Source: Isurus oxyrinchus
Taxonomy: Eukaryota
Reading direction: 5' to 3'
DNA length: 64,000 nt
NCBI GenBank assembly: GCA_026770705.1
Contig: JANJGN010000013.1
Span: forward strand, 100,998,001 to 101,062,000
Part shown: positions 1 to 64,000 of the stretch, one piece after another
Position numbering within the stretch: the first letter of the stretch is position 1
How the letters are laid out: the number at the start of each line of letters is the position of its first letter
Notes under the pieces: generated by a model
Databases searched by the model: none
The model's input: only the letters and a program-made list of their open reading frames with translations
What the model was told of the DNA's origin: nothing
Position numbers and translations under genes: made by a program

Positions 1-330
1 ATAATCTTTCCTTGTAAACAATCGCTCATTCTTGTCGACAAAAGACAATGAATTGTTTGTTGACATTTGTTGACACCATATGCTTGCCTGAAAAGCAAAT
101 GCCTTTTGCAGGCAATTTGCTCCAGCAACTGCTCTGTAGATTAACTGCTGGATTTTGAGAATTGAATTAGTGATAAGTGATTTTGGGTATAACTATTTTT
201 CTGTTTCTTACCTTTCTAGTATCATCTCTAACGTGTTCCTTCAACTGAAGTAAATTCAGTGTACATTATGTAGGAAAGCGATGCAGCCAGCAGTGAATTA
301 ATATGCTTTACCATTTTCTCTGGTATTTAG

Positions 331-1497
331 GGCCAACACCATTTGGAGGAACAGGGAAACCAACAACCTCAGAGACTACCATCAGTGGTGGTGAGAATTG
401 TTCTTCTCCTCATCAGCATGTTAAGTTAATGTTGTGAGATTCGTGTATTAATATTCTGTAATATTTCCTCTGCTACATAGTGCGAACACTAACGACAGTG
501 ACAGGTGTACTTCCTGCTTCAGAAACCAGCATTTCTGGTGAGTAGAGCTAATTTGATTTGATTAGGTTAAATTATGTCAGAACGATTTGTGATTTAGCGC
601 TCTGCAATATGATTTCTGCTGCATAGGACCAACCCAAGCTACAGGGACAGGATTTGCAATGGTTTCAGAAACCAGGATTACCGGTGAGCACATGTTTTCT
701 CATTGCCATGTGAAGTTTGCCCTGCCAGCTGCAGGCAGTCAAGAGTCTTGATGTTTTTGCAAAATTGAAGTTGATGATATGTTGAGTCCAATCACATGGA
801 AATATCTAAATGAGTGCCAAATGAGTTGTTCCACAGTATTATTGGTAATGTTCTTACTTCATAAATGTGCTTCTTTATGCTTTGTTCTGGCAGTGGTTTC
901 TGATGGTAAAATTGTCAAATGATAATAAATTGTTAATGCTTTGTGTAAGCTTAGGTTAACTACTAGATTTTGAGAATTGAATTAGTGATAGGAGATTTTG
1001 GGTATAACTATTTTTCTGTTTCTTACCTTTCTAGTATCATCTCTAACATGTTCCTTCAACTGAAGGAAATTCAGACTACATTATATAGGAAAGCGATGCA
1101 GCCAGCAGTGAATTAATATGCTTACCATTTTCTCTGGTATTTAGGGCCAACACCATTTGGAGGAACAGGGAAACCAACAACCTCAGAGACTACCATCAGT
1201 GGTGGTGAGAATTGTTCTTCTCCTCATCAGCATCTTAAGTTAATGTTGTGCGATTCGTCTGTTAATATTCTGTGATATTTTCTCTGCTACATAGTGCCAA
1301 CATTTACTACAGTGACAGGTGTACTTCCTTCTTCAGAGACTAGCATTTCTGGTGTGTAGAACTAATTTCATCTGATTAGGTGAAACTATTTCAGAGCGAT
1401 TTGTGATTTAGCTATCTGCCATATGATCTCTGTTACATAGGACCAACTCCAGCTACAGGGACAGGCATTGCCATGGTTTCAGAAACCAAGATTACTG
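331..1497 (+). CDS. Microexon cluster C-D-E-C'-D'-E'
   Basis: C 331-390 (GPTPFGGTGKPTTSETTISG), D 481-537 (VRTLTTVTGVLPASETSIS), E 627-683 (GPTQATGTGFAMVSETRIT), C' 1145-1204, D' 1295-1351 (VPTFTTVTGVLPSSETSIS), E' 1441-1497 (GPTPATGTGIAMVSETKIT). All have AG/GT; short introns are 90 and 89 nt. Confidence 0.8.
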
Positions 1498-4400
1498 GTG
1501 AGGGCATTTTTTCTCATTGCCATGTGAAGTTTGCACTGCTAACTGTGGGTAGTCAAGGGTCTTGATGTTTTTTGCAAAATTGAAGTTGATGACATGTTGA
1601 GTCCAATCACATGGAAATGTATAAATGAGTGCCATATGAGTTGTTCCATAGAATTATTGGTAATGTTCTTACTTCATAAATGTGCTTCTTTATGTTTTGT
1701 TCTGGCAGTGGTTTCTGATGGTAAAATTGTCAAATGATAATAAATTGTTAACGCTTTGTGTAAGCTTAGGTGCAATTTTTATGCCACATTTTACAAAATG
1801 TGAGCAGAAATACCTTGTGCCTTTACTTACCTCACTGCTTATTGATGCATATTTGTTTTTTGATTAAAAGACGTGTTGATTAACGAGGTATGAGAATTAT
1901 GATTGTTGCCAGTTATAGTTGATATCTGGCATTGTCAAGTATTTCTTTCGGTCGAGGACGGAGCTGTTAAGTAAGCTTGTTGAATTGATTGGAGTCAGTC
2001 CGATGTGTCATTGTCGGATGAGTGATTGTGTTATTGGCAGTATCTTTGAATAGCAAGAGATACGGATCATGAAGACAGCCCAAAACCTTTTGAGAAATGG
2101 AGGAACTGGGGCCTGACAATTCCATTTGTTTTTTTGAAGCAAATATGGAAATTGGAAATTTGCGATTATTTGCTTTTTTGCATTTGTAGTTTGAAGAACT
2201 ATCAGGTTGCTGTTATTAATTTTAGAAACCTAAATGCATTTATTTGAACGAATGATGATGGCAGAAGACATCAGGTTATCTGATGAGTCGAGAAATGCTT
2301 GTCTGTCCTGAGGCCAATAGGATGTGCTTAATAGCATCTCAATTGATGAACTGGAAAATGAAAGGATTCTTTTGGGGTGATTTTGGGCAATGATGAGGCT
2401 TCCATGTGAAATATGTTTTTGGAAAGACAGAGAACATTATTTTCTCAAAATGGAATACAGCAAGGTTTCCATTAGCAAATAATTGGTGAAGTAGTGATGA
2501 GAAGTGCCATGTGCTGAGTGGGATTTTTAAATTGCGCCCCTGAAGTTGTTAGAAATATCAATCAGTTTGAAATCTTTCAAATTAATTTTGCCTGTTAAGA
2601 AGCGCTCAATCTTGTGAAGAAAAGCAAATGAAGCATTTGCTGACACCATGTTATTGAAGATATCATTGCCTGAAAATGAAGTGCCTTTTATCGGCAACTT
2701 TGTCCAGGAATTGCTCTGGAAGTTATCCTCTACCTTATTGGAAGGGAATTGCTGCTAGGCTTTGTTGTATATAATTATTGTTCTATTCCTTATCTTTGTA
2801 GAAGTAATTGTATGTTACTCCTTCAACTGAACTAGATGATGCGAATATCTCAACATTATCTCAGAAGTCGATGCAGCCAGTAGTGAATTAATAATCTGCC
2901 ATTTCCTCTGGCATTTAGGGCCAACACCATTTGGTGGAACTGGAAGGCCAAGAATTTTAGAGACCACCATCAGTGGTGAGTATGGCTCTTCTCCTCATCA
3001 GCATGTTAAGTTAAATTTCTGTGATTCGGGTATAAGTATTCTGTAATATTTCCTCTGCTACGTTAAATATAATCTTTCCTTGTAAACAACTGCTCACTCT
3101 TGTCAACAAAAGATTATGAAGCGTTTGTTGACACTCTGTCATTAAGGATATTCTTGCCGGAAAAGCAAATGCCTTTTGCTAGCAACTTGCTGCAGCACCT
3201 GCTCTGGAGGTTAACTGCTAGATTTTGAGAATTGAATTGGTGATAGGAGATTTTGTGAATAATTATTTTTCTGTTTCTTTCCTTTGTAGTATCATTTCTA
3301 GCTTGCTCCTTCAACTGATGTAAATTCAGTGTACATTTTCTAGGAAAGCAATGCAGCCAGTAGTGATTTAATATATTGCACCATTTTCTCCGGTATTTAG
3401 GGCCAACACCATTTGGTGGAACTGGAAGGCCAAGAACTTCAGAGACCACCATCAGTGGTGAGTATTGTTCTTCTCCTCATCAGCATGTTAAATAAAATTT
3501 CTGCGATTCGGGTATAAGTATTCTGTAATATTTCCTCTGCTACATCAAGTATAATCTTTCCTTGTAAACAATCGCTCATTCTTGTCAACAAAAGACAATG
3601 AATTGTTTGTTGCCATTTGTTGACACCATGTCATTCATGATATTCTTGCCTGAAAAGCAAATGCCTTTTGCAGGCAATTTGCTCCAGCAACTGCTCTGGG
3701 GTTTAACTGCTTGATTTTGAGAATTGAATTAGTGATAGGAGATTTTGGGTATAACTATTTTTCTGTTTCTTACCTTTCTAGTATCATCTCTAACATGTTC
3801 CTTCAACTGAAGTAAATTCAGTGTACATTATGTAGGAAAGCGATGCAGCCAGCAGTGAATTAATATGCTTTACCATTTTCTCTGGTATTTAGGGCCAACA
3901 CCATTTGGAGGAACAGGGAGACCAACAACTTCAGAGACTACCATCAGTGGTGGTGAGAATTGTTCTTCTCCTCATCAGCATGTTAAGTTAATGTTGTGCG
4001 ATTCGTGTATTAATATTCTGTAATATTTCCCCTGCTACATAGTGCGAACACTAACGACAGTGACAGGTGTACTTCCTGCTTCAGAAACCAGCATTTCTGG
4101 TGAGTAGAGCTAATTTCATTTGATTAGGTGAAATTATTTCAGAGCGATTTGTGAATTAGCGCTCTGCAATATGATCTCTGCTGCATAGGACCAACCCAAG
4201 CTACAGGGACAGGATTTGCAATGGTTTCATAAATTAGGATTACTGGTGAGCACATGTTTTCTCATTGCCATGTGAAGTTTGCCCTGCCAACTGCAGGCAG
4301 TCAAGGGTCTTGATGTTTTTGCAAAATTGAAGTTGATGTTATGTTGAGCCCAATCACATGGAAATGTCGAAATAAGTGCCAAATGGGTTTTCCACAGTAT

Positions 4401-7400
4401 TATTGGTAATGTTCTTACTTCATAAATGTGCTTCTTTATGCTTTGTTCTGGCAGTGGTTTCTGATGGTAAAATTGTTAAATGATAATAAATTGTTAACGG
4501 TTTGTGTAAGCTTAGGTTCAACTTTTAAGCCACATTTTACAAAATGTGAGGACAAACACCTTGTTCCTTTACTTTCCTCACTGCTTATTGATGTATATTT
4601 GTTTTGTGATTCAAAGACGTGTTGGTTAAAGAGGTATGAGAATTGTGATTGTTGCCAGTTATAGTTGATATCTGGCATTATCAAGTATTTCTTTTGGTCG
4701 AGGACGGAACAGTTAAGTAAGGTTGTTGAATTGATTGGAGTCAGTCCGCTGTGTCATTGTTGGATGAGTGATTGTGTTATTGGCAGTATCTTTGAATTAG
4801 CAAGCGATACGGATAATGAAGATGGCCCAAAACTCTTTGAGAAATGGAGGAACTGGGGCCTGACAATTCCATTTATTTTTTCAAAGCAAATATTGAAATT
4901 GAAAATTTGTGATTATTTGTGTTTTTGCATTTGTCGTTTGAAGAACTATCAGGTTGCTGTTATTAATTTTAGAGTCCTAAATGCATTTATTTGAACGAAT
5001 GATGATAGCAGAAGACATCAGGTTATCTGATGAGTAGAGAAATGCTTGTCTGTCCTGAGGCCAAGAGGATGTGCTTAAAAGCATCTCATTTGATGAACTG
5101 AAAAATGAAAGGATTCTTTTGGGGTGATTTTGGGCAATGATGAGGCTTCCATGTGAAATATGTATTTGGAAAGGCAGAGAACATTATTTTCTCAAAATGG
5201 AATACAGCAAGGTTTCCATTAGCAAATAATTGGTGAAGTAGTGATGAGAAGTGCCATGTGCTGAGTGGGATTTTTAAATTGCGCCCTTGAAGTTGTTAGA
5301 AATAACAAACAGTTTGAAATCTTTCAAATTAAGTTTTGCCTGTTAAGAAGTGCTCAATCTTGTGAATAGATGCAAATGAAGCATTTGCTGATACCATGTC
5401 ATTGAAGATATTATTGCCTGAAAATTAAGTGCCTTTTATTGGCAAATTTGTCCAGGAATTGCTCTGGAAGTTATCCTCTACCTTATTGGAAGGGAATTGC
5501 TGCTAGGCTATGTTGTATATAATTACTGTTCTATTCCTTTTCTTTGTAGAATTAAGTGTAAGTTGCTCCTTCAACTGAACCAGATGTTGCGAATATCTCA
5601 ACATTATCTCAGAAGCCGATGCAGCCAGTAGTGAATTAATAATCTGCCTTTTCCTCTGGCATTTAGGGCCAACGCCATTTGGAGGAGCAGGAAGACCAAG
5701 AACTTCAGAGACCACCTTCAGTGGTGAGTATTGTTCTTCTCCTCATCAGCATGTTAAGTTAAATTTCTGTGATTCGGATGTAAGTATTCTGTAATGTTTC
5801 CTCTGCTACGTTAGATATAATCTTTCCTTGTAATCAACTGCTCATTCTTGTCAACAAAAGATTATGAAGCGTTTGTTGACACTCTGTCATTAAGGATATT
5901 CTTGCCGGAAAAGCAAATGCCTTTTGCTAGCAACTTGCTCCAGCACGTGCTCTGGAGGTTAACTGCTAGATTTTGAGAATTGAATTGGTGATAGGAGATT
6001 TTGGGAATAATTATTTTTCTGTTTCTTACCTTTGTAGTATCATCTCTAGCTTACTGCTTCAACTGATGCAAATTTAGTTTACATTTTCTAGGAAAGCGAT
6101 GCATCCAGTAGTGATTTTATATATTGTACCATTTTCTCCGATATTTAGGGCCAACACCATTTGGTGGATCTGGAAGACCAAGAACTTCAGAGACCACCAT
6201 CAGTGGTGAGTATTATTCTTCTCCTTATCCGCGTGTTAAGTTCAATTTCTGCGATTTTTGTATTAGTATGCTGAAATATTTCCTCTGCTACATTAAGTAT
6301 AATCTTTCCTTGTAAACAATCGCTCATTCTTGTCGACAAAAGACAATGAATTGTTTGTTGACATTTGTTGACACCATATGCTTGCCTGAAAAGCAAATGC
6401 CTTTTGCAGGCAATTTGCTCCAGCAACTGCTCTGTAGATTAACTGCTGGATTTTGAGAATTGAATTAGTGATAAGTGATTTTGGGTATAACTATTTTACT
6501 GTTTCTTACCTTTCTAGTATCATCTCTAACGTGTTCCTTCAACTGAAGTAAATTCAGTGTACATTATGTAGGAAAGCGATGCAGCCAGCAGTGAATTAAT
6601 ATGCTTTACCATTTTCTCTGGTATTTAGGGCCAACACCATTTGGAGGAACAGGGAAACCAACAACCTCAGAGACTACCATCAGTGGTGGTGAGAATTGTT
6701 CTTCTCCTCATCAGCATGTTAAGTTAATGTTGTGAGATTCGTGTATTAATATTCTGTAATATTTCCTCTGCTACATAGTGCGAACACTAACGACAGTGAC
6801 AGGTGTACTTCCTGCTTCAGAAACCAGCATTTCTGGTGAGTAGAGCTAATTTCATTTGATTAGGTTAAATTATTTCAGAGCGATTTGTGATTTAGCGCTC
6901 TGCAATATGATTTCTGCTGCATAGGACCAACCCAAGCTACAGGGACAGGATTTGCAATGGTTTCAGAAACCAGGATTACCGGTGAGCACATGTTTTCTCA
7001 TTGCCATGTGAAGTTTGCCCTGCCAGCTGCAGGCAGTCAAGAGTCTTGATGTTTTTGCAAAATTGAAGTTGATGATATGTTGAGTCCAATCACATGGAAA
7101 TATCTGAATGAGTGCCAAATGAGTTGTTCCACAGTATTATTGGTAATGTTCTTACTTCATAAATGTGCTTCTTTATGCTTTGTTCTGGCAGTGGTTTTTG
7201 ATGGTAAAATTGTCAAATGATAATAAATTGTTAATGCTTTGTGTAAGCTTAGGTTAACTACTAGATTTTGAGAATTGAATTAGTGATAGGAGATTTTAGG
7301 TATAATTATTTTTCTGTTTCTTACCTTTCTAGTATCATCTCTAATATGTTCCTTCAACTAAAGTAAATTCAGTGTACATTATATAGGAAAGCGATGCAGC

Positions 7401-10400
7401 CAGCAGTGAATTAATATGCTTTACCATTTTCTCTGGTATTTAGGGCCAACACCATTTGGAGGAACAGGGAAACCAACAACCTCAGAGACTACCATCAGTG
7501 GTGGTGAGAATTGTTCTTCTCCTCATCAGCATCTTAAGTTAATGTTGTGCGATTCGTGTATTAATATTCTGTGATATTTTCTCTGCTACATAGTGCCAAC
7601 ATTTACTACAGTGACAGGTGTACTTCCTTCTTCAGAGACTAGCATTTCTGGTGTGTAGAACTAATTTCATCTGATTAGGTGAAACTATTTCAGAGCGATT
7701 TGTGATTTAGCTTTCTGCCATATGATCTCTGATACATAGGACCAACTCCAGCTACAGGGACAGGCATTGCCATGTTTTCAGAAACCAAGATTACTGGTGA
7801 GGGCATGTTTTCTCATTGCCATGTGAAGTTTGCACTGCTAACTGTGGGTAGTCAAGGGTCTTGATGTTTTTTGCAAAATTGAAGTTGATGACATGTTGAG
7901 TCCAATCACATGGAAATGTATAAATGAGTGCCATCTGAGTTGTTCCATAGAATTATTGGTAATGTTCTTACTTCATAAATGTGCTTCTTTATGCTTTGTT
8001 CTGGCAGTGGTTTCTGATGGTAAAATTGTCAAATGATAATAAATTGTTAACGCTTTGTGTAAGCTTAGGTGCAATTTTTATGCCACATTTTACAAAATGT
8101 GAGCAGAAATACCTTGTGCCTTTACTTACCTCACTGCTTATTGATGCATATTTGTTTTTTGATTAAAAGACGTGTTGATTAAAGAGGTATGAGAATTATG
8201 ATTGTTGCCAGTTATAGTTGATATCTGGCATTGTCAAGTATTTCTTTCGGTCAAGGACGGAGCTATTAAGTAAGCTTGTTGAATTGATGGGAGTCAGTCC
8301 GATGTGTCAATGTCGGATGAGTGATTGTGTTATTGGCAGTATCTTTGAATAGCAAGAGATACGGATCATGAAGACAGCCCAAAACCTTTTGAGAAATGGA
8401 GGATCTGGGGCCTGACAATTCCATTTGTTTTTTCGAAGCAAATATGGAAATTGAAAATTTGCGATTATTTGCTTTTTTGCATTTGTAGTTTGAAGAACTA
8501 TCAGGTTGCTGTTATTAATTTTAGAAACCTAAATGCATTTATTTGAACGAATGATGATGGCAGAAGACATCAGGTTATCTGATGAGTCGAGAAATGCTTG
8601 TCTGTCCTGAGGCCAATAGGATGTGCTTAATAGCATCTCAATTGATGAACTGGAAAATGAAAGGATTCTTTTGGGGTGATTTTGGGCAATGAAGAGGCTT
8701 CCATGTGAAATATGTTTTTGGAAAGACAGAGAACATTATTTTCTCAAAATGGAATACAGCAAGGTTTCCATTAGCAAATAATTGGTGAAGTAGTGATGAG
8801 AAGTGCCATGTGCTGAGTGGGATTTTTAAATTGCGCCTCTGAAGTTGTTAGAAATATCAATCAGTTTGAAATCTTTCAAATTAATTTTGCCTGTTAAGAA
8901 GCGCTCAATCTTGTGAAGAAAAGCAAATGAAGCATTTGCTGACACCATGTCATTGAAGATATCATTGCCTGAAAATGAAGTGCCTTTTATCGGCAACTTT
9001 GTCCAGGAATTGCTCTGGAAGTTATCCTCTACCTTATTGGAAGGGAATTGCTGCTAGGCTTTGTTGTATATAATTATTGTTCTATTCCTTATCTTTGTAG
9101 AAGTAATTGTATGTTGCTCCTTCAACTGAACTAGATGATGCGAATATCTCAACATTATCTCAGAAGTCGATGCAGCCAGTAGTGAATTAATAATCTGCCA
9201 TTTCCTCTGGCATTTAGGGCCAACACCATTTGGTGGAACTGGAAGGCCAAGAATTTTAGAGACCACCATCAGTGGTGAGTATGGCTCTTCTCCTCATCAG
9301 CATGTTAAGTTAAATTTCTGTGATTCGGGTATAAGTATTCTGTAATATTTCCTCTGCTACGTTAAATATAATCTTTCCTTGTAAACAACTGCTCATTCTT
9401 GTCAACAAAAGATTATGAAGCATTTGTTGACACCCTGTCATTAATGATATTCTTGCCGGAAAAGCAAATGCGTTTTGCAGGCAACTTGCTGCAGCACCTG
9501 CTCTGGAGGTAACCGCTAGATTTTGAGAATTGAATTGGTGATAGGAGATTTTGTGAATAATTATTTTTCTGTTTCTTACCTTTGTAGTATCATTTCTAGC
9601 TTGCTCCTTCAACTGATGTAAATTCAGTGTACATTTTCTAGGAAAGCAATGCAGCCAGTAGTGATTTAATATATTGCACCATTTTCTCCGGTATTTAGGG
9701 CCAACACCATTTGGTGGAACTGGAAGGCCAAGAACTTCAGAGACCACCATCAGTGGTGAGTATTGTTCTTCTCCTCATCAGCACGTTAAATAAAATTTCT
9801 GCGATTCGGGTATAAGTATTCTGCAATATTTCCTCTGCTACATCAAGTATAATCTTTCCTTGTAAACAATCGCTCATTCTTGTCAACAAAAGACAATGAA
9901 TTGTTTGTTGCCATTTGTTGACACCATGTCATTCATGATATTCTTGCCTGAAAAGCAAATGCCTTTTGCAGGCAATTTGCTCCAGCAACTGCTCTGGGGT
10001 TTAACTGCTTGATTTTGAGAATTGAATTAGTGATAGGAGATTTTGGGTATAACTATTTTTCTGTTTCTTACCTTTCTAGTATCATCTCTAACATGTTCCT
10101 TCAACTGAAGTAAATTCAGTGTACATTATGTAGGAAAGCGATGCAGCCAGCAGTGAATTAATATGCTTTACCATTTTCTCTGGTATTTAGGGCCAACACC
10201 ATTTGGAGGAACAGGGAGACCAACAACTTCAGAGACTACCATCAGTGGTGGTGAGAATTGTTCTTCTCCTCATCAGCATGTTAAGTTAATGTTGTGCGAT
10301 TCGTGTATTAATATTCTGTAATATTTCCCCTGCTACATAGTGCGAACACTAACGACAGTGACAGGTGTACTTCCTGCTTCAGAAACCAGCATTTCTGGTG

Positions 10401-13400
10401 AGTAGAGCTAATTTCATTTGATTAGGTGAAATTATTTCAGAGCGATTTGTGAATTAGCGCTCTGCAATATGATCTCTGCTGCATAGGACCAACCCAAGCT
10501 GCAGGGACAGGATTTGCAATGGTTTCATAAATTAGTGAGCACATGTTTTCTCATTGCCATGTGAAGTTTGCCCTGCCAACTGCAGGCAGTCAAGGGTCTT
10601 GATGTTTTTGCAAAATTGAAGTTGATGTTATGTTGAGCCCAATCACATGAAAATGTCGAAATAAGTGCCAAATGGGTTTTCCACAGTATTATTGGTAATG
10701 TTCTTACTTCATAAATGTGCTTCTTTATGCTTTGTTCTGGCAGTGGTTTCTGATGGTAAAATTGTTAAATGATAATAAATTGTTAACGGTTTGTGTAAGC
10801 TTAGGTTCAACTTTTAAGCCACATTTTACAAAATGTGAGGACAAACACCTTGTTCCTTTACTTTCCTCACTGCTTATTGATGTATATTTGTTTTGTGATT
10901 CAAAGACGTGTTGGTTAAAGAGGTATGAGAATTGTGATTGTTGCCAGTTATAGTTGATATCTGGCATTATCAAGTATTTCTTTTGGTCGAGGACGGAACA
11001 GTTAAGTAAGGTTGTTGAATTGATTGGAGTCAGTCCGCTGTGTCATTGTTGGATGAGTGATTGTGTTCTTGGCAGTATCTTTGAATTCGCAAGCGATACG
11101 GATAATGAAGATGGCCCAAAACTCTTTGAGAAATGGAGGAACTGGGGCCTGACAATTCCATTTATTTTTTCAGAGCAAATATTGAAATTGAAAATTTGCG
11201 ATTATTTGTGTTTTTGCATTTGTCGTTTGAAGAACTATCAGGTTGCTGTTATTAATTTTAGAGTCCTAAATGCATTTATTTGAACGAATGATGATAGCAG
11301 AAGGCATCAGGTTATCTGATGAGTAGAGAAATGCTTGTCTGTCCTGAGGCCAAGAGGATGTGCTTAAAAGCATCTCATTTGATGAACTGAAAAATGGAAG
11401 GATTCTTTTGGGGTGATTTTGGGCAATGATGAGGCTTCCATGTGAAATATGTATTTGGAAAGAGAACATTATTTTCTCAAAATGGAATACAGCAAGGTTT
11501 CCATTAGCAAATAATTGGTGAAGTAGTGATGAGAAGTGCCATGTGCTGAGTGGGATTTTTAAATTGCGCCCTTGAAGTTGTTAGAAATAACAATCAGTTT
11601 GAAATCTTTCAAATTAAGTTTTGCCTGTTAAGAAGTGCTCAATCTTGTGAATAGATGCAAATGAAGCATTTGCTGATACCATGTCATTGAAGATATTATT
11701 GCCTGAAAATTAAGTGCCTTTTATTGGCAAATTTGTCCAGGAATTGCTCTGGAAGTTATCCTCTACCTTATTGGAAGGGAATTGCTGCTAGGCTATGTTG
11801 TATATAATTACTGTTCTATTCCTTTTCTTTGTAGAATTAAGTGTAAGTTGCTCCTTCAACTGAACCAGATGTTGCGAATATCTCAACATTATCTCAGAAG
11901 CCGATGCAGCCAGTAGTGAATTAATAATCTGCCTTTTCCTCTGGCATTTAGGGCCAACGCCATTTGGAGGAGCAGGAAGACCAAGAACTTCAGAGACCAC
12001 CTTCAGTGGTGAGTATTGTTCTTCTCCTCATCAGCATGTTAAGTTAAATTTCTGTGATTCGGATGTAAGTATTCTGTAATATTTCCTCTGCTACGTTAGA
12101 TATAATCTTTCCTTGTAATCAACTGCTCATTCTTGTCAACAAAAGATTATGAAGCGTTTGTTGACACTCTGTCATTAAGGATATTCTTGCCGGAAAAGCA
12201 AATGCCTTTTGCTAGCAACTTGCTCCAGCACGTGCTCTGGAGGTTAACTGCTAGATTTTGAGAATTGAATTGGTGATAGGAGATTTTGGGAATAATTATT
12301 TTTCTGTTTCTTACCTTTGTAGTATCATCTCTAGCTTACTGCTTCAACTGATGCAAATTTAGTTTACATTTTCTAGGAAAGCGATGCATCCAGTAGTGAT
12401 TTTATATATTGTACCATTTTCTCCGATATTTAGGGCCAACACCATTTGGTGGATCTGGAAGACCAAGAACTTCAGAGACCACCATCAGTGGTGAGTATTA
12501 TTCTTCTCCTTATCAGCGTGTTAAGTTCAATTTCTGCGATTTTTGTATTAGTATGCTGAAATATTTCCTCTGCTACATTAAGTATAATCTTTCCTTGTAA
12601 ACAATCGCTCATTCTTGTCGACAAAAGACAATGAATTGTTTGTTGACATTTGTTGACACCATATGCTTGCCTGAAAAGCAAATGCCTTTTGCAGGCAATT
12701 TGCTCCAGCAACTGCTCTGCAGATTAACTGCAGGATTTTGAGAATTGAATTAGTGATAAGTGATTTTGGGTATAACTATTTTTCTGTTTCTTACCTTTCT
12801 AGTATCATCTCTAACGTGTTCCTTCAACTGAAGTAAATTCAGTGTACATTATGTAGGAAAGCGATGCAGCCAGCAGTGAATTAATATGCTTTACCATTTT
12901 CTCTGGTATTTAGGGCCAACACCATTTGGAGGAACAGGGAAACCAACAACCTCAGTGACTACCATCAGTGGTGGTGAGAATTGTTCTTCTCCTCATCAGC
13001 ATGTTAAGTTAATGTTGTGAGATTCGTGTATTAATATTCTGTAATATTTCCTCTGCTACATAGTGCGAACACTAACGACAGTGACAGGTGTACTTCCTGC
13101 TTCAGAAACCAGCATTTCTGGTGAGTAGAGCTAATTTCATTTGATTAGGTTAAATTATTTCAGAGCGATTTGTGATTTAGCGCTCTGCAATATGATTTCT
13201 GCTGCATAGGACCAACCCAAGCTACAGGGACAGGATTTGCAATGGTTTCAGAAACCAGGATTACCGGTGAGCACATGTTTTCTCATTGCCATGTGAAGTT
13301 TGCCCTGCCAGCTGCAGGCAGTCAAGAGTCTTGATGTTTTTGCAAAATTGAAGTTGATGATATGTTGAGTCCAATCACATGGAAATATCTGAATGAGTGC

Positions 13401-16400
13401 CAAATGAGTTGTTCCACAGTATTATTGGTAATGTTCTTACTTCATAAATGTGCTTCTTTATGCTTTGTTCTGGCAGTGGTTTTTGATGGTAAAATTGTCA
13501 AATGATAATAAATTGTTAATGCTTTGTGTAAGCTTAGGTTAACTACTAGATTTTGAGAATTGAATTAGTGATAGGAGATTTTAGGTATAATTATTTTTCT
13601 GTTTCTTACCTTTCTAGTATCATCTCTAATATGTTCCTTCAACTAAAGTAAATTCAGTGTACATTATATAGGAAAGCGATGCAGCCAGCAGTGAATTAAT
13701 ATGCTTTACCATTTTCTCTGGTATTTAGGGCCAACACCATTTGGAGGAACAGGGAAACCAACAACCTCAGAGACTACCATCAGTGGTGGTGAGAATTGTT
13801 CTTCTCCTCATCAGCATCTTAAGTTAATGTTGTGCGATTCGTGTATTAATATTCTGTGATATTTTCTCTGCTACATAGTGCCAACATTTACTACAGTGAC
13901 AGGTGTACTTCCTTCTTCAGAGACTAGCATTTCTGGTGTGTAGAACTAATTTCATCTGATTAGGTGAAACTATTTCAGAGCGATTTGTGATTTAGCTTTC
14001 TGCCATATGATCTCTGATACATAGGACCAACTCCAGCTACAGGGACAGGCATTGCCATGTTTTCAGAAACCAAGATTACTGGTGAGGGCATGTTTTCTCA
14101 TTGCCATGTGAAGTTTGCACTGCTAACTGTGGGTAGTCAAGGGTCTTGATGTTTTTTGCAAAATTGAAGTTGATGACATGTTGAGTCCAATCACATGGAA
14201 ATGTATAAATGAGTGCCATCTGAGTTGTTCCATAGAATTATTGGTAATGTTCTTACTTCATAAATGTGCTTCTTTATGCTTTGTTCTGGCAGTGGTTTCT
14301 GATGGTAAAATTGTCAAATGATAATAAATTGTTAACGCTTTGTGTAAGCTTAGGTGCAATTTTTATGCCACATTTTACAAAATGTGAGCAGAAATACCTT
14401 GTGCCTTTACTTACCTCACTGCTTATTGATGCATATTTGTTTTTTGATTAAAAGACGTGTTGATTAAAGAGGTATGAGAATTATGATTGTTGCCAGTTAT
14501 AGTTGATATCTGGCATTGTCAAGTATTTCTTTCGGTCAAGGACGGAGCTATTAAGTAAGCTTGTTGAATTGATGGGAGTCAGTCCGATGTGTCAATGTCG
14601 GATGAGTGATTGTGTTATTGGCAGTATCTTTGAATAGCAAGAGATACGGATCATGAAGACAGCCCAAAACCTTTTGAGAAATGGAGGATCTGGGGCCTGA
14701 CAATTCCATTTGTTTTTTCGAAGCAAATATGGAAATTGAAAATTTGCGATTATTTGCTTTTTTGCATTTGTAGTTTGAAGAACTATCAGGTTGCTGTTAT
14801 TAATTTTAGAAACCTAAATGCATTTATTTGAACGAATGATGATGGCAGAAGACATCAGGTTATCTGATGAGTCGAGAAATGCTTGTCTGTCCTGAGGCCA
14901 ATAGGATGTGCTTAATAGCATCTCAATTGATGAACTGGAAAATGAAAGGATTCTTTTGGGGTGATTTTGGGCAATGAAGAGGCTTCCATGTGAAATATGT
15001 TTTTGGAAAGACAGAGAACATTATTTTCTCAAAATGGAATACAGCAAGGTTTCCATTAGCAAATAATTGGTGAAGTAGTGATGAGAAGTGCCATGTGCTG
15101 AGTGGGATTTTTAAATTGCGCCTCTGAAGTTGTTAGAAATATCAATCAGTTTGAAATCTTTCAAATTAATTTTGCCTGTTAAGAAGCGCTCAATCTTGTG
15201 AAGAAAAGCAAATGAAGCATTTGCTGACACCATGTCATTGAAGATATCATTGCCTGAAAATGAAGTGCCTTTTATCGGCAACTTTGTCCAGGAATTGCTC
15301 TGGAAGTTATCCTCTACCTTATTGGAAGGGAATTGCTGCTAGGCTTTGTTGTATATAATTATTGTTCTATTCCTTATCTTTGTAGAAGTAATTGTATGTT
15401 GCTCCTTCAACTGAACTAGATGATGCGAATATCTCAACATTATCTCAGAAGTCGATGCAGCCAGTAGTGAATTAATAATCTGCCATTTCCTCTGGCATTT
15501 AGGGCCAACACCATTTGGTGGAACTGGAAGGCCAAGAATTTTAGAGACCACCATCAGTGGTGAGTATGGCTCTTCTCCTCATCAGCATGTTAAGTTAAAT
15601 TTCTGTGATTCGGGTATAAGTATTCTGTAATATTTCCTCTGCTACGTTAAATATAATCTTTCCTTGTAAACAACTGCTCATTCTTGTCAACAAAAGATTA
15701 TGAAGCATTTGTTGACACCCTGTCATTAATGATATTCTTGCCGGAAAAGCAAATGCGTTTTGCAGGCAACTTGCTGCAGCACCTGCTCTGGAGGTAACCG
15801 CTAGATTTTGAGAATTGAATTGGTGATAGGAGATTTTGTGAATAATTATTTTTCTGTTTCTTACCTTTGTAGTATCATTTCTAGCTTGCTCCTTCAACTG
15901 ATGTAAATTCAGTGTACATTTTCTAGGAAAGCAATGCAGCCAGTAGTGATTTAATATATTGCACCATTTTCTCCGGTATTTAGGGCCAACACCATTTGGT
16001 GGAACTGGAAGGCCAAGAACTTCAGAGACCACCATCAGTGGTGAGTATTGTTCTTCTCCTCATCAGCACGTTAAATAAAATTTCTGCGATTCGGGTATAA
16101 GTATTCTGCAATATTTCCTCTGCTACATCAAGTATAATCTTTCCTTGTAAACAATCGCTCATTCTTGTCAACAAAAGACAATGAATTGTTTGTTGCCATT
16201 TGTTGACACCATGTCATTCATGATATTCTTGCCTGAAAAGCAAATGCCTTTTGCAGGCAATTTGCTCCAGCAACTGCTCTGGGGTTTAACTGCTTGATTT
16301 TGAGAATTGAATTAGTGATAGGAGATTTTGGGTATAACTATTTTTCTGTTTCTTACCTTTCTAGTATCATCTCTAACATGTTCCTTCAACTGAAGTAAAT

Positions 16401-19400
16401 TCAGTGTACATTATGTAGGAAAGCGATGCAGCCAGCAGTGAATTAATATGCTTTACCATTTTCTCTGGTATTTAGGGCCAACACCATTTGGAGGAACAGG
16501 GAGACCAACAACTTCAGAGACTACCATCAGTGGTGGTGAGAATTGTTCTTCTCCTCATCAGCATGTTAAGTTAATGTTGTGCGATTCGTGTATTAATATT
16601 CTGTAATATTTCCCCTGCTACATAGTGCGAACACTAACGACAGTGACAGGTGTACTTCCTGCTTCAGAAACCAGCATTTCTGGTGAGTAGAGCTAATTTC
16701 ATTTGATTAGGTGAAATTATTTCAGAGCGATTTGTGAATTAGCGCTCTGCAATATGATCTCTGCTGCATAGGACCAACCCAAGCTGCAGGGACAGGATTT
16801 GCAATGGTTTCATAAATTAGTGAGCACATGTTTTCTCATTGCCATGTGAAGTTTGCCCTGCCAACTGCAGGCAGTCAAGGGTCTTGATGTTTTTGCAAAA
16901 TTGAAGTTGATGTTATGTTGAGCCCAATCACATGAAAATGTCGAAATAAGTGCCAAATGGGTTTTCCACAGTATTATTGGTAATGTTCTTACTTCATAAA
17001 TGTGCTTCTTTATGCTTTGTTCTGGCAGTGGTTTCTGATGGTAAAATTGTTAAATGATAATAAATTGTTAACGGTTTGTGTAAGCTTAGGTTCAACTTTT
17101 AAGCCACATTTTACAAAATGTGAGGACAAACACCTTGTTCCTTTACTTTCCTCACTGCTTATTGATGTATATTTGTTTTGTGATTCAAAGACGTGTTGGT
17201 TAAAGAGGTATGAGAATTGTGATTGTTGCCAGTTATAGTTGATATCTGGCATTATCAAGTATTTCTTTTGGTCGAGGACGGAACAGTTAAGTAAGGTTGT
17301 TGAATTGATTGGAGTCAGTCCGCTGTGTCATTGTTGGATGAGTGATTGTGTTCTTGGCAGTATCTTTGAATTCGCAAGCGATACGGATAATGAAGATGGC
17401 CCAAAACTCTTTGAGAAATGGAGGAACTGGGGCCTGACAATTCCATTTATTTTTTCAGAGCAAATATTGAAATTGAAAATTTGCGATTATTTGTGTTTTT
17501 GCATTTGTCGTTTGAAGAACTATCAGGTTGCTGTTATTAATTTTAGAGTCCTAAATGCATTTATTTGAACGAATGATGATAGCAGAAGGCATCAGGTTAT
17601 CTGATGAGTAGAGAAATGCTTGTCTGTCCTGAGGCCAAGAGGATGTGCTTAAAAGCATCTCATTTGATGAACTGAAAAATGGAAGGATTCTTTTGGGGTG
17701 ATTTTGGGCAATGATGAGGCTTCCATGTGAAATATGTATTTGGAAAGAGAACATTATTTTCTCAAAATGGAATACAGCAAGGTTTCCATTAGCAAATAAT
17801 TGGTGAAGTAGTGATGAGAAGTGCCATGTGCTGAGTGGGATTTTTAAATTGCGCCCTTGAAGTTGTTAGAAATAACAATCAGTTTGAAATCTTTCAAATT
17901 AAGTTTTGCCTGTTAAGAAGTGCTCAATCTTGTGAATAGATGCAAATGAAGCATTTGCTGATACCATGTCATTGAAGATATTATTGCCTGAAAATTAAGT
18001 GCCTTTTATTGGCAAATTTGTCCAAGAATTGCTCTGGAAGTTATCCTCTACCTTATTGGAAGGGAATTGCTGCTAGGCTATGTTGTATATAATTACTGTT
18101 CTATTCCTTTTCTTTGTAGAATTAAGTGTAAGTTGCTCCTTCAACTGAACCAGATGTTGCGAATATCTCAACATTATCTCAGAAGCCGATGCAGCCAGTA
18201 GTGAATTAATAATCTGCCTTTTCCTCTGGCATTTAGGGCCAACGCCATTTGGAGGAGCAGGAAGACCAAGAACTTCAGAGACCACCTTCAGTGGTGAGTA
18301 TTGTTCTTCTCCTCATCAGCATGTTAAGTTAAATTTCTGTGATTCGGATGTAAGTATTCTGTAATATTTCCTCTGCTACGTTAGATATAATCTTTCCTTG
18401 TAATCAACTGCTCATTCTTGTCAACAAAAGATTATGAAGCGTTTGTTGACACTCTGTCATTAAGGATATTCTTGCCGGAAAAGCAAATGCCTTTTGCTAG
18501 CAACTTGCTCCAGCACGTGCTCTGGAGGTTAACTGCTAGATTTTGAGAATTGAATTGGTGATAGGAGATTTTGGGAATAATTATTTTTCTGTTTCTTACC
18601 TTTGTAGTATCATCTCTAGCTTACTGCTTCAACTGATGCAAATTTAGTTTACATTTTCTAGGAAAGCGATGCATCCAGTAGTGATTTTATATATTGTACC
18701 ATTTTCTCCGATATTTAGGGCCAACACCATTTGGTGGATCTGGAAGACCAAGAACTTCAGAGACCACCATCAGTGGTGAGTATTATTCTTCTCCTTATCA
18801 GCGTGTTAAGTTCAATTTCTGCGATTTTTGTATTAGTATGCTGAAATATTTCCTCTGCTACATTAAGTATAATCTTTCCTTGTAAACAATCGCTCATTCT
18901 TGTCGACAAAAGACAATGAATTGTTTGTTGACATTTGTTGACACCATATGCTTGCCTGAAAAGCAAATGCCTTTTGCAGGCAATTTGCTCCAGCAACTGC
19001 TCTGCAGATTAACTGCAGGATTTTGAGAATTGAATTAGTGATAAGTGATTTTGGGTATAACTATTTTTCTGTTTCTTACCTTTCTAGTATCATCTCTAAC
19101 GTGTTCCTTCAACTGAAGTAAATTCAGTGTACATTATGTAGGAAAGCGATGCAGCCAGCAGTGAATTAATATGCTTTACCATTTTCTCTGGTATTTAGGG
19201 CCAACACCATTTGGAGGAACAGGGAAACCAACAACCTCAGTGACTACCATCAGTGGTGGTGAGAATTGTTCTTCTCCTCATCAGCATGTTAAGTTAATGT
19301 TGTGAGATTCGTGTATTAATATTCTGTAATATTTCCTCTGCTACATAGTGCGAACACTAACGACAGTGACAGGTGTACTTCCTGCTTCAGAAACCAGCAT

Positions 19401-22400
19401 TTCTGGTGAGTAGAGCTAATTTCATTTGATTAGGTTAAATTATTTCAGAGCGATTTGTGATTTAGCGCTCTGCAATATGATTTCTGCTGCATAGGACCAA
19501 CCCAAGCTACAGGGACAGGATTTGCAATGGTTTCAGAAACCAGGATTACCGGTGAGCACATGTTTTCTCATTGCCATGTGAAGTTTGCCCTGCCAGCTGC
19601 AGGCAGTCAAGAGTCTTGATGTTTTTGCAAAATTGAAGTTGATGATATGTTGAGTCCAATCACATGGAAATATCTAAATGAGTGCCAAATGAGTTGTTCC
19701 ACAGCATTATTGGTAATGTTCTTACTTCATAAATGTGCTTCTTTATGCTTTGTTCTGGCAGTGGTTTCTGATGGTAAAATTGTCAAATGATAATAAATTG
19801 TTAATGCTTTGTGTAAGCTTAGGTTAACTACTAGATTTTGAGAATTGAATTAGTGATAGGAGATTTTGGGTATAATTATTTTTCTGTTTCTTACCTTTCT
19901 AGTATCATCTCTAACATGTTCCTTCAACTAATGTAAATTCAGTGTACATTATATAGGAAAGCGATGCAGCCAGCAGTGAATTAATATGCTTTACCATTTT
20001 CTCTGGTATTTAGGGCCAACACCATTTGGAGGAACAGGGAAACCAACAACCTCAGAGACTACCATCAGTGGTGGTGAGAATTGTTCTTCTCCTCATCAGC
20101 ATCTTAAGTTAATGTTGTGCGATTCGTGTATTAATATTCTGTGATATTTTCTCTGCTACATAGTGCCAACATTTACTACAGTGACAGGTGTACTTCCTTC
20201 TTCAGAGACTAGCATTTCTGGTGTGTAGAACTAATTTCATCTGATTAGGTGAAACTATTTCAGAGCGATTTGTGATTTAGCTTTCTGCCATATGATCTCT
20301 GATACATAGGACCAACCCAAGCTACAGGGGCAGGCATTGCCATGGTTTCAGAAACCAAGATTACTGGTGAGGGCATATTTTCTCATTGCCATGTGAAGTT
20401 TGCACTGCTAACTGTGGGTAGTCAAGGGTCTTGATGTTTTTTGCAAAATTGAAGTTGATGACATGTTGAGTCCAATCACATGGAAATGTATAAATGAGAG
20501 CCATCTGAGTTGTTCCATAGAATTATTGGTAATGTTCTTACTTCATAAATGTGCTTCTTTATGTTTTGTTCTGGCAGTGGTTTCTGATGGTAAAATTGTC
20601 AAATGATAATAAATTGTTAACGCTTTGTGTAAGCTTAGGTGCAATTTTTATGCCACATTTTACAAAATGTGAGCAGAAATACCTTGTGCCTTTACTTACC
20701 TCACTGCTTATTGATGCATATTTGTTTTTTGATTAAAAGACGTGTTGGTTAAAGAGGTATGAGAATTATGATTGTTGCCAGTTATAGTTGATATCTGGCA
20801 TTGTCAAGTATTTCTTTCGGTCAAAGACGGAGCTATTAAGTAAGCTTGTTGAATTGATGGGAGTCAGTCCGATGTGTCAATGTCGGATGAGTGATTGTGT
20901 TATTGGGAGTATCTTTGAATAGCAAGAGATACGGATCATGAAGACAGCCCAAAACCTTTTGAGAAATGGAGGAACTGGGGCCTGACAATTCCATTTGTTT
21001 TTTTGAAGAAAACATCGAAAGTGAAAATTTGTGATAATTTGCGTTTTTGCATTTGTACTTTGAAGAAATATCAGGTTGCTATTATTAATTTTAGAAACCT
21101 AAATGCATTTATTTGAACGAATGATGATGGCAGAAGACATCAGGTTATCTGATGAGTCGAGAAATGTTGTCTGTCCTGAGGCCAAGAGGATGTGCTTAAA
21201 AGCATCTCAATTGATGAACTGGAAAATGAAAGGATTCTTTTGGGGTGATTTTGGGCAATGATGAGGCTTCCATGTGAAATATGTTTTTGGAAAGACAGAG
21301 AACATTATTTTCTCAAAATGGAATACAGCAAGGTTTCCATTAGCAAATAATTGGTGAAGTAGTGATGAGAAGTGCAATGTGCTGAGTGCGATTTTTAAAT
21401 TGCGCCCCTGAAGTTGTTAGAAATATCAATCAGTTTGAAATCTTTCAAATTAATTTTGCCTGTTTAGAAGCGCTCAATCTTGTGAAGAAAAGCAAATGAA
21501 GCATTTGCTGACACCATGTTATTGAAGATATCATTGCCTGAAAATGAAGTGCCTTTTATCGGCAACTTTGTCCAGGAATTGCTCTGGAAGTTATCCTCTA
21601 CCTTATGGGAAGGGAATTGCTGCTAGGCTTTGTTGTATATAATTATTGTTCTATTCCTTATCTTTGTAGAAGTAATTGTATGTTGCTCCTTCAACTGAAC
21701 TAGATGATGTGAATATCTCAACATTATCTCAGAAGCCGATGCAGCCAGTAGTGAATTAATAATCTGCCATTTCCTCTGGCATTTAGGGCCAATGCCATCT
21801 GGAGGAACAGGAAGACCAAGATCTTCAGAGACCACCATCAGTGGTGAGTATGGCTCTTCTCCTCATCAGCATGTTAAGTTAAATTTAAATGATTCGGGTA
21901 TAAGTATTCTGTAATATTTCCTCTGCTAAGTTAAATATAATCTTTCCTTGTAAACAACTGCTCATTCTTGTCAACAAAAGATTATGAAGCATTTGTTGAC
22001 ATCCTGTCATTAATGATATTCTTGCCGGAAAGGCAAATGCGTTTTGCAGGCAACGTGCTGCAGCACCTGCTCTGGAGGTTAACCGCTAGATTTTGAGAAT
22101 TGAATTGGTGATAGGAGATTTTGTGAATAATTATTTTTCTGTTTCTTACCTTTGTAGTATCATCTCTAGCTTGCCCCTTCAACTGATGTAAATTCAGTGT
22201 ACATTTTCTAGGAAAGCAATGCAGCCAGTAGTGATTTAATATATTGTCCCATTTTCTCTGGTATTTAGGGCCAACACCATTTGGTGGAACTGGAAGACCA
22301 AGAACTTCAGAGACCACCATCAGTGGTGAGTATTGTTCTTCTCATCAGCATGTTAAGTAAAATTTCTGCGATTCGGGTATAAGTATTCTGTAATATTTCC

Positions 22401-25400
22401 TCTGCTACATTAAGTATAATCTTTCCTTGTATACAACTGCTCATTCTTGTCAACAAAAGACAATGAATTGTTTGTTGCCATTTGTTGACACCATATCATT
22501 CATGATATTCTTGCCTGAAAAGCAAATGCCTTTTGCAGGCAATTTGCTCCAGCATCTGCTCTGGGGTTTAACTGCTAGATTTTGAGAATTTAATTTAGTG
22601 ATAGGAGATTTTAGGTATAACTATTTTTCTGTTTCTTACCTTTCTAGTATCATGTCTAACATGTTCCTTCAACTGAAGTAAATTCAGTGTGCATTATGTA
22701 GGAAAGCGATGCAGCCAGCAGTGAATTAATATGCTTTATCATTTTCTCTGGTATTTAGGGCCAACACCATTTGGAGGAACAGGGAGACCAACAACTTCAG
22801 AGACCTCCATCAGTGGTGGTGAGAATTGTTCTTCTCCTCATCAGCATGTTAAGTTAATGTTGTGCGATTCGTGTATTAATATTCTGTAATATTTCCTCTG
22901 CTACATTGTGCGAACACTAACGACAGTGACAGGTGTACGTCCTGCTTCAGAAACCAGCATTTCTGGTGAGCAGAGCTAATTTCATTTAATTAGGTGAAAT
23001 TATTTCAGAGCGATTTGTGATTTAGCGCTCTGCAATATGATCTCTGCTGCATAGGACCAACCCAAGCTGCAGGGACAGGATTTGCAATGGTTTCATAAAT
23101 TAGGATTACTGGTGAGCACATGTTTTCTCATTGCCATGTGAAGTTTGCCCTGCCAACTGCAGGCAGTCAAGGGTCTTGATGTTTTTGCAAAATTGAAGTT
23201 GATGTTATGTTGAGTCCAATCACATGGAAATGTCGAAATAAGTGCCAAATGGGTTTTCCACAGTATTATTGGTAATGTTCTTACTTCATAAATGTGCTTC
23301 TTTATGCTTTGTTCTGGCAGTGGTTTCTGATGGTAAAATTGTCAAATGATAATAAATTGTTAACGGTTTGTGTAAGCTTAGGTTCAACTTTTATGCCACA
23401 TTTTACAAAATGTGAGGACAAACACCTTGTTCCTTTACTTTCCTCACTGCTTATTGATGCATATTTGTTTTGTGATTCAAAGACGTGTTGGTTAAAGAGG
23501 TATGAGGATTGTGTTTGTTGCCAGTTATAGTTGATATCTGGCATTATCAAGTATTTCTTTTGGTCGAGGACGGAACAGTTAAGTAAGTTTCCAACCTGAT
23601 TGTCGCCCAACCTCGGACGGCCCGCTTCTATCTCCTACCCAAAATCCACAAACAGAACTGCCCCGGTAGACCGATCATCTCAGCTTGCTCCTGCCCCACA
23701 GAACTCATTTCTCGTTATCTTGACTCCCTTCTCTCTCCCCTTGTCCAGTCCCTTCCCACCTACATCCGTGATTCCTCTGACACCTTTCGTCACATCAACA
23801 ATTTCCAGTTCCCTGGCCCCAACCGCTTCCTCTTCACCATGGACGTCCAATCCCTCTACACCTCCATCCCCCACCAGGATGGTCTGAGGGCCCTTAGCTT
23901 CTTCCTCGAACAGAGGCCCGAACAATCCCCATCCACCACTACTCTCCTCCGTCTGGCTGAACTTGTTCTCACGTTGAACAATTTCTCCTTCAACTCCTCT
24001 CACTTCCTCCAAATAAAACGTGTGGCTATGGGTACCCACATGGGCCCCAGCTATGCCTGTCTCTTTATGGCGTATGTGGAACATTCCTTGTTGCAGTCCT
24101 ACTCCGGCCCCCTTCCACAACTTTTTCTCCGGTACATCGATGATTACTTTGGTGCCGCTTCATGCTCTCGTCGGGACTTGGAAAAATTTATTAATTTTGC
24201 TTCCAATCTCCACCCCTCTATCATTTTCACGTGGTCCATCTCTGACACTTCCCTTCCCTTCTTTGACCTCTCTGTCTCAATCTCTGGTGATAGACTGTCC
24301 ACCAATATCCATTACAAACCCACCGACTCCCACAGCTACCTAGACTACAGCTCCTCACACCCCGCTTCCTGTAACGACTCCATCCCATTCTCCCAGTTCC
24401 TTCGCCTTCGTCGCATCTGTTCCGATGATGCTACCTTCAGAAACGGTTCCTCTGACATGTCCTCCTTCTTCGTTAACCGAGGTTTTCCACCCACGGTCGT
24501 TGACAGGGCCCTCCACTGTGTCTAGCCCATCTCCCGCGCATCCGCCCTCACGCCTTCTCCTGCCTCCCTGAAACATGATAGGGTCCCCCTTGTCCTCACT
24601 TATCACCCCACCAGCCTCCGCATTCAAAGGATCATCCTCCGCCATTTCCGCCAACTCCAGCATGATGCCACCACCAAACACATCTTCCCTTCACCCCCCT
24701 TATCGGCATTCCGTAGGGATCGCTCCCTCTGGGACACCCTGGTCCACTCCTCCATCACCCCCTACTCCTCAACCCCCTCCTATGGCACCACCCCATGCCC
24801 ATGCAAAAGATGTAACACCTGCCCCTTCACTTCCTCTCTCCTCACCGTCCAAGGGCCCAAACACTCCTTTCAAGTGAAGCAGCATTTCACTTGCTTTTCC
24901 CCCAACTTAGTCTACTGCATTCGTTGCTCCCAATGTGGTCTCCTCTACATTGGAGAGACCAAACGTAAACTGGGCGACCGCGTTGCAGAACACCTGCGGT
25001 CTGTCCGCAAGAATGACCCAAACCTCCCTGTCGCTTGCCATTTTAACACTCCACCCTGCTCTCTTGCCCACATGTCTGTCCTTGGCTTGCTGCATTGTTC
25101 CAATGAAGCCCAACGCAAACTGGAGGAACAACACCTCATCTTCCGACTAGGCACCTTACAGCCTTCCGGACTGAATATTGAATTCAACAACTTTAGGTCG
25201 TGAGCTCCCCCCCGCCCCCCTCCCCCATCCCCACCCCCTTTCTGTTCCCCCCCTTTTTTTCCCCAATAAATTATATAGATTTTTCTTTTCCCACCTATTT
25301 CCATTATTTTTAAATATTTTAAAATCTTTTATGCTCCCTCCACCCCCACTAGAGCTGTACCTTGAGTGCCCTACCATCCATTCTTAATTAGCACATTTGT

Positions 25401-28400
25401 TTAGATAATATCACCAACTTTAACTTTATCACCTATGTGTTCTTTTGTACCATTGTCGCTGACATCTTTTGATGATCTGCTTCTATCACTGCTTGTTTGT
25501 CCCTACAACCACACACCCCCCCCCTCTCTCTCTATCTCTCCGCCCCCCACACACGCACCTTAAACCAGCTTATATTTCAACTCTTTCTTGGACTCGAAAT
25601 CAAGTTCTGTCGAAAGGTCATGAGGACTCGAAATGTCAACTCTTTTCTTCTCCGACGATGCTGCCAGACCTGCTGAGTTTTTCCAGGTAATTCTGTTTTA
25701 GTTAAGTAAGCTTGTTGAATTGATTGGAGTCAGTCCGCTGTGTCATTGTTGGATGAGTGATTGTGTTATTGGCAGTATCTTTGAATTAGCAAGCGATACA
25801 GATAATGAAGATGGCCCAAAACATTTTGAGAAATGGAGGAACTGGGGCCTGACAATTCCATTTATTTTTTCAAAGCAAATATAGAAATTGAAAATTTGCG
25901 ATTATTTGCGTTTTTGCATTTGTAGTTTGAAGAACTATCAGGTTGCTGTTATTAATTTTAGAGTCCTAAATGCATTTATTTGAATGAATGATGATAGCAG
26001 AAGACATCAGGTTATCTGATGAGTAGAGAAATGCTTGTCTGTCCTGAGGCCAAGAGGATGTGCTTAAAAGCATCTCCTTTGATGAACTGGAAAATGAAAG
26101 GATTCTTTTGGGGTGATTTTGGGCAATGATGAGGCTTCCATGTGAAATATGTTTTTGAAAAGGCAGAGAACATTATTTTCTCAAAATGGAATACAGCAAG
26201 GTTTCCATTAGCAAATAATTGGTGAAGTAGTGATGAGAAGTGCCATGTGCTGAGTGGGATTTTTAAATTGCGCCCTTGAAGTTGTTAGAAATAACAATCA
26301 GTTTGAAATCTTTCAAATTAATTTTGCCTGTTAAGAAGTGCTCAATCTTGTGAATAGATGCAAATGAAGCATTTGCTGATACCTATTGTCATTGAAGATA
26401 TTATTGCCTGAAAATTAAGTGCCTTTTATTGGCAAATTTGTCCAGGAATTGCTCTGGAAGTTATCCTCTACCTTATTGGAAGGGAATTGCTGCTAGGCTA
26501 TGTTGTATATAATTACTGTTCTATTCCTTTTCTTTGTAGAATTAAGTGTAAGTTGCTCCTTGAACTGAACCAGATGTTGCGAATATCTCAACATTATCTC
26601 AGAAGCCGATGCAGCCAGTAGTGAATTAATAATCTGCCTTTTCCTCTGGCATTTAGGGCCAACGCCATTTGGAGGAGCAGGAAGACCAAGAACTTCAGAG
26701 ACCACCTTCAGTGGTGAGTATTGTTCTTCTCCTCATCAGCATGTTAAGTTAAATTTCTGTGATTCGGATGTAAGTATTCTGTAATATTTCCTCTGCTACG
26801 TTAGATATAATCTTTCCTTGTAAACAACTGCTCATTCTTGTCAACAAAAGATTATGAAGCGTTTGTTGACACTCTGTCATTAATGATATTCTTGCCGGAA
26901 AAGCAAATGCCTTTTGCGAGCAACTTGCTCCAGCACGTGCTCTGGAGGTTAACTGCTAGATTTTGAGAATTGAATTGGTGATAGGAGATTTTGGGAATAA
27001 TTATTTTTCTGTTTCTTACCTTTGTAGTATCATCTCTAGCTTACTCCTTCAACTGATGCAAATTTAGTTTACATTTTCTAGGAAAGCGATGCATCCAGTA
27101 GTGATTTTATATATTGTACCATTTTCTCCGGTATTTAGGGCCAACACCATTTGGTGGATCTGGAAGACCAAGAACTTCAGAGACCACCATCAGTGGTGAG
27201 TATTATTCTTCTCCTTATCAGCGTGTTAAGTTCAATTTCTGCGATTTTTGTATTAGTATGCTGAAATATTTCCTCTGCTACATTAAGTATAATCTTTCCT
27301 TGTAAACAATCGCTCATTCTTGTCGACAAAAGACAATGAATTGTTTGTTGACATTTGTTGACACCATATGCTTGCCTGAAAAGCAAATGCCTTTTGCAGG
27401 CAATTTGCTCCAGCAACTGCTCTGTAGATTAACTGCTGGATTTTGAGAATTGAATTAGTGATAAGTGATTTTGGGTATAACTATTTTTCTGTTTCTTACC
27501 TTTCTAGTATCATCTCTAACATGTTCCTTCAACTGAAGTAAATTCAGTGTACATTATGTAGGAAAGCGATGCAGCCAGCAGTGAATTAATATGCTTTACC
27601 ATTTTCTCTGGTATTTAGGGCCAACACCATTTGGAGGAACAGGGAAACCAACAACCTCAGAGACTACCATCAGTGGTGGTGAGAATTGTTCTTCTCCTCA
27701 TCAGCATGTTAAGTTAATGCTGTGAGATTCGTGTATTAATATTCTGTAATATTTCCTCTGCTACATAGTGCGAACACTAACGACAGTGACAGGTGTACTT
27801 CCTGCTTCAGAGACCAGCATTTCTGGTGAGTAGAGCTAATTTCATTTGATTAGGTTAAATTATTTCAGAACGATTTGTGATTTAGCGCTCTGCAATATGA
27901 TTTCTGCTGCATGGGACCAACCCAAGCTACAGGGACAGGATTTGCAATGGTTTCAGAAACCAGGATTACCGGTGAGCACATGTTTTCTCATTGCCATGTG
28001 AAGTTTGCCCTGCCAACTGCAGGCAGTCAAGAGTCTTGACGTTTTTGCAAAATTGAAGTTGATGATATGTTGAGTCCAATCACATGGAAATATCTAAATG
28101 AGTGCCAAATGAGTTTTCCACAGTATTATTGGTAGTGTTCTTACTTCATAAATGTGCTTCTTTATGCTTTGTTCTGGCAGTGGTTTCTGATGGTAAAATT
28201 GTCAAATGATAATAAATTGTTAATGCTTTGTGTAAGCTTAGGTTAACTACTAGATTTTGAGAATTGAATTGCTGATAGGAGATTTTGGGTATAATTATTT
28301 TTCTGTTTCTTACCTTTCTAGTATCATCTCTAACATGTTCCTTCAACTGAAGTAAATTCAGTGTGCATTATGTAGGAAAGCGATGCAGCCAGCAGTGAAT

Positions 28401-31400
28401 TAATATGCTTTACCATTTTCTCTGGTATTTAGGGCCAACACCATTTGGAGGAACAGGGAAACCAACAACCTCAGAGACTACCATCAGTGGTGGTGAGAAT
28501 TGTTCTTCTCCTCATCAGCATCTTAAGTTGATGTTGTGCGATTCGTCTGTTAATGTTCTGTGATATTTTCTCTGCTACATAGTGCCAACATTTACTACAG
28601 TGACAGGTGTACTTCCTTCTTCAGAGACTAGCATTTCTGGTCTGTAGAACTAATTTCATTTGATTAGGTGAAATTATTTCAGAGCGATTTGTGATTTAGC
28701 TTTCTGCCATATGATCTCTGATACATAGGACCAACCCAAGCTACAGGGGCAGGCATTGCCATGGTTTCAGAAACCAAGATTACTGGTGAGGGCATATTTT
28801 CTCATTGCCATGTGAAGTTTGCACTGCTAACTGTGGGTAGTCAAGGGTCTTGATGTTTTTTGCAAAATTGAAGTTGATGACATGTTGAGTCCAATCACAT
28901 GGAAATGTATAAATGAGTGCCATCTGAGTTGTTCCATAGAATTATTGGTAATGTTCTTACTTCATAAATGTGCTTCTTTATGTTTTGTTCTGGCAGTGGT
29001 TTCTGATGGTAAAATTGTCAAATGATAATAAATTGTTAACGCTTTGTGTAAGCTTAGGTTCAACTTTTAAGCCACATTTTACAAAATGTGAGCAGAAATA
29101 TCTTGTGCCTTTACTTACCTCACTGCTTATTGATGCATATTTGTTTTTTGATTAAAAGACGTGTTGATTAAAGAGGTATGAGAATTGTGATTGTTGCCAG
29201 TTATAGTTGATATCTGGCATGGCCAAGTATTTCTTTCGGTCGAGGACGGAGCAGTTAAGTAAGCTTGTTGAATTGATTGGAGTCAGTCTGCTGTGTCATT
29301 GTCGGATGAGTGATTGTGTTGTTGGCAGTATCTTTGAATTCGCAAGTGATACGGATTATGAAGATAGCCCAAAACTTTTTGAGAAATGGAGGAATTGGGG
29401 CCTGACAATTCCATTTGTTTTTTTGAAGAAAACATCGAAAGTGAAAATTTGTGATAATTTGCTTTTTTGCATTTGTACTTTGAAGAAATATCAGGTTGCT
29501 GTTATTAATTTTAGAAACCTAAATGCATTTATTTGAACGAATGATGATGGCAGAAGACATCAGGTTATCTGATGAGTCGAGAAATGCTTGTCTGTCCTGA
29601 GGCCAAGAGGATGTGCTTAAAAGCATCTCAATTGATGAACTGGAAAATGAAAGGATTCTTTTGGGGTGATTTTGGGCAATGATGAGGCTTCCATGTGAAA
29701 TATGTTTTTGGAAAGACAGAGAAAATTATTTTCTCAAAATGGAATACAGCAAGGTTTCCATTAGCAAATAATTGGTGAAGTAGTGATGAGAAGTGCAATG
29801 TGCTGAGTGCGATTTTTAAATTGCGCCCCTGAAGTTGTTAGAAATATCAATCAGTTTGAAATCTTTCAAATTAATTTTGCCTGTTTAGAAGCGCTCAATC
29901 TTGTGAAGAAAAGCAAATGAAGCATTTGCTGACACCATGTTATTGAAGATATCATTGCCAGAAAATGAAGTGCCTTTTATTGGCAACTTTGTCCAGGAAT
30001 TGCTCTGGAAGTTATCCTCTACCTTATTGGAAGGGAATTGCTGCTAGGCTATGTTGTATATAATTATTGTTCTATTCCTTATCTTTGTAGAAGTAATTGT
30101 ATGTTGCTCCTTCAACTGAACTAGATGATGCGAATATCTCAACATTATCTCAGAAGCCGATGCAGCCAGTAGTGAATTAATAATCTGCCATTTCCTCTGG
30201 CATTTAGGGCCAATGCCATCTGGAGGAACAGGAAGACCAAGATCTTCAGAGACCACCATCAGTGGTGAGTATGGCTCTTCTCCTCATCAGCATGTTAAAT
30301 TAAATTTCTGTGATTCGGGTATAAGTATTCTGTAATATTTCCTCTGCTAAGTTAAATATAATCTTTCCTTGTAAACAACTGCTCATTCTTGTCAACAAAA
30401 GATTATGAAGCATTTGTTGACACCCTGTCATTAATGATATTCTTACCGGAAAGGCAAATGCGTTTTGCAGGCAACTTGCTGCAGCACCTGCTCTGGAGGT
30501 TAACCGCTAGATTTTGAGAATTGAATTGGTGATAGGAGATTTTGTGAATAATTATTTTTCTGTTTCTTACCTTTGTAGTATCATCTCTAGCTTGCCCCTT
30601 CAACTGATGTAAATTCAGTGTACATTTTCTAGGAAAGGAATGCAGCCAGTAGTGATTTAATATATTGTCCCATTTTCTCCGGTATTTAGGGCCAACACCA
30701 TTTGGTGGAACTGGAAGACCAAGAACTTCAGAGACCACCATCAGTGGTGAGTATTGTTCTTCTCATCAGCATGTTAAGTAAAATTTCTGCGATTCGGGTA
30801 TAAGTATTATGTAATATTTCCTCTGCTTCATTAAGTATAATCTTTCCTTGTATACAACTGCTCATTCTTGTCAACAAAAGACAATGAATTGTTTGTTGAC
30901 ATTTGTTGACACCATGTCATTCATGATATTCTTGCCTGAAAAGCAAATGCCTTTTGCAGGCAATTTGCTCCAGCAACTGCTGTGGGGTTTAACTGCTAGA
31001 TTTTGAGAATTGAATTAGTGATAGGAGATTTTAGGTATAACTATTTTTCTGTTTCTTACCTTTCTAGTATCATGTCTAACATGTTCCTTCAACTGAAGTA
31101 AATTCAGTGTGCATTATGTAGGAAAGCGATGCAGCCTGCAGTGAATTAATATGCTTTATCATTTTCTCTGGTATTTAGGGCCAACACCATTTGGAGGAAC
31201 AGGGAGACCAACAACTTCAGAGACCTCCATCAGTGGTGGTGAGAATTGTTCTTCTCATCAGCATGTTAAGTTAATGTTGTGCGATTCGTGTATTAATATT
31301 CTGTAATATTTCCTCTGCTACATTGTGCGAACACTAACGACAGTGACAGGTGTACGTCCTGCTTCAGAAACCAACATTTCTGGTGAGCAGAGCTAATTTC

Positions 31401-34400
31401 ATTTAATTAGGTGAAATTATTTCAGAGCGATTTGTCATTTAGCGCTCTGCAATATGATCTCTGCTGCATGGGACCAACCCAAGCTACAGGGACAGGATTT
31501 GCAATGGTTTCGCAAACCAGGATTACTGGTGAGCACATGTTTTCTCATTGCCATGTGATGTTTGCGTTGCCAACTGCAGGCAGTCAAGGGTCTTGATGTT
31601 TTTGCAAAATTGAAGTTGATGATATGTTGAGTCTAATCACATGGAAATATCTAAATGAGTGCCAAATGAGTTGTTCCACAGTATTATTGGTAATGTTCTT
31701 ACTTCATAAATGTGCTTCTTTATGCTTTGTTCTGGCAGTGGTTTCTGATGGTAAAATTGTTAAATGATAATAAATTGTTAACGGTTTGTGTAAGCTTAGG
31801 TTCAACTTTTATGTCACATTTTACAAAATGTGAGCACAGACACCTTGTTCCTTTACTTTCCTCACTGCTTTTTGATGCGTATTTGTTTTGTGATTCAAAG
31901 ACGTGTTGATTAAAGAGGTATGAGAATTGTGATTGTTGCCAGTTATAGTTCATTTCTGGCATTGTCAAGTATTTCTTTCGGTCGAGGACGGAGGAGTTAA
32001 GTAAGCTTGTTGAATTGATGCGAGTCAGTCCGCTGTGTCATTGTTGGATGAGTGATTGTGTGATTGGCAGTATCTTTGAATTAGCAAGTGATACGGATAA
32101 TGAATTCGGCCCAAAACCTTTTGAGAAATGGAGGAACTGGGGCCTGACAATTCTATTTCCTTTTTTGAAGCAAATATTGAAGTTGAAAATTTGCGATTAT
32201 TTGCTTTTTTGCATTTGTACTTTGAAGAAATATCAGGTTGCTGTTATTAATTTTAGAAACCTAAATGCATTTATTTGAACCAATGATGATGGCAGAAGAC
32301 ATCAGGTTATCTGATGAGTCGAGAGATGCTTGTCTGTCCTGAGGCCAAGAGGATGTGCTTAAAAGCATCTCAATTGATGAAATGGAAAATGAAAGGATTC
32401 TTTTTGGGTGATTCTGGGCAATGATGAGGCTTCAATGTGAAGTATGTTTCTGGAAAGACAGAGAACATTATTTTCTCAAAATGGAATACAGCAAGGTTTC
32501 CATTAGCAAATAATTGGTGAAGTGATGATGAGAAGTGCCATGTGCTGAGTGGGATTTTTAAACTGCGCCCCTGAAGTTGTTAGAAATATCAATCAGTTAG
32601 GAATCTTTCAAATTAAGTTTGCCTGTTAAGAAGCGCTCAATCTTGTGAAGAAAAGCAAATGAATTGTTTGCTGACACCATGTTATTGAAGATATCATTGC
32701 CTGAAAATTAAGTGCCTTTTATCGGCAACTTTGTCCAGGAATTGCTCTGGAAGTTATCCTCTACCTTATTGGAAGGGAATTGCTGCTAGGCTTTGTTGTA
32801 TATAATTATTGTTCTATTCCTTATCTTTGTAGAAGTAATGTATGTTGCTCCTTCAACTGAACTAGATGAGGCGAATATCTCAACATTATCTCAGAAGCTG
32901 ATGCAGCCAGTAGTGAATTAATAATCTGCCATTTCCTCTGGCATTTAGGGCCAACGCCATTTGGAGGAACAGGAAGACCAAGAACTTCAGAGACCACCAT
33001 CAGTGGTGAGTATGGCTCTTCTCCTCATCAGCATGTTAAGTTAAATTTCTGTGATTCGGGTATAAGTATTCTGTAATATTTCCTCTGCTACATTAAGTAT
33101 AATCTTTCCTTGTAAACAATCGCTCATTCTTGTCAACAAAAGACAATGAATTGTTTGTTGACATTTGTTGACACCATGTCATTCATGATATTCTTGCCTG
33201 AAAAGCAAATGCCTTTTGCAGGCATTTTTCTCCAGCAACAGCTCTGGTGTTTAACTGCTAGATTTTGGGAATTGAATTAGTGATAGGAGATTTTGGGTAT
33301 AATTATTTTTCTGTTTCTTACCTTTCTAGTATCATCTCTAACATGTTCCTTCAACTGAAGGAAATTCAGTGTACATTATATAGGAAAGCGATGCAGCCAG
33401 CAGTGAATTAATATGCTTTACCATTTTCTCTGGTATTTAGGGCCAACACCATTTGGAGGAACAGGGAGACCAACAACTTCAGAGACTACCATCAGTGTTG
33501 GTGAGAATTGTTCTTCTCCTCATCAGCATGTTAAGTTAATGTTGTGCGATTCGTGTATTAATATTCTGTAATATTTCCTCTGCTACATTGTGCGAACACT
33601 AACGACAGTGACAGGTGTACTTCCTGCTTCAGAGCCCAGCATTTCTGGTGAGTAGAGCTAATTTCATTTGATTAGGTGAAATTATTTCAGAGCGATTTGT
33701 GACTTAGCGCTCTGCAATATGATCTCTGCTGCATAGGACCAACCCAAGCTACGGGGACAGGATTTGCAATGGTTTCAGAACCCAGGATTACTGGTGAGCA
33801 CATGTTTTCTCACTGCCATGTGCAGTTTGCCCTGCCAACTGCAGGCAGTCAAGGGTCTTGATGTTTTTGCAAAATTGAAGTTGATGATATGTTGAGTCCA
33901 ATCACATGGAAATGTCGAAATAAGTGCCAAATGGGTTTTCCACAGTATTATTGGTAATGTTCTTACTTTATAAATGTGCTTCTTTATGCTTTGTTCTGGC
34001 AGTGGTTTCTGATGGTAAAATTGTTAAATGATAACAAATTGTTAACGCTTTGTGTAAGCTTAGGTTCAACTTTTATGCCACATTTTACAAAATGTGAGGA
34101 CAAACACCTTGTTCCTTTACTTTCCTCACTGCTTATTGATGCATATTTGTTTTGTGATTCAAAGACGTGTTGATTAAAGAGGTATGAGAATTGTGATTGT
34201 TGCCAGTTATAGTTGATATCTGGCATTGTCAAGTATTTCTTTTGGTCGAGGACGGAGCAGTTAAGTAAGCTTGTTGAATTGATGGGTGTCAGTCTGCTGT
34301 GTCATTGGTGGATGAGTGATTGTGTGATTGGAAGTATCTTTGAATTAGCAAGCGATACGGATAAATAAGAATCCCCAAAACCTTTTGAGAAATGGAGGAA

Positions 34401-37400
34401 CTGGGGCCTGACAATTCCATTTCCTTTTTTGAAGCAAATATCGAAGTTGAAAATTTGTGATTATTTGCTTTTTTGCATTTGTACTTTGAAGAAATATCAG
34501 GTTGCTGTTATTAATTTTAGAAACCTAAATGCACTTATTTGAACGAATGATGATGGCAGAAGACATCAGGTTATCTGATGAGTCGAGAGATGCTTGTCTG
34601 TCCTGAGGCCAAGAGGATGTGCTTAAAAGCATCTCATTTGATGAACTGGAAAATGAATGGATTCTTTTTGGGTGATTTTGAGCAATGATGAGGCTTCCAT
34701 GTGAAATATGTTTCTGGAAAGACAGAGAACATTATTTTCTCAAAATGGAATACAGCAAGGTTTCCATTACCAAATAATTGGTGAAGTAGTGATGAGAAGT
34801 GCCATGTGCTGAGTGGGATTTTTAAATTGCGCCCCTGAAGTTGTTAGAAATATCAATCAGTTTGAAATCTTTCAAATTAATTTTGCCTGTTAAGAAGCGC
34901 TCAATCTTGTGAAGAAAAGCAAATGAAGCATTTGCTGACACCATGTTATTGAAGATATCATTGCCTGAAAATGAAGTGCCTTTTATCGGCAACTTTGTCC
35001 AGGAATTGCTCTGGATGTTATCCTCTACCTTATTGGAAGGGAATTGCTGTTAAGCTTTGTTGTATATAATTATTGTTCTATTCCTTATCTTTGTAGAAGT
35101 AATTGTATGTTGCTCCTTCAACTGAACTAGATGATGCGAATATCTCAACATTATCTCAGAAGCCGATGCAGCCAGTAGTGAATTAATAATCTGCCATTTC
35201 CTCTGGCATTTAGGGCCAACGCCATTTGGTGGAACAGGAAGACCAAGAACTTCAGAGACCACCATCAGTGGTGAGTATGGCTCTTCTCCTCATCAGCATG
35301 TTAAGTTAAATTTCTGTGATTCGGGTATAAGTATTCTGTAATATTTCCTCTGCTACGTTAAATATAATCTTTCCTTGTAAACAACTGCTCATTCTTGTCA
35401 ACAAAAGATTATGAAGCGTTTGTTTTCACCCTGTCATTAATGATGTTCTTGCCGGAAAAGCAAATGCCTTTTGCAGGCATCTTGCTGCAGCACCTGCTCT
35501 GGAGGTTAACCGCTAGATTTTGAGAATTGAATTGGTGATAGGAGTTTTTGGGAATAATTATTTTTCTGTTTCTTACCTTTGTAGTATCATCTCTAGCTTG
35601 CCCCTTCTACTGGTGTAAATTCAGTGTACATTTTCTAGGAAAGGATTGCAGCCAGTAGTAATTTAATAGATTGTCCATTTTCTCTGGTATTTAGGGCCAA
35701 CACCATTTGGTGGAACTGGAAGGCCAAGAACTTCAGAGACCACCATCAGTGGTGAGTATTGTTCTTCTCATCATCAGCATGTTAAGTAAAATTTCTGCGA
35801 TTCGGGTATAAGTATTCTGTAATATTTCGTCTGCTACATTAAGTATAATCTTTCCTTGTAAACAATCGCTCATTCTTGTCAACAAAAGGCAATGAATTGT
35901 TTGTTGCCATTTGTTGACACCATGTCATTCATGATATTCTTGCCTGAAAAGCAAATGCCTTTTGCAGGCAATTTACTCCAGCAACTGCTCTGCGGTTTAA
36001 CTGCTTGATTTTGAGAATTGAATTAGTGATAGGAGATTTTGGGTATAACTATTTTTCTGTTTCTTACCTTTCTAGTATCATCTCTAACACATTCCTTCAA
36101 CTGAAGTAAATTCAGTGTGCATTATGTAGGAAAGCGATGCAGCCAGCAGTGAATTAATATGCTTTATCATTTTCTCTGGTATTTAGGGCCAACACCATTT
36201 GGAGGAACAGGGAGACCAACAACTTCAGAGACCTCCATCAGTGGTGGTGAGAATTGTTCTTCTCCTCATCAGCATGTTAAGTTAATGTTGTGCGATTCGT
36301 GTATTAATATTCCGTAATATTTCCTCTGCTACATAGTGCGAACACTAACGACAGTGACAGGTGTACTTCCTGCTTCAGAGACCAGCATTTCTGGTGAGTA
36401 GAGTTAATTTCAATTGATTAGGTGAAATTATTTCAGAGGGATTTGTGATTTAGCGCTCTGCAATATGATCTCTGCTGCATAGGACCAACCTAAGCTACAG
36501 GGACAGGATTTGCAATGGTTTCAGAAACCAGGATTACTGGTGAGCACATGTTTTCTCACTGCCATGTGCAGTTTGCCCTGCCAACTGCAGGCAGTCAAGG
36601 GTCTTGATGTTTTTGCAAAATTGAAGTTGATGATATGTTGAGTCCAATCACATGGAAATGTCTAAATGAGTGCCAGATGGGTTTTCCACAGTATTATTGG
36701 TAATGTTCTTACTTCATAAATGTGCTTCTTTATGCTTTGTTCTGGCAGTGCTTTCTGATGGTAAAATTGTTAAATGATAATAAATTGTTAACAGTTTGTG
36801 TAAGCTTAGGTTCAACTTTTAAGCCACATTTTACAAAATGTGATCACAAACACCTTGTTCCTTTACTTTCCTCACTGCTTATTGATGCATATTTGTTTTG
36901 TGATTCAAAGACGTGTTGATTAAAGAGGTATGAGAATTGTGATTGTTATCAGTTATAGTTGATATCTGGCATTGTCACGTATTTCTTTTGGTCGAGGACG
37001 GAGCAGTTAAGTAAGCTTGTTGAATTGATGGGTGTCAGTCCGATGTGTCATTGTTGGATGAGTGATTGTGTTGTTGGCATTATCTTTCTATTAGCAAACG
37101 ATACGGATAATGAAGACGGCCCAAAATTTCTTGAGAAATTTAGGAACTGGGGCCTGACAATTCCATTTGTTTATTCGAAGCAAATATCGAAATTGAAAAT
37201 TAGCGATTATTTGTTTTTTGCATTTGTACTTTGAAGAACTATCAGGTTGCTGTTATTAATTTTAGAAACCTAAATGCATTTATTTGAACGAATGATGATG
37301 GCAGAAGACATCAGGTTATCTGATGAGTCGAGAAATGCTTGTCTGTCCTGAGGCCAAGAGGATGTGCTTAAAAGCATCTCAATTGATGAACTGGAAAATG

Positions 37401-40400
37401 AAAGGATTCTTTTGGGGTGATTTTGGGCAATGAAGAGGCTTCCACGTGAAATATGTTTCTGGAAAGACAGAGAACATTATTTTCTCAAAATGGAATACAG
37501 CAATGTTTCCATTAGCAAATAATTGGTGAAGTAATGATGAGAAGTGCCATGTGCTGAGTGGGATTTTAAAATTGCGCCCCTGAAGTTGTTAGAAATATCA
37601 ATCAGTTTGAAATCATGCAAATTAATTTTGCTTGTTAAGAAGCGCTCAATCTCGTGAAGAAAAGCAAATGAAGCATTTGCTGGCACCATGTCATTGAGGA
37701 TACCATTGCCTGTGAATTAAGTGCCTCTAATCGGCAACTTTGTCCAGGATTTGCTCTGGAAGTTAACCTCTACCTTATTGGAAGGGAATTGCTGCTAGGC
37801 TGTTGTATATAATTATTGTTCTATTCCTTATCTTTGTAGAAATAATTGTAAGTTGCTCCTTCAACTGAACTAGATGATGCGAATATCTCAACATTATCTC
37901 AGAAGCCGATGCAGCCAGTAGTGAATTAATAATCTGCCATTTCCTCTGGCATTTAGGGCCAACGCCATTTGGAGGAACAGGAAGACCAAGAACTTCAGGG
38001 ACCACCATCAGTGGTGAGTATGGCTCTTCTCCTCATCAGCATGTTAAGTTAAATTTCTGTGATTCGGCTATAAGTATTCTGTAATATTTCCTCTGCTAAG
38101 TTAAATATAATCTTTCCTTGTAAACAACTGCTCATTCTTGTCAACAAAAGATTATGAAGCATTTGTTGACACCCTGTCATTAATGATATTCTTACCGGAA
38201 AGGCAAATGCGTTTTGCAGGCAACTTGCTGCAGCACCTGCTCTGGAGGTTAACCGCTAGATTTTGAGAATTGAATTGGTGATAGGAGATTTTGTGAATAA
38301 TTATTTTTCTGTTTCTTACCTTTGTAGTATCATCTCTAGCTTGCCCCTTCAACTGATGTAAATTCAGTGTACATTTTCTAGGAAAGGAATGCAGCCAGTA
38401 GTGATTTAATATATTGTCCCATTTTCTCCGGTATTTAGGGCCAACACCATTTGGTGGAACTGGAAGACCAAGAACTTCAGAGACCACCATCAGTGGTGAG
38501 TATTGTTCTTCTCATCAGCATGTTAAGTAAAATTTCTGCGATTCGGGTATAAGTATTATGTAATATTTCCTCTGCTTCATTAAGTATAATCTTTCCTTGT
38601 ATACAACTGCTCATTCTTGTCAACAAAAGACAATGAATTGTTTGTTGACATTTGTTGACACCATGTCATTCATGATATTCTTGCCTGAAAAGCAAATGCC
38701 TTTTGCAGGCAATTTGCTCCAGCAACTGCTGTGGGGTTTAACTGCTAGATTTTGAGAATTGAATTAGTGATAGGAGATTTTAGGTATAACTATTTTTCTG
38801 TTTCTTACCTTTCTAGTATCATGTCTAACATGTTCCTTCAACTGAAGTAAATTCAGTGTGCATTATGTAGGAAAGCGATGCAGCCTGCAGTGAATTAATA
38901 TGCTTTATCATTTTCTCTGGTATTTAGGGCCAACACCATTTGGAGGAACAGGGAGACCAACAACTTCAGAGACCTCCATCAGTGGTGGTGAGAATTGTTC
39001 TTCTCATCAGCATGTTAAGTTAATGTTGTGCGATTCGTGTATTAATATTCTGTAATATTTCCTCTGCTACATTGTGCGAACACTAACGACAGTGACAGGT
39101 GTACGTCCTGCTTCAGAAACCAACATTTCTGGTGAGCAGAGCTAATTTCATTTAATTAGGTGAAATTATTTCAGAGCGATTTGTCATTTAGCGCTCTGCA
39201 ATATGATCTCTGCTGCATGGGACCAACCCAAGCTACAGGGACAGGATTTGCAATGGTTTCGCAAACCAGGATTACTGGTGAGCACATGTTTTCTCATTGC
39301 CATGTGATGTTTGCGTTGCCAACTGCAGGCAGTCAAGGGTCTTGATGTTTTTGCAAAATTGAAGTTGATGATATGTTGAGTCTAATCACATGGAAATATC
39401 TAAATGAGTGCCAAATGAGTTGTTCCACAGTATTATTGGTAATGTTCTTACTTCATAAATGTGCTTCTTTATGCTTTGTTCTGGCAGTGGTTTCTGATGG
39501 TAAAATTGTTAAATGATAATAAATTGTTAACGGTTTGTGTAAGCTTAGGTTCAACTTTTATGTCACATTTTACAAAATGTGAGCACAGACACCTTGTTCC
39601 TTTACTTTCCTCACTGCTTTTTGATGCGTATTTGTTTTGTGATTCAAAGACGTGTTGATTAAAGAGGTATGAGAATTGTGATTGTTGCCAGTTATAGTTC
39701 ATTTCTGGCATTGTCAAGTATTTCTTTCGGTCGAGGACGGAGGAGTTAAGTAAGCTTGTTGAATTGATGCGAGTCAGTCCGCTGTGTCATTGTTGGATGA
39801 GTGATTGTGTGATTGGCAGTATCTTTGAATTAGCAAGTGATACGGATAATGAATTCGGCCCAAAACCTTTTGAGAAATGGAGGAACTGGGGCCTGACAAT
39901 TCTATTTCCTTTTTTGAAGCAAATATTGAAGTTGAAAATTTGCGATTATTTGCTTTTTTGCATTTGTACTTTGAAGAAATATCAGGTTGCTGTTATTAAT
40001 TTTAGAAACCTAAATGCATTTATTTGAACCAATGATGATGGCAGAAGACATCAGGTTATCTGATGAGTCGAGAGATGCTTGTCTGTCCTGAGGCCAAGAG
40101 GATGTGCTTAAAAGCATCTCAATTGATGAAATGGAAAATGAAAGGATTCTTTTTGGGTGATTCTGGGCAATGATGAGGCTTCAATGTGAAGTATGTTTCT
40201 GGAAAGACAGAGAACATTATTTTCTCAAAATGGAATACAGCAAGGTTTCCATTAGCAAATAATTGGTGAAGTGATGATGAGAAGTGCCATGTGCTGAGTG
40301 GGATTTTTAAACTGCGCCCCTGAAGTTGTTAGAAATATCAATCAGTTAGGAATCTTTCAAATTAAGTTTGCCTGTTAAGAAGCGCTCAATCTTGTGAAGA

Positions 40401-43400
40401 AAAGCAAATGAATTGTTTGCTGACACCATGTTATTGAAGATATCATTGCCTGAAAATTAAGTGCCTTTTATCGGCAACTTTGTCCAGGAATTGCTCTGGA
40501 AGTTATCCTCTACCTTATTGGAAGGGAATTGCTGCTAGGCTTTGTTGTATATAATTATTGTTCTATTCCTTATCTTTGTAGAAGTAATGTATGTTGCTCC
40601 TTCAACTGAACTAGATGAGGCGAATATCTCAACATTATCTCAGAAGCTGATGCAGCCAGTAGTGAATTAATAATCTGCCATTTCCTCTGGCATTTAGGGC
40701 CAACGCCATTTGGAGGAACAGGAAGACCAAGAACTTCAGAGACCACCATCAGTGGTGAGTATGGCTCTTCTCCTCATCAGCATGTTAAGTTAAATTTCTG
40801 TGATTCGGGTATAAGTATTCTGTAATATTTCCTCTGCTACATTAAGTATAATCTTTCCTTGTAAACAATCGCTCATTCTTGTCAACAAAAGACAATGAAT
40901 TGTTTGTTGACATTTGTTGACACCATGTCATTCATGATATTCTTGCCTGAAAAGCAAATGCCTTTTGCAGGCATTTTTCTCCAGCAACAGCTCTGGTGTT
41001 TAACTGCTAGATTTTGGGAATTGAATTAGTGATAGGAGATTTTGGGTATAATTATTTTTCTGTTTCTTACCTTTCTAGTATCATCTCTAACATGTTCCTT
41101 CAACTGAAGGAAATTCAGTGTACATTATATAGGAAAGCGATGCAGCCAGCAGTGAATTAATATGCTTTACCATTTTCTCTGGTATTTAGGGCCAACACCA
41201 TTTGGAGGAACAGGGAGACCAACAACTTCAGAGACTACCATCAGTGTTGGTGAGAATTGTTCTTCTCCTCATCAGCATGTTAAGTTAATGTTGTGCGATT
41301 CGTGTATTAATATTCTGTAATATTTCCTCTGCTACATTGTGCGAACACTAACGACAGTGACAGGTGTACTTCCTGCTTCAGAGCCCAGCATTTCTGGTGA
41401 GTAGAGCTAATTTCATTTGATTAGGTGAAATTATTTCAGAGCGATTTGTGACTTAGCGCTCTGCAATATGATCTCTGCTGCATAGGACCAACCCAAGCTA
41501 CGGGGACAGGATTTGCAATGGTTTCAGAACCCAGGATTACTGGTGAGCACATGTTTTCTCACTGCCATGTGCAGTTTGCCCTGCCAACTGCAGGCAGTCA
41601 AGGGTCTTGATGTTTTTGCAAAATTGAAGTTGATGATATGTTGAGTCCAATCACATGGAAATGTCGAAATAAGTGCCAAATGGGTTTTCCACAGTATTAT
41701 TGGTAATGTTCTTACTTTATAAATGTGCTTCTTTATGCTTTGTTCTGGCAGTGGTTTCTGATGGTAAAATTGTTAAATGATAACAAATTGTTAACGCTTT
41801 GTGTAAGCTTAGGTTCAACTTTTATGCCACATTTTACAAAATGTGAGGACAAACACCTTGTTCCTTTACTTTCCTCACTGCTTATTGATGCATATTTGTT
41901 TTGTGATTCAAAGACGTGTTGATTAAAGAGGTATGAGAATTGTGATTGTTGCCAGTTATAGTTGATATCTGGCATTGTCAAGTATTTCTTTTGGTCGAGG
42001 ACGGAGCAGTTAAGTAAGCTTGTTGAATTGATGGGTGTCAGTCTGCTGTGTCATTGGTGGATGAGTGATTGTGTGATTGGAAGTATCTTTGAATTAGCAA
42101 GCGATACGGATAAATAAGAATCCCCAAAACCTTTTGAGAAATGGAGGAACTGGGGCCTGACAATTCCATTTCCTTTTTTGAAGCAAATATCGAAGTTGAA
42201 AATTTGTGATTATTTGCTTTTTTGCATTTGTACTTTGAAGAAATATCAGGTTGCTGTTATTAATTTTAGAAACCTAAATGCACTTATTTGAACGAATGAT
42301 GATGGCAGAAGACATCAGGTTATCTGATGAGTCGAGAGATGCTTGTCTGTCCTGAGGCCAAGAGGATGTGCTTAAAAGCATCTCATTTGATGAACTGGAA
42401 AATGAATGGATTCTTTTTGGGTGATTTTGAGCAATGATGAGGCTTCCATGTGAAATATGTTTCTGGAAAGACAGAGAACATTATTTTCTCAAAATGGAAT
42501 ACAGCAAGGTTTCCATTACCAAATAATTGGTGAAGTAGTGATGAGAAGTGCCATGTGCTGAGTGGGATTTTTAAATTGCGCCCCTGAAGTTGTTAGAAAT
42601 ATCAATCAGTTTGAAATCTTTCAAATTAATTTTGCCTGTTAAGAAGCGCTCAATCTTGTGAAGAAAAGCAAATGAAGCATTTGCTGACACCATGTTATTG
42701 AAGATATCATTGCCTGAAAATGAAGTGCCTTTTATCGGCAACTTTGTCCAGGAATTGCTCTGGATGTTATCCTCTACCTTATTGGAAGGGAATTGCTGTT
42801 AAGCTTTGTTGTATATAATTATTGTTCTATTCCTTATCTTTGTAGAAGTAATTGTATGTTGCTCCTTCAACTGAACTAGATGATGCGAATATCTCAACAT
42901 TATCTCAGAAGCCGATGCAGCCAGTAGTGAATTAATAATCTGCCATTTCCTCTGGCATTTAGGGCCAACGCCATTTGGTGGAACAGGAAGACCAAGAACT
43001 TCAGAGACCACCATCAGTGGTGAGTATGGCTCTTCTCCTCATCAGCATGTTAAGTTAAATTTCTGTGATTCGGGTATAAGTATTCTGTAATATTTCCTCT
43101 GCTACGTTAAATATAATCTTTCCTTGTAAACAACTGCTCATTCTTGTCAACAAAAGATTATGAAGCGTTTGTTTTCACCCTGTCATTAATGATGTTCTTG
43201 CCGGAAAAGCAAATGCCTTTTGCAGGCATCTTGCTGCAGCACCTGCTCTGGAGGTTAACCGCTAGATTTTGAGAATTGAATTGGTGATAGGAGTTTTTGG
43301 GAATAATTATTTTTCTGTTTCTTACCTTTGTAGTATCATCTCTAGCTTGCCCCTTCTACTGGTGTAAATTCAGTGTACATTTTCTAGGAAAGGATTGCAG

Positions 43401-46400
43401 CCAGTAGTAATTTAATAGATTGTCCATTTTCTCTGGTATTTAGGGCCAACACCATTTGGTGGAACTGGAAGGCCAAGAACTTCAGAGACCACCATCAGTG
43501 GTGAGTATTGTTCTTCTCATCATCAGCATGTTAAGTAAAATTTCTGCGATTCGGGTATAAGTATTCTGTAATATTTCGTCTGCTACATTAAGTATAATCT
43601 TTCCTTGTAAACAATCGCTCATTCTTGTCAACAAAAGGCAATGAATTGTTTGTTGCCATTTGTTGACACCATGTCATTCATGATATTCTTGCCTGAAAAG
43701 CAAATGCCTTTTGCAGGCAATTTACTCCAGCAACTGCTCTGCGGTTTAACTGCTTGATTTTGAGAATTGAATTAGTGATAGGAGATTTTGGGTATAACTA
43801 TTTTTCTGTTTCTTACCTTTCTAGTATCATCTCTAACACATTCCTTCAACTGAAGTAAATTCAGTGTGCATTATGTAGGAAAGCGATGCAGCCAGCAGTG
43901 AATTAATATGCTTTATCATTTTCTCTGGTATTTAGGGCCAACACCATTTGGAGGAACAGGGAGACCAACAACTTCAGAGACCTCCATCAGTGGTGGTGAG
44001 AATTGTTCTTCTCCTCATCAGCATGTTAAGTTAATGTTGTGCGATTCGTGTATTAATATTCCGTAATATTTCCTCTGCTACATAGTGCGAACACTAACGA
44101 CAGTGACAGGTGTACTTCCTGCTTCAGAGACCAGCATTTCTGGTGAGTAGAGTTAATTTCAATTGATTAGGTGAAATTATTTCAGAGGGATTTGTGATTT
44201 AGCGCTCTGCAATATGATCTCTGCTGCATAGGACCAACCTAAGCTACAGGGACAGGATTTGCAATGGTTTCAGAAACCAGGATTACTGGTGAGCACATGT
44301 TTTCTCACTGCCATGTGCAGTTTGCCCTGCCAACTGCAGGCAGTCAAGGGTCTTGATGTTTTTGCAAAATTGAAGTTGATGATATGTTGAGTCCAATCAC
44401 ATGGAAATGTCTAAATGAGTGCCAGATGGGTTTTCCACAGTATTATTGGTAATGTTCTTACTTCATAAATGTGCTTCTTTATGCTTTGTTCTGGCAGTGC
44501 TTTCTGATGGTAAAATTGTTAAATGATAATAAATTGTTAACAGTTTGTGTAAGCTTAGGTTCAACTTTTAAGCCACATTTTACAAAATGTGATCACAAAC
44601 ACCTTGTTCCTTTACTTTCCTCACTGCTTATTGATGCATATTTGTTTTGTGATTCAAAGACGTGTTGATTAAAGAGGTATGAGAATTGTGATTGTTATCA
44701 GTTATAGTTGATATCTGGCATTGTCACGTATTTCTTTTGGTCGAGGACGGAGCAGTTAAGTAAGCTTGTTGAATTGATGGGTGTCAGTCCGATGTGTCAT
44801 TGTTGGATGAGTGATTGTGTTGTTGGCATTATCTTTCTATTAGCAAACGATACGGATAATGAAGACGGCCCAAAATTTCTTGAGAAATTTAGGAACTGGG
44901 GCCTGACAATTCCATTTGTTTATTCGAAGCAAATATCGAAATTGAAAATTAGCGATTATTTGTTTTTTGCATTTGTACTTTGAAGAACTATCAGGTTGCT
45001 GTTATTAATTTTAGAAACCTAAATGCATTTATTTGAACGAATGATGATGGCAGAAGACATCAGGTTATCTGATGAGTCGAGAAATGCTTGTCTGTCCTGA
45101 GGCCAAGAGGATGTGCTTAAAAGCATCTCAATTGATGAACTGGAAAATGAAAGGATTCTTTTGGGGTGATTTTGGGCAATGAAGAGGCTTCCACGTGAAA
45201 TATGTTTCTGGAAAGACAGAGAACATTATTTTCTCAAAATGGAATACAGCAATGTTTCCATTAGCAAATAATTGGTGAAGTAATGATGAGAAGTGCCATG
45301 TGCTGAGTGGGATTTTAAAATTGCGCCCCTGAAGTTGTTAGAAATATCAATCAGTTTGAAATCATGCAAATTAATTTTGCTTGTTAAGAAGCGCTCAATC
45401 TCGTGAAGAAAAGCAAATGAAGCATTTGCTGGCACCATGTCATTGAGGATACCATTGCCTGTGAATTAAGTGCCTCTAATCGGCAACTTTGTCCAGGATT
45501 TGCTCTGGAAGTTAACCTCTACCTTATTGGAAGGGAATTGCTGCTAGGCTGTTGTATATAATTATTGTTCTATTCCTTATCTTTGTAGAAATAATTGTAA
45601 GTTGCTCCTTCAACTGAACTAGATGATGCGAATATCTCAACATTATCTCAGAAGCCGATGCAGCCAGTAGTGAATTAATAATCTGCCATTTCCTCTGGCA
45701 TTTAGGGCCAACGCCATTTGGAGGAACAGGAAGACCAAGAACTTCAGGGACCACCATCAGTGGTGAGTATGGCTCTTCTCCTCATCAGCATGTTAAGTTA
45801 AATTTCTGTGATTCGGCTATAAGTATTCTGTAATATTTCCTCTGCTATGTTAAATATAATCTTTCCTTGTAAACAACTGCTCATTCTTGTCAACAAAAGA
45901 TTATGAAGCGTTTGTTGACACCCTGTCATTAATGATATTCTTGGCGGAAAACCAAATGCCTTTTGCATGCAACATGCTGCAGCACCTGCTTTGGAGGTTA
46001 ACCGCTAGATTTTGAGAATTGAATTGGTGATAGGAGATTTTGGGAATAATTATTTTTCTGTTTCTTACCTTTGTAGTATCATCTCTAGCTTGCCCCTTCA
46101 ACTGATGTAAATTCAGTGTACATTTTCTAGGAAAGCAATGCAACCAATAGTGACTTAATATGTTGTAGCATTTTCTCTTGTATTTAGGCCGAACACCATT
46201 TGGTGGAACTGGAAGACCAAGAACTTCAGAGACCACCATCAGTGGTGCGTATTGTTCTTCTCCTTATTAGCGTGTTAAGTTAAATTTCTGCGATTTGTGT
46301 ATTAGTACGCTGAAATATTTCCTATGCTACATTTAGTATAATCTTTCCTTGTAAACAATCGTTCATTTTTGTCGACAAAAGACAAAGAAGTGTTTGTTGA

Positions 46401-49400
46401 CACCATGTCATTCATGATATTCTTGCTTGAAAAGCAAATGCCTTTTGCAGGCAACTTGCTCCAGCAACTGCTCTGGAGTTTCGCTGCTAGATTTTGAGAA
46501 TTGAATTAGTCATAAGAGATTTTGGGTGTGATTATTTTTCTGTTTCTTACCTTTCTAGTATCATCTCTAACATGTTCCTTCAACTGAAGTAAATTCAGTG
46601 TACATTATGTAGGAAAGTGATGCAGCCAGCAGTAAATTAATATGCTTTACCATTTTCTCTGGTATTTAGGGCCAACACCATTTGGAGGAACAGGGAGACC
46701 AACAACTTCAGAGACCTCCATCAGTGGTGGTGAGAATTGTTCTTCTCCTCATCAGAATGTTAAGTTAATGTTGTGAGATTCGTGTATTAATATTCTGTTA
46801 TATTTCCTCTGCTACATAGTGCGAACACTAACGACAGTGACAGGTGTACTTCCTGCTTCAGAGACCAGCATTTCTTGTGAGTAGAGCTAATTTCATTTGA
46901 TTAGGTTAAATTATTTCAGAGCGATTTGTGATTTAGTGCTCTGCAGTATGATCTCTGCGAAATAGGACCAACTCCAGCTACAGGGACAGGCATTGGCATG
47001 GTTTCAGAGACCAGGATTACTGGGGTGGACATGTTTTCTCATTGCCATGTGAAGTTTGCCCTGCCAACAGTAGGCAGTCAAGGGTCTTGATGTTTTTGCA
47101 CAATTGAAGTTGATGATATGTTTAGTCCAATCACATGTAAATGTATAAATGAGTGCCAAATGAGGTGCTCCATAGTATTATTGGTAGTCTTCTTACTTCA
47201 TAAATGTGCTTCTTTATGCTTTGTTCTGACAGTGGTTTCTGATGGTAAAATTGTCAAATGATAATAAACTATTAACGCTTTGTGTAAGCTTAGGTACAAT
47301 TGCTGTGCCGCATTTTACAAAATGTGAGCACAAATACCTTGTTCCTTTACTTTCCTCACTGCTTATTGATGCATATTTGTTTTGTGATTCAAAGACGTGT
47401 TGATTAAAGAGGTATGAGAATTGTGATTGTTATCAGTTATAGTTGATATCTGGCATTGTCACGTATTTCTTTTGGTCGAGGACGGAGCAGTTAAGTAAGC
47501 TTGTTGAATTGATGGGTGTCAGTCCGATGTGTCATTGTTGGATGAGTGATTGTGTTGTTGGCATTATCTTTCTATTAGCAAACGATACGGATAATGAAGA
47601 CGGCCCAAAATTTCTTGAGAAATTTAGGAACTGGGGCCTGACAATTCCATTTGTTTATTCGAAGCAAATATTGAAATTGAAAATTAGCGATTATTTGTTT
47701 TTTGCCTTTGTACTTTGAAGAACTATCAGGTTGCTGTTATTAATTTTAGAAACCTAAATGCATTTATTTGAACGAATGATGATGGCAGAAGACATCAGGT
47801 TATCTGATGAGTCGAGAAATGCTTGTCTGTCCTGAGGCCAAGAGGATGTGCTTAAAAGCATCTCAATTGATGAACTGGAAAATGAAAGGATTCTTTTGGG
47901 GTGATTTTGGGCAATGAAGAGGCTTCCACGTGAAATATGTGTTTGGAAAGACAGAGAACATTATTTTCTCAAAATGGAATACAGCAATGTTTCCATTAGC
48001 AAATAATTGGTGAAGTAATGATGAGAAGTGCCATGTGCTGAGTGGGATTTTAAAATTGCGCCCCTGAAGTTGTTAGAAATATCAATCAGTTTGAAATCAT
48101 GCAAATTAATTTTGCTTGTTAAGAAGCGCTCAATCTCGTGAAGAAAAGCAAATGAAGCATTTGCTGGCACCATGTCATTGCCTGTGAATTAAGTGCCTCT
48201 TATCGGCAACTTTGTCCAGGATTTGCTCTGGAAGTTAACCTCTACCTTATTGGAAGGGAATTGCTGCTAGGCTGTTGTATATAATTATTGTTCTATTCCT
48301 TATCTTTGTAGAAATAATTGTAAGTTGCTCCTTCAACTGAACTAGATGATGCGAATATCTCAACATTATCTCAGAAGCCGATGCAGCCAGTAGTGAATTA
48401 ATAATCTGCCATTTCCTCTGGCATTTAGGGCCAACGCCATTTGGAGGAACAGGAAGACCAAGAACTTCAGGGACCACCATCAGTGGTGAGTATGGCTCTT
48501 CTCCTCATCAGCATGTTAAGTTAAATTTCTGTGATTCGGCTATAAGTATTCTGTAATATTTCCTCTGCTATGTTAAATATAATCTTTCCTTGTAAACAAC
48601 TGCTCATTCTTGTCAACAAAAGATTATGAAGCGTTTGTTGACACCCTGTCATTAATGATATTCTTGGCGGAAAACCAAATGCCTTTTGCATGCAACATGC
48701 TGCAGCACCTGCTTTGGAGGTTAACCGCTAGATTTTGAGAATTGAATTGGTGATAGGAGATTTTGGGAATAATTATTTTTCTGTTTCTTACCTTTGTAGT
48801 ATCATCTCTAGCTTGCCCCTTCAACTGATGTAAATTCAGTGTACATTTTCTAGGAAAGCAATGCAACCAATAGTGACTTAATATGTTGTAGCATTTTCTC
48901 TTGTATTTAGGCCGAACACCATTTGGTGGAACTGGAAGACCAAGAACTTCAGAGACCACCATCAGTGGTGCGTATTGTTCTTCTCCTTATTAGCGTGTTA
49001 AGTTAAATTTCTGCGATTTGTGTATTAGTACGCTGAAATATTTCCTATGCTACATTTAGTATAATCTTTCCTTGTAAACAATCGTTCATTTTTGTCGACA
49101 AAAGACAAAGAAGTGTTTGTTGACACCATGTCATTCATGATATTCTTGCTTGAAAAGCAAATGCCTTTTGCAGGCAACTTGCTCCAGCAACTGCTCTGGA
49201 GTTTCGCTGCTAGATTTTGAGAATTGAATTAGTCATAAGAGATTTTGGGTGTGATTATTTTTCTGTTTCTTACCTTTCTAGTATCATCTCTAACATGTTC
49301 CTTCAACTGAAGTAAATTCAGTGTACATTATGTAGGAAAGTGATGCAGCCAGCAGTAAATTAATATGCTTTATCATTTTCTCTGGTATTTAGGGCCAACA

Positions 49401-52400
49401 CCATTTGGAGGAACAGGGAGACCAACAACTTCAGAGACTACCATCAGTAGTGGTGAGAATTGTTCTTCTCCTCATCAGAATGTTAAGTTAATGTTGTGAG
49501 ATTCGTGTATTAATATTCTGTTATATTTCCTCTGCTACATAGTGCGAACACTAACGACAGTGACAGGTGTACTTCCTGCTTCAGAGACCAGCATTTCTTG
49601 TGAGTAGAGCTAATTTCATTTGATTAGGTTAAATTATTTCAGAGCGATTTGTGATTTAGTGCTCTGCAGTATGATCTCTGCGAAATAGGACCAACTCCAG
49701 CTACAGGGACAGGCATTGGCATGGTTTCAGAGACCAGGATTACTGGGGTGGACATGTTTTCTCATTGCCATGTGAAGTTTGCCCTGCCAACAGTAGGCAG
49801 TCAAGGGTCTTGATGTTTTTGCACAATTGAAGTTGATGATATGTTTAGTCCAATCACATGTAAATGTATAAATGAGTGTCAAATGAGGTGCTCCATAGTA
49901 TTATTGGTAGTCTTCTTACTTCATAAATGTGCTTCTTTATGCTTTGTTCTGACAGTGGTTTCTGATGGTAAAATTGTCAAATGATAATAAACTATTAACG
50001 CTTTGTGTAAGCTTAGGTACAATTGCTGTGCCGCATTTTACAAAATGTGAGCACAAATACCTTGTTCCTTTACTTTCCTCACTGCTTATTGATGCATATT
50101 TGTTTTGTGATTAAAGACGTGTTGATTAAAGAGGTATGAGAATTGTGATTGTTGCCAGTTATAGTTGATATCTGGCATTGTCAAGTAATTCTTTTGATCC
50201 AGGACGGATCAGTTAAGTAAGCTTGTTGAATTGATTGGAGTCAGTCCGATGTGTCATTGTTGGATGAGTGATTGTGTTGTTGGCAGTATCTTTGAATTAG
50301 CAAGCGATACGGGTAATGAAGACGGCCCAAAACTTTTTGAGAAATGGAGGAACTGGGGCCTGACAATTCCATTTGTTTTTTCGAAGCAAATATGGAAATT
50401 GAAAATTTGCGATTATTTGCTTTTTTGCATTTATACTTAGAAGAACTATCAGGTTGCTGTTATTAATTTTAGAAACCTAAATGCATTTATTTGAATGAAT
50501 GATGAAAGCCGAAGACATCAGGTTATCTGATGAGTAGAGAAATGCTTGTCTGTCCTGAGGCCAAGAGGATGTGCTTAAAAGCATCTCATTTGATGAACTG
50601 GAAAATGAAAGGATTCTTTTGGGGTGATTTTGGGCAATGATGAGGCTTCCATGTGAAATATGTGTTTGGAAAGACAGAGAACATTATTTTCTCAGAATGG
50701 TATACAGCAAGGTTTCCTTCCATTAGCAAATAATTGGTGAAGTAGTGATGAGAAGTGCCATGTGCTGAGTGGGATTTTTAAATTGCGCCCTTGAAGTTGT
50801 TAGAAATATCAATCAGTTTGAAATCATGCAAATTAATTTTGCCTGTTAAGAAGCGCTCAATCTCGTGAAGAAAAGCAAATGAAGCATTTGCTGACACCAT
50901 GTCCTTGAAGATATCATTGCCTGAAAATTAAGTGCCTTTTATTGGCAACTTGGTCAAGGAATTGCTCTGGAAGTTAACCTCTACCTTTTGGGAAGGGAAT
51001 TGCTGCTAGGCTATGTTGTATATAATTATTGTTCTACTCCTTAACTTTGTAGAAGTAATTGTAAGTTGCTCTTTCAACTGAACTAGATGATGCGAATAGC
51101 TCAACATTATCCCAGCAGCCGAAGCTTTCAGTTGTGAATTAATAACCTGTGCCATTTCCTCTGGCATTTAGGGCCAACGCCATTTGTAGGAACAGGAAGA
51201 CCAAGAACTTCAGAGACCGCTATCAGTGGTGAGTATGGCTCTTCTCCTCATCAGCATGTTAAGTTAAATTTCTGTGATTAGTGTAGAAGTATTCTGTAAT
51301 ATTTCCTCTGCTACGTTAAATATAATCTTTCCTTGTAAACAATCGCTCAATCTTGTCAACAAATGATAATGAATCGTTTGTTGACACCATGTCATTAATG
51401 ATATTCTTGCCGTACAGCAAATGCCTTTTGCAGGCAACTTGCTCCAGCACCTGCTCTGGAGGTTAACTGCTAGATTTTGAGAATTGAATTGGTGATAGGA
51501 GTTTTTGGGTATAATTATTTTTCTGTTTCTTACCTTTGTAGTATCATCTCTAGCTTACTTCTTCAACTGATGTAAATTTAGTGTACATTTTTTAGGAAAG
51601 CGATGCAGCCAGTAGTGAATTAATATATTGTACCATTTTCACTGGTATTTAGGGCCAACACCATTTGGTGGAACTGGAAGACCAAGAACTTCAGAGACCA
51701 CCATCAGTGGTGAGTATTGTTCTTCTCATTATCAGTGTGTTAAGTTAAATTTCTGCAATTTGTGTATTAGTATGCTGAAATATTTCCTCTGCTGCATTAA
51801 GTATAATCTTTCCTTGTAAACAATCGCTCATTCTTGTTGAGAAAAGATAAAGAAGTGATTGTTGACACCATGTCATTCATGATATTCTTGCCTGAAAAGC
51901 AAATGCCTTTTGCAGGCAACTTGCTCCAGCAACTGCTCTGGAGTTTCGCTGCTAGATTTTGAGAATTGAATTAGTCATAAGAGATTTTGGGTGTGATTAT
52001 TTTTCTGTTTCTTACCTTTCTAGTATCATCTCTAACATGTTCCTTCAACTGAAGTAAATTCAGTGTACATTATGTAGGAAAGTGATGCAGCCAGCAGTAA
52101 ATTAATATGCTTTACCATTTTCTCTGGTATTTAGGGCCAACACCAATTGGAGGAACAGGGAGACCAACAACTTCAGAGACCTCCATCAGTGGTGGTGAGA
52201 ATTGTTCTTCTCCTCATCAGAATGTTAAGTTAATGTTGTGAGATTCGTGTATTAATATTCTGTTATATTTCCTCTGCTACATAGTGCGAACACTAACGAC
52301 AGTGACAGGTGTACTTCCTGCTTCAGAGACCAGCATTTCTTGTGAGTAGAGCTAATTTCATTTGATTAGGTTAAATTATTTCAGAGCGATTTGTGATTTA

Positions 52401-55400
52401 GTGCTCTGCAGTATGATCTCTGCGAAATAGGACCAACTCCAGCTACAGGGACAGGCATTGGCATGGTTTCAGAGACCAGGATTACTGGGGTGGACATGTT
52501 TTCTCATTGCCATGTGAAGTTTGCCCTGCCAACAGTAGGCAGTCAAGGGTCTTGATGTTTTTGCACAATTGAAGTTGATGATATGTTTAGTCCAATCACA
52601 TGTAAATGTATAAATGAGTGCCAAATGAGGTGCTCCATAGTATTATTGGTAGTCTTCTTACTTCATAAATGTGCTTCTTTATGCTTTGTTCTGACAGTGG
52701 TTTCTGATGGTAAAATTGTCAAATGATAATAAACTATTAACGCTTTGTGTAAGCTTAGGTACAATTGCTGTGCCGCATTTTACAAAATGTGAGCACAAAT
52801 ACCTTGTTCCTTTACTTTCCTCACTGCTTATTGATGCATATTTGTTTTGTGATTAAAGACTTGTTGATTAAAGAGCTATGAGAATTGTGATTGTTGCCAG
52901 TTATAGTTGATATCTGGCATTGTCAAGTAATTCTTTTGATCCAGGACGGATCAGTTAAGTAAGCTTGTTGAATTGATTGGAGTCAGTCCGATGTGTCATT
53001 GTTGGATGAGTGATTGTGTTGTTGGCAGTATCTTTGAGTTAGCAAGCGATACGGGTAATGAAGACGGCCCAAAACTTTTTGAGAAATGGAGGAACTGGGG
53101 CCTGACAATTCCATTTGTTTTTTCGAAGCAAATATGGAAATTGAAAATTTGCGATTATTTGCTTTTTTGCATTTATACTTAGAAGAACTATCAGGTTGCT
53201 GTTATTAATTTTAGAAACCTAAATGCATTTATTTGAATGAATGATGAAAGCCGAAGACATCAGGTTATCTGATGAGTAGAGAAATGCTTGTCTGTCCTGA
53301 GGCCAAGAGGATGTGCTTAAAAGCATCTCATTTGATGAACTGGAAAATGAAAGGATTCTTTTGGGGTGATTTTGGGCAATGATGAGGCTTCCATGTGAAA
53401 TATGTGTTTGGAAAGACAGAGAACATTATTTTCTCAGAATGGTATACAGCAAGGTTTCCTTCCATTAGCAAATAATTGGTGAAGTAGTGATGAGAAGTGC
53501 CATGTGCTGAGTGGGATTTTTAAATTGCGCCCTTGAAGTTGTTAGAAATATCAATCAGTTTGAAATCATGCAAATTAAGTTTTGCCTGTTAAGAAGCGCT
53601 CAATCTCGTGAAGAAAAGCAAATGAAGCATTTGCTGACACCATGTCCTTGAAGCTATCATTGCCTGAAAATTAAGTGCCTTTTATTGGCAACTTGGTCAA
53701 GGAATTGCTCTGGAAGTTAACCTCTACCTTTTGGGAAGGGAATTGCTGCTAGGCTATGTTGTATATAATTATTGTTCTACTCCTTAACTTTGTAGAAGTA
53801 ATTGTAAGTGGCTCTTTCAACTGAACTAGATGATGCGAATAGCTCAACATTATCCCAGCAGCCGAAGCTTTCAGTTGTGAATTAATAACCTGTGCCATTT
53901 CCTCTGGCATTTAGGGCCAACGCCATTTGTAGGAACAGGAAGACCAAGAACTTCAGAGACCGCTATCAGTGGTGAGTATGGCTCTTCTCCTCATCAGCAT
54001 GTTAAGTTAAATTTCTGTGATTAGTGTAGAAGTATTCTGTAATATTTCCTCTGCTACGTTAAATATAATCTTTCCTTGTAAACAATCGCTCAATCTTGTC
54101 AACAAATGATAATGAATCGTTTGTTGACACCATGTCATTAATGATATTCTTGCCGTACAGCAAATGCCTTTTGCAGGCAACTTGCTCCAGCACCTGCTCT
54201 GGAGGTTAACTGCTAGATTTTGAGAATTGAATTGGTGATAGGAGATTTTGGGTATAATTATTTTTCTGTTTCTTACCTTTGTAGTATCATCTCTAGCTTA
54301 CTACTTCAACTGATGTAAATTTAGTGTACATTTTCTAGGAAAGCAATGCAGCCAGTACTGAATTAATATATTGTACCATTTTCACTGGTATTTAGGGCCA
54401 ACACCATTTGGTGGAAGAGGAAGACCAAGAACTTCAGAGACCACCATCAGTGGTGAGTATTGTTCTTCTCATTATCAGTGTGTTAAGTTAAATTTCTGCA
54501 ATTTGTGTATTAGTATGCTGAAATATTTCCTCTGCTGCATTAAGTATAATCTTTCCTTGTAAACAATCGCTCATTCTTGTTGAGAAAAGATAAAGAAGCG
54601 ATTGTTGACACCATGTCATTCATGATATTCTTGCCTGAAAAGCAAATGCCTTTTGCAGGCAACTTGCTCCAGCAACTGCTCTGGAGTTTAACTGCTAGAT
54701 TTTGAGAATTGAATTAGTGATAAGAAATTCTGGGCATAATTATTTTTCTGTTTCTTACCTTTGTAGTATCATCTCTAGCATACTCCTTCAACTGAAGTAA
54801 ATTCAGTGTACATTATGTAGGAAAGCGATGCAGCCAGCAGTGAATTAATATGCTTTATCATTTTCTCTGGTATTTAGGGCCAACACCATTTGGAGGAACA
54901 GGGAGACCAACAACTTCAGAGACTACCATCAGTGGTGGTGAGAATTGTTCTTCTCCTCATCAGCATGTTAATTAATGTTGTGCGATTCGTCTATTAATAT
55001 TCTGTAATATTTCTTCTGCTACATAGTGCCAACACTAACTACAGTGACAGGTGTACTTCCTGCTTCAGAGACCAGCATTTCTGTTGAGTAGAGCTAATTT
55101 CATTTGATTAGGTGAAATTATTTCAGAGCAATTTGTGATTTAGCGCTCTGCAAAATGATCTCTGCCACATAGGACCAACTCCATCTACAGGGTTAGGCAT
55201 TATCATGGTTTCAGAAACCAGGATTACTGGTGAGCACATGTTTTCTCATTGCCATGTGAAGTTTGCCCTGCCATAGGCAGTCAAGGGTCTTGATGTTTTT
55301 GCAAAATTGAAGTTGATGATATGTTGAGTCCAATCACATGGAAATGTCTAAATGAGTGCCTAATGAGGTGTTCCACAGCATTATTGGTAGTGTTCTTACT

Positions 55401-58400
55401 TCATAAATGTGCTTCTTTATGCTTTGTTCTGGCAGTGGTTTCTGATGGTAAAATTGTCAAATGATAATAAACTATTAACGCTTTGTGTAAGCTTAGGTAC
55501 AATTGCTGTGCCGCATTTTACAAAATGTGAGCACAAATACCTTGTTCCTTTACTTTCCTCACTGCTTATTGATGCATATTTGTTTTGTGATTAAAGACTT
55601 GTTGATTAAAGAGCTATGAGAATTGTGATTGTTGCCAGTTATAGTTGATATCTGGCATTGTCAAGTAATTCTTTTGATCCAGGACGGATCAGTTAAGTAA
55701 GCTTGTTGAATTGATTGGAGTCAGTCCGATGTGTCATTGTTGGATGAGTGATTGTGTTGTTGGCAGTATCTTTGAGTTAGCAAGCGATACGGGTAATGAA
55801 GATGGCCCAAAACTTTTTGAGAAATGGAGGAACTGGGGCCTGACAATTCCATTTGTTTTTTCGAAGCAAATATGGAAATTGAAAATTTGTGATTATTTGC
55901 TTTTTTGCATTTGTAGTTTGAAGAACTATCAGGTTGCTGTTATTAATTTTAGAGACCTAACTGCACTTATTTGAACGAATGATGATAGCAGAAGACATCA
56001 GGTTATCTGATGAGTAGAGCAATGCTTGTCTGTCCTGAGGCCAAGAGAAAGTGCTTAAAAGCATCTCATTTGATGAACTGGAAAATGAAAGGATTCTTTT
56101 GGGGTGATTTTGGGCAATCATGAGGCTTCCAAATGAAATATGTTTTTGGAAAGACAGAGAACATTATTTTCTCAAAAAGGAATACAGCAAGGTTTCTATT
56201 CGCAAATAATTGGTGAAGTAGTGATGAGAAGTGCCATGTGCTGAGTTGGACTTTTAAATTGCGCCCCTGAAGTTGTTAGAAATATCAATCAGTTTGAAAT
56301 CATGCAAATTAATTTCGCCTGTTAAGAAGCGCTCAATCTTGTGAAGAAAAGCAAATGAAGCATTTGCTGACACCATGTCATTGAAGATATCATTGCCTGA
56401 AAATGAAGTGCCTTTAATCGGCAACTTTGTCAGGAATTGCTCTGGAAGTTAACCTCTACCTTATGGGAAGGGAATTGCTGCTAGGCTCTGTTGTATATAA
56501 TTATTGTTCTATTCCTTATCTTTGTTGAAGTAATTGTAAGTTGCTCCTTCAACTGAACTAGATGATGTGGTTTATCTCAACATTATCTCAGAAGCCGATG
56601 CAGCCAGTAGTGAATTAATAATCTCTGCCATTTCCTCTGGCATTTAGGGCCAACGCCATTTGGAGGAACAGGAAGACCGAGAATTTCAGAAACCACCATC
56701 AGTGGTGAGTGTTGTTCTTCTCCTCATCAGCATGTTAAGTTAAATTTCTGTGATTAGTGTAGAAGTATTCTGTAATATTTCCTCTGCTACGTTAAATATA
56801 ATCTTTCCCTGTAAACAATCACTCATTCTTGTCAACAAAAGATTATGAAGCGTTTGTTGACACCCTGTCATTAATGATATTGTTGGCAGAAAAGCAATTG
56901 CCTTTTGCAGGCAACTTGCTCCAGCACCTGCTCTGGAGGTTAACCACTAGATTTTGAGAATTGAATTGGTGATAGTAGATTTTGGGAATAATTATTTTTC
57001 TGTTTCTTATCTTTGTAGTATCATCTCTAGCTTACTCCTTCAACTGATGTAAATTCATTGTACATTTTCTAGGAAAGCCAGGCAGCCAGTAGTGAATTAA
57101 TATATTGTACCATTTTCTCTGGTATTTAGGGCCAACACCATTTGTTGGAACTGGAAGACCAAGAACTTCAGAGACCACCATCAGTGGTGATTATTGTTCT
57201 TCTCCTTATTAGCGTGTTAATTTAAATTTCTGTGATTTGTGTATTAGTATGCTGAAATATTTCCTCTGCTACATTAAGTATAATCTTTCCATGTAAACAA
57301 TCGCTCATTCTTGTTGAGAAAATATAATGAAGCGATTGTTGACACCATGTCATTCATGATATTCTTGCCTGAAAAGCAAATGCCTTTTGCAGGCAACTTG
57401 TTCCAGCAACTGCTCTGGAGTTTAACTGCTAGATTTTGAGAATTGAATTATTGATAGAAGATTTTGGGTATAATTATTTTTTGTTTTTTACCTTTCTAGT
57501 ATCATCTCTAACATGCTCCTTCAACAGAAGTAAATTCAGTGTCCATTATGTAGGAAATCGATGCAGCCAGCAGTGAATTAATTTGCTTTACCATTTTCTC
57601 TGGTATTTAGGGCCAACATCATTTGGAGGAACAGGGAGACCAACAACTTCAGAGACTACCATCAGTGGTGGTGAGAACTGTTCTTCTCCTCATCAGCATG
57701 TTAAGTTAATGTTGTGCGATTCGTGTATTAATATTCTGTAATATTTCCTCTGCTACATAGTGCCAACACTAACTACAGTGACAGGTATACTTCCTGCTTC
57801 AGAGACCAGCGTTAATGGTGAGTAGAGCTTATTTAACTTCATTAGGTGAAATTATTTCAGAGCAATTTGTGATTTAGCTATCTGCAATATGATCTCTACT
57901 TTCAGGCTCTGTCTTACTCCCTCCCTTTTTCTTTGATACCAATGGGTCCTTGGGGTCATTTGTTATCAGAAATTGCCATTCATGTTCTTCTCCCTGATAA
58001 ACTAAGTTGTCTGCTAACATAGTGGTGATTTTTACCCCCTTTACGTTTATATTTCTCCCTTGTAGCAACAATGTCCATCTAGCGATTCTATTTTGGTTAA
58101 CTGTACCATCCTTAATCCTTCCGTCTAACAGTAGCTGTACAAGGGTGTGTTCTGTTAATATTGTAAGTGGGTTTAGTCCCACTATCTCGGTAAAATGCTG
58201 CACTGCCCAAAAGACAGCTAGCAAGTGTTTTTCGCATACCATATACCCCTGCTCTACTGATGAGAGCATATGTGAGGCGTACGCTACTGGTCGCAATTTC
58301 CTGTGTATCTCCTGCCGAAAGGGTGGTGTCTGTGGTAGCCACCTTCATTGAAAACGGCTCAGTTGGATTTGGGGTTTTCAGAGCAGGCGCGGCAGCTAGT

Positions 58401-61400
58401 GCTTGCTTTAGAGTGGTCATGGCCTGGTTGTGTTCTGTTTTCCACTCCCAGGCCACATTCTTTTTTAATAATTCCATTAGCGGGGCTGCTTTTGTGGCGA
58501 ATCCATCAATGTGGTCCCTGCAATATCCCACCAAGCCTAAGAAGGACCTTAAACCTTTTACATCCCATGGAACAGGGAGTCTGCCAACCGTCTCTGCCCA
58601 TCGTTTGTCAATGTCCCTCTTCCCCGGTGTCAGAATCATTCCCAAGTAAGTAACTTTTTGTTTCGTGATCAGTGCTTTTTTAGGGTTAATCTTTAATCCC
58701 AAGTCATGGAACAATTGCCGTAATTCACTTAGCAGTTAATAATGTTTCTTTTTGGTTTTAGTTTGTTGGAGTAAGTCGTCTACATACTGCACTAGACATT
58801 CGGGCCTCGAGAATCCTTTTAACCCTTCCCTCGCCATTGATGAAATATGGACGGGGAATTGTGGAATCCCTGTGGCAGGGCGATCCATGTATATTGCTGT
58901 CCTTGGAAAGTAAACGTGAATTTATATTGACACTCTTTCTCCAGTGGAATAGACCAAAAACCGTTACTTATGTCCAACACCATAAACCACTGCGCATCCT
59001 CATTTTGTCGAACTACTGTCTCTGGGCTAGTTGCTACAGTAGGGGCTGTTAACAGGGTGACTTTATTTAATTCTCTGTAATCTATCGTTAGTCGCCAGCT
59101 ACCGTCTGGTTTCCTCACTGGTCAAATCGGCGGGTTGTTAGTAGAAGCTATTGGTCTTAATATCCCTTGCTGCAGCAGACTCTGTATCACCTTTCCTATC
59201 TCTTCTTCTGTTTGTTTTGGGAAACTACTGGTTTGGGGTCTGGACCTTGTAAGTGAACATTCCCGGTCATTTCCCCACAAGCATGTTTATGTCGGGCGAA
59301 TACTATTGAGTTTTGTGCAATAATTTGTTGTACTTCACGATTGTCACTCATTTCTCCTGGTTCTATCTACATTTCCCCGATCATGCATATCCTATCCTGA
59401 TATTCCCCCCTGGGATGAGTGTGTGATTTATACTGCCTATGCCCAAAGGCATTTGCCAAATCATACAATTAACGGGGTCAAAGCAGAGTCCCACTTTGGC
59501 CATATAGTTGCTCCCTAATATATGTTCTTGTTCTCTGGGTAATTTGATAAGGGCCACTGAATGCTCTATCAATATGTCTCCCACACCGACTTCCAATGGT
59601 ACACTCACATATCCCACTTGTGAATGCCTTGTGAATCCACTTAGAATAATTTTGTTTTGAATTTTCCAATCTATGTCATTGATCTGAGTGGTGTTAACGG
59701 TGGTTCGGGACCCACCTGTGTCCCAAAGGAATGTAATAGGGTGGCCTCCAACCCTACCATTCACTAGGGGTCTCCCCGTGTCATCCCACCGCGTATCACA
59801 CACCCATAACGGAGAGGCCTGAGACTGTCATTGCAGTTCGGGGTACAACCCGGAACTCAGTGGTATTTCTGTCATATCACACTGAGGACTTGGTCTATTT
59901 GGCTGTTCCATGGGTAGGTTCTGGTTTCCTCCCCAACCTGCATTTTCTCATCTCGAATTCAGGCAGTCCCTTGCGAAGTGTCCCTCTCGGCCACAGTTAT
60001 AGCATCTGGACACCTCGCCCTGAGTTCACCCCGTTCCCGAGAAGTTTCCTTTTCCTCTGCCTCTACCTCTTCCCACTGTCTGATAAGCTGGAGGGGGTTC
60101 CCTCTGAGTAGGTCCCCTCCCTTCATTTCTCCAGGTTGTCGCCTGATTCTTAACAGGCATTGCTCTGTCCCTGGATGTCTTTCATAGTTTTGGTGTTTCC
60201 CTTTCCCATTCTCTAACCATCTTCTTAATTATCCAGGGCTCCGTATGTGTGTCATCAGTGGGATCAAACTGATCTAATGCCTTGCTCGACTCCTCAGTGC
60301 CATGCAACACTAGCGTTCTCAGCCATCGGTTCCTAAACACCAGCTGTAAGTTATCCCTATCTAGGCCTATGCCATAGACCCCTTGAAACACCGCCCAAAT
60401 GTGAGCCAAAAATACGGTGGGGTGCTCACCTTTTCTTTGATAGCATTTCATCAGCCCTGCCACTGGGTCCCCTCTGTTATCGCCCGTGACAGATAATACC
60501 TAGTTCTTTAAGGCCTCATTTTTGCCTCTACCAAGTTTTTGTTCCTCCGGTAGGGCAGAGTGTATATGTGGATGTAGGCACGTTAGAATTAATTTTCTTT
60601 CCTTGGTATCGTCTAAGCTGTGTACCCCTCTCTGTTGCCTGACCGCTAGGAACAACTCCCTAGGATCATTCCCGGGCACGCACGTCTCAATTTCTTTCGC
60701 AACATCCCTCAGTTGTTGTACCCCAAGTGGGGTGGAATATATCATATTTGGGCTGGCTGGCCCCTGGCCACCTGCCCCTGCTTGTGCTCTAGTGGTTACA
60801 AGGGGGGCCATTGGGGCAGTCGGTTTTTCTGGCTCTGGAATATATGCCGGCGGTGGAACCTCTGGTGGAGGTTCCCTGTCACCACTGCTGTATCTATCCG
60901 CCCCGTCTGCTAAATCATCCCAATCTACATCCCCTTGATTGTTTTCTTCTCCTCTTCTGGGTGCGAAAGCACACAGTATGCCCCCTCTGTATAGCTAGCT
61001 GATCTTGCGGCCTCACTATCTTCTGGCACTTTGTGCGATCACTGGTACTGTTCCTTTTTTCCTGAGCTGCTCTGTGAATCACATTCATAGCAGTTTTTAA
61101 ATCACTACATTGTTGTTTCCATCCCTCCACCTCAGCTTTAGCTGCTTGGGCTTCTCCCTCTCTCTTACCTCTTTTCATTAACCAATTTTTCGCACCGTAA
61201 CTGATATTGGTTCAAATCTGCACTTCTCTGTCTCTTTAAATCACTTACCTTCTCACTAAGGCCGGCTATCTCCTCACTGAATTTTTTATTCTCTCCCTCT
61301 AGTCTGTCTCTCTCCCTCCTAGCCTGCTGTCGGCATTCTATCCATTTCTCAAATAAACATCCGATTGCTACGGACTTTTGTACCTTTTTAAATTTCTTGA

Positions 61401-63803
61401 CATCTTTGTGCAGTTCTCCAAAGGGCTTCCCCAGTGGGTTTTCCCTTATCACCAATGTGACCTGCATACTCCCCGTATTGCGGCCACTTCCCTATTACAT
61501 ATTTTTGGAGGAGTCCCTTCCAGGCAAAACAATCCAAGTCCCCAGGGCTTGGATATTCCCCTTGATTCGTCATCTTATGTTAATGGCTATGAATTAACCC
61601 AAACTCCTGTTCTCTGTGTGCTTTGCCAACTTGGTTCGGTTTGAGGCTCCCGCTGACTCAATGGAGAGATTTATCCTCGAGCCCACCCAGGGACGCCAAA
61701 TATGTTGCCGGAGATCACTGGTAATGGTTATTAGCTTTGTACACAGAGGAGAAGAGTCAATTCTCTCTTAACTCTAAATTTGCTTTATTCGTGTCATTAG
61801 ATCATCTGTATATAGCTTATATGTCTGGTTAAATATAGACATGCAGTTTACAGCAGGTTATACAGTTTTATACCCAAAACTAGGATCTAAACGCACACCA
61901 ACTAAGTTTCTCTGACAGTCCCTGAGTGGTCACAGGATATAAAAGCTAATACCCAAAAAGGAGAGCTGATGCTGGCCAGGCGTTCCATTCTCTTCTCTCG
62001 TGTCTCTACATTGCTGACGTAGGTTCTTCCGCTTCTGCGATGGTTGGTCTCCGGAGTCTTCGCTGCTCTATGCCCGAAAACCTCCAGTCCTATACTGAAT
62101 CTTATCTCTTCAAGCTGTGCTGTCTCTCTCCCATTGGTTTAGGCCTGCTTGCCTAGTCTGTGGCATATTTTCATTGGCTTTGTTCCAAGACTTAGGTAGC
62201 ATTTCCTTGTTCCTCCTGTCCTAAATAAGGACTTGTGTCTTATCTCATTCCCTTTGTTCTTCAAGAAACTCAGCTACTTCAAACTGTTTCCAGCCAGCTC
62301 AGTCCAGTGACTGGACTCAGGTTACTTCAGGTCAAAAGTTGCTTTTGCCTGTGTCAGCAGTTCAGCTGCAGCTCCTGGCCAACACGTGTGAAGTTTGCCC
62401 TGCCAACCGTAGGCAGTCAAGGGTCTTGATGTTTTTGCAAAATTGAAGTTGATGATATGTTGAGTCCAATCACATGGAAATGTATAAATGAGTGTCATAT
62501 GAGTAGTTCCACAGTATTATTTGTAATGTTTGTACTTCTTAATTGTGCTTCTTCATCCTTTGTACTGACAATGGTCAAATGCTAGTAAATTGTGAATTCT
62601 TTGTGTCACCTTTGGTACAATTTCTGTGCCTTATGTTGGAAAATTTGAGCACAAGCATCTTGGTGTTTTACCTGCCTCACGGCATATTGACACATATTTG
62701 TTTGGAGATTAAAAGATCTTCTCACTGAATCGTTATTAGAAAAGTGATTGTAACCAGATATAATAGATATCTGGCGTTATGAATTCTAACTTTCTGTAGA
62801 GGACTGTGTTGTTAAATCAGGTTGTTGGATTTATTGGATATTGCTGATCCTGCTGATAGTTGATTGCATTCATGGCAATATGTTTTAATTTACAAGAGGC
62901 ACTCATTATGAAGACTGCCCACAACCTATTGAGAAATGGAGAACCCAGGGAATGACAGCCTCCATTTGTGTACTTGAAGCAAATATTGAAAACAAAAATT
63001 TGGGATTATGAGAAAGCATCTCATCTGATAAATTGCAAAATGAAAAGGATTCTTTTTGGATAATTTTGGACACTGATGATCCTTGCATGTGCACTTTCTA
63101 TTAAGAAAGACTGACAAAATTATTTCCTCAGATGGAAATAAAGCAAAGTGCTCATTAGCGAATAATTGAAAAGTAGTGATGAAAAGTGCCATGTGCTCAG
63201 TGGGATTTTTAAAATGCACCCTTAAAATTGTTAGAAATATCAATCAGTTTGAAATTTTTAAAATTTAGGTTTCGCTGGTAAACAAGCGCTCAATCTTTTG
63301 CTCAAAGTTTGCTGACATCATGACATTTAAGATGTCCTTGCCTGAAAAGTAACTGCCATTTGCAGGCAACTAGCTCCAACTAACTGCTTTGGAGGTTAAC
63401 CACTGGATTTTGGGAATTGAATTACTGATGGGATATTTTGAGTATAATTAATTTTCAGCTCCTTACCTGTGGTAGAAGCAATTCTAACTTGCTTCTTCAC
63501 CTGAACTAAATGAATACAAATGAACATCTAAACATGATCTTGGAAACCAATGCAGCCAGTAGTGAATTAATATATTGTACCATTTCCTCTGGTATTTAGG
63601 GCCAACACCATTTGGAGGAACAGGAAGACCATTAACTTCAGAGACCACCATCAGTGGTGATTATTGTTCTTCTCCTCACCAGCATGTTAAATTAATTTTC
63701 TGCGATTTGTGTATTAATATTCTGTAATATTTCCTCTGCTACATAGCGAAAACGGCAACTACTGTGACAGGTGTACTTCCTGCTCCTGAGTCCGGCATTA
63801 CTG
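331..63803 (+). CDS. Interior of a large spliced gene: ~112 tandem phase-1 microexons encoding a Gly/Pro/Thr/Ser-rich mucin-like (or proteoglycan-like) repeat domain; 5' and 3' ends lie outside the window
   Basis: Recurring 57/60-nt blocks are each preceded by a pyrimidine tract + AG (tttctctggtatttag, cctctgctacatag, ctctgctgcatag) and followed by GTGAG. Lengths are multiples of 3 and all exons are phase 1-1. Spliced translation gives continuous PTS/G-rich repeats. Labels used below: A, B, C, C' = GPTPFGG class; D = V(R/P)T(L/F)TTVTG class; E = GPT(Q/P)ATGTG class. Family assignment is inference from composition only. Confidence 0.8.
2919..4245 (+). CDS. Microexon cluster A-B-C-D-E (E has in-frame TAA)
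   Basis: A 2919-2975, B 3401-3457 (GPTPFGGTGRPRTSETTIS), C 3893-3952, D 4043-4099, E 4189-4245 with TAA at 4230-4232. Confidence 0.78.
5667..7796 (+). CDS. Microexon cluster A-B-C-D-E-C'-D'-E'
   Basis: A 5667-5723, B 6149-6205, C 6629-6688, D 6779-6835, E 6925-6981, C' 7444-7503, D' 7594-7650, E' 7740-7796. All have AG/GT and an open frame. Confidence 0.8.
9218..10534 (+). CDS. Microexon cluster A-B-C-D-E (E has TAA and a 9-nt deletion)
   Basis: A 9218-9274, B 9699-9755, C 10191-10250, D 10341-10397, E 10487-10534 (48 nt, TAA 10528-10530). Confidence 0.78.
11952..14081 (+). CDS. Microexon cluster A-B-C-D-E-C'-D'-E'
   Basis: A 11952-12008, B 12434-12490, C 12914-12973, D 13064-13120, E 13210-13266, C' 13729-13788, D' 13879-13935, E' 14025-14081. 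Confidence 0.8.
15503..16819 (+). CDS. Microexon cluster A-B-C-D-E (E has TAA and a 9-nt deletion)
   Basis: A 15503-15559, B 15984-16040, C 16476-16535, D 16626-16682, E 16772-16819 (TAA 16813-16815). Confidence 0.78.
18237..20366 (+). CDS. Microexon cluster A-B-C-D-E-C'-D'-E'
   Basis: A 18237-18293, B 18719-18775, C 19199-19258, D 19349-19405, E 19495-19551, C' 20014-20073, D' 20164-20220, E' 20310-20366. Confidence 0.8.
21787..23111 (+). CDS. Microexon cluster A-B-C-(D)-(E)
   Basis: A 21787-21843 (GPMPSGGTGRPRSSETTIS), B 22269-22325, C 22759-22818. D 22909-22965 has acceptor AG>TG; E 23055-23111 has TAA at 23096-23098. Confidence 0.77.
23590..25203 (+). pseudogene. Penelope-like reverse transcriptase + GIY-YIG endonuclease, N-truncated, single internal stop
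   Basis: One frame throughout: FYLLPKIHK..PGRPIIS..MDVQSLYTSIP..AMGTHMGPSYA..LRYIDD, TAG at 24523-24525, then ..VPLVLTYHP..CKRCNTC..NLVYCIRCSQCGLLYIGETKRKLGDRVAEH..GLN, ending in TGA at 25201-25203. Confidence 0.92.
25603..25641 (+). ncRNA. Degenerate minimal type-I hammerhead ribozyme motif in the Penelope-like 3' region
   Basis: AGTT-CTGTCGA-A-AGGTC-ATGAG-GACTC-GAAA-TGTC-AACT. Stem I is AGTT/AACT and stem II is GGTC/GACT. The core deviates from CUGANGA and GAAAC. Minimal hammerheads are an established feature of Penelope-like element termini. Confidence 0.55.
26657..28785 (+). CDS. Microexon cluster A-B-C-D-(E)-C'-D'-E'
   Basis: A 26657-26713, B 27139-27195, C 27619-27678, D 27769-27825, E 27915-27971 (acceptor AG>GG), C' 28433-28492, D' 28583-28639 (weak donor GTCTGT), E' 28729-28785. 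Confidence 0.78.
30208..31528 (+). CDS. Microexon cluster A-B-C-(D)-(E)
   Basis: A 30208-30264, B 30690-30746, C 31179-31238. D 31326-31382 has acceptor TG; E 31472-31528 has acceptor GG. Confidence 0.77.
32949..33793 (+). CDS. Microexon cluster A-C-(D)-E (B module absent)
   Basis: A 32949-33005, C 33441-33500, D 33591-33647 (acceptor TG), E 33737-33793. Confidence 0.77.
35214..36539 (+). CDS. Microexon cluster A-B-C-D-(E)
   Basis: A 35214-35270, B 35695-35751, C 36187-36246, D 36337-36393, E 36483-36539 with CAA>TAA at 36491-36493. Confidence 0.77.
37957..39277 (+). CDS. Microexon cluster A-B-C-(D)-(E)
   Basis: A 37957-38013, B 38439-38495, C 38928-38987. D 39075-39131 has acceptor TG; E 39221-39277 has acceptor GG. 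Confidence 0.77.
40698..41542 (+). CDS. Microexon cluster A-C-(D)-E (B module absent)
   Basis: A 40698-40754, C 41190-41249, D 41340-41396 (acceptor TG), E 41486-41542. Confidence 0.77.
42963..44288 (+). CDS. Microexon cluster A-B-C-D-(E)
   Basis: A 42963-43019, B 43444-43500, C 43936-43995, D 44086-44142, E 44232-44288 with TAA at 44240-44242. Confidence 0.77.
45706..47022 (+). CDS. Microexon cluster A-B-C-D*-(E)
   Basis: A 45706-45762, B 46188-46244 (donor GTGCGT), C 46670-46729, D 46820-46876 (last base T rather than G), E 46966-47022 (donor GT>GG). Confidence 0.77.
48429..49745 (+). CDS. Microexon cluster A-B-C-D*-(E)
   Basis: A 48429-48485, B 48911-48967, C 49393-49452, D 49543-49599 (ends in T), E 49689-49745 (donor GG). 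Confidence 0.77.
51172..52487 (+). CDS. Microexon cluster A-B-C-D*-(E)
   Basis: A 51172-51228, B 51653-51709, C 52135-52194, D 52285-52341 (ends in T), E 52431-52487 (donor GG). Confidence 0.77.
53915..55229 (+). CDS. Microexon cluster A-B-C-(D)-E
   Basis: A 53915-53971, B 54396-54452, C 54878-54937, D 55027-55083 (donor GT>TT), E 55173-55229 (GPTPSTGLGIIMVSETRIT). Confidence 0.77.
56648..57817 (+). CDS. Microexon cluster A-B-C-D (E removed at the retroviral junction)
   Basis: A 56648-56704, B 57130-57186, C 57611-57670, D 57761-57817 (VPTLTTVTGILPASETSVN). The D-E intron breaks off at 57897. Confidence 0.77.
57898..59827 (-). pseudogene. pol: Pol fragment: aspartic protease, reverse transcriptase, RNase H-like connection/tether; disrupted and truncated
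   Basis: FLWDTGGSRT (59711-59725); KPDGSWRLTIDYRELNK; LDISNGFWSIPL; YTWIALPQGFHNSP; YVDD at 58775-58786; LRSFLGLVGYCR; RPVAYAS..EKHLLA..TEH..RIARW..LADNL. Confidence 0.9.
59828..61573 (-). pseudogene. gag: Gag, disrupted by frameshifts and stops
   Basis: ORF fragments 61388-61573, 61165-61467, 60915-61178 (coiled-coil-like), 60500-60811 and 60182-60463. Motifs: PPAY 60842-60853, PTAP 60812-60823, CYNCGREGHFARDC 59963-60004, LYPEL 59834-59848. Ends in TGA at 59828-59830. The start codon is uncertain. Confidence 0.8.
61677..61698 (-). promoter_or_regulatory. Primer-binding site complementary to tRNA-Asn
   Basis: The - strand reads TGGCGTCCCTGGGTGGGCTCGA, 4 nt from the LTR end. The + strand TCGAGCCCACCCAGGGACGCCA matches the vertebrate tRNA-Asn(GUU) 3' end including CCA, as I recall that sequence. 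Confidence 0.85.
61703..62384 (-). repeat. 5' LTR (682 bp)
   Basis: 5-bp inverted termini TGTTG (61703) / CAACA (62384). On the - strand there are CCAAT boxes at 62173-62177 and 62133-62137, a weak TATA-like site near 62091-62094, and AATAAA at 61784-61789. The PBS is adjacent. Confidence 0.8.
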
Positions 63804-63870
63804 AATAGAGCTTATTTCATTTCATTAGCTAAAATTAATTTTGATCATTTTGTGATTTAACACTGCAATC
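62385..63870. repeat. Diverged edge copy of the basic unit
   Basis: Collinear with the long intron but with many substitutions and an internal deletion near 63010. Contains only one ~480-bp module. Confidence 0.85.
63600..63803 (+). CDS. Last, diverged unit: one GPTPFGG exon and a donor-less D-type exon
   Basis: Exon 63600-63656 reads GPTPFGGTGRPLTSETTIS (AG/GTGATT). D-like 63747-63803 reads AKTATTVTGVLPAPESGIT and is followed by AATAG with no GT. Confidence 0.72.
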
Positions 63871-64000
63871 TGGGGCAGAATTTTTCCGTTGGCGTGCAGG
63901 GGATGGGAACCACACGCTGATGCATAAAATGACACGCGGTGACGTCGGGTGCATGTCAGTGATATATCAGCGATATATCAGTGGGTGGGCGAGCGACGAT
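63871..64000. mobile_element. Possible start of an interspersed repeat (unclassified), cut by the window edge
   Basis: Abrupt switch from the AT-rich D-E intron homolog to GC/CpG-richer sequence beginning GGGGCAGAATTTT. Only 130 nt are visible. Confidence 0.35.

Follow-up and report, generated by a model that had tools for sequence, protein, structure and literature searches.

The window, by which we mean the whole stretch of 64,000 nucleotides that was analysed (1..64000, forward strand; C13:100,998,001-101,062,000), lies wholly within one mucin gene of Isurus oxyrinchus. In a similarity scan that started from three exons of the window with the adjoining acceptor sequence, 112 exon copies were located between 331 and 63803, all on the forward strand, which were divided into 62 of class A, 26 of class B and 24 of class C. 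The 60-nt form is confined to class A (A60, n = 25), and all other A copies (A57, n = 37) and every B and C copy are 57 nt long (n = 87), with reading phase 1-1 in 112 of 112. This agrees with the preliminary description, which had proposed about 112 symmetric exons of 57/60 nt carrying one repeat of 19–20 residues each. Its term “microexon” was dropped, since 57 and 60 nt exceed the upper limits of 27 and 30 nt given in published abstracts. The A60 exon at 331..390 (+) encodes 20 residues and carries a 3-nt extension that shifts the donor. It is followed after 90 nt by a B exon at 481..537 (+, 19 residues) and after another 89 nt by a C exon at 627..683 (+, 19 residues), a class that has the weakest pyrimidine tract (0.60 of the acceptor versus 0.75). 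The A57 form is exemplified by the exon at 2919..2975 (+), which encodes 19 residues of the GPTPFGGTGRPRTSETTIS class; class A has arginines in the middle of its repeat. These exons are arranged in units of two types, a-a-A60-B-C and A60-B-C, separated by introns of 87–91 nt (A to B), 88–89 nt (B to C), approximately 425 nt (A to A), and approximately 462 or 1,421 nt (C to A). Within the A-to-A introns a dead vestige of the B acceptor survives, so that lone A units are likely derived from A-B-C units in which B and C were deleted.

The exons sum to 6,459 nt, or 10% of the 64-kb window, and the other 90% is intron-like. They encode 1,203 residues when the A copies alone are used and 2,153 residues when every copy is used, matching the earlier figures of about 1200 from the 62 intact GPTPFGG-class exons and about 2100 from all copies. 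A 19-letter A motif gave 108 matches in the 4.98-Gb genome, all of them in the array, with 0 on the reverse strand and 0 for a reversed control. Such a Pro/Thr/Ser (PTS) repeat is expected to be disordered. Thr and Ser together account for 37% of the repeat residues, Pro for 13–15%, and the three for 50–52%, so that Thr + Ser falls slightly below the 40% or more that is typical of a PTS domain, for which Pro above 5% is also stated in PMC4948705.

When a copy having AG, GT and no stop was counted as intact, all 62 A copies in the window were intact (AG 62/62, GT 62/62, stops 0/62; A57 37/37, A60 25/25), together with 19 of 26 B copies and 12 of 24 C copies, giving 93/112 overall. The units had previously been called AG..GT-bounded, which holds throughout class A, but the remaining copies have lost a site or carry a stop. 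The B losses are changes at splice sites. Stops are present in six C copies, four of which place an in-frame stop between intact AG and GT (4189..4245; 23,055-23,111; 36,483-36,539; 44,232-44,288; all +), and those at 10,487 and 16,772 (+) are without a donor. Stop-bearing C copies that keep their splice sites had not been mentioned in the preliminary description.

The extent of 331..63803 given there is right within the window, but the array runs far past it. We located 241 copies (133 A, 57 B, and 51 C) in a 264-kb region that contains the window, from C13:100,935,182 to approximately 101,084,770, spanning about 150 kb, of which 122 lie 5′ of the window (C13:100,935,182-100,997,907, +) and seven more diverged ones lie 3′ of it (C13:101,066,239-101,084,771, +). 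Intact copies number 132 of 133 for A, 44 of 57 for B and 29 of 51 for C, and the sole non-intact A-class copy is the last and most diverged of the array. A stop is present in 13 C copies, and in 10 of these the AG and GT on either side of it are intact. The array was built up by nested duplications, which are seen as exact repeats of 7,779, 5,068, 4,846, and 4,235 bp at offsets of 7,749, 6,285, 8,418, and 32,971, respectively, and approximately 14 kb of it is 99.7–100% identical between copies 33 kb apart. The longest of these is an exact tandem duplicate at window 30320..45847 (+), and an exact 5.1-kb duplicate occupies window 6,672-18,024. Both reflect either very recent higher-order duplication or duplication in the assembly, and among the youngest duplicates some may be artefacts of assembly. 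Retroelements have also entered the array. A Penelope-like fragment at 23586..25699 (+) lies in a long intron and is 96% alike to an RVT_1 + GIY-YIG reading frame before the array; it exists in three copies at 99.96–100% identity, having been duplicated along with the array. The frame itself, also Penelope-like, is open over 749 residues in the intron preceding the array. A broken, LTR-retroelement-like gag-pol remnant (57893..62385, −, boundaries approximate) with pieces of protease, RT and RNase H occupies the place of an expected C exon, and no terminal repeat pair was found for it within the stretch.

Transcription was examined by comparing four of eight runs guessed to be RNA with window 200-900, and two contigs were obtained from one of them, X9, and none from X10, X12 and X7. 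Within window 200-900 the contigs leave B, C and the introns uncovered, and the A60-to-B junction foreseen in the preliminary description is thus not among them, which carries no weight for or against it. Contig 1 (166 nt, depth 3.3) passes from the end of a B exon to the first base of an A exon, and the 121 letters before the A exon differ from the intron. Its 30 upstream letters have one genome match at ≤2 mismatches, namely in the B copy at C13:101,066,386, at its 3′ end, after which the assembly continues with GT. The C copy following that B, which is without a donor, is omitted from the contig; regulated omission of an intact copy was not observed. The A part shows 3 differences from the window copy, against 5 for the next assembled A, and by this count fits no downstream assembled copy, probably because the run came from another individual. 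For neither contig could the A part be assigned to a single assembled copy. Contig 2 (87 nt, depth 2.25) joins the end of an A exon to the start of another, whose first G is replaced by T; all assembled A-class copies but one begin with G. An intronless paralogue was rejected as the source of these joins, because no match to the joined exon–exon motif exists in the assembly when one mismatch is allowed, and all 108 matches of the A motif are in the array. For the same reason, both contigs are best read as spliced RNA of the array gene, at low depth and from a single run whose RNA status is guessed. They provide the junction-spanning sequence that had been proposed as a check, and class B is probably used at least sometimes.

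The closest sequences are four predicted shark proteins named “mucin-19-like / mucin-2-like”, which are 65–74% identical over D′D3 and represent orthologous models of Mustelus (P0001), Rhincodon (P0002), Scyliorhinus torazame (P0003), and Heterodontus (P0004). All four end before or at the repeat region, and the PFGG repeat occurs in none of the 181 proteins retrieved by searches up to 5,000 residues in length, which bears out the earlier remark that such a gene is easily missed by annotation. The 150 kb of apparent satellite is the core of a mucin gene, which explains the cut-short shark models of this orthogroup. The whale-shark model P0002 ends in four 19-residue units in the order A, B, C, A, followed by the same donor sequence. 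These units share 7, 6, 7, and 11 of 19 residues with the Isurus repeats (shuffle P < 2e-4, 0.017, 2e-4, and < 2e-4), where the C unit ties with A by identity. This indicates that the triad likely predates the split of these sharks, and that the PFGG variant likely arose and expanded recently. Other MUC19-like models of shark, ray and reedfish (P0005, P0035, P0105, and P0144) bear high isoform numbers (X39; clusters of 42–49 members), a hint, at the level of gene prediction, of cassette variation in related genes.

The exact repeats of 7.8, 5.1, 4.8, and 4.2 kb, the 14 kb of near-identity and the 90% of intron-like sequence might be taken to mean that the array is a non-coding intronic satellite, or was inflated by assembly, with its exon-like motifs copied passively. 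Its copies nevertheless fall into 44 A, 20 B and 18 C distinct exon sequences. The AG and GT of class A show 0 alleles per site over 65 distinct A haplotypes against 1.1–1.5 in the flanking intron, the exon–exon contigs come from the same array, and the same units recur in the same order in the whale-shark orthologue. An assembly error could alter the copy count, not the design. We therefore consider a passive satellite or artefact very improbable.

Constraint on the exon classes was evaluated after removal of the final two copies and of one that had been misclassed, on 131 A, 56 B and 51 C copies; each distinct allele was counted once, gene conversion was ignored and the Fisher test was used. 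For class A, none of 20 possible disruptive alleles (12 at splice dinucleotides and 8 nonsense) was present versus 54 of 154 synonymous or missense ones (P = 5e-4). The corresponding values were 6/16 versus 38/158 for class B (P = 0.24; one of the six is a GT-to-GC change that may still work) and 6/17 versus 44/157 for class C (P = 0.58; one is a deletion), and the difference in disruptive alleles between A and B + C was significant (P = 0.0017). Classes B and C are decaying at the neutral rate. Missense and synonymous alleles are about equally frequent, with ratios of 1.03–1.13 across the classes and 0.71 for core A. No amino-acid constraint on the repeats was thus found, which implies that only inclusion and frame are held. 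Of the paired donors of A60, the second GT is kept in 51/51 array copies and the first is lost in 2/51. We infer that selection keeps the splice sites and frame of class A, not its exact residues.

The 10 stop-bearing C copies with live AG and GT derive from two independent stop alleles that were copied with the array, and the first of them comes after 422 residues of repeats. Even modest inclusion per copy would sharply reduce full-length output, and these copies likely must be skipped. If they were usually included, the gene would still be expressed, while its main product would be degraded or be a short secreted form of approximately 1,600 residues, composed of D1–D3 and about 420 repeat residues and ending without the cystine knot, so that full-length chains would be a minority and class C would serve as a switch of length or abundance. 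The retention of splice sites around two separate stop alleles is consistent with such a switch, and short secreted MUC19 derivatives have been predicted for stickleback spiggin C (PMC4989455). However, the A exons far past the first stop and all five C-terminal exons are intact, which would need selection on read-through, and class C has the weakest acceptor and loses its sites at the neutral rate, unlike a maintained switch. Routine inclusion of these copies is hence regarded as unlikely.

Upstream of the array, 28 exons at C13:100,830,555-100,914,245 (+) encode 1,190 residues from an ATG without a stop and end in phase 1; they were mapped with two shark homologues, and small intervening exons were possibly missed. 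Their splice sites are GT-AG throughout, except for one GC donor on a VWD2 exon (C13:100,868,520-100,868,612). Pfam matches to VWD, C8 and TIL on single exons make up three VWD-C8-TIL assemblies, and the N-terminal start is signal-like, as judged by its likeness to Mustelus P0001. Downstream, five exons at C13:101,089,692-101,102,028 (+) enter in phase 1 and encode 160 residues with 19 cysteines up to a stop, which is followed by AATAAA at approximately C13:101,102,165. This C-terminal end is 30–32% identical to named mammalian MUC19 ends (E ~1e-20), among them that of dog (32%, E 5e-21). A Pfam Cys_knot/DAN match on one of these exons was below the cut-off, and a genome search with the cystine-knot exon matched itself only. 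As the 28-exon part ends in phase 1 and the C-terminal part enters in phase 1, the array stands in frame between them. A generic splice-site scan of the flanks gave 7 candidates only and missed the domain exons, which were recovered by ORF listing and tblastn.

Each of the 33 flanking exons that were mapped has an open frame and usable splice sites, and the gene totals about 274 exons. Its predicted product is 3,909 residues long with A alone and 5,296 with all intact copies. The preliminary description had looked to the flanks for unique exons in the same phase and for SEA, Link or VWD/CK domains. The in-phase exons code VWD/C8/TIL upstream and a VWC-like region and cystine knot up to the stop downstream, so that of these candidates VWD and cystine knot are present, while SEA, transmembrane and Link are not what these exons encode. 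Neither of the two results that the preliminary description had named as refuting, a lack of junction reads and a lack of in-phase flanking exons, therefore holds. The product is predicted to be a secreted mucin, in line with the large secreted O-glycoprotein proposed there, and as a member of this family it would be O-glycosylated and polymerise through disulfides of D3 and the cystine knot. Two orthologues used as queries gave no match to a fourth VWD downstream of the array. The CysD profile reached ≤1.1 bits across the gene versus 117–120 bits on a paralogue control, and a CysD remnant in the long intron was ruled out, as none was found. An orphan Thr-rich exon after D3 (C13:100,922,669) matches the Mustelus orthologue and has an acceptor but lacks an in-phase donor. 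In the orthologues, of which P0001 and P0002 contain CysD, it is followed by CysD exons, and these are absent in the Isurus gene.

The N-terminus keeps 96 of 102 conserved cysteine columns, and the six missed ones consist of one alignment shift, a pair in VWD3, a pair in D′, and one single loss. The VWD3 pair is also lacking in P0001, P0002, and P0004 and is kept in the other aligned MUC19-clade proteins, which makes its absence a possible marker of a distinct D3 assembly. The D′ pair is lost in the Isurus gene only, and the single cysteine is lost without an evident partner. A further pair, in columns below the threshold, is gone from the first TIL and is also absent in aligned mammalian MUC19. 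Each TIL cysteine pair is taken by us to form one disulfide, following the TIL pairing pattern, and on that assumption paired loss fits a folded product. The cysteine losses were mostly rejected as a sign of decay, since they are paired or shared with orthologues.

These observations bear on whether the gene is recently dead or dying, with a relic array that still expands by unequal crossing-over under leaky transcription. The neutral decay of B and C, the amino-acid ratio near 1, the lost CysD, the orphan exon and the two retroelement insertions would all be compatible with this, five nearby paralogues could cover the function, and human MUC19 has no complete ORF in any haplotype examined, according to PMC13345508. 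On the other hand, every mapped flanking exon is open, a single A-class copy out of 133 is not intact, disruptive A alleles are significantly lacking (P = 5e-4, as above), and cysteines were lost mostly in pairs. A dying gene is accordingly held to be unlikely, and a working gene is preferred.

Exons of LRRK2 encoding ROC and WD40 were read from the ORFs upstream on the same strand (C13:100,748,567 and 100,798,631, +), with the WD40 exon 32 kb before the ATG. This neighbour was missed by a genome-wide Pfam COR search and was revealed by the ORF reading. Human MUC19 and LRRK2 likewise share one region, as stated in PMC10557577. A D′D3 tree was built by FastTree from 58 sequences, comprising the gene, 49 of 122 retrieved proteins picked by name to span the families, and eight of nine paralogous loci, one being left out as too short. 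The gene joined P0001, P0002 and P0004 (support 1.0) within a shark and ray clade (0.91), which was sister to coelacanth and amniote MUC19 (1.0) in a tree that contains no named bony-vertebrate MUC6. The paralogues fell beside proteins of Carcharodon and Cetorhinus. The design of MUC19 type that had been suggested from the repeats is thus upheld by LRRK2 adjacency and by the tree, and we regard it as close to certain that the gene belongs to the MUC19 clade and that the repeats are exons.

Six D3 loci lie on C13 at 100.9-102.3 Mb, five of which are 51–56% identical to the D3 exon of the array gene. They outline a MUC19-clade cluster of six genes over 1.5 Mb (C13:100.83-102.37 Mb), in which the array gene is first and the last is inverted. 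In 10-kb samples, three paralogues showed short PTS exons with a CysD exon in tandem units of approximately 3.4, 4.4, and 5.7 kb, their short PTS frames ending at donor-like sites, and two showed one long PTS frame each (365 and at least 1,354 residues). For genes of the MUC19 clade, possession of CysD is at odds with the textbook division. A cluster having one-big-exon and exon-per-repeat paralogues would allow a direct test of the origin of single-exon mucin domains. Over 200 kb at the cluster's far end, a gene of laminin-beta type is the first that could be recognised past the last, inverted mucin; its N-terminal exon lies at C13:102,528,679, approximately 160 kb beyond that mucin. Inspection by eye of 83 filtered ORFs, a weak test, turned up no contactin exon; contactin-1 is the far-side neighbour of MUC19 in human and other mammals, which is a hint from synteny and does not define the protein family. 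Off the cluster, 11 mostly partial CysD-like matches lie on the minus strand at C15:81.39-81.47 Mb, two of them with a stop.

Taken together, the locus probably represents a working gel-forming mucin gene belonging to the MUC19 family. The array supplies its central Pro/Thr/Ser domain, with class A as the likely backbone and class C likely mostly skipped. Its product would likely be secreted and 3,900–5,300 residues long, mainly from intact A exons, with B and C likely optional or skipped as descendants of an old A-B-C triad that would now be decaying. Unequal crossing-over could change the copy number without a frameshift, and a copy losing a site would simply be skipped. Since every copy is symmetric, gain, loss or skipping keeps the frame, and the length should therefore vary among individuals and probably among transcripts. 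The cell likely includes or skips repeat exons and could thereby set mucin length. Stop-bearing C exons would mostly be skipped through their weak acceptor, and transcripts including one would probably be degraded. It is also conceivable, albeit doubtful, that in this gene of about 270 exons, where A is the protected backbone, the stop-bearing C exons act as a stochastic terminator. If so, a ladder of N-terminal, chain-capping mucins would be made beside the full-length polymer, and splicing would tune the gel mesh. The expanding array also offers a clean system for studying selection on exon classes.

The gene resembles the MUC19/Muc19/spiggin clade, which PMC4948705 characterises by three VWD-C8-TIL assemblies, a central PTS region, no fourth VWD, and a VWC-like region with a cystine knot. 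Tandem expansion as in the present cluster is described for stickleback spiggin in PMC4989455 and PMC2180178, and three MUC19 paralogues are given for Callorhinchus in PMC4948705. Unlike MUC2, MUC5AC and MUC5B, the array gene is without a fourth VWD and without CysD; CysD was tied to MUC2/5 by Lang 2016, and it is carried by the shark orthologues and paralogues. MUC19 had been cited in the preliminary description as an exon-per-repeat mucin, which was not confirmed in print: according to PMC10557577, the main 30-bp repeat of human MUC19 lies in one exon of about 12 kb, in contrast to the 241 separate exons of Isurus. Among titles and the beginnings of abstracts, with few subscription papers included, no description of the array gene or of the exon structure of shark MUC19 genes was found, and the array gene does not appear in the accessible parts of PMC4200417, PMC3056801, and PMC10707392.

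A close architectural parallel is chicken Muc13, in whose PTS domain every exon corresponds to a single, nearly identical repeat (Lang et al. 2006, PMC1552070); those authors suggested that splicing, in addition to recombination, controls its length. That gene is a membrane SEA mucin, whereas the Isurus gene is of secreted, polymeric type; its repeat exons fall into three classes, and it contains higher-order duplications and copies with stops. Xenopus laevis FIM-B.1 is said to have an exon-per-repeat structure too. Further likenesses are Xenopus tropicalis Otogl/MucXS, a gel-forming mucin with a multi-exonic mucin domain (PMC5789918), and X. laevis FIM-C.1, which is polymorphic by alternative splicing (PMC7177656). 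The exon-per-repeat design is hence already in print for chicken Muc13 and, as a multi-exonic domain, for frog Otogl, and the Isurus gene is a very large example of it. What is new is the gene itself, its scale, a decay that is specific to certain classes and includes copies bearing stops, and the mixture of both architectures in one cluster. The design is thereby extended to cartilaginous fish on a far larger scale, which bears on the ancestral status suggested for it in PMC1552070.

Follow-up and report, generated by a model that had tools for sequence, protein, structure and literature searches.

The analysed window, a 64,000-nucleotide stretch of the genome of Isurus oxyrinchus, covers the PTS-coding part of a gel-forming mucin gene of the Muc19-like kind in a shark. 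Upstream of the array of repeat exons, tblastn gives a weak match to a signal-peptide exon and identifies three VWD-C8-TIL units, D1–D3 (pieces of Pfam C8, TIL and VWD), whose exon parts contain no stops. The exon that links D3 to the first PTS exons was not found in exon scans. Downstream, a predicted chain of six exons leads from the last repeat through a VWC-like module and a cystine knot to the stop, and its frame is open throughout. The knot gives weak Pfam DAN/Cys_knot matches on one exon, below the cut-off. The distance from the last PTS exon to the stop is predicted to be 600 nt, and a poly(A) signal lies 64 nt past the predicted stop. The central domain is PTS-rich, as its intact exons sum to 3,946 residues with 25.6% T, 11.8% S, 12.6% P and 17.8% G. 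Open D-domain exons, the open chain to the cystine knot and spliced RNA contigs (see below) bear out the initial annotation in its view that the gene is live. Mucin O-glycosylation, polymerisation and secretion are expected of the gel-forming type and are putative here.

An apparent frameshift at the first VWC exon was rejected because a paralogue enters the same exon in phase 0 and the frame into it is made continuous by a linker exon of 59 nt at +91,692, which passes from phase 1 to phase 0. This VWC exon (L024:2659-2760) is three codons shorter than that of the paralogue and is without the W of the W-x-D-P motif, which shark relatives keep. The downstream region at ~130-264 kb (window coordinates) is heavily self-repeated, with an offset of ~82 kb between matches.

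The D3 domain places the gene among Muc19-type mucins. Its nearest relatives are shark 'mucin-19-like' and 'mucin-2-like' proteins (75-76% identity across 80 D3 residues), and its top non-shark matches are tetrapod MUC19. In a quick maximum-likelihood tree of 44 rows, which holds no true Muc6 row, the shark clade and the Muc19-named rows split from the Muc2/5-named rows with an SH-aLRT of 100. Muc19 is syntenic with LRRK2; the best COR-A match, to a putative LRRK-type gene, lies on contig C25 and none on contig C13, which carries the present gene. A protein search with one repeat exon and its flanks gave no match. Neither of the two features that characterize MUC2/MUC5 was matched: no VWD match occurs downstream within 177 kb (tblastn), and the CysD parts of the Mustelus asterias mucin-19-like protein P0001 and of Rhincodon typus P0002, the closest elasmobranch members, give no match as queries, although P0001 and P0002 themselves carry CysD. 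The P0002 model ends by read-through of a homologous repeat-exon donor, and some clusters of the Muc19 type comprise 35-42 sequences under isoform names. Muc6 and Muc19 lack a fourth VWD unit, and Muc19/spiggin-type mucins share with the present gene the order of three VWD-C8-TIL units, PTS, VWC and knot with no fourth VWD-C8-TIL unit (PMC4948705). Human MUC2, MUC5AC, MUC5B and MUC6 hold their PTS in one large exon (PMC9712336), whereas 240 exons of 57-60 nt take its place here.

Contig C13 carries a cluster of six mucin genes with D3 within 1.5 Mb (100.83-102.32 Mb), and the present gene comes first among them; ghost shark has three Muc19 paralogues (Lang et al., PMC4948705). Three of the five neighbours contain 57-63-nt phase-1 PTS micro-exons in the stretches sampled, and the other two contain long single-exon PTS frames (L041, L054). 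Four further D3 matches lie on contig C10. Repeat peptides of the neighbouring paralogues occur in P0027, which its source names a Carcharodon carcharias mucin.

Repeat exons were catalogued by blastn together with their flanks in the window and 200 kb on each side (Table 1). In window coordinates, the whole array spans about -62,818 to +86,629 and consists of ~240 exons: 132 G, 56 D and 52 E. The G class comprises the GPTPFGG-type exons, of which A and B are 57 nt and C and C' are 60 nt. All repeat exons are 57 or 60 nt long and in phase 1-1, and thus dropping any one of them keeps the frame. The C-D and D-E introns measure 90 and 89 nt, respectively. E is preceded by only 7-9 pyrimidines among the 14 positions from -18 to -5 in its common variants, whereas G and D have 10-11, and reading on into the intron after C or A meets an in-frame stop.

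Table 1. Features of the repeat-exon array and the gene that contains it (window coordinates).
Feature	Position	Strand	Basis
Whole gene, signal-peptide exon to stop	near -167,445 to +104,030	+	homology matches and predicted chain
PTS micro-exon array, part in window (62 G, 26 D, 24 E)	331..63803	+	blastn catalogue
Example C exon (G class, 60 nt, GPTPFGGTGKPTTSETTISG), then 90-nt intron	331..390	+	catalogue; C-to-D joint in RNA
Example D exon (57 nt, VRTLTTVTGVLPASETSIS), then 89-nt intron	481..537	+	catalogue; RNA contigs
Example intact E exon (57 nt, GPTQATGTGFAMVSETRIT), weaker pyrimidine tract (9/14)	627..683	+	catalogue
Example A and B units: G exon and intron to just short of the D acceptor, then distal long intron	2919..3892	+	alignment to C-D-E unit
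E with GAA>TAA, intact AG/GT	4189..4245 (stop at 4230); same allele in E 23055	+	catalogue
Two 6,285-bp higher-order repeat copies, 99.9% identical	5667..18236	+	
E with GAA>TAA and 13-nt deletion removing the donor	10487, 16772	+	catalogue
D with acceptor AG>TG	22909..22965; also 31326, 33591, 39075, 41340	+	catalogue
Penelope-like intronic insert, 2.1 kb, RT and GIY-YIG	23580..25710	+	
E with acceptor AG>GG	27915..27971; also 31472, 39221	+	catalogue
7,749-bp higher-order repeat in two copies (99.9% identity), with two dead D and two dead E in each	30208..45705	+	
E with CAA>TAA, intact AG/GT	36483..36539; also 44232	+	catalogue
E with donor GT>GG	46966..47022; also 49689, 52431	+	catalogue
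D with donor GT>TT	55027..55083	+	catalogue
LTR-retroelement/retrovirus-like fragment, 4.5 kb, where the E after D 57761 is missing	57897..62385	-	protein-match pieces
Diverged D without donor (AA)	63747..63803	+	catalogue

The three exon classes differ in their state of preservation. A recount reproduced exactly the figures of the initial annotation for the window: every A, B, C and C' copy keeps AG, GT, a length of 57 or 60 nt and an open frame (62/62 G), whereas 7/26 D and 12/24 E are disabled. The label of the intact class was too narrow, since only 53 of the 62 exons read exactly GPTPFGG. The two stop alleles, the acceptor losses and the donor losses listed for E were all found, as were the acceptor losses of five D copies and the donor losses of two. 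The E described as deleted outright at 57.9 kb is indeed absent; a retroelement-like fragment on the minus strand stands in its place (it has pieces resembling gag, protease and RT/RNase H, and self-comparison shows no terminal repeat), and there is no clean deletion. Across the whole array, G is intact in 132/132 copies, 12/56 D are without AG or GT (one of these has a GC donor that may work), and the 52 E include 13 splice-dead copies and 10 that have a stop with intact AG/GT. The absence of dead G copies is not an ascertainment artefact, because an nhmmer profile search of 464 kb found none; the search added three degenerate D/E-like remnants at the array ends. Thirteen D' copies in the whole array have weak donors (GTGTGT/GTCTGT), among them five in the window (1295, 7594, 13879, 20164 and 28583), which were counted as intact and may be silent. 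In the units at 31179-31528 and 38928-39277, the D and E acceptor losses occur together, and each is found separately in other units; this suggests recombination or conversion between units, and parsimony needs two events.

Contigs from four runs presumed to be RNA were compared with one unit that holds all exon classes; the contigs are assembled and filtered and give no inclusion levels. Run X5 yielded 11 contigs that cover exons only, and its GT..AG joints together with this exon-only cover speak for its being RNA. The joints connect B to C' (GT..AG, depth 151), C to D (90-nt GT..AG intron, depth 96), D to A (depth 139) and a D of the SVN variant, as in 57761, to G. Run X3 has a contig in which D 68386 is followed directly by G, without the dead E that lies between them. 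A contig of 676 nt reaches into the last PTS exon and has the length expected from the predicted distances to the stop and the poly(A) signal. One difference in the last PTS exon indicates that the RNA donor is an individual other than the assembled one. Runs X8 and X1 gave no contigs on the unit. No contig lies on E 6925, D' 7594 or E' 7740, and this is not counted as evidence, given the filtering of the contigs, their potential 3' bias and the different individual.

These joints bear differently on D and E, both of which had been proposed to be mostly skipped. For D, the proposal is contradicted: D is present in spliced RNA through its C-to-D, D-to-A and D-to-G joints, and no D carries a stop (0/56; 0.4-1.3 expected), which would fit an included exon, weakly. 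For E, skipping is likely in general, and the RNA joints themselves pass dead E only. Five D copies (36337, 44086, 46820, 49543 and 52285) are the best fits to the D of the D-to-A joint. Because a dead E follows each of them, the joint documents only that dead E are skipped, and it could also arise if stop-bearing transcripts decay. The general case is arithmetic and rests on ten stop-bearing, splice-intact E copies in one haplotype of a spliced gene: inclusion of each at 10% would leave 35% of transcripts full length, and inclusion at 30% would leave 2.8%.

Is the contrast between the classes more than a product of shared ancestry? The naive comparison (Fisher P 2e-8) overstates it because the copies share ancestry. 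As the initial annotation had cautioned, the counts are not independent: the 19 dead window copies reduce to ~7 point alleles, with one further E lost outright. Correction for ancestry weakens the contrast, which survives with P from 0.001 to 0.08 depending on the test. When distinct stop and splice alleles are compared with flanking-intron rates, G has 0 alleles versus 5.84 expected in the window (P 0.003) and 0 versus 6.49 in the core array. The corresponding core values are 2 versus 1.60 for D and 4 versus 1.65 for E; rescaled by the synonymous rate of each class, the core expectations become ~2.1 for D, ~3.2 for E and ~5.4 for G. In the window, E has 4 lesion alleles versus an intron-based expectation of 1.29 (P 0.04). 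Synonymous alleles amount to 1.9-2.2 times the intron rate in E and 0.71-0.83 of it in G, and the G value suggests homogenisation besides selection. E exon bodies change ~1.6-2 times faster than the neighbouring intron (0.72 vs 0.45 events/site), synonymous sites included.

A parsimony test of splice-site events, with only the adjacent downstream intron as its baseline, gives 0 events in G versus 3.83 expected in the window (P 0.022) and 0 versus 5.79 in the core (P 0.003); against the same baseline, G third positions change at 0.89 vs 0.96 events/site while AG/GT remain at 0. The strictest, history-matched test uses 50 physically linked C-D-E units, in which splice-site events number 0 in C, 4 in D and 3 in E, plus two stop alleles in E. 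The chance that all lesions miss C is 0.02-0.07; C alone has 0 lesions versus 1.2-2.1 expected, and lesion alleles compared with other exon alleles give a Fisher P of 0.046-0.078. On modest numbers of independent events, G thus lies below the neutral expectation and D and E lie about at it. Selection on one exon class, as originally proposed, is in line with these results. An active retirement of D and E is unsupported, given the agreement of D (2 vs 1.6-2.1) and E (4 vs 1.65-3.2) with their core expectations. Nor does dN/dS, suggested as a check, separate the classes: calculated as (nonsynonymous observed/expected)/(synonymous observed/expected) in the core array, it is 0.84 for G, 1.06 for D and 0.95 for E. 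Values near 1 in all classes indicate that the frame and splicing are guarded, not the residues.

We propose, with a probability of about 0.6, that G is kept intact, that D is spliced in but likely dispensable, and that E is likely skipped for the most part, with its stops escaping selection. Relaxed selection would then follow splicing, and the class that decays would depend on inclusion. E, behind an 89-nt intron with a broken pyrimidine tract, is probably poorly recognised; as a poorly included exon, it would accumulate stops and splice hits at the neutral rate. D is included, as its joints show, and loss of its splicing may be tolerated as a presumably neutral change that removes 19 residues in frame from ~3,500-3,900 PTS residues. 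The splice sites of G are likely guarded, since G would serve as an anchor exon between long introns and a failed donor would read into the intron stop. Protection of the G acceptor would form a part of the G deficit beyond this intron-stop argument, which covers donor loss. Unequal crossover would then amplify whatever a unit carries. In line with the LPA comparison below, the ten stop-bearing copies point to skipping.

Chance combined with hitch-hiking, in which a few lesions happened to fall in D and E and were multiplied by higher-order duplication without class-specific selection, is an unlikely account of the contrast. The small number of alleles behind the 19 dead copies and the E lost at 57.9 kb, the 99.5-99.9% identity of the repeat units and a matched-test P of 0.02-0.07 speak for it. 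However, the mutational exposure of G is about twice that of D and E combined, yet G carries no lesion allele where 5.8-6.5 are expected and no splice-site lesion where 3.8-5.8 are expected, and A/B units as well as the two ends of the array have lost D/E too. In place of splice-site selection, G could be kept clean by gene conversion if this is more frequent among the numerous G copies. In favour of this, conservation between A, B and C is equal in the G exon and in the intron downstream of it (85-89%, compared with 71-78% in the upstream flank), and G synonymous alleles are under the intron expectation. This explanation is nonetheless quite improbable, as the splice deficit stays when the adjacent downstream intron is the baseline (P 0.022 in the window and 0.003 in the core), third positions change at nearly the intron rate while AG/GT do not, and conversion would spread a lesion as readily as erase one.

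Two further explanations assign a role to the losses themselves, and we consider both very unlikely. Active removal of D and E by positive selection for a G-rich repeat would account for the excess of E lesion alleles in the window, for the donor deletion that came after the stop in three E copies and for the deletion of D and E from A/B units. However, synonymous alleles of E show an equal rise (1.9-2.2 times), which leaves no excess once synonymous rates are used for calibration; D matches its expectation and is spliced in, and the youngest repeats still copy intact D and E. Stop-bearing E could instead be regulated poison exons that yield a truncated, knot-less mucin or tune expression at the mRNA level, and ten copies with a stop and intact AG/GT are scattered along the array. 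These ten nevertheless trace to two alleles, and other E were inactivated at their splice sites, a change that no such function would survive. The 13-nt donor deletion on stop-bearing E, found also at -22484 and thus in three copies, removed the donor after the stop had arisen; it would be a second hit that neutralises a poison exon.

The class-specific preservation of G is accompanied by a turnover of the repeat composition inside the working gene, as had been suggested. Aligned to the C-D-E unit, A/B units break at +146 and resume near +1450, ~1.3 kb on, and they are triplets from which D and E were deleted; the composition has thereby moved from a G-D-E triplet towards G, and the diverged array ends retain G-D(-E) units. 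Copies of the higher-order units measure 6.3, 8.4, 7.75 and 2.7 kb and share 99.9, 99.5, 99.9 and 95-97% identity, respectively, and duplication at this scale (2.7-8.4 kb) spread few lesions into many units. The youngest of these repeats still duplicate intact D and E. A pure assembly duplication is unlikely, as repeat copies differ by 6-37 substitutions. The Penelope-like insert is present in three copies that are 99.95-100% identical and were duplicated with the 8.4-kb unit, whose duplication they would date. The turnover likely reflects relaxed selection and unequal crossover, with no directed retirement.

The paralogue arrays provide a comparison within the same cluster. They share the exon design, but their introns are ~270 nt or longer versus 89-90 nt here. 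With partial coverage, and with seed artefacts and edge rows dropped, ~3/68 exons are flagged in the three sampled arrays (2/29, 1 unclear of ~34, and 0/5), not by class.

Mammalian MUC19 has a multi-exon repeat layout, and the repeat cassettes of Xenopus FIM-B.1 are spliced. Xenopus FIM-C.1 is highly polymorphic through alternative splicing, and the variation of integumentary mucins is described there at the transcript level, not as genomic decay of one cassette class, in the part of the source consulted (PMC7177656). In chicken MUC2, the repeats are spread over several exons and the PTS has a splice variant that keeps the frame (PMC3549977). The PTS of chicken Muc13 carries one near-identical ~20-residue repeat per exon, and splicing has been proposed to explain its length variation; Muc13 differs in being a membrane mucin with at least 12 repeats, and the relevant section of that account describes no dead exons or class contrast (PMC1552070). 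In the human LPA gene, the KIV-2 coding tandem array hides nonsense variants, of which R21X lowers Lp(a); there, a single stop in a repeat that is included suffices for a null allele, whereas ten stop-bearing copies stand in one haplotype here (PMC7442989). Unlike its Muc19-type relatives, the present gene has three exon classes behind 89-90-nt introns and class-specific decay. A full-text literature search, which reached few subscription papers and neither the primary Muc19 nor the primary FIM-B.1 gene papers, turned up no description of mucin repeat exons decaying by class.

Thus, the gene type and the layout of one repeat per exon are known, and the uncommon element is a countable record of exon-class decay. 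More tentatively, and at slightly less than even odds, the locus may represent exon birth and death inside one working gene, with splicing efficiency picking the class. A G-D-E triplet would have been amplified ~50-fold; E, behind two ultra-short introns, would have fallen silent first, D would erode by splice loss only, and G alone would be held, so that the repeat sequence is rewritten without amino-acid-level selection, which would not be so in the longer-intron paralogues. Gene models that take every AG..GT repeat as included would arrive at too many residues or mistake such a gene for a pseudogene. The fast turnover of mucin repeat domains prevents their alignment between species, and the process is rarely visible in a working gene. 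Here each repeat is its own exon, which allows every gain, silencing or loss of a copy to be counted, with the paralogues as controls. Intron length, splice-site strength, inclusion level and stop tolerance can thereby be linked in a testable way.
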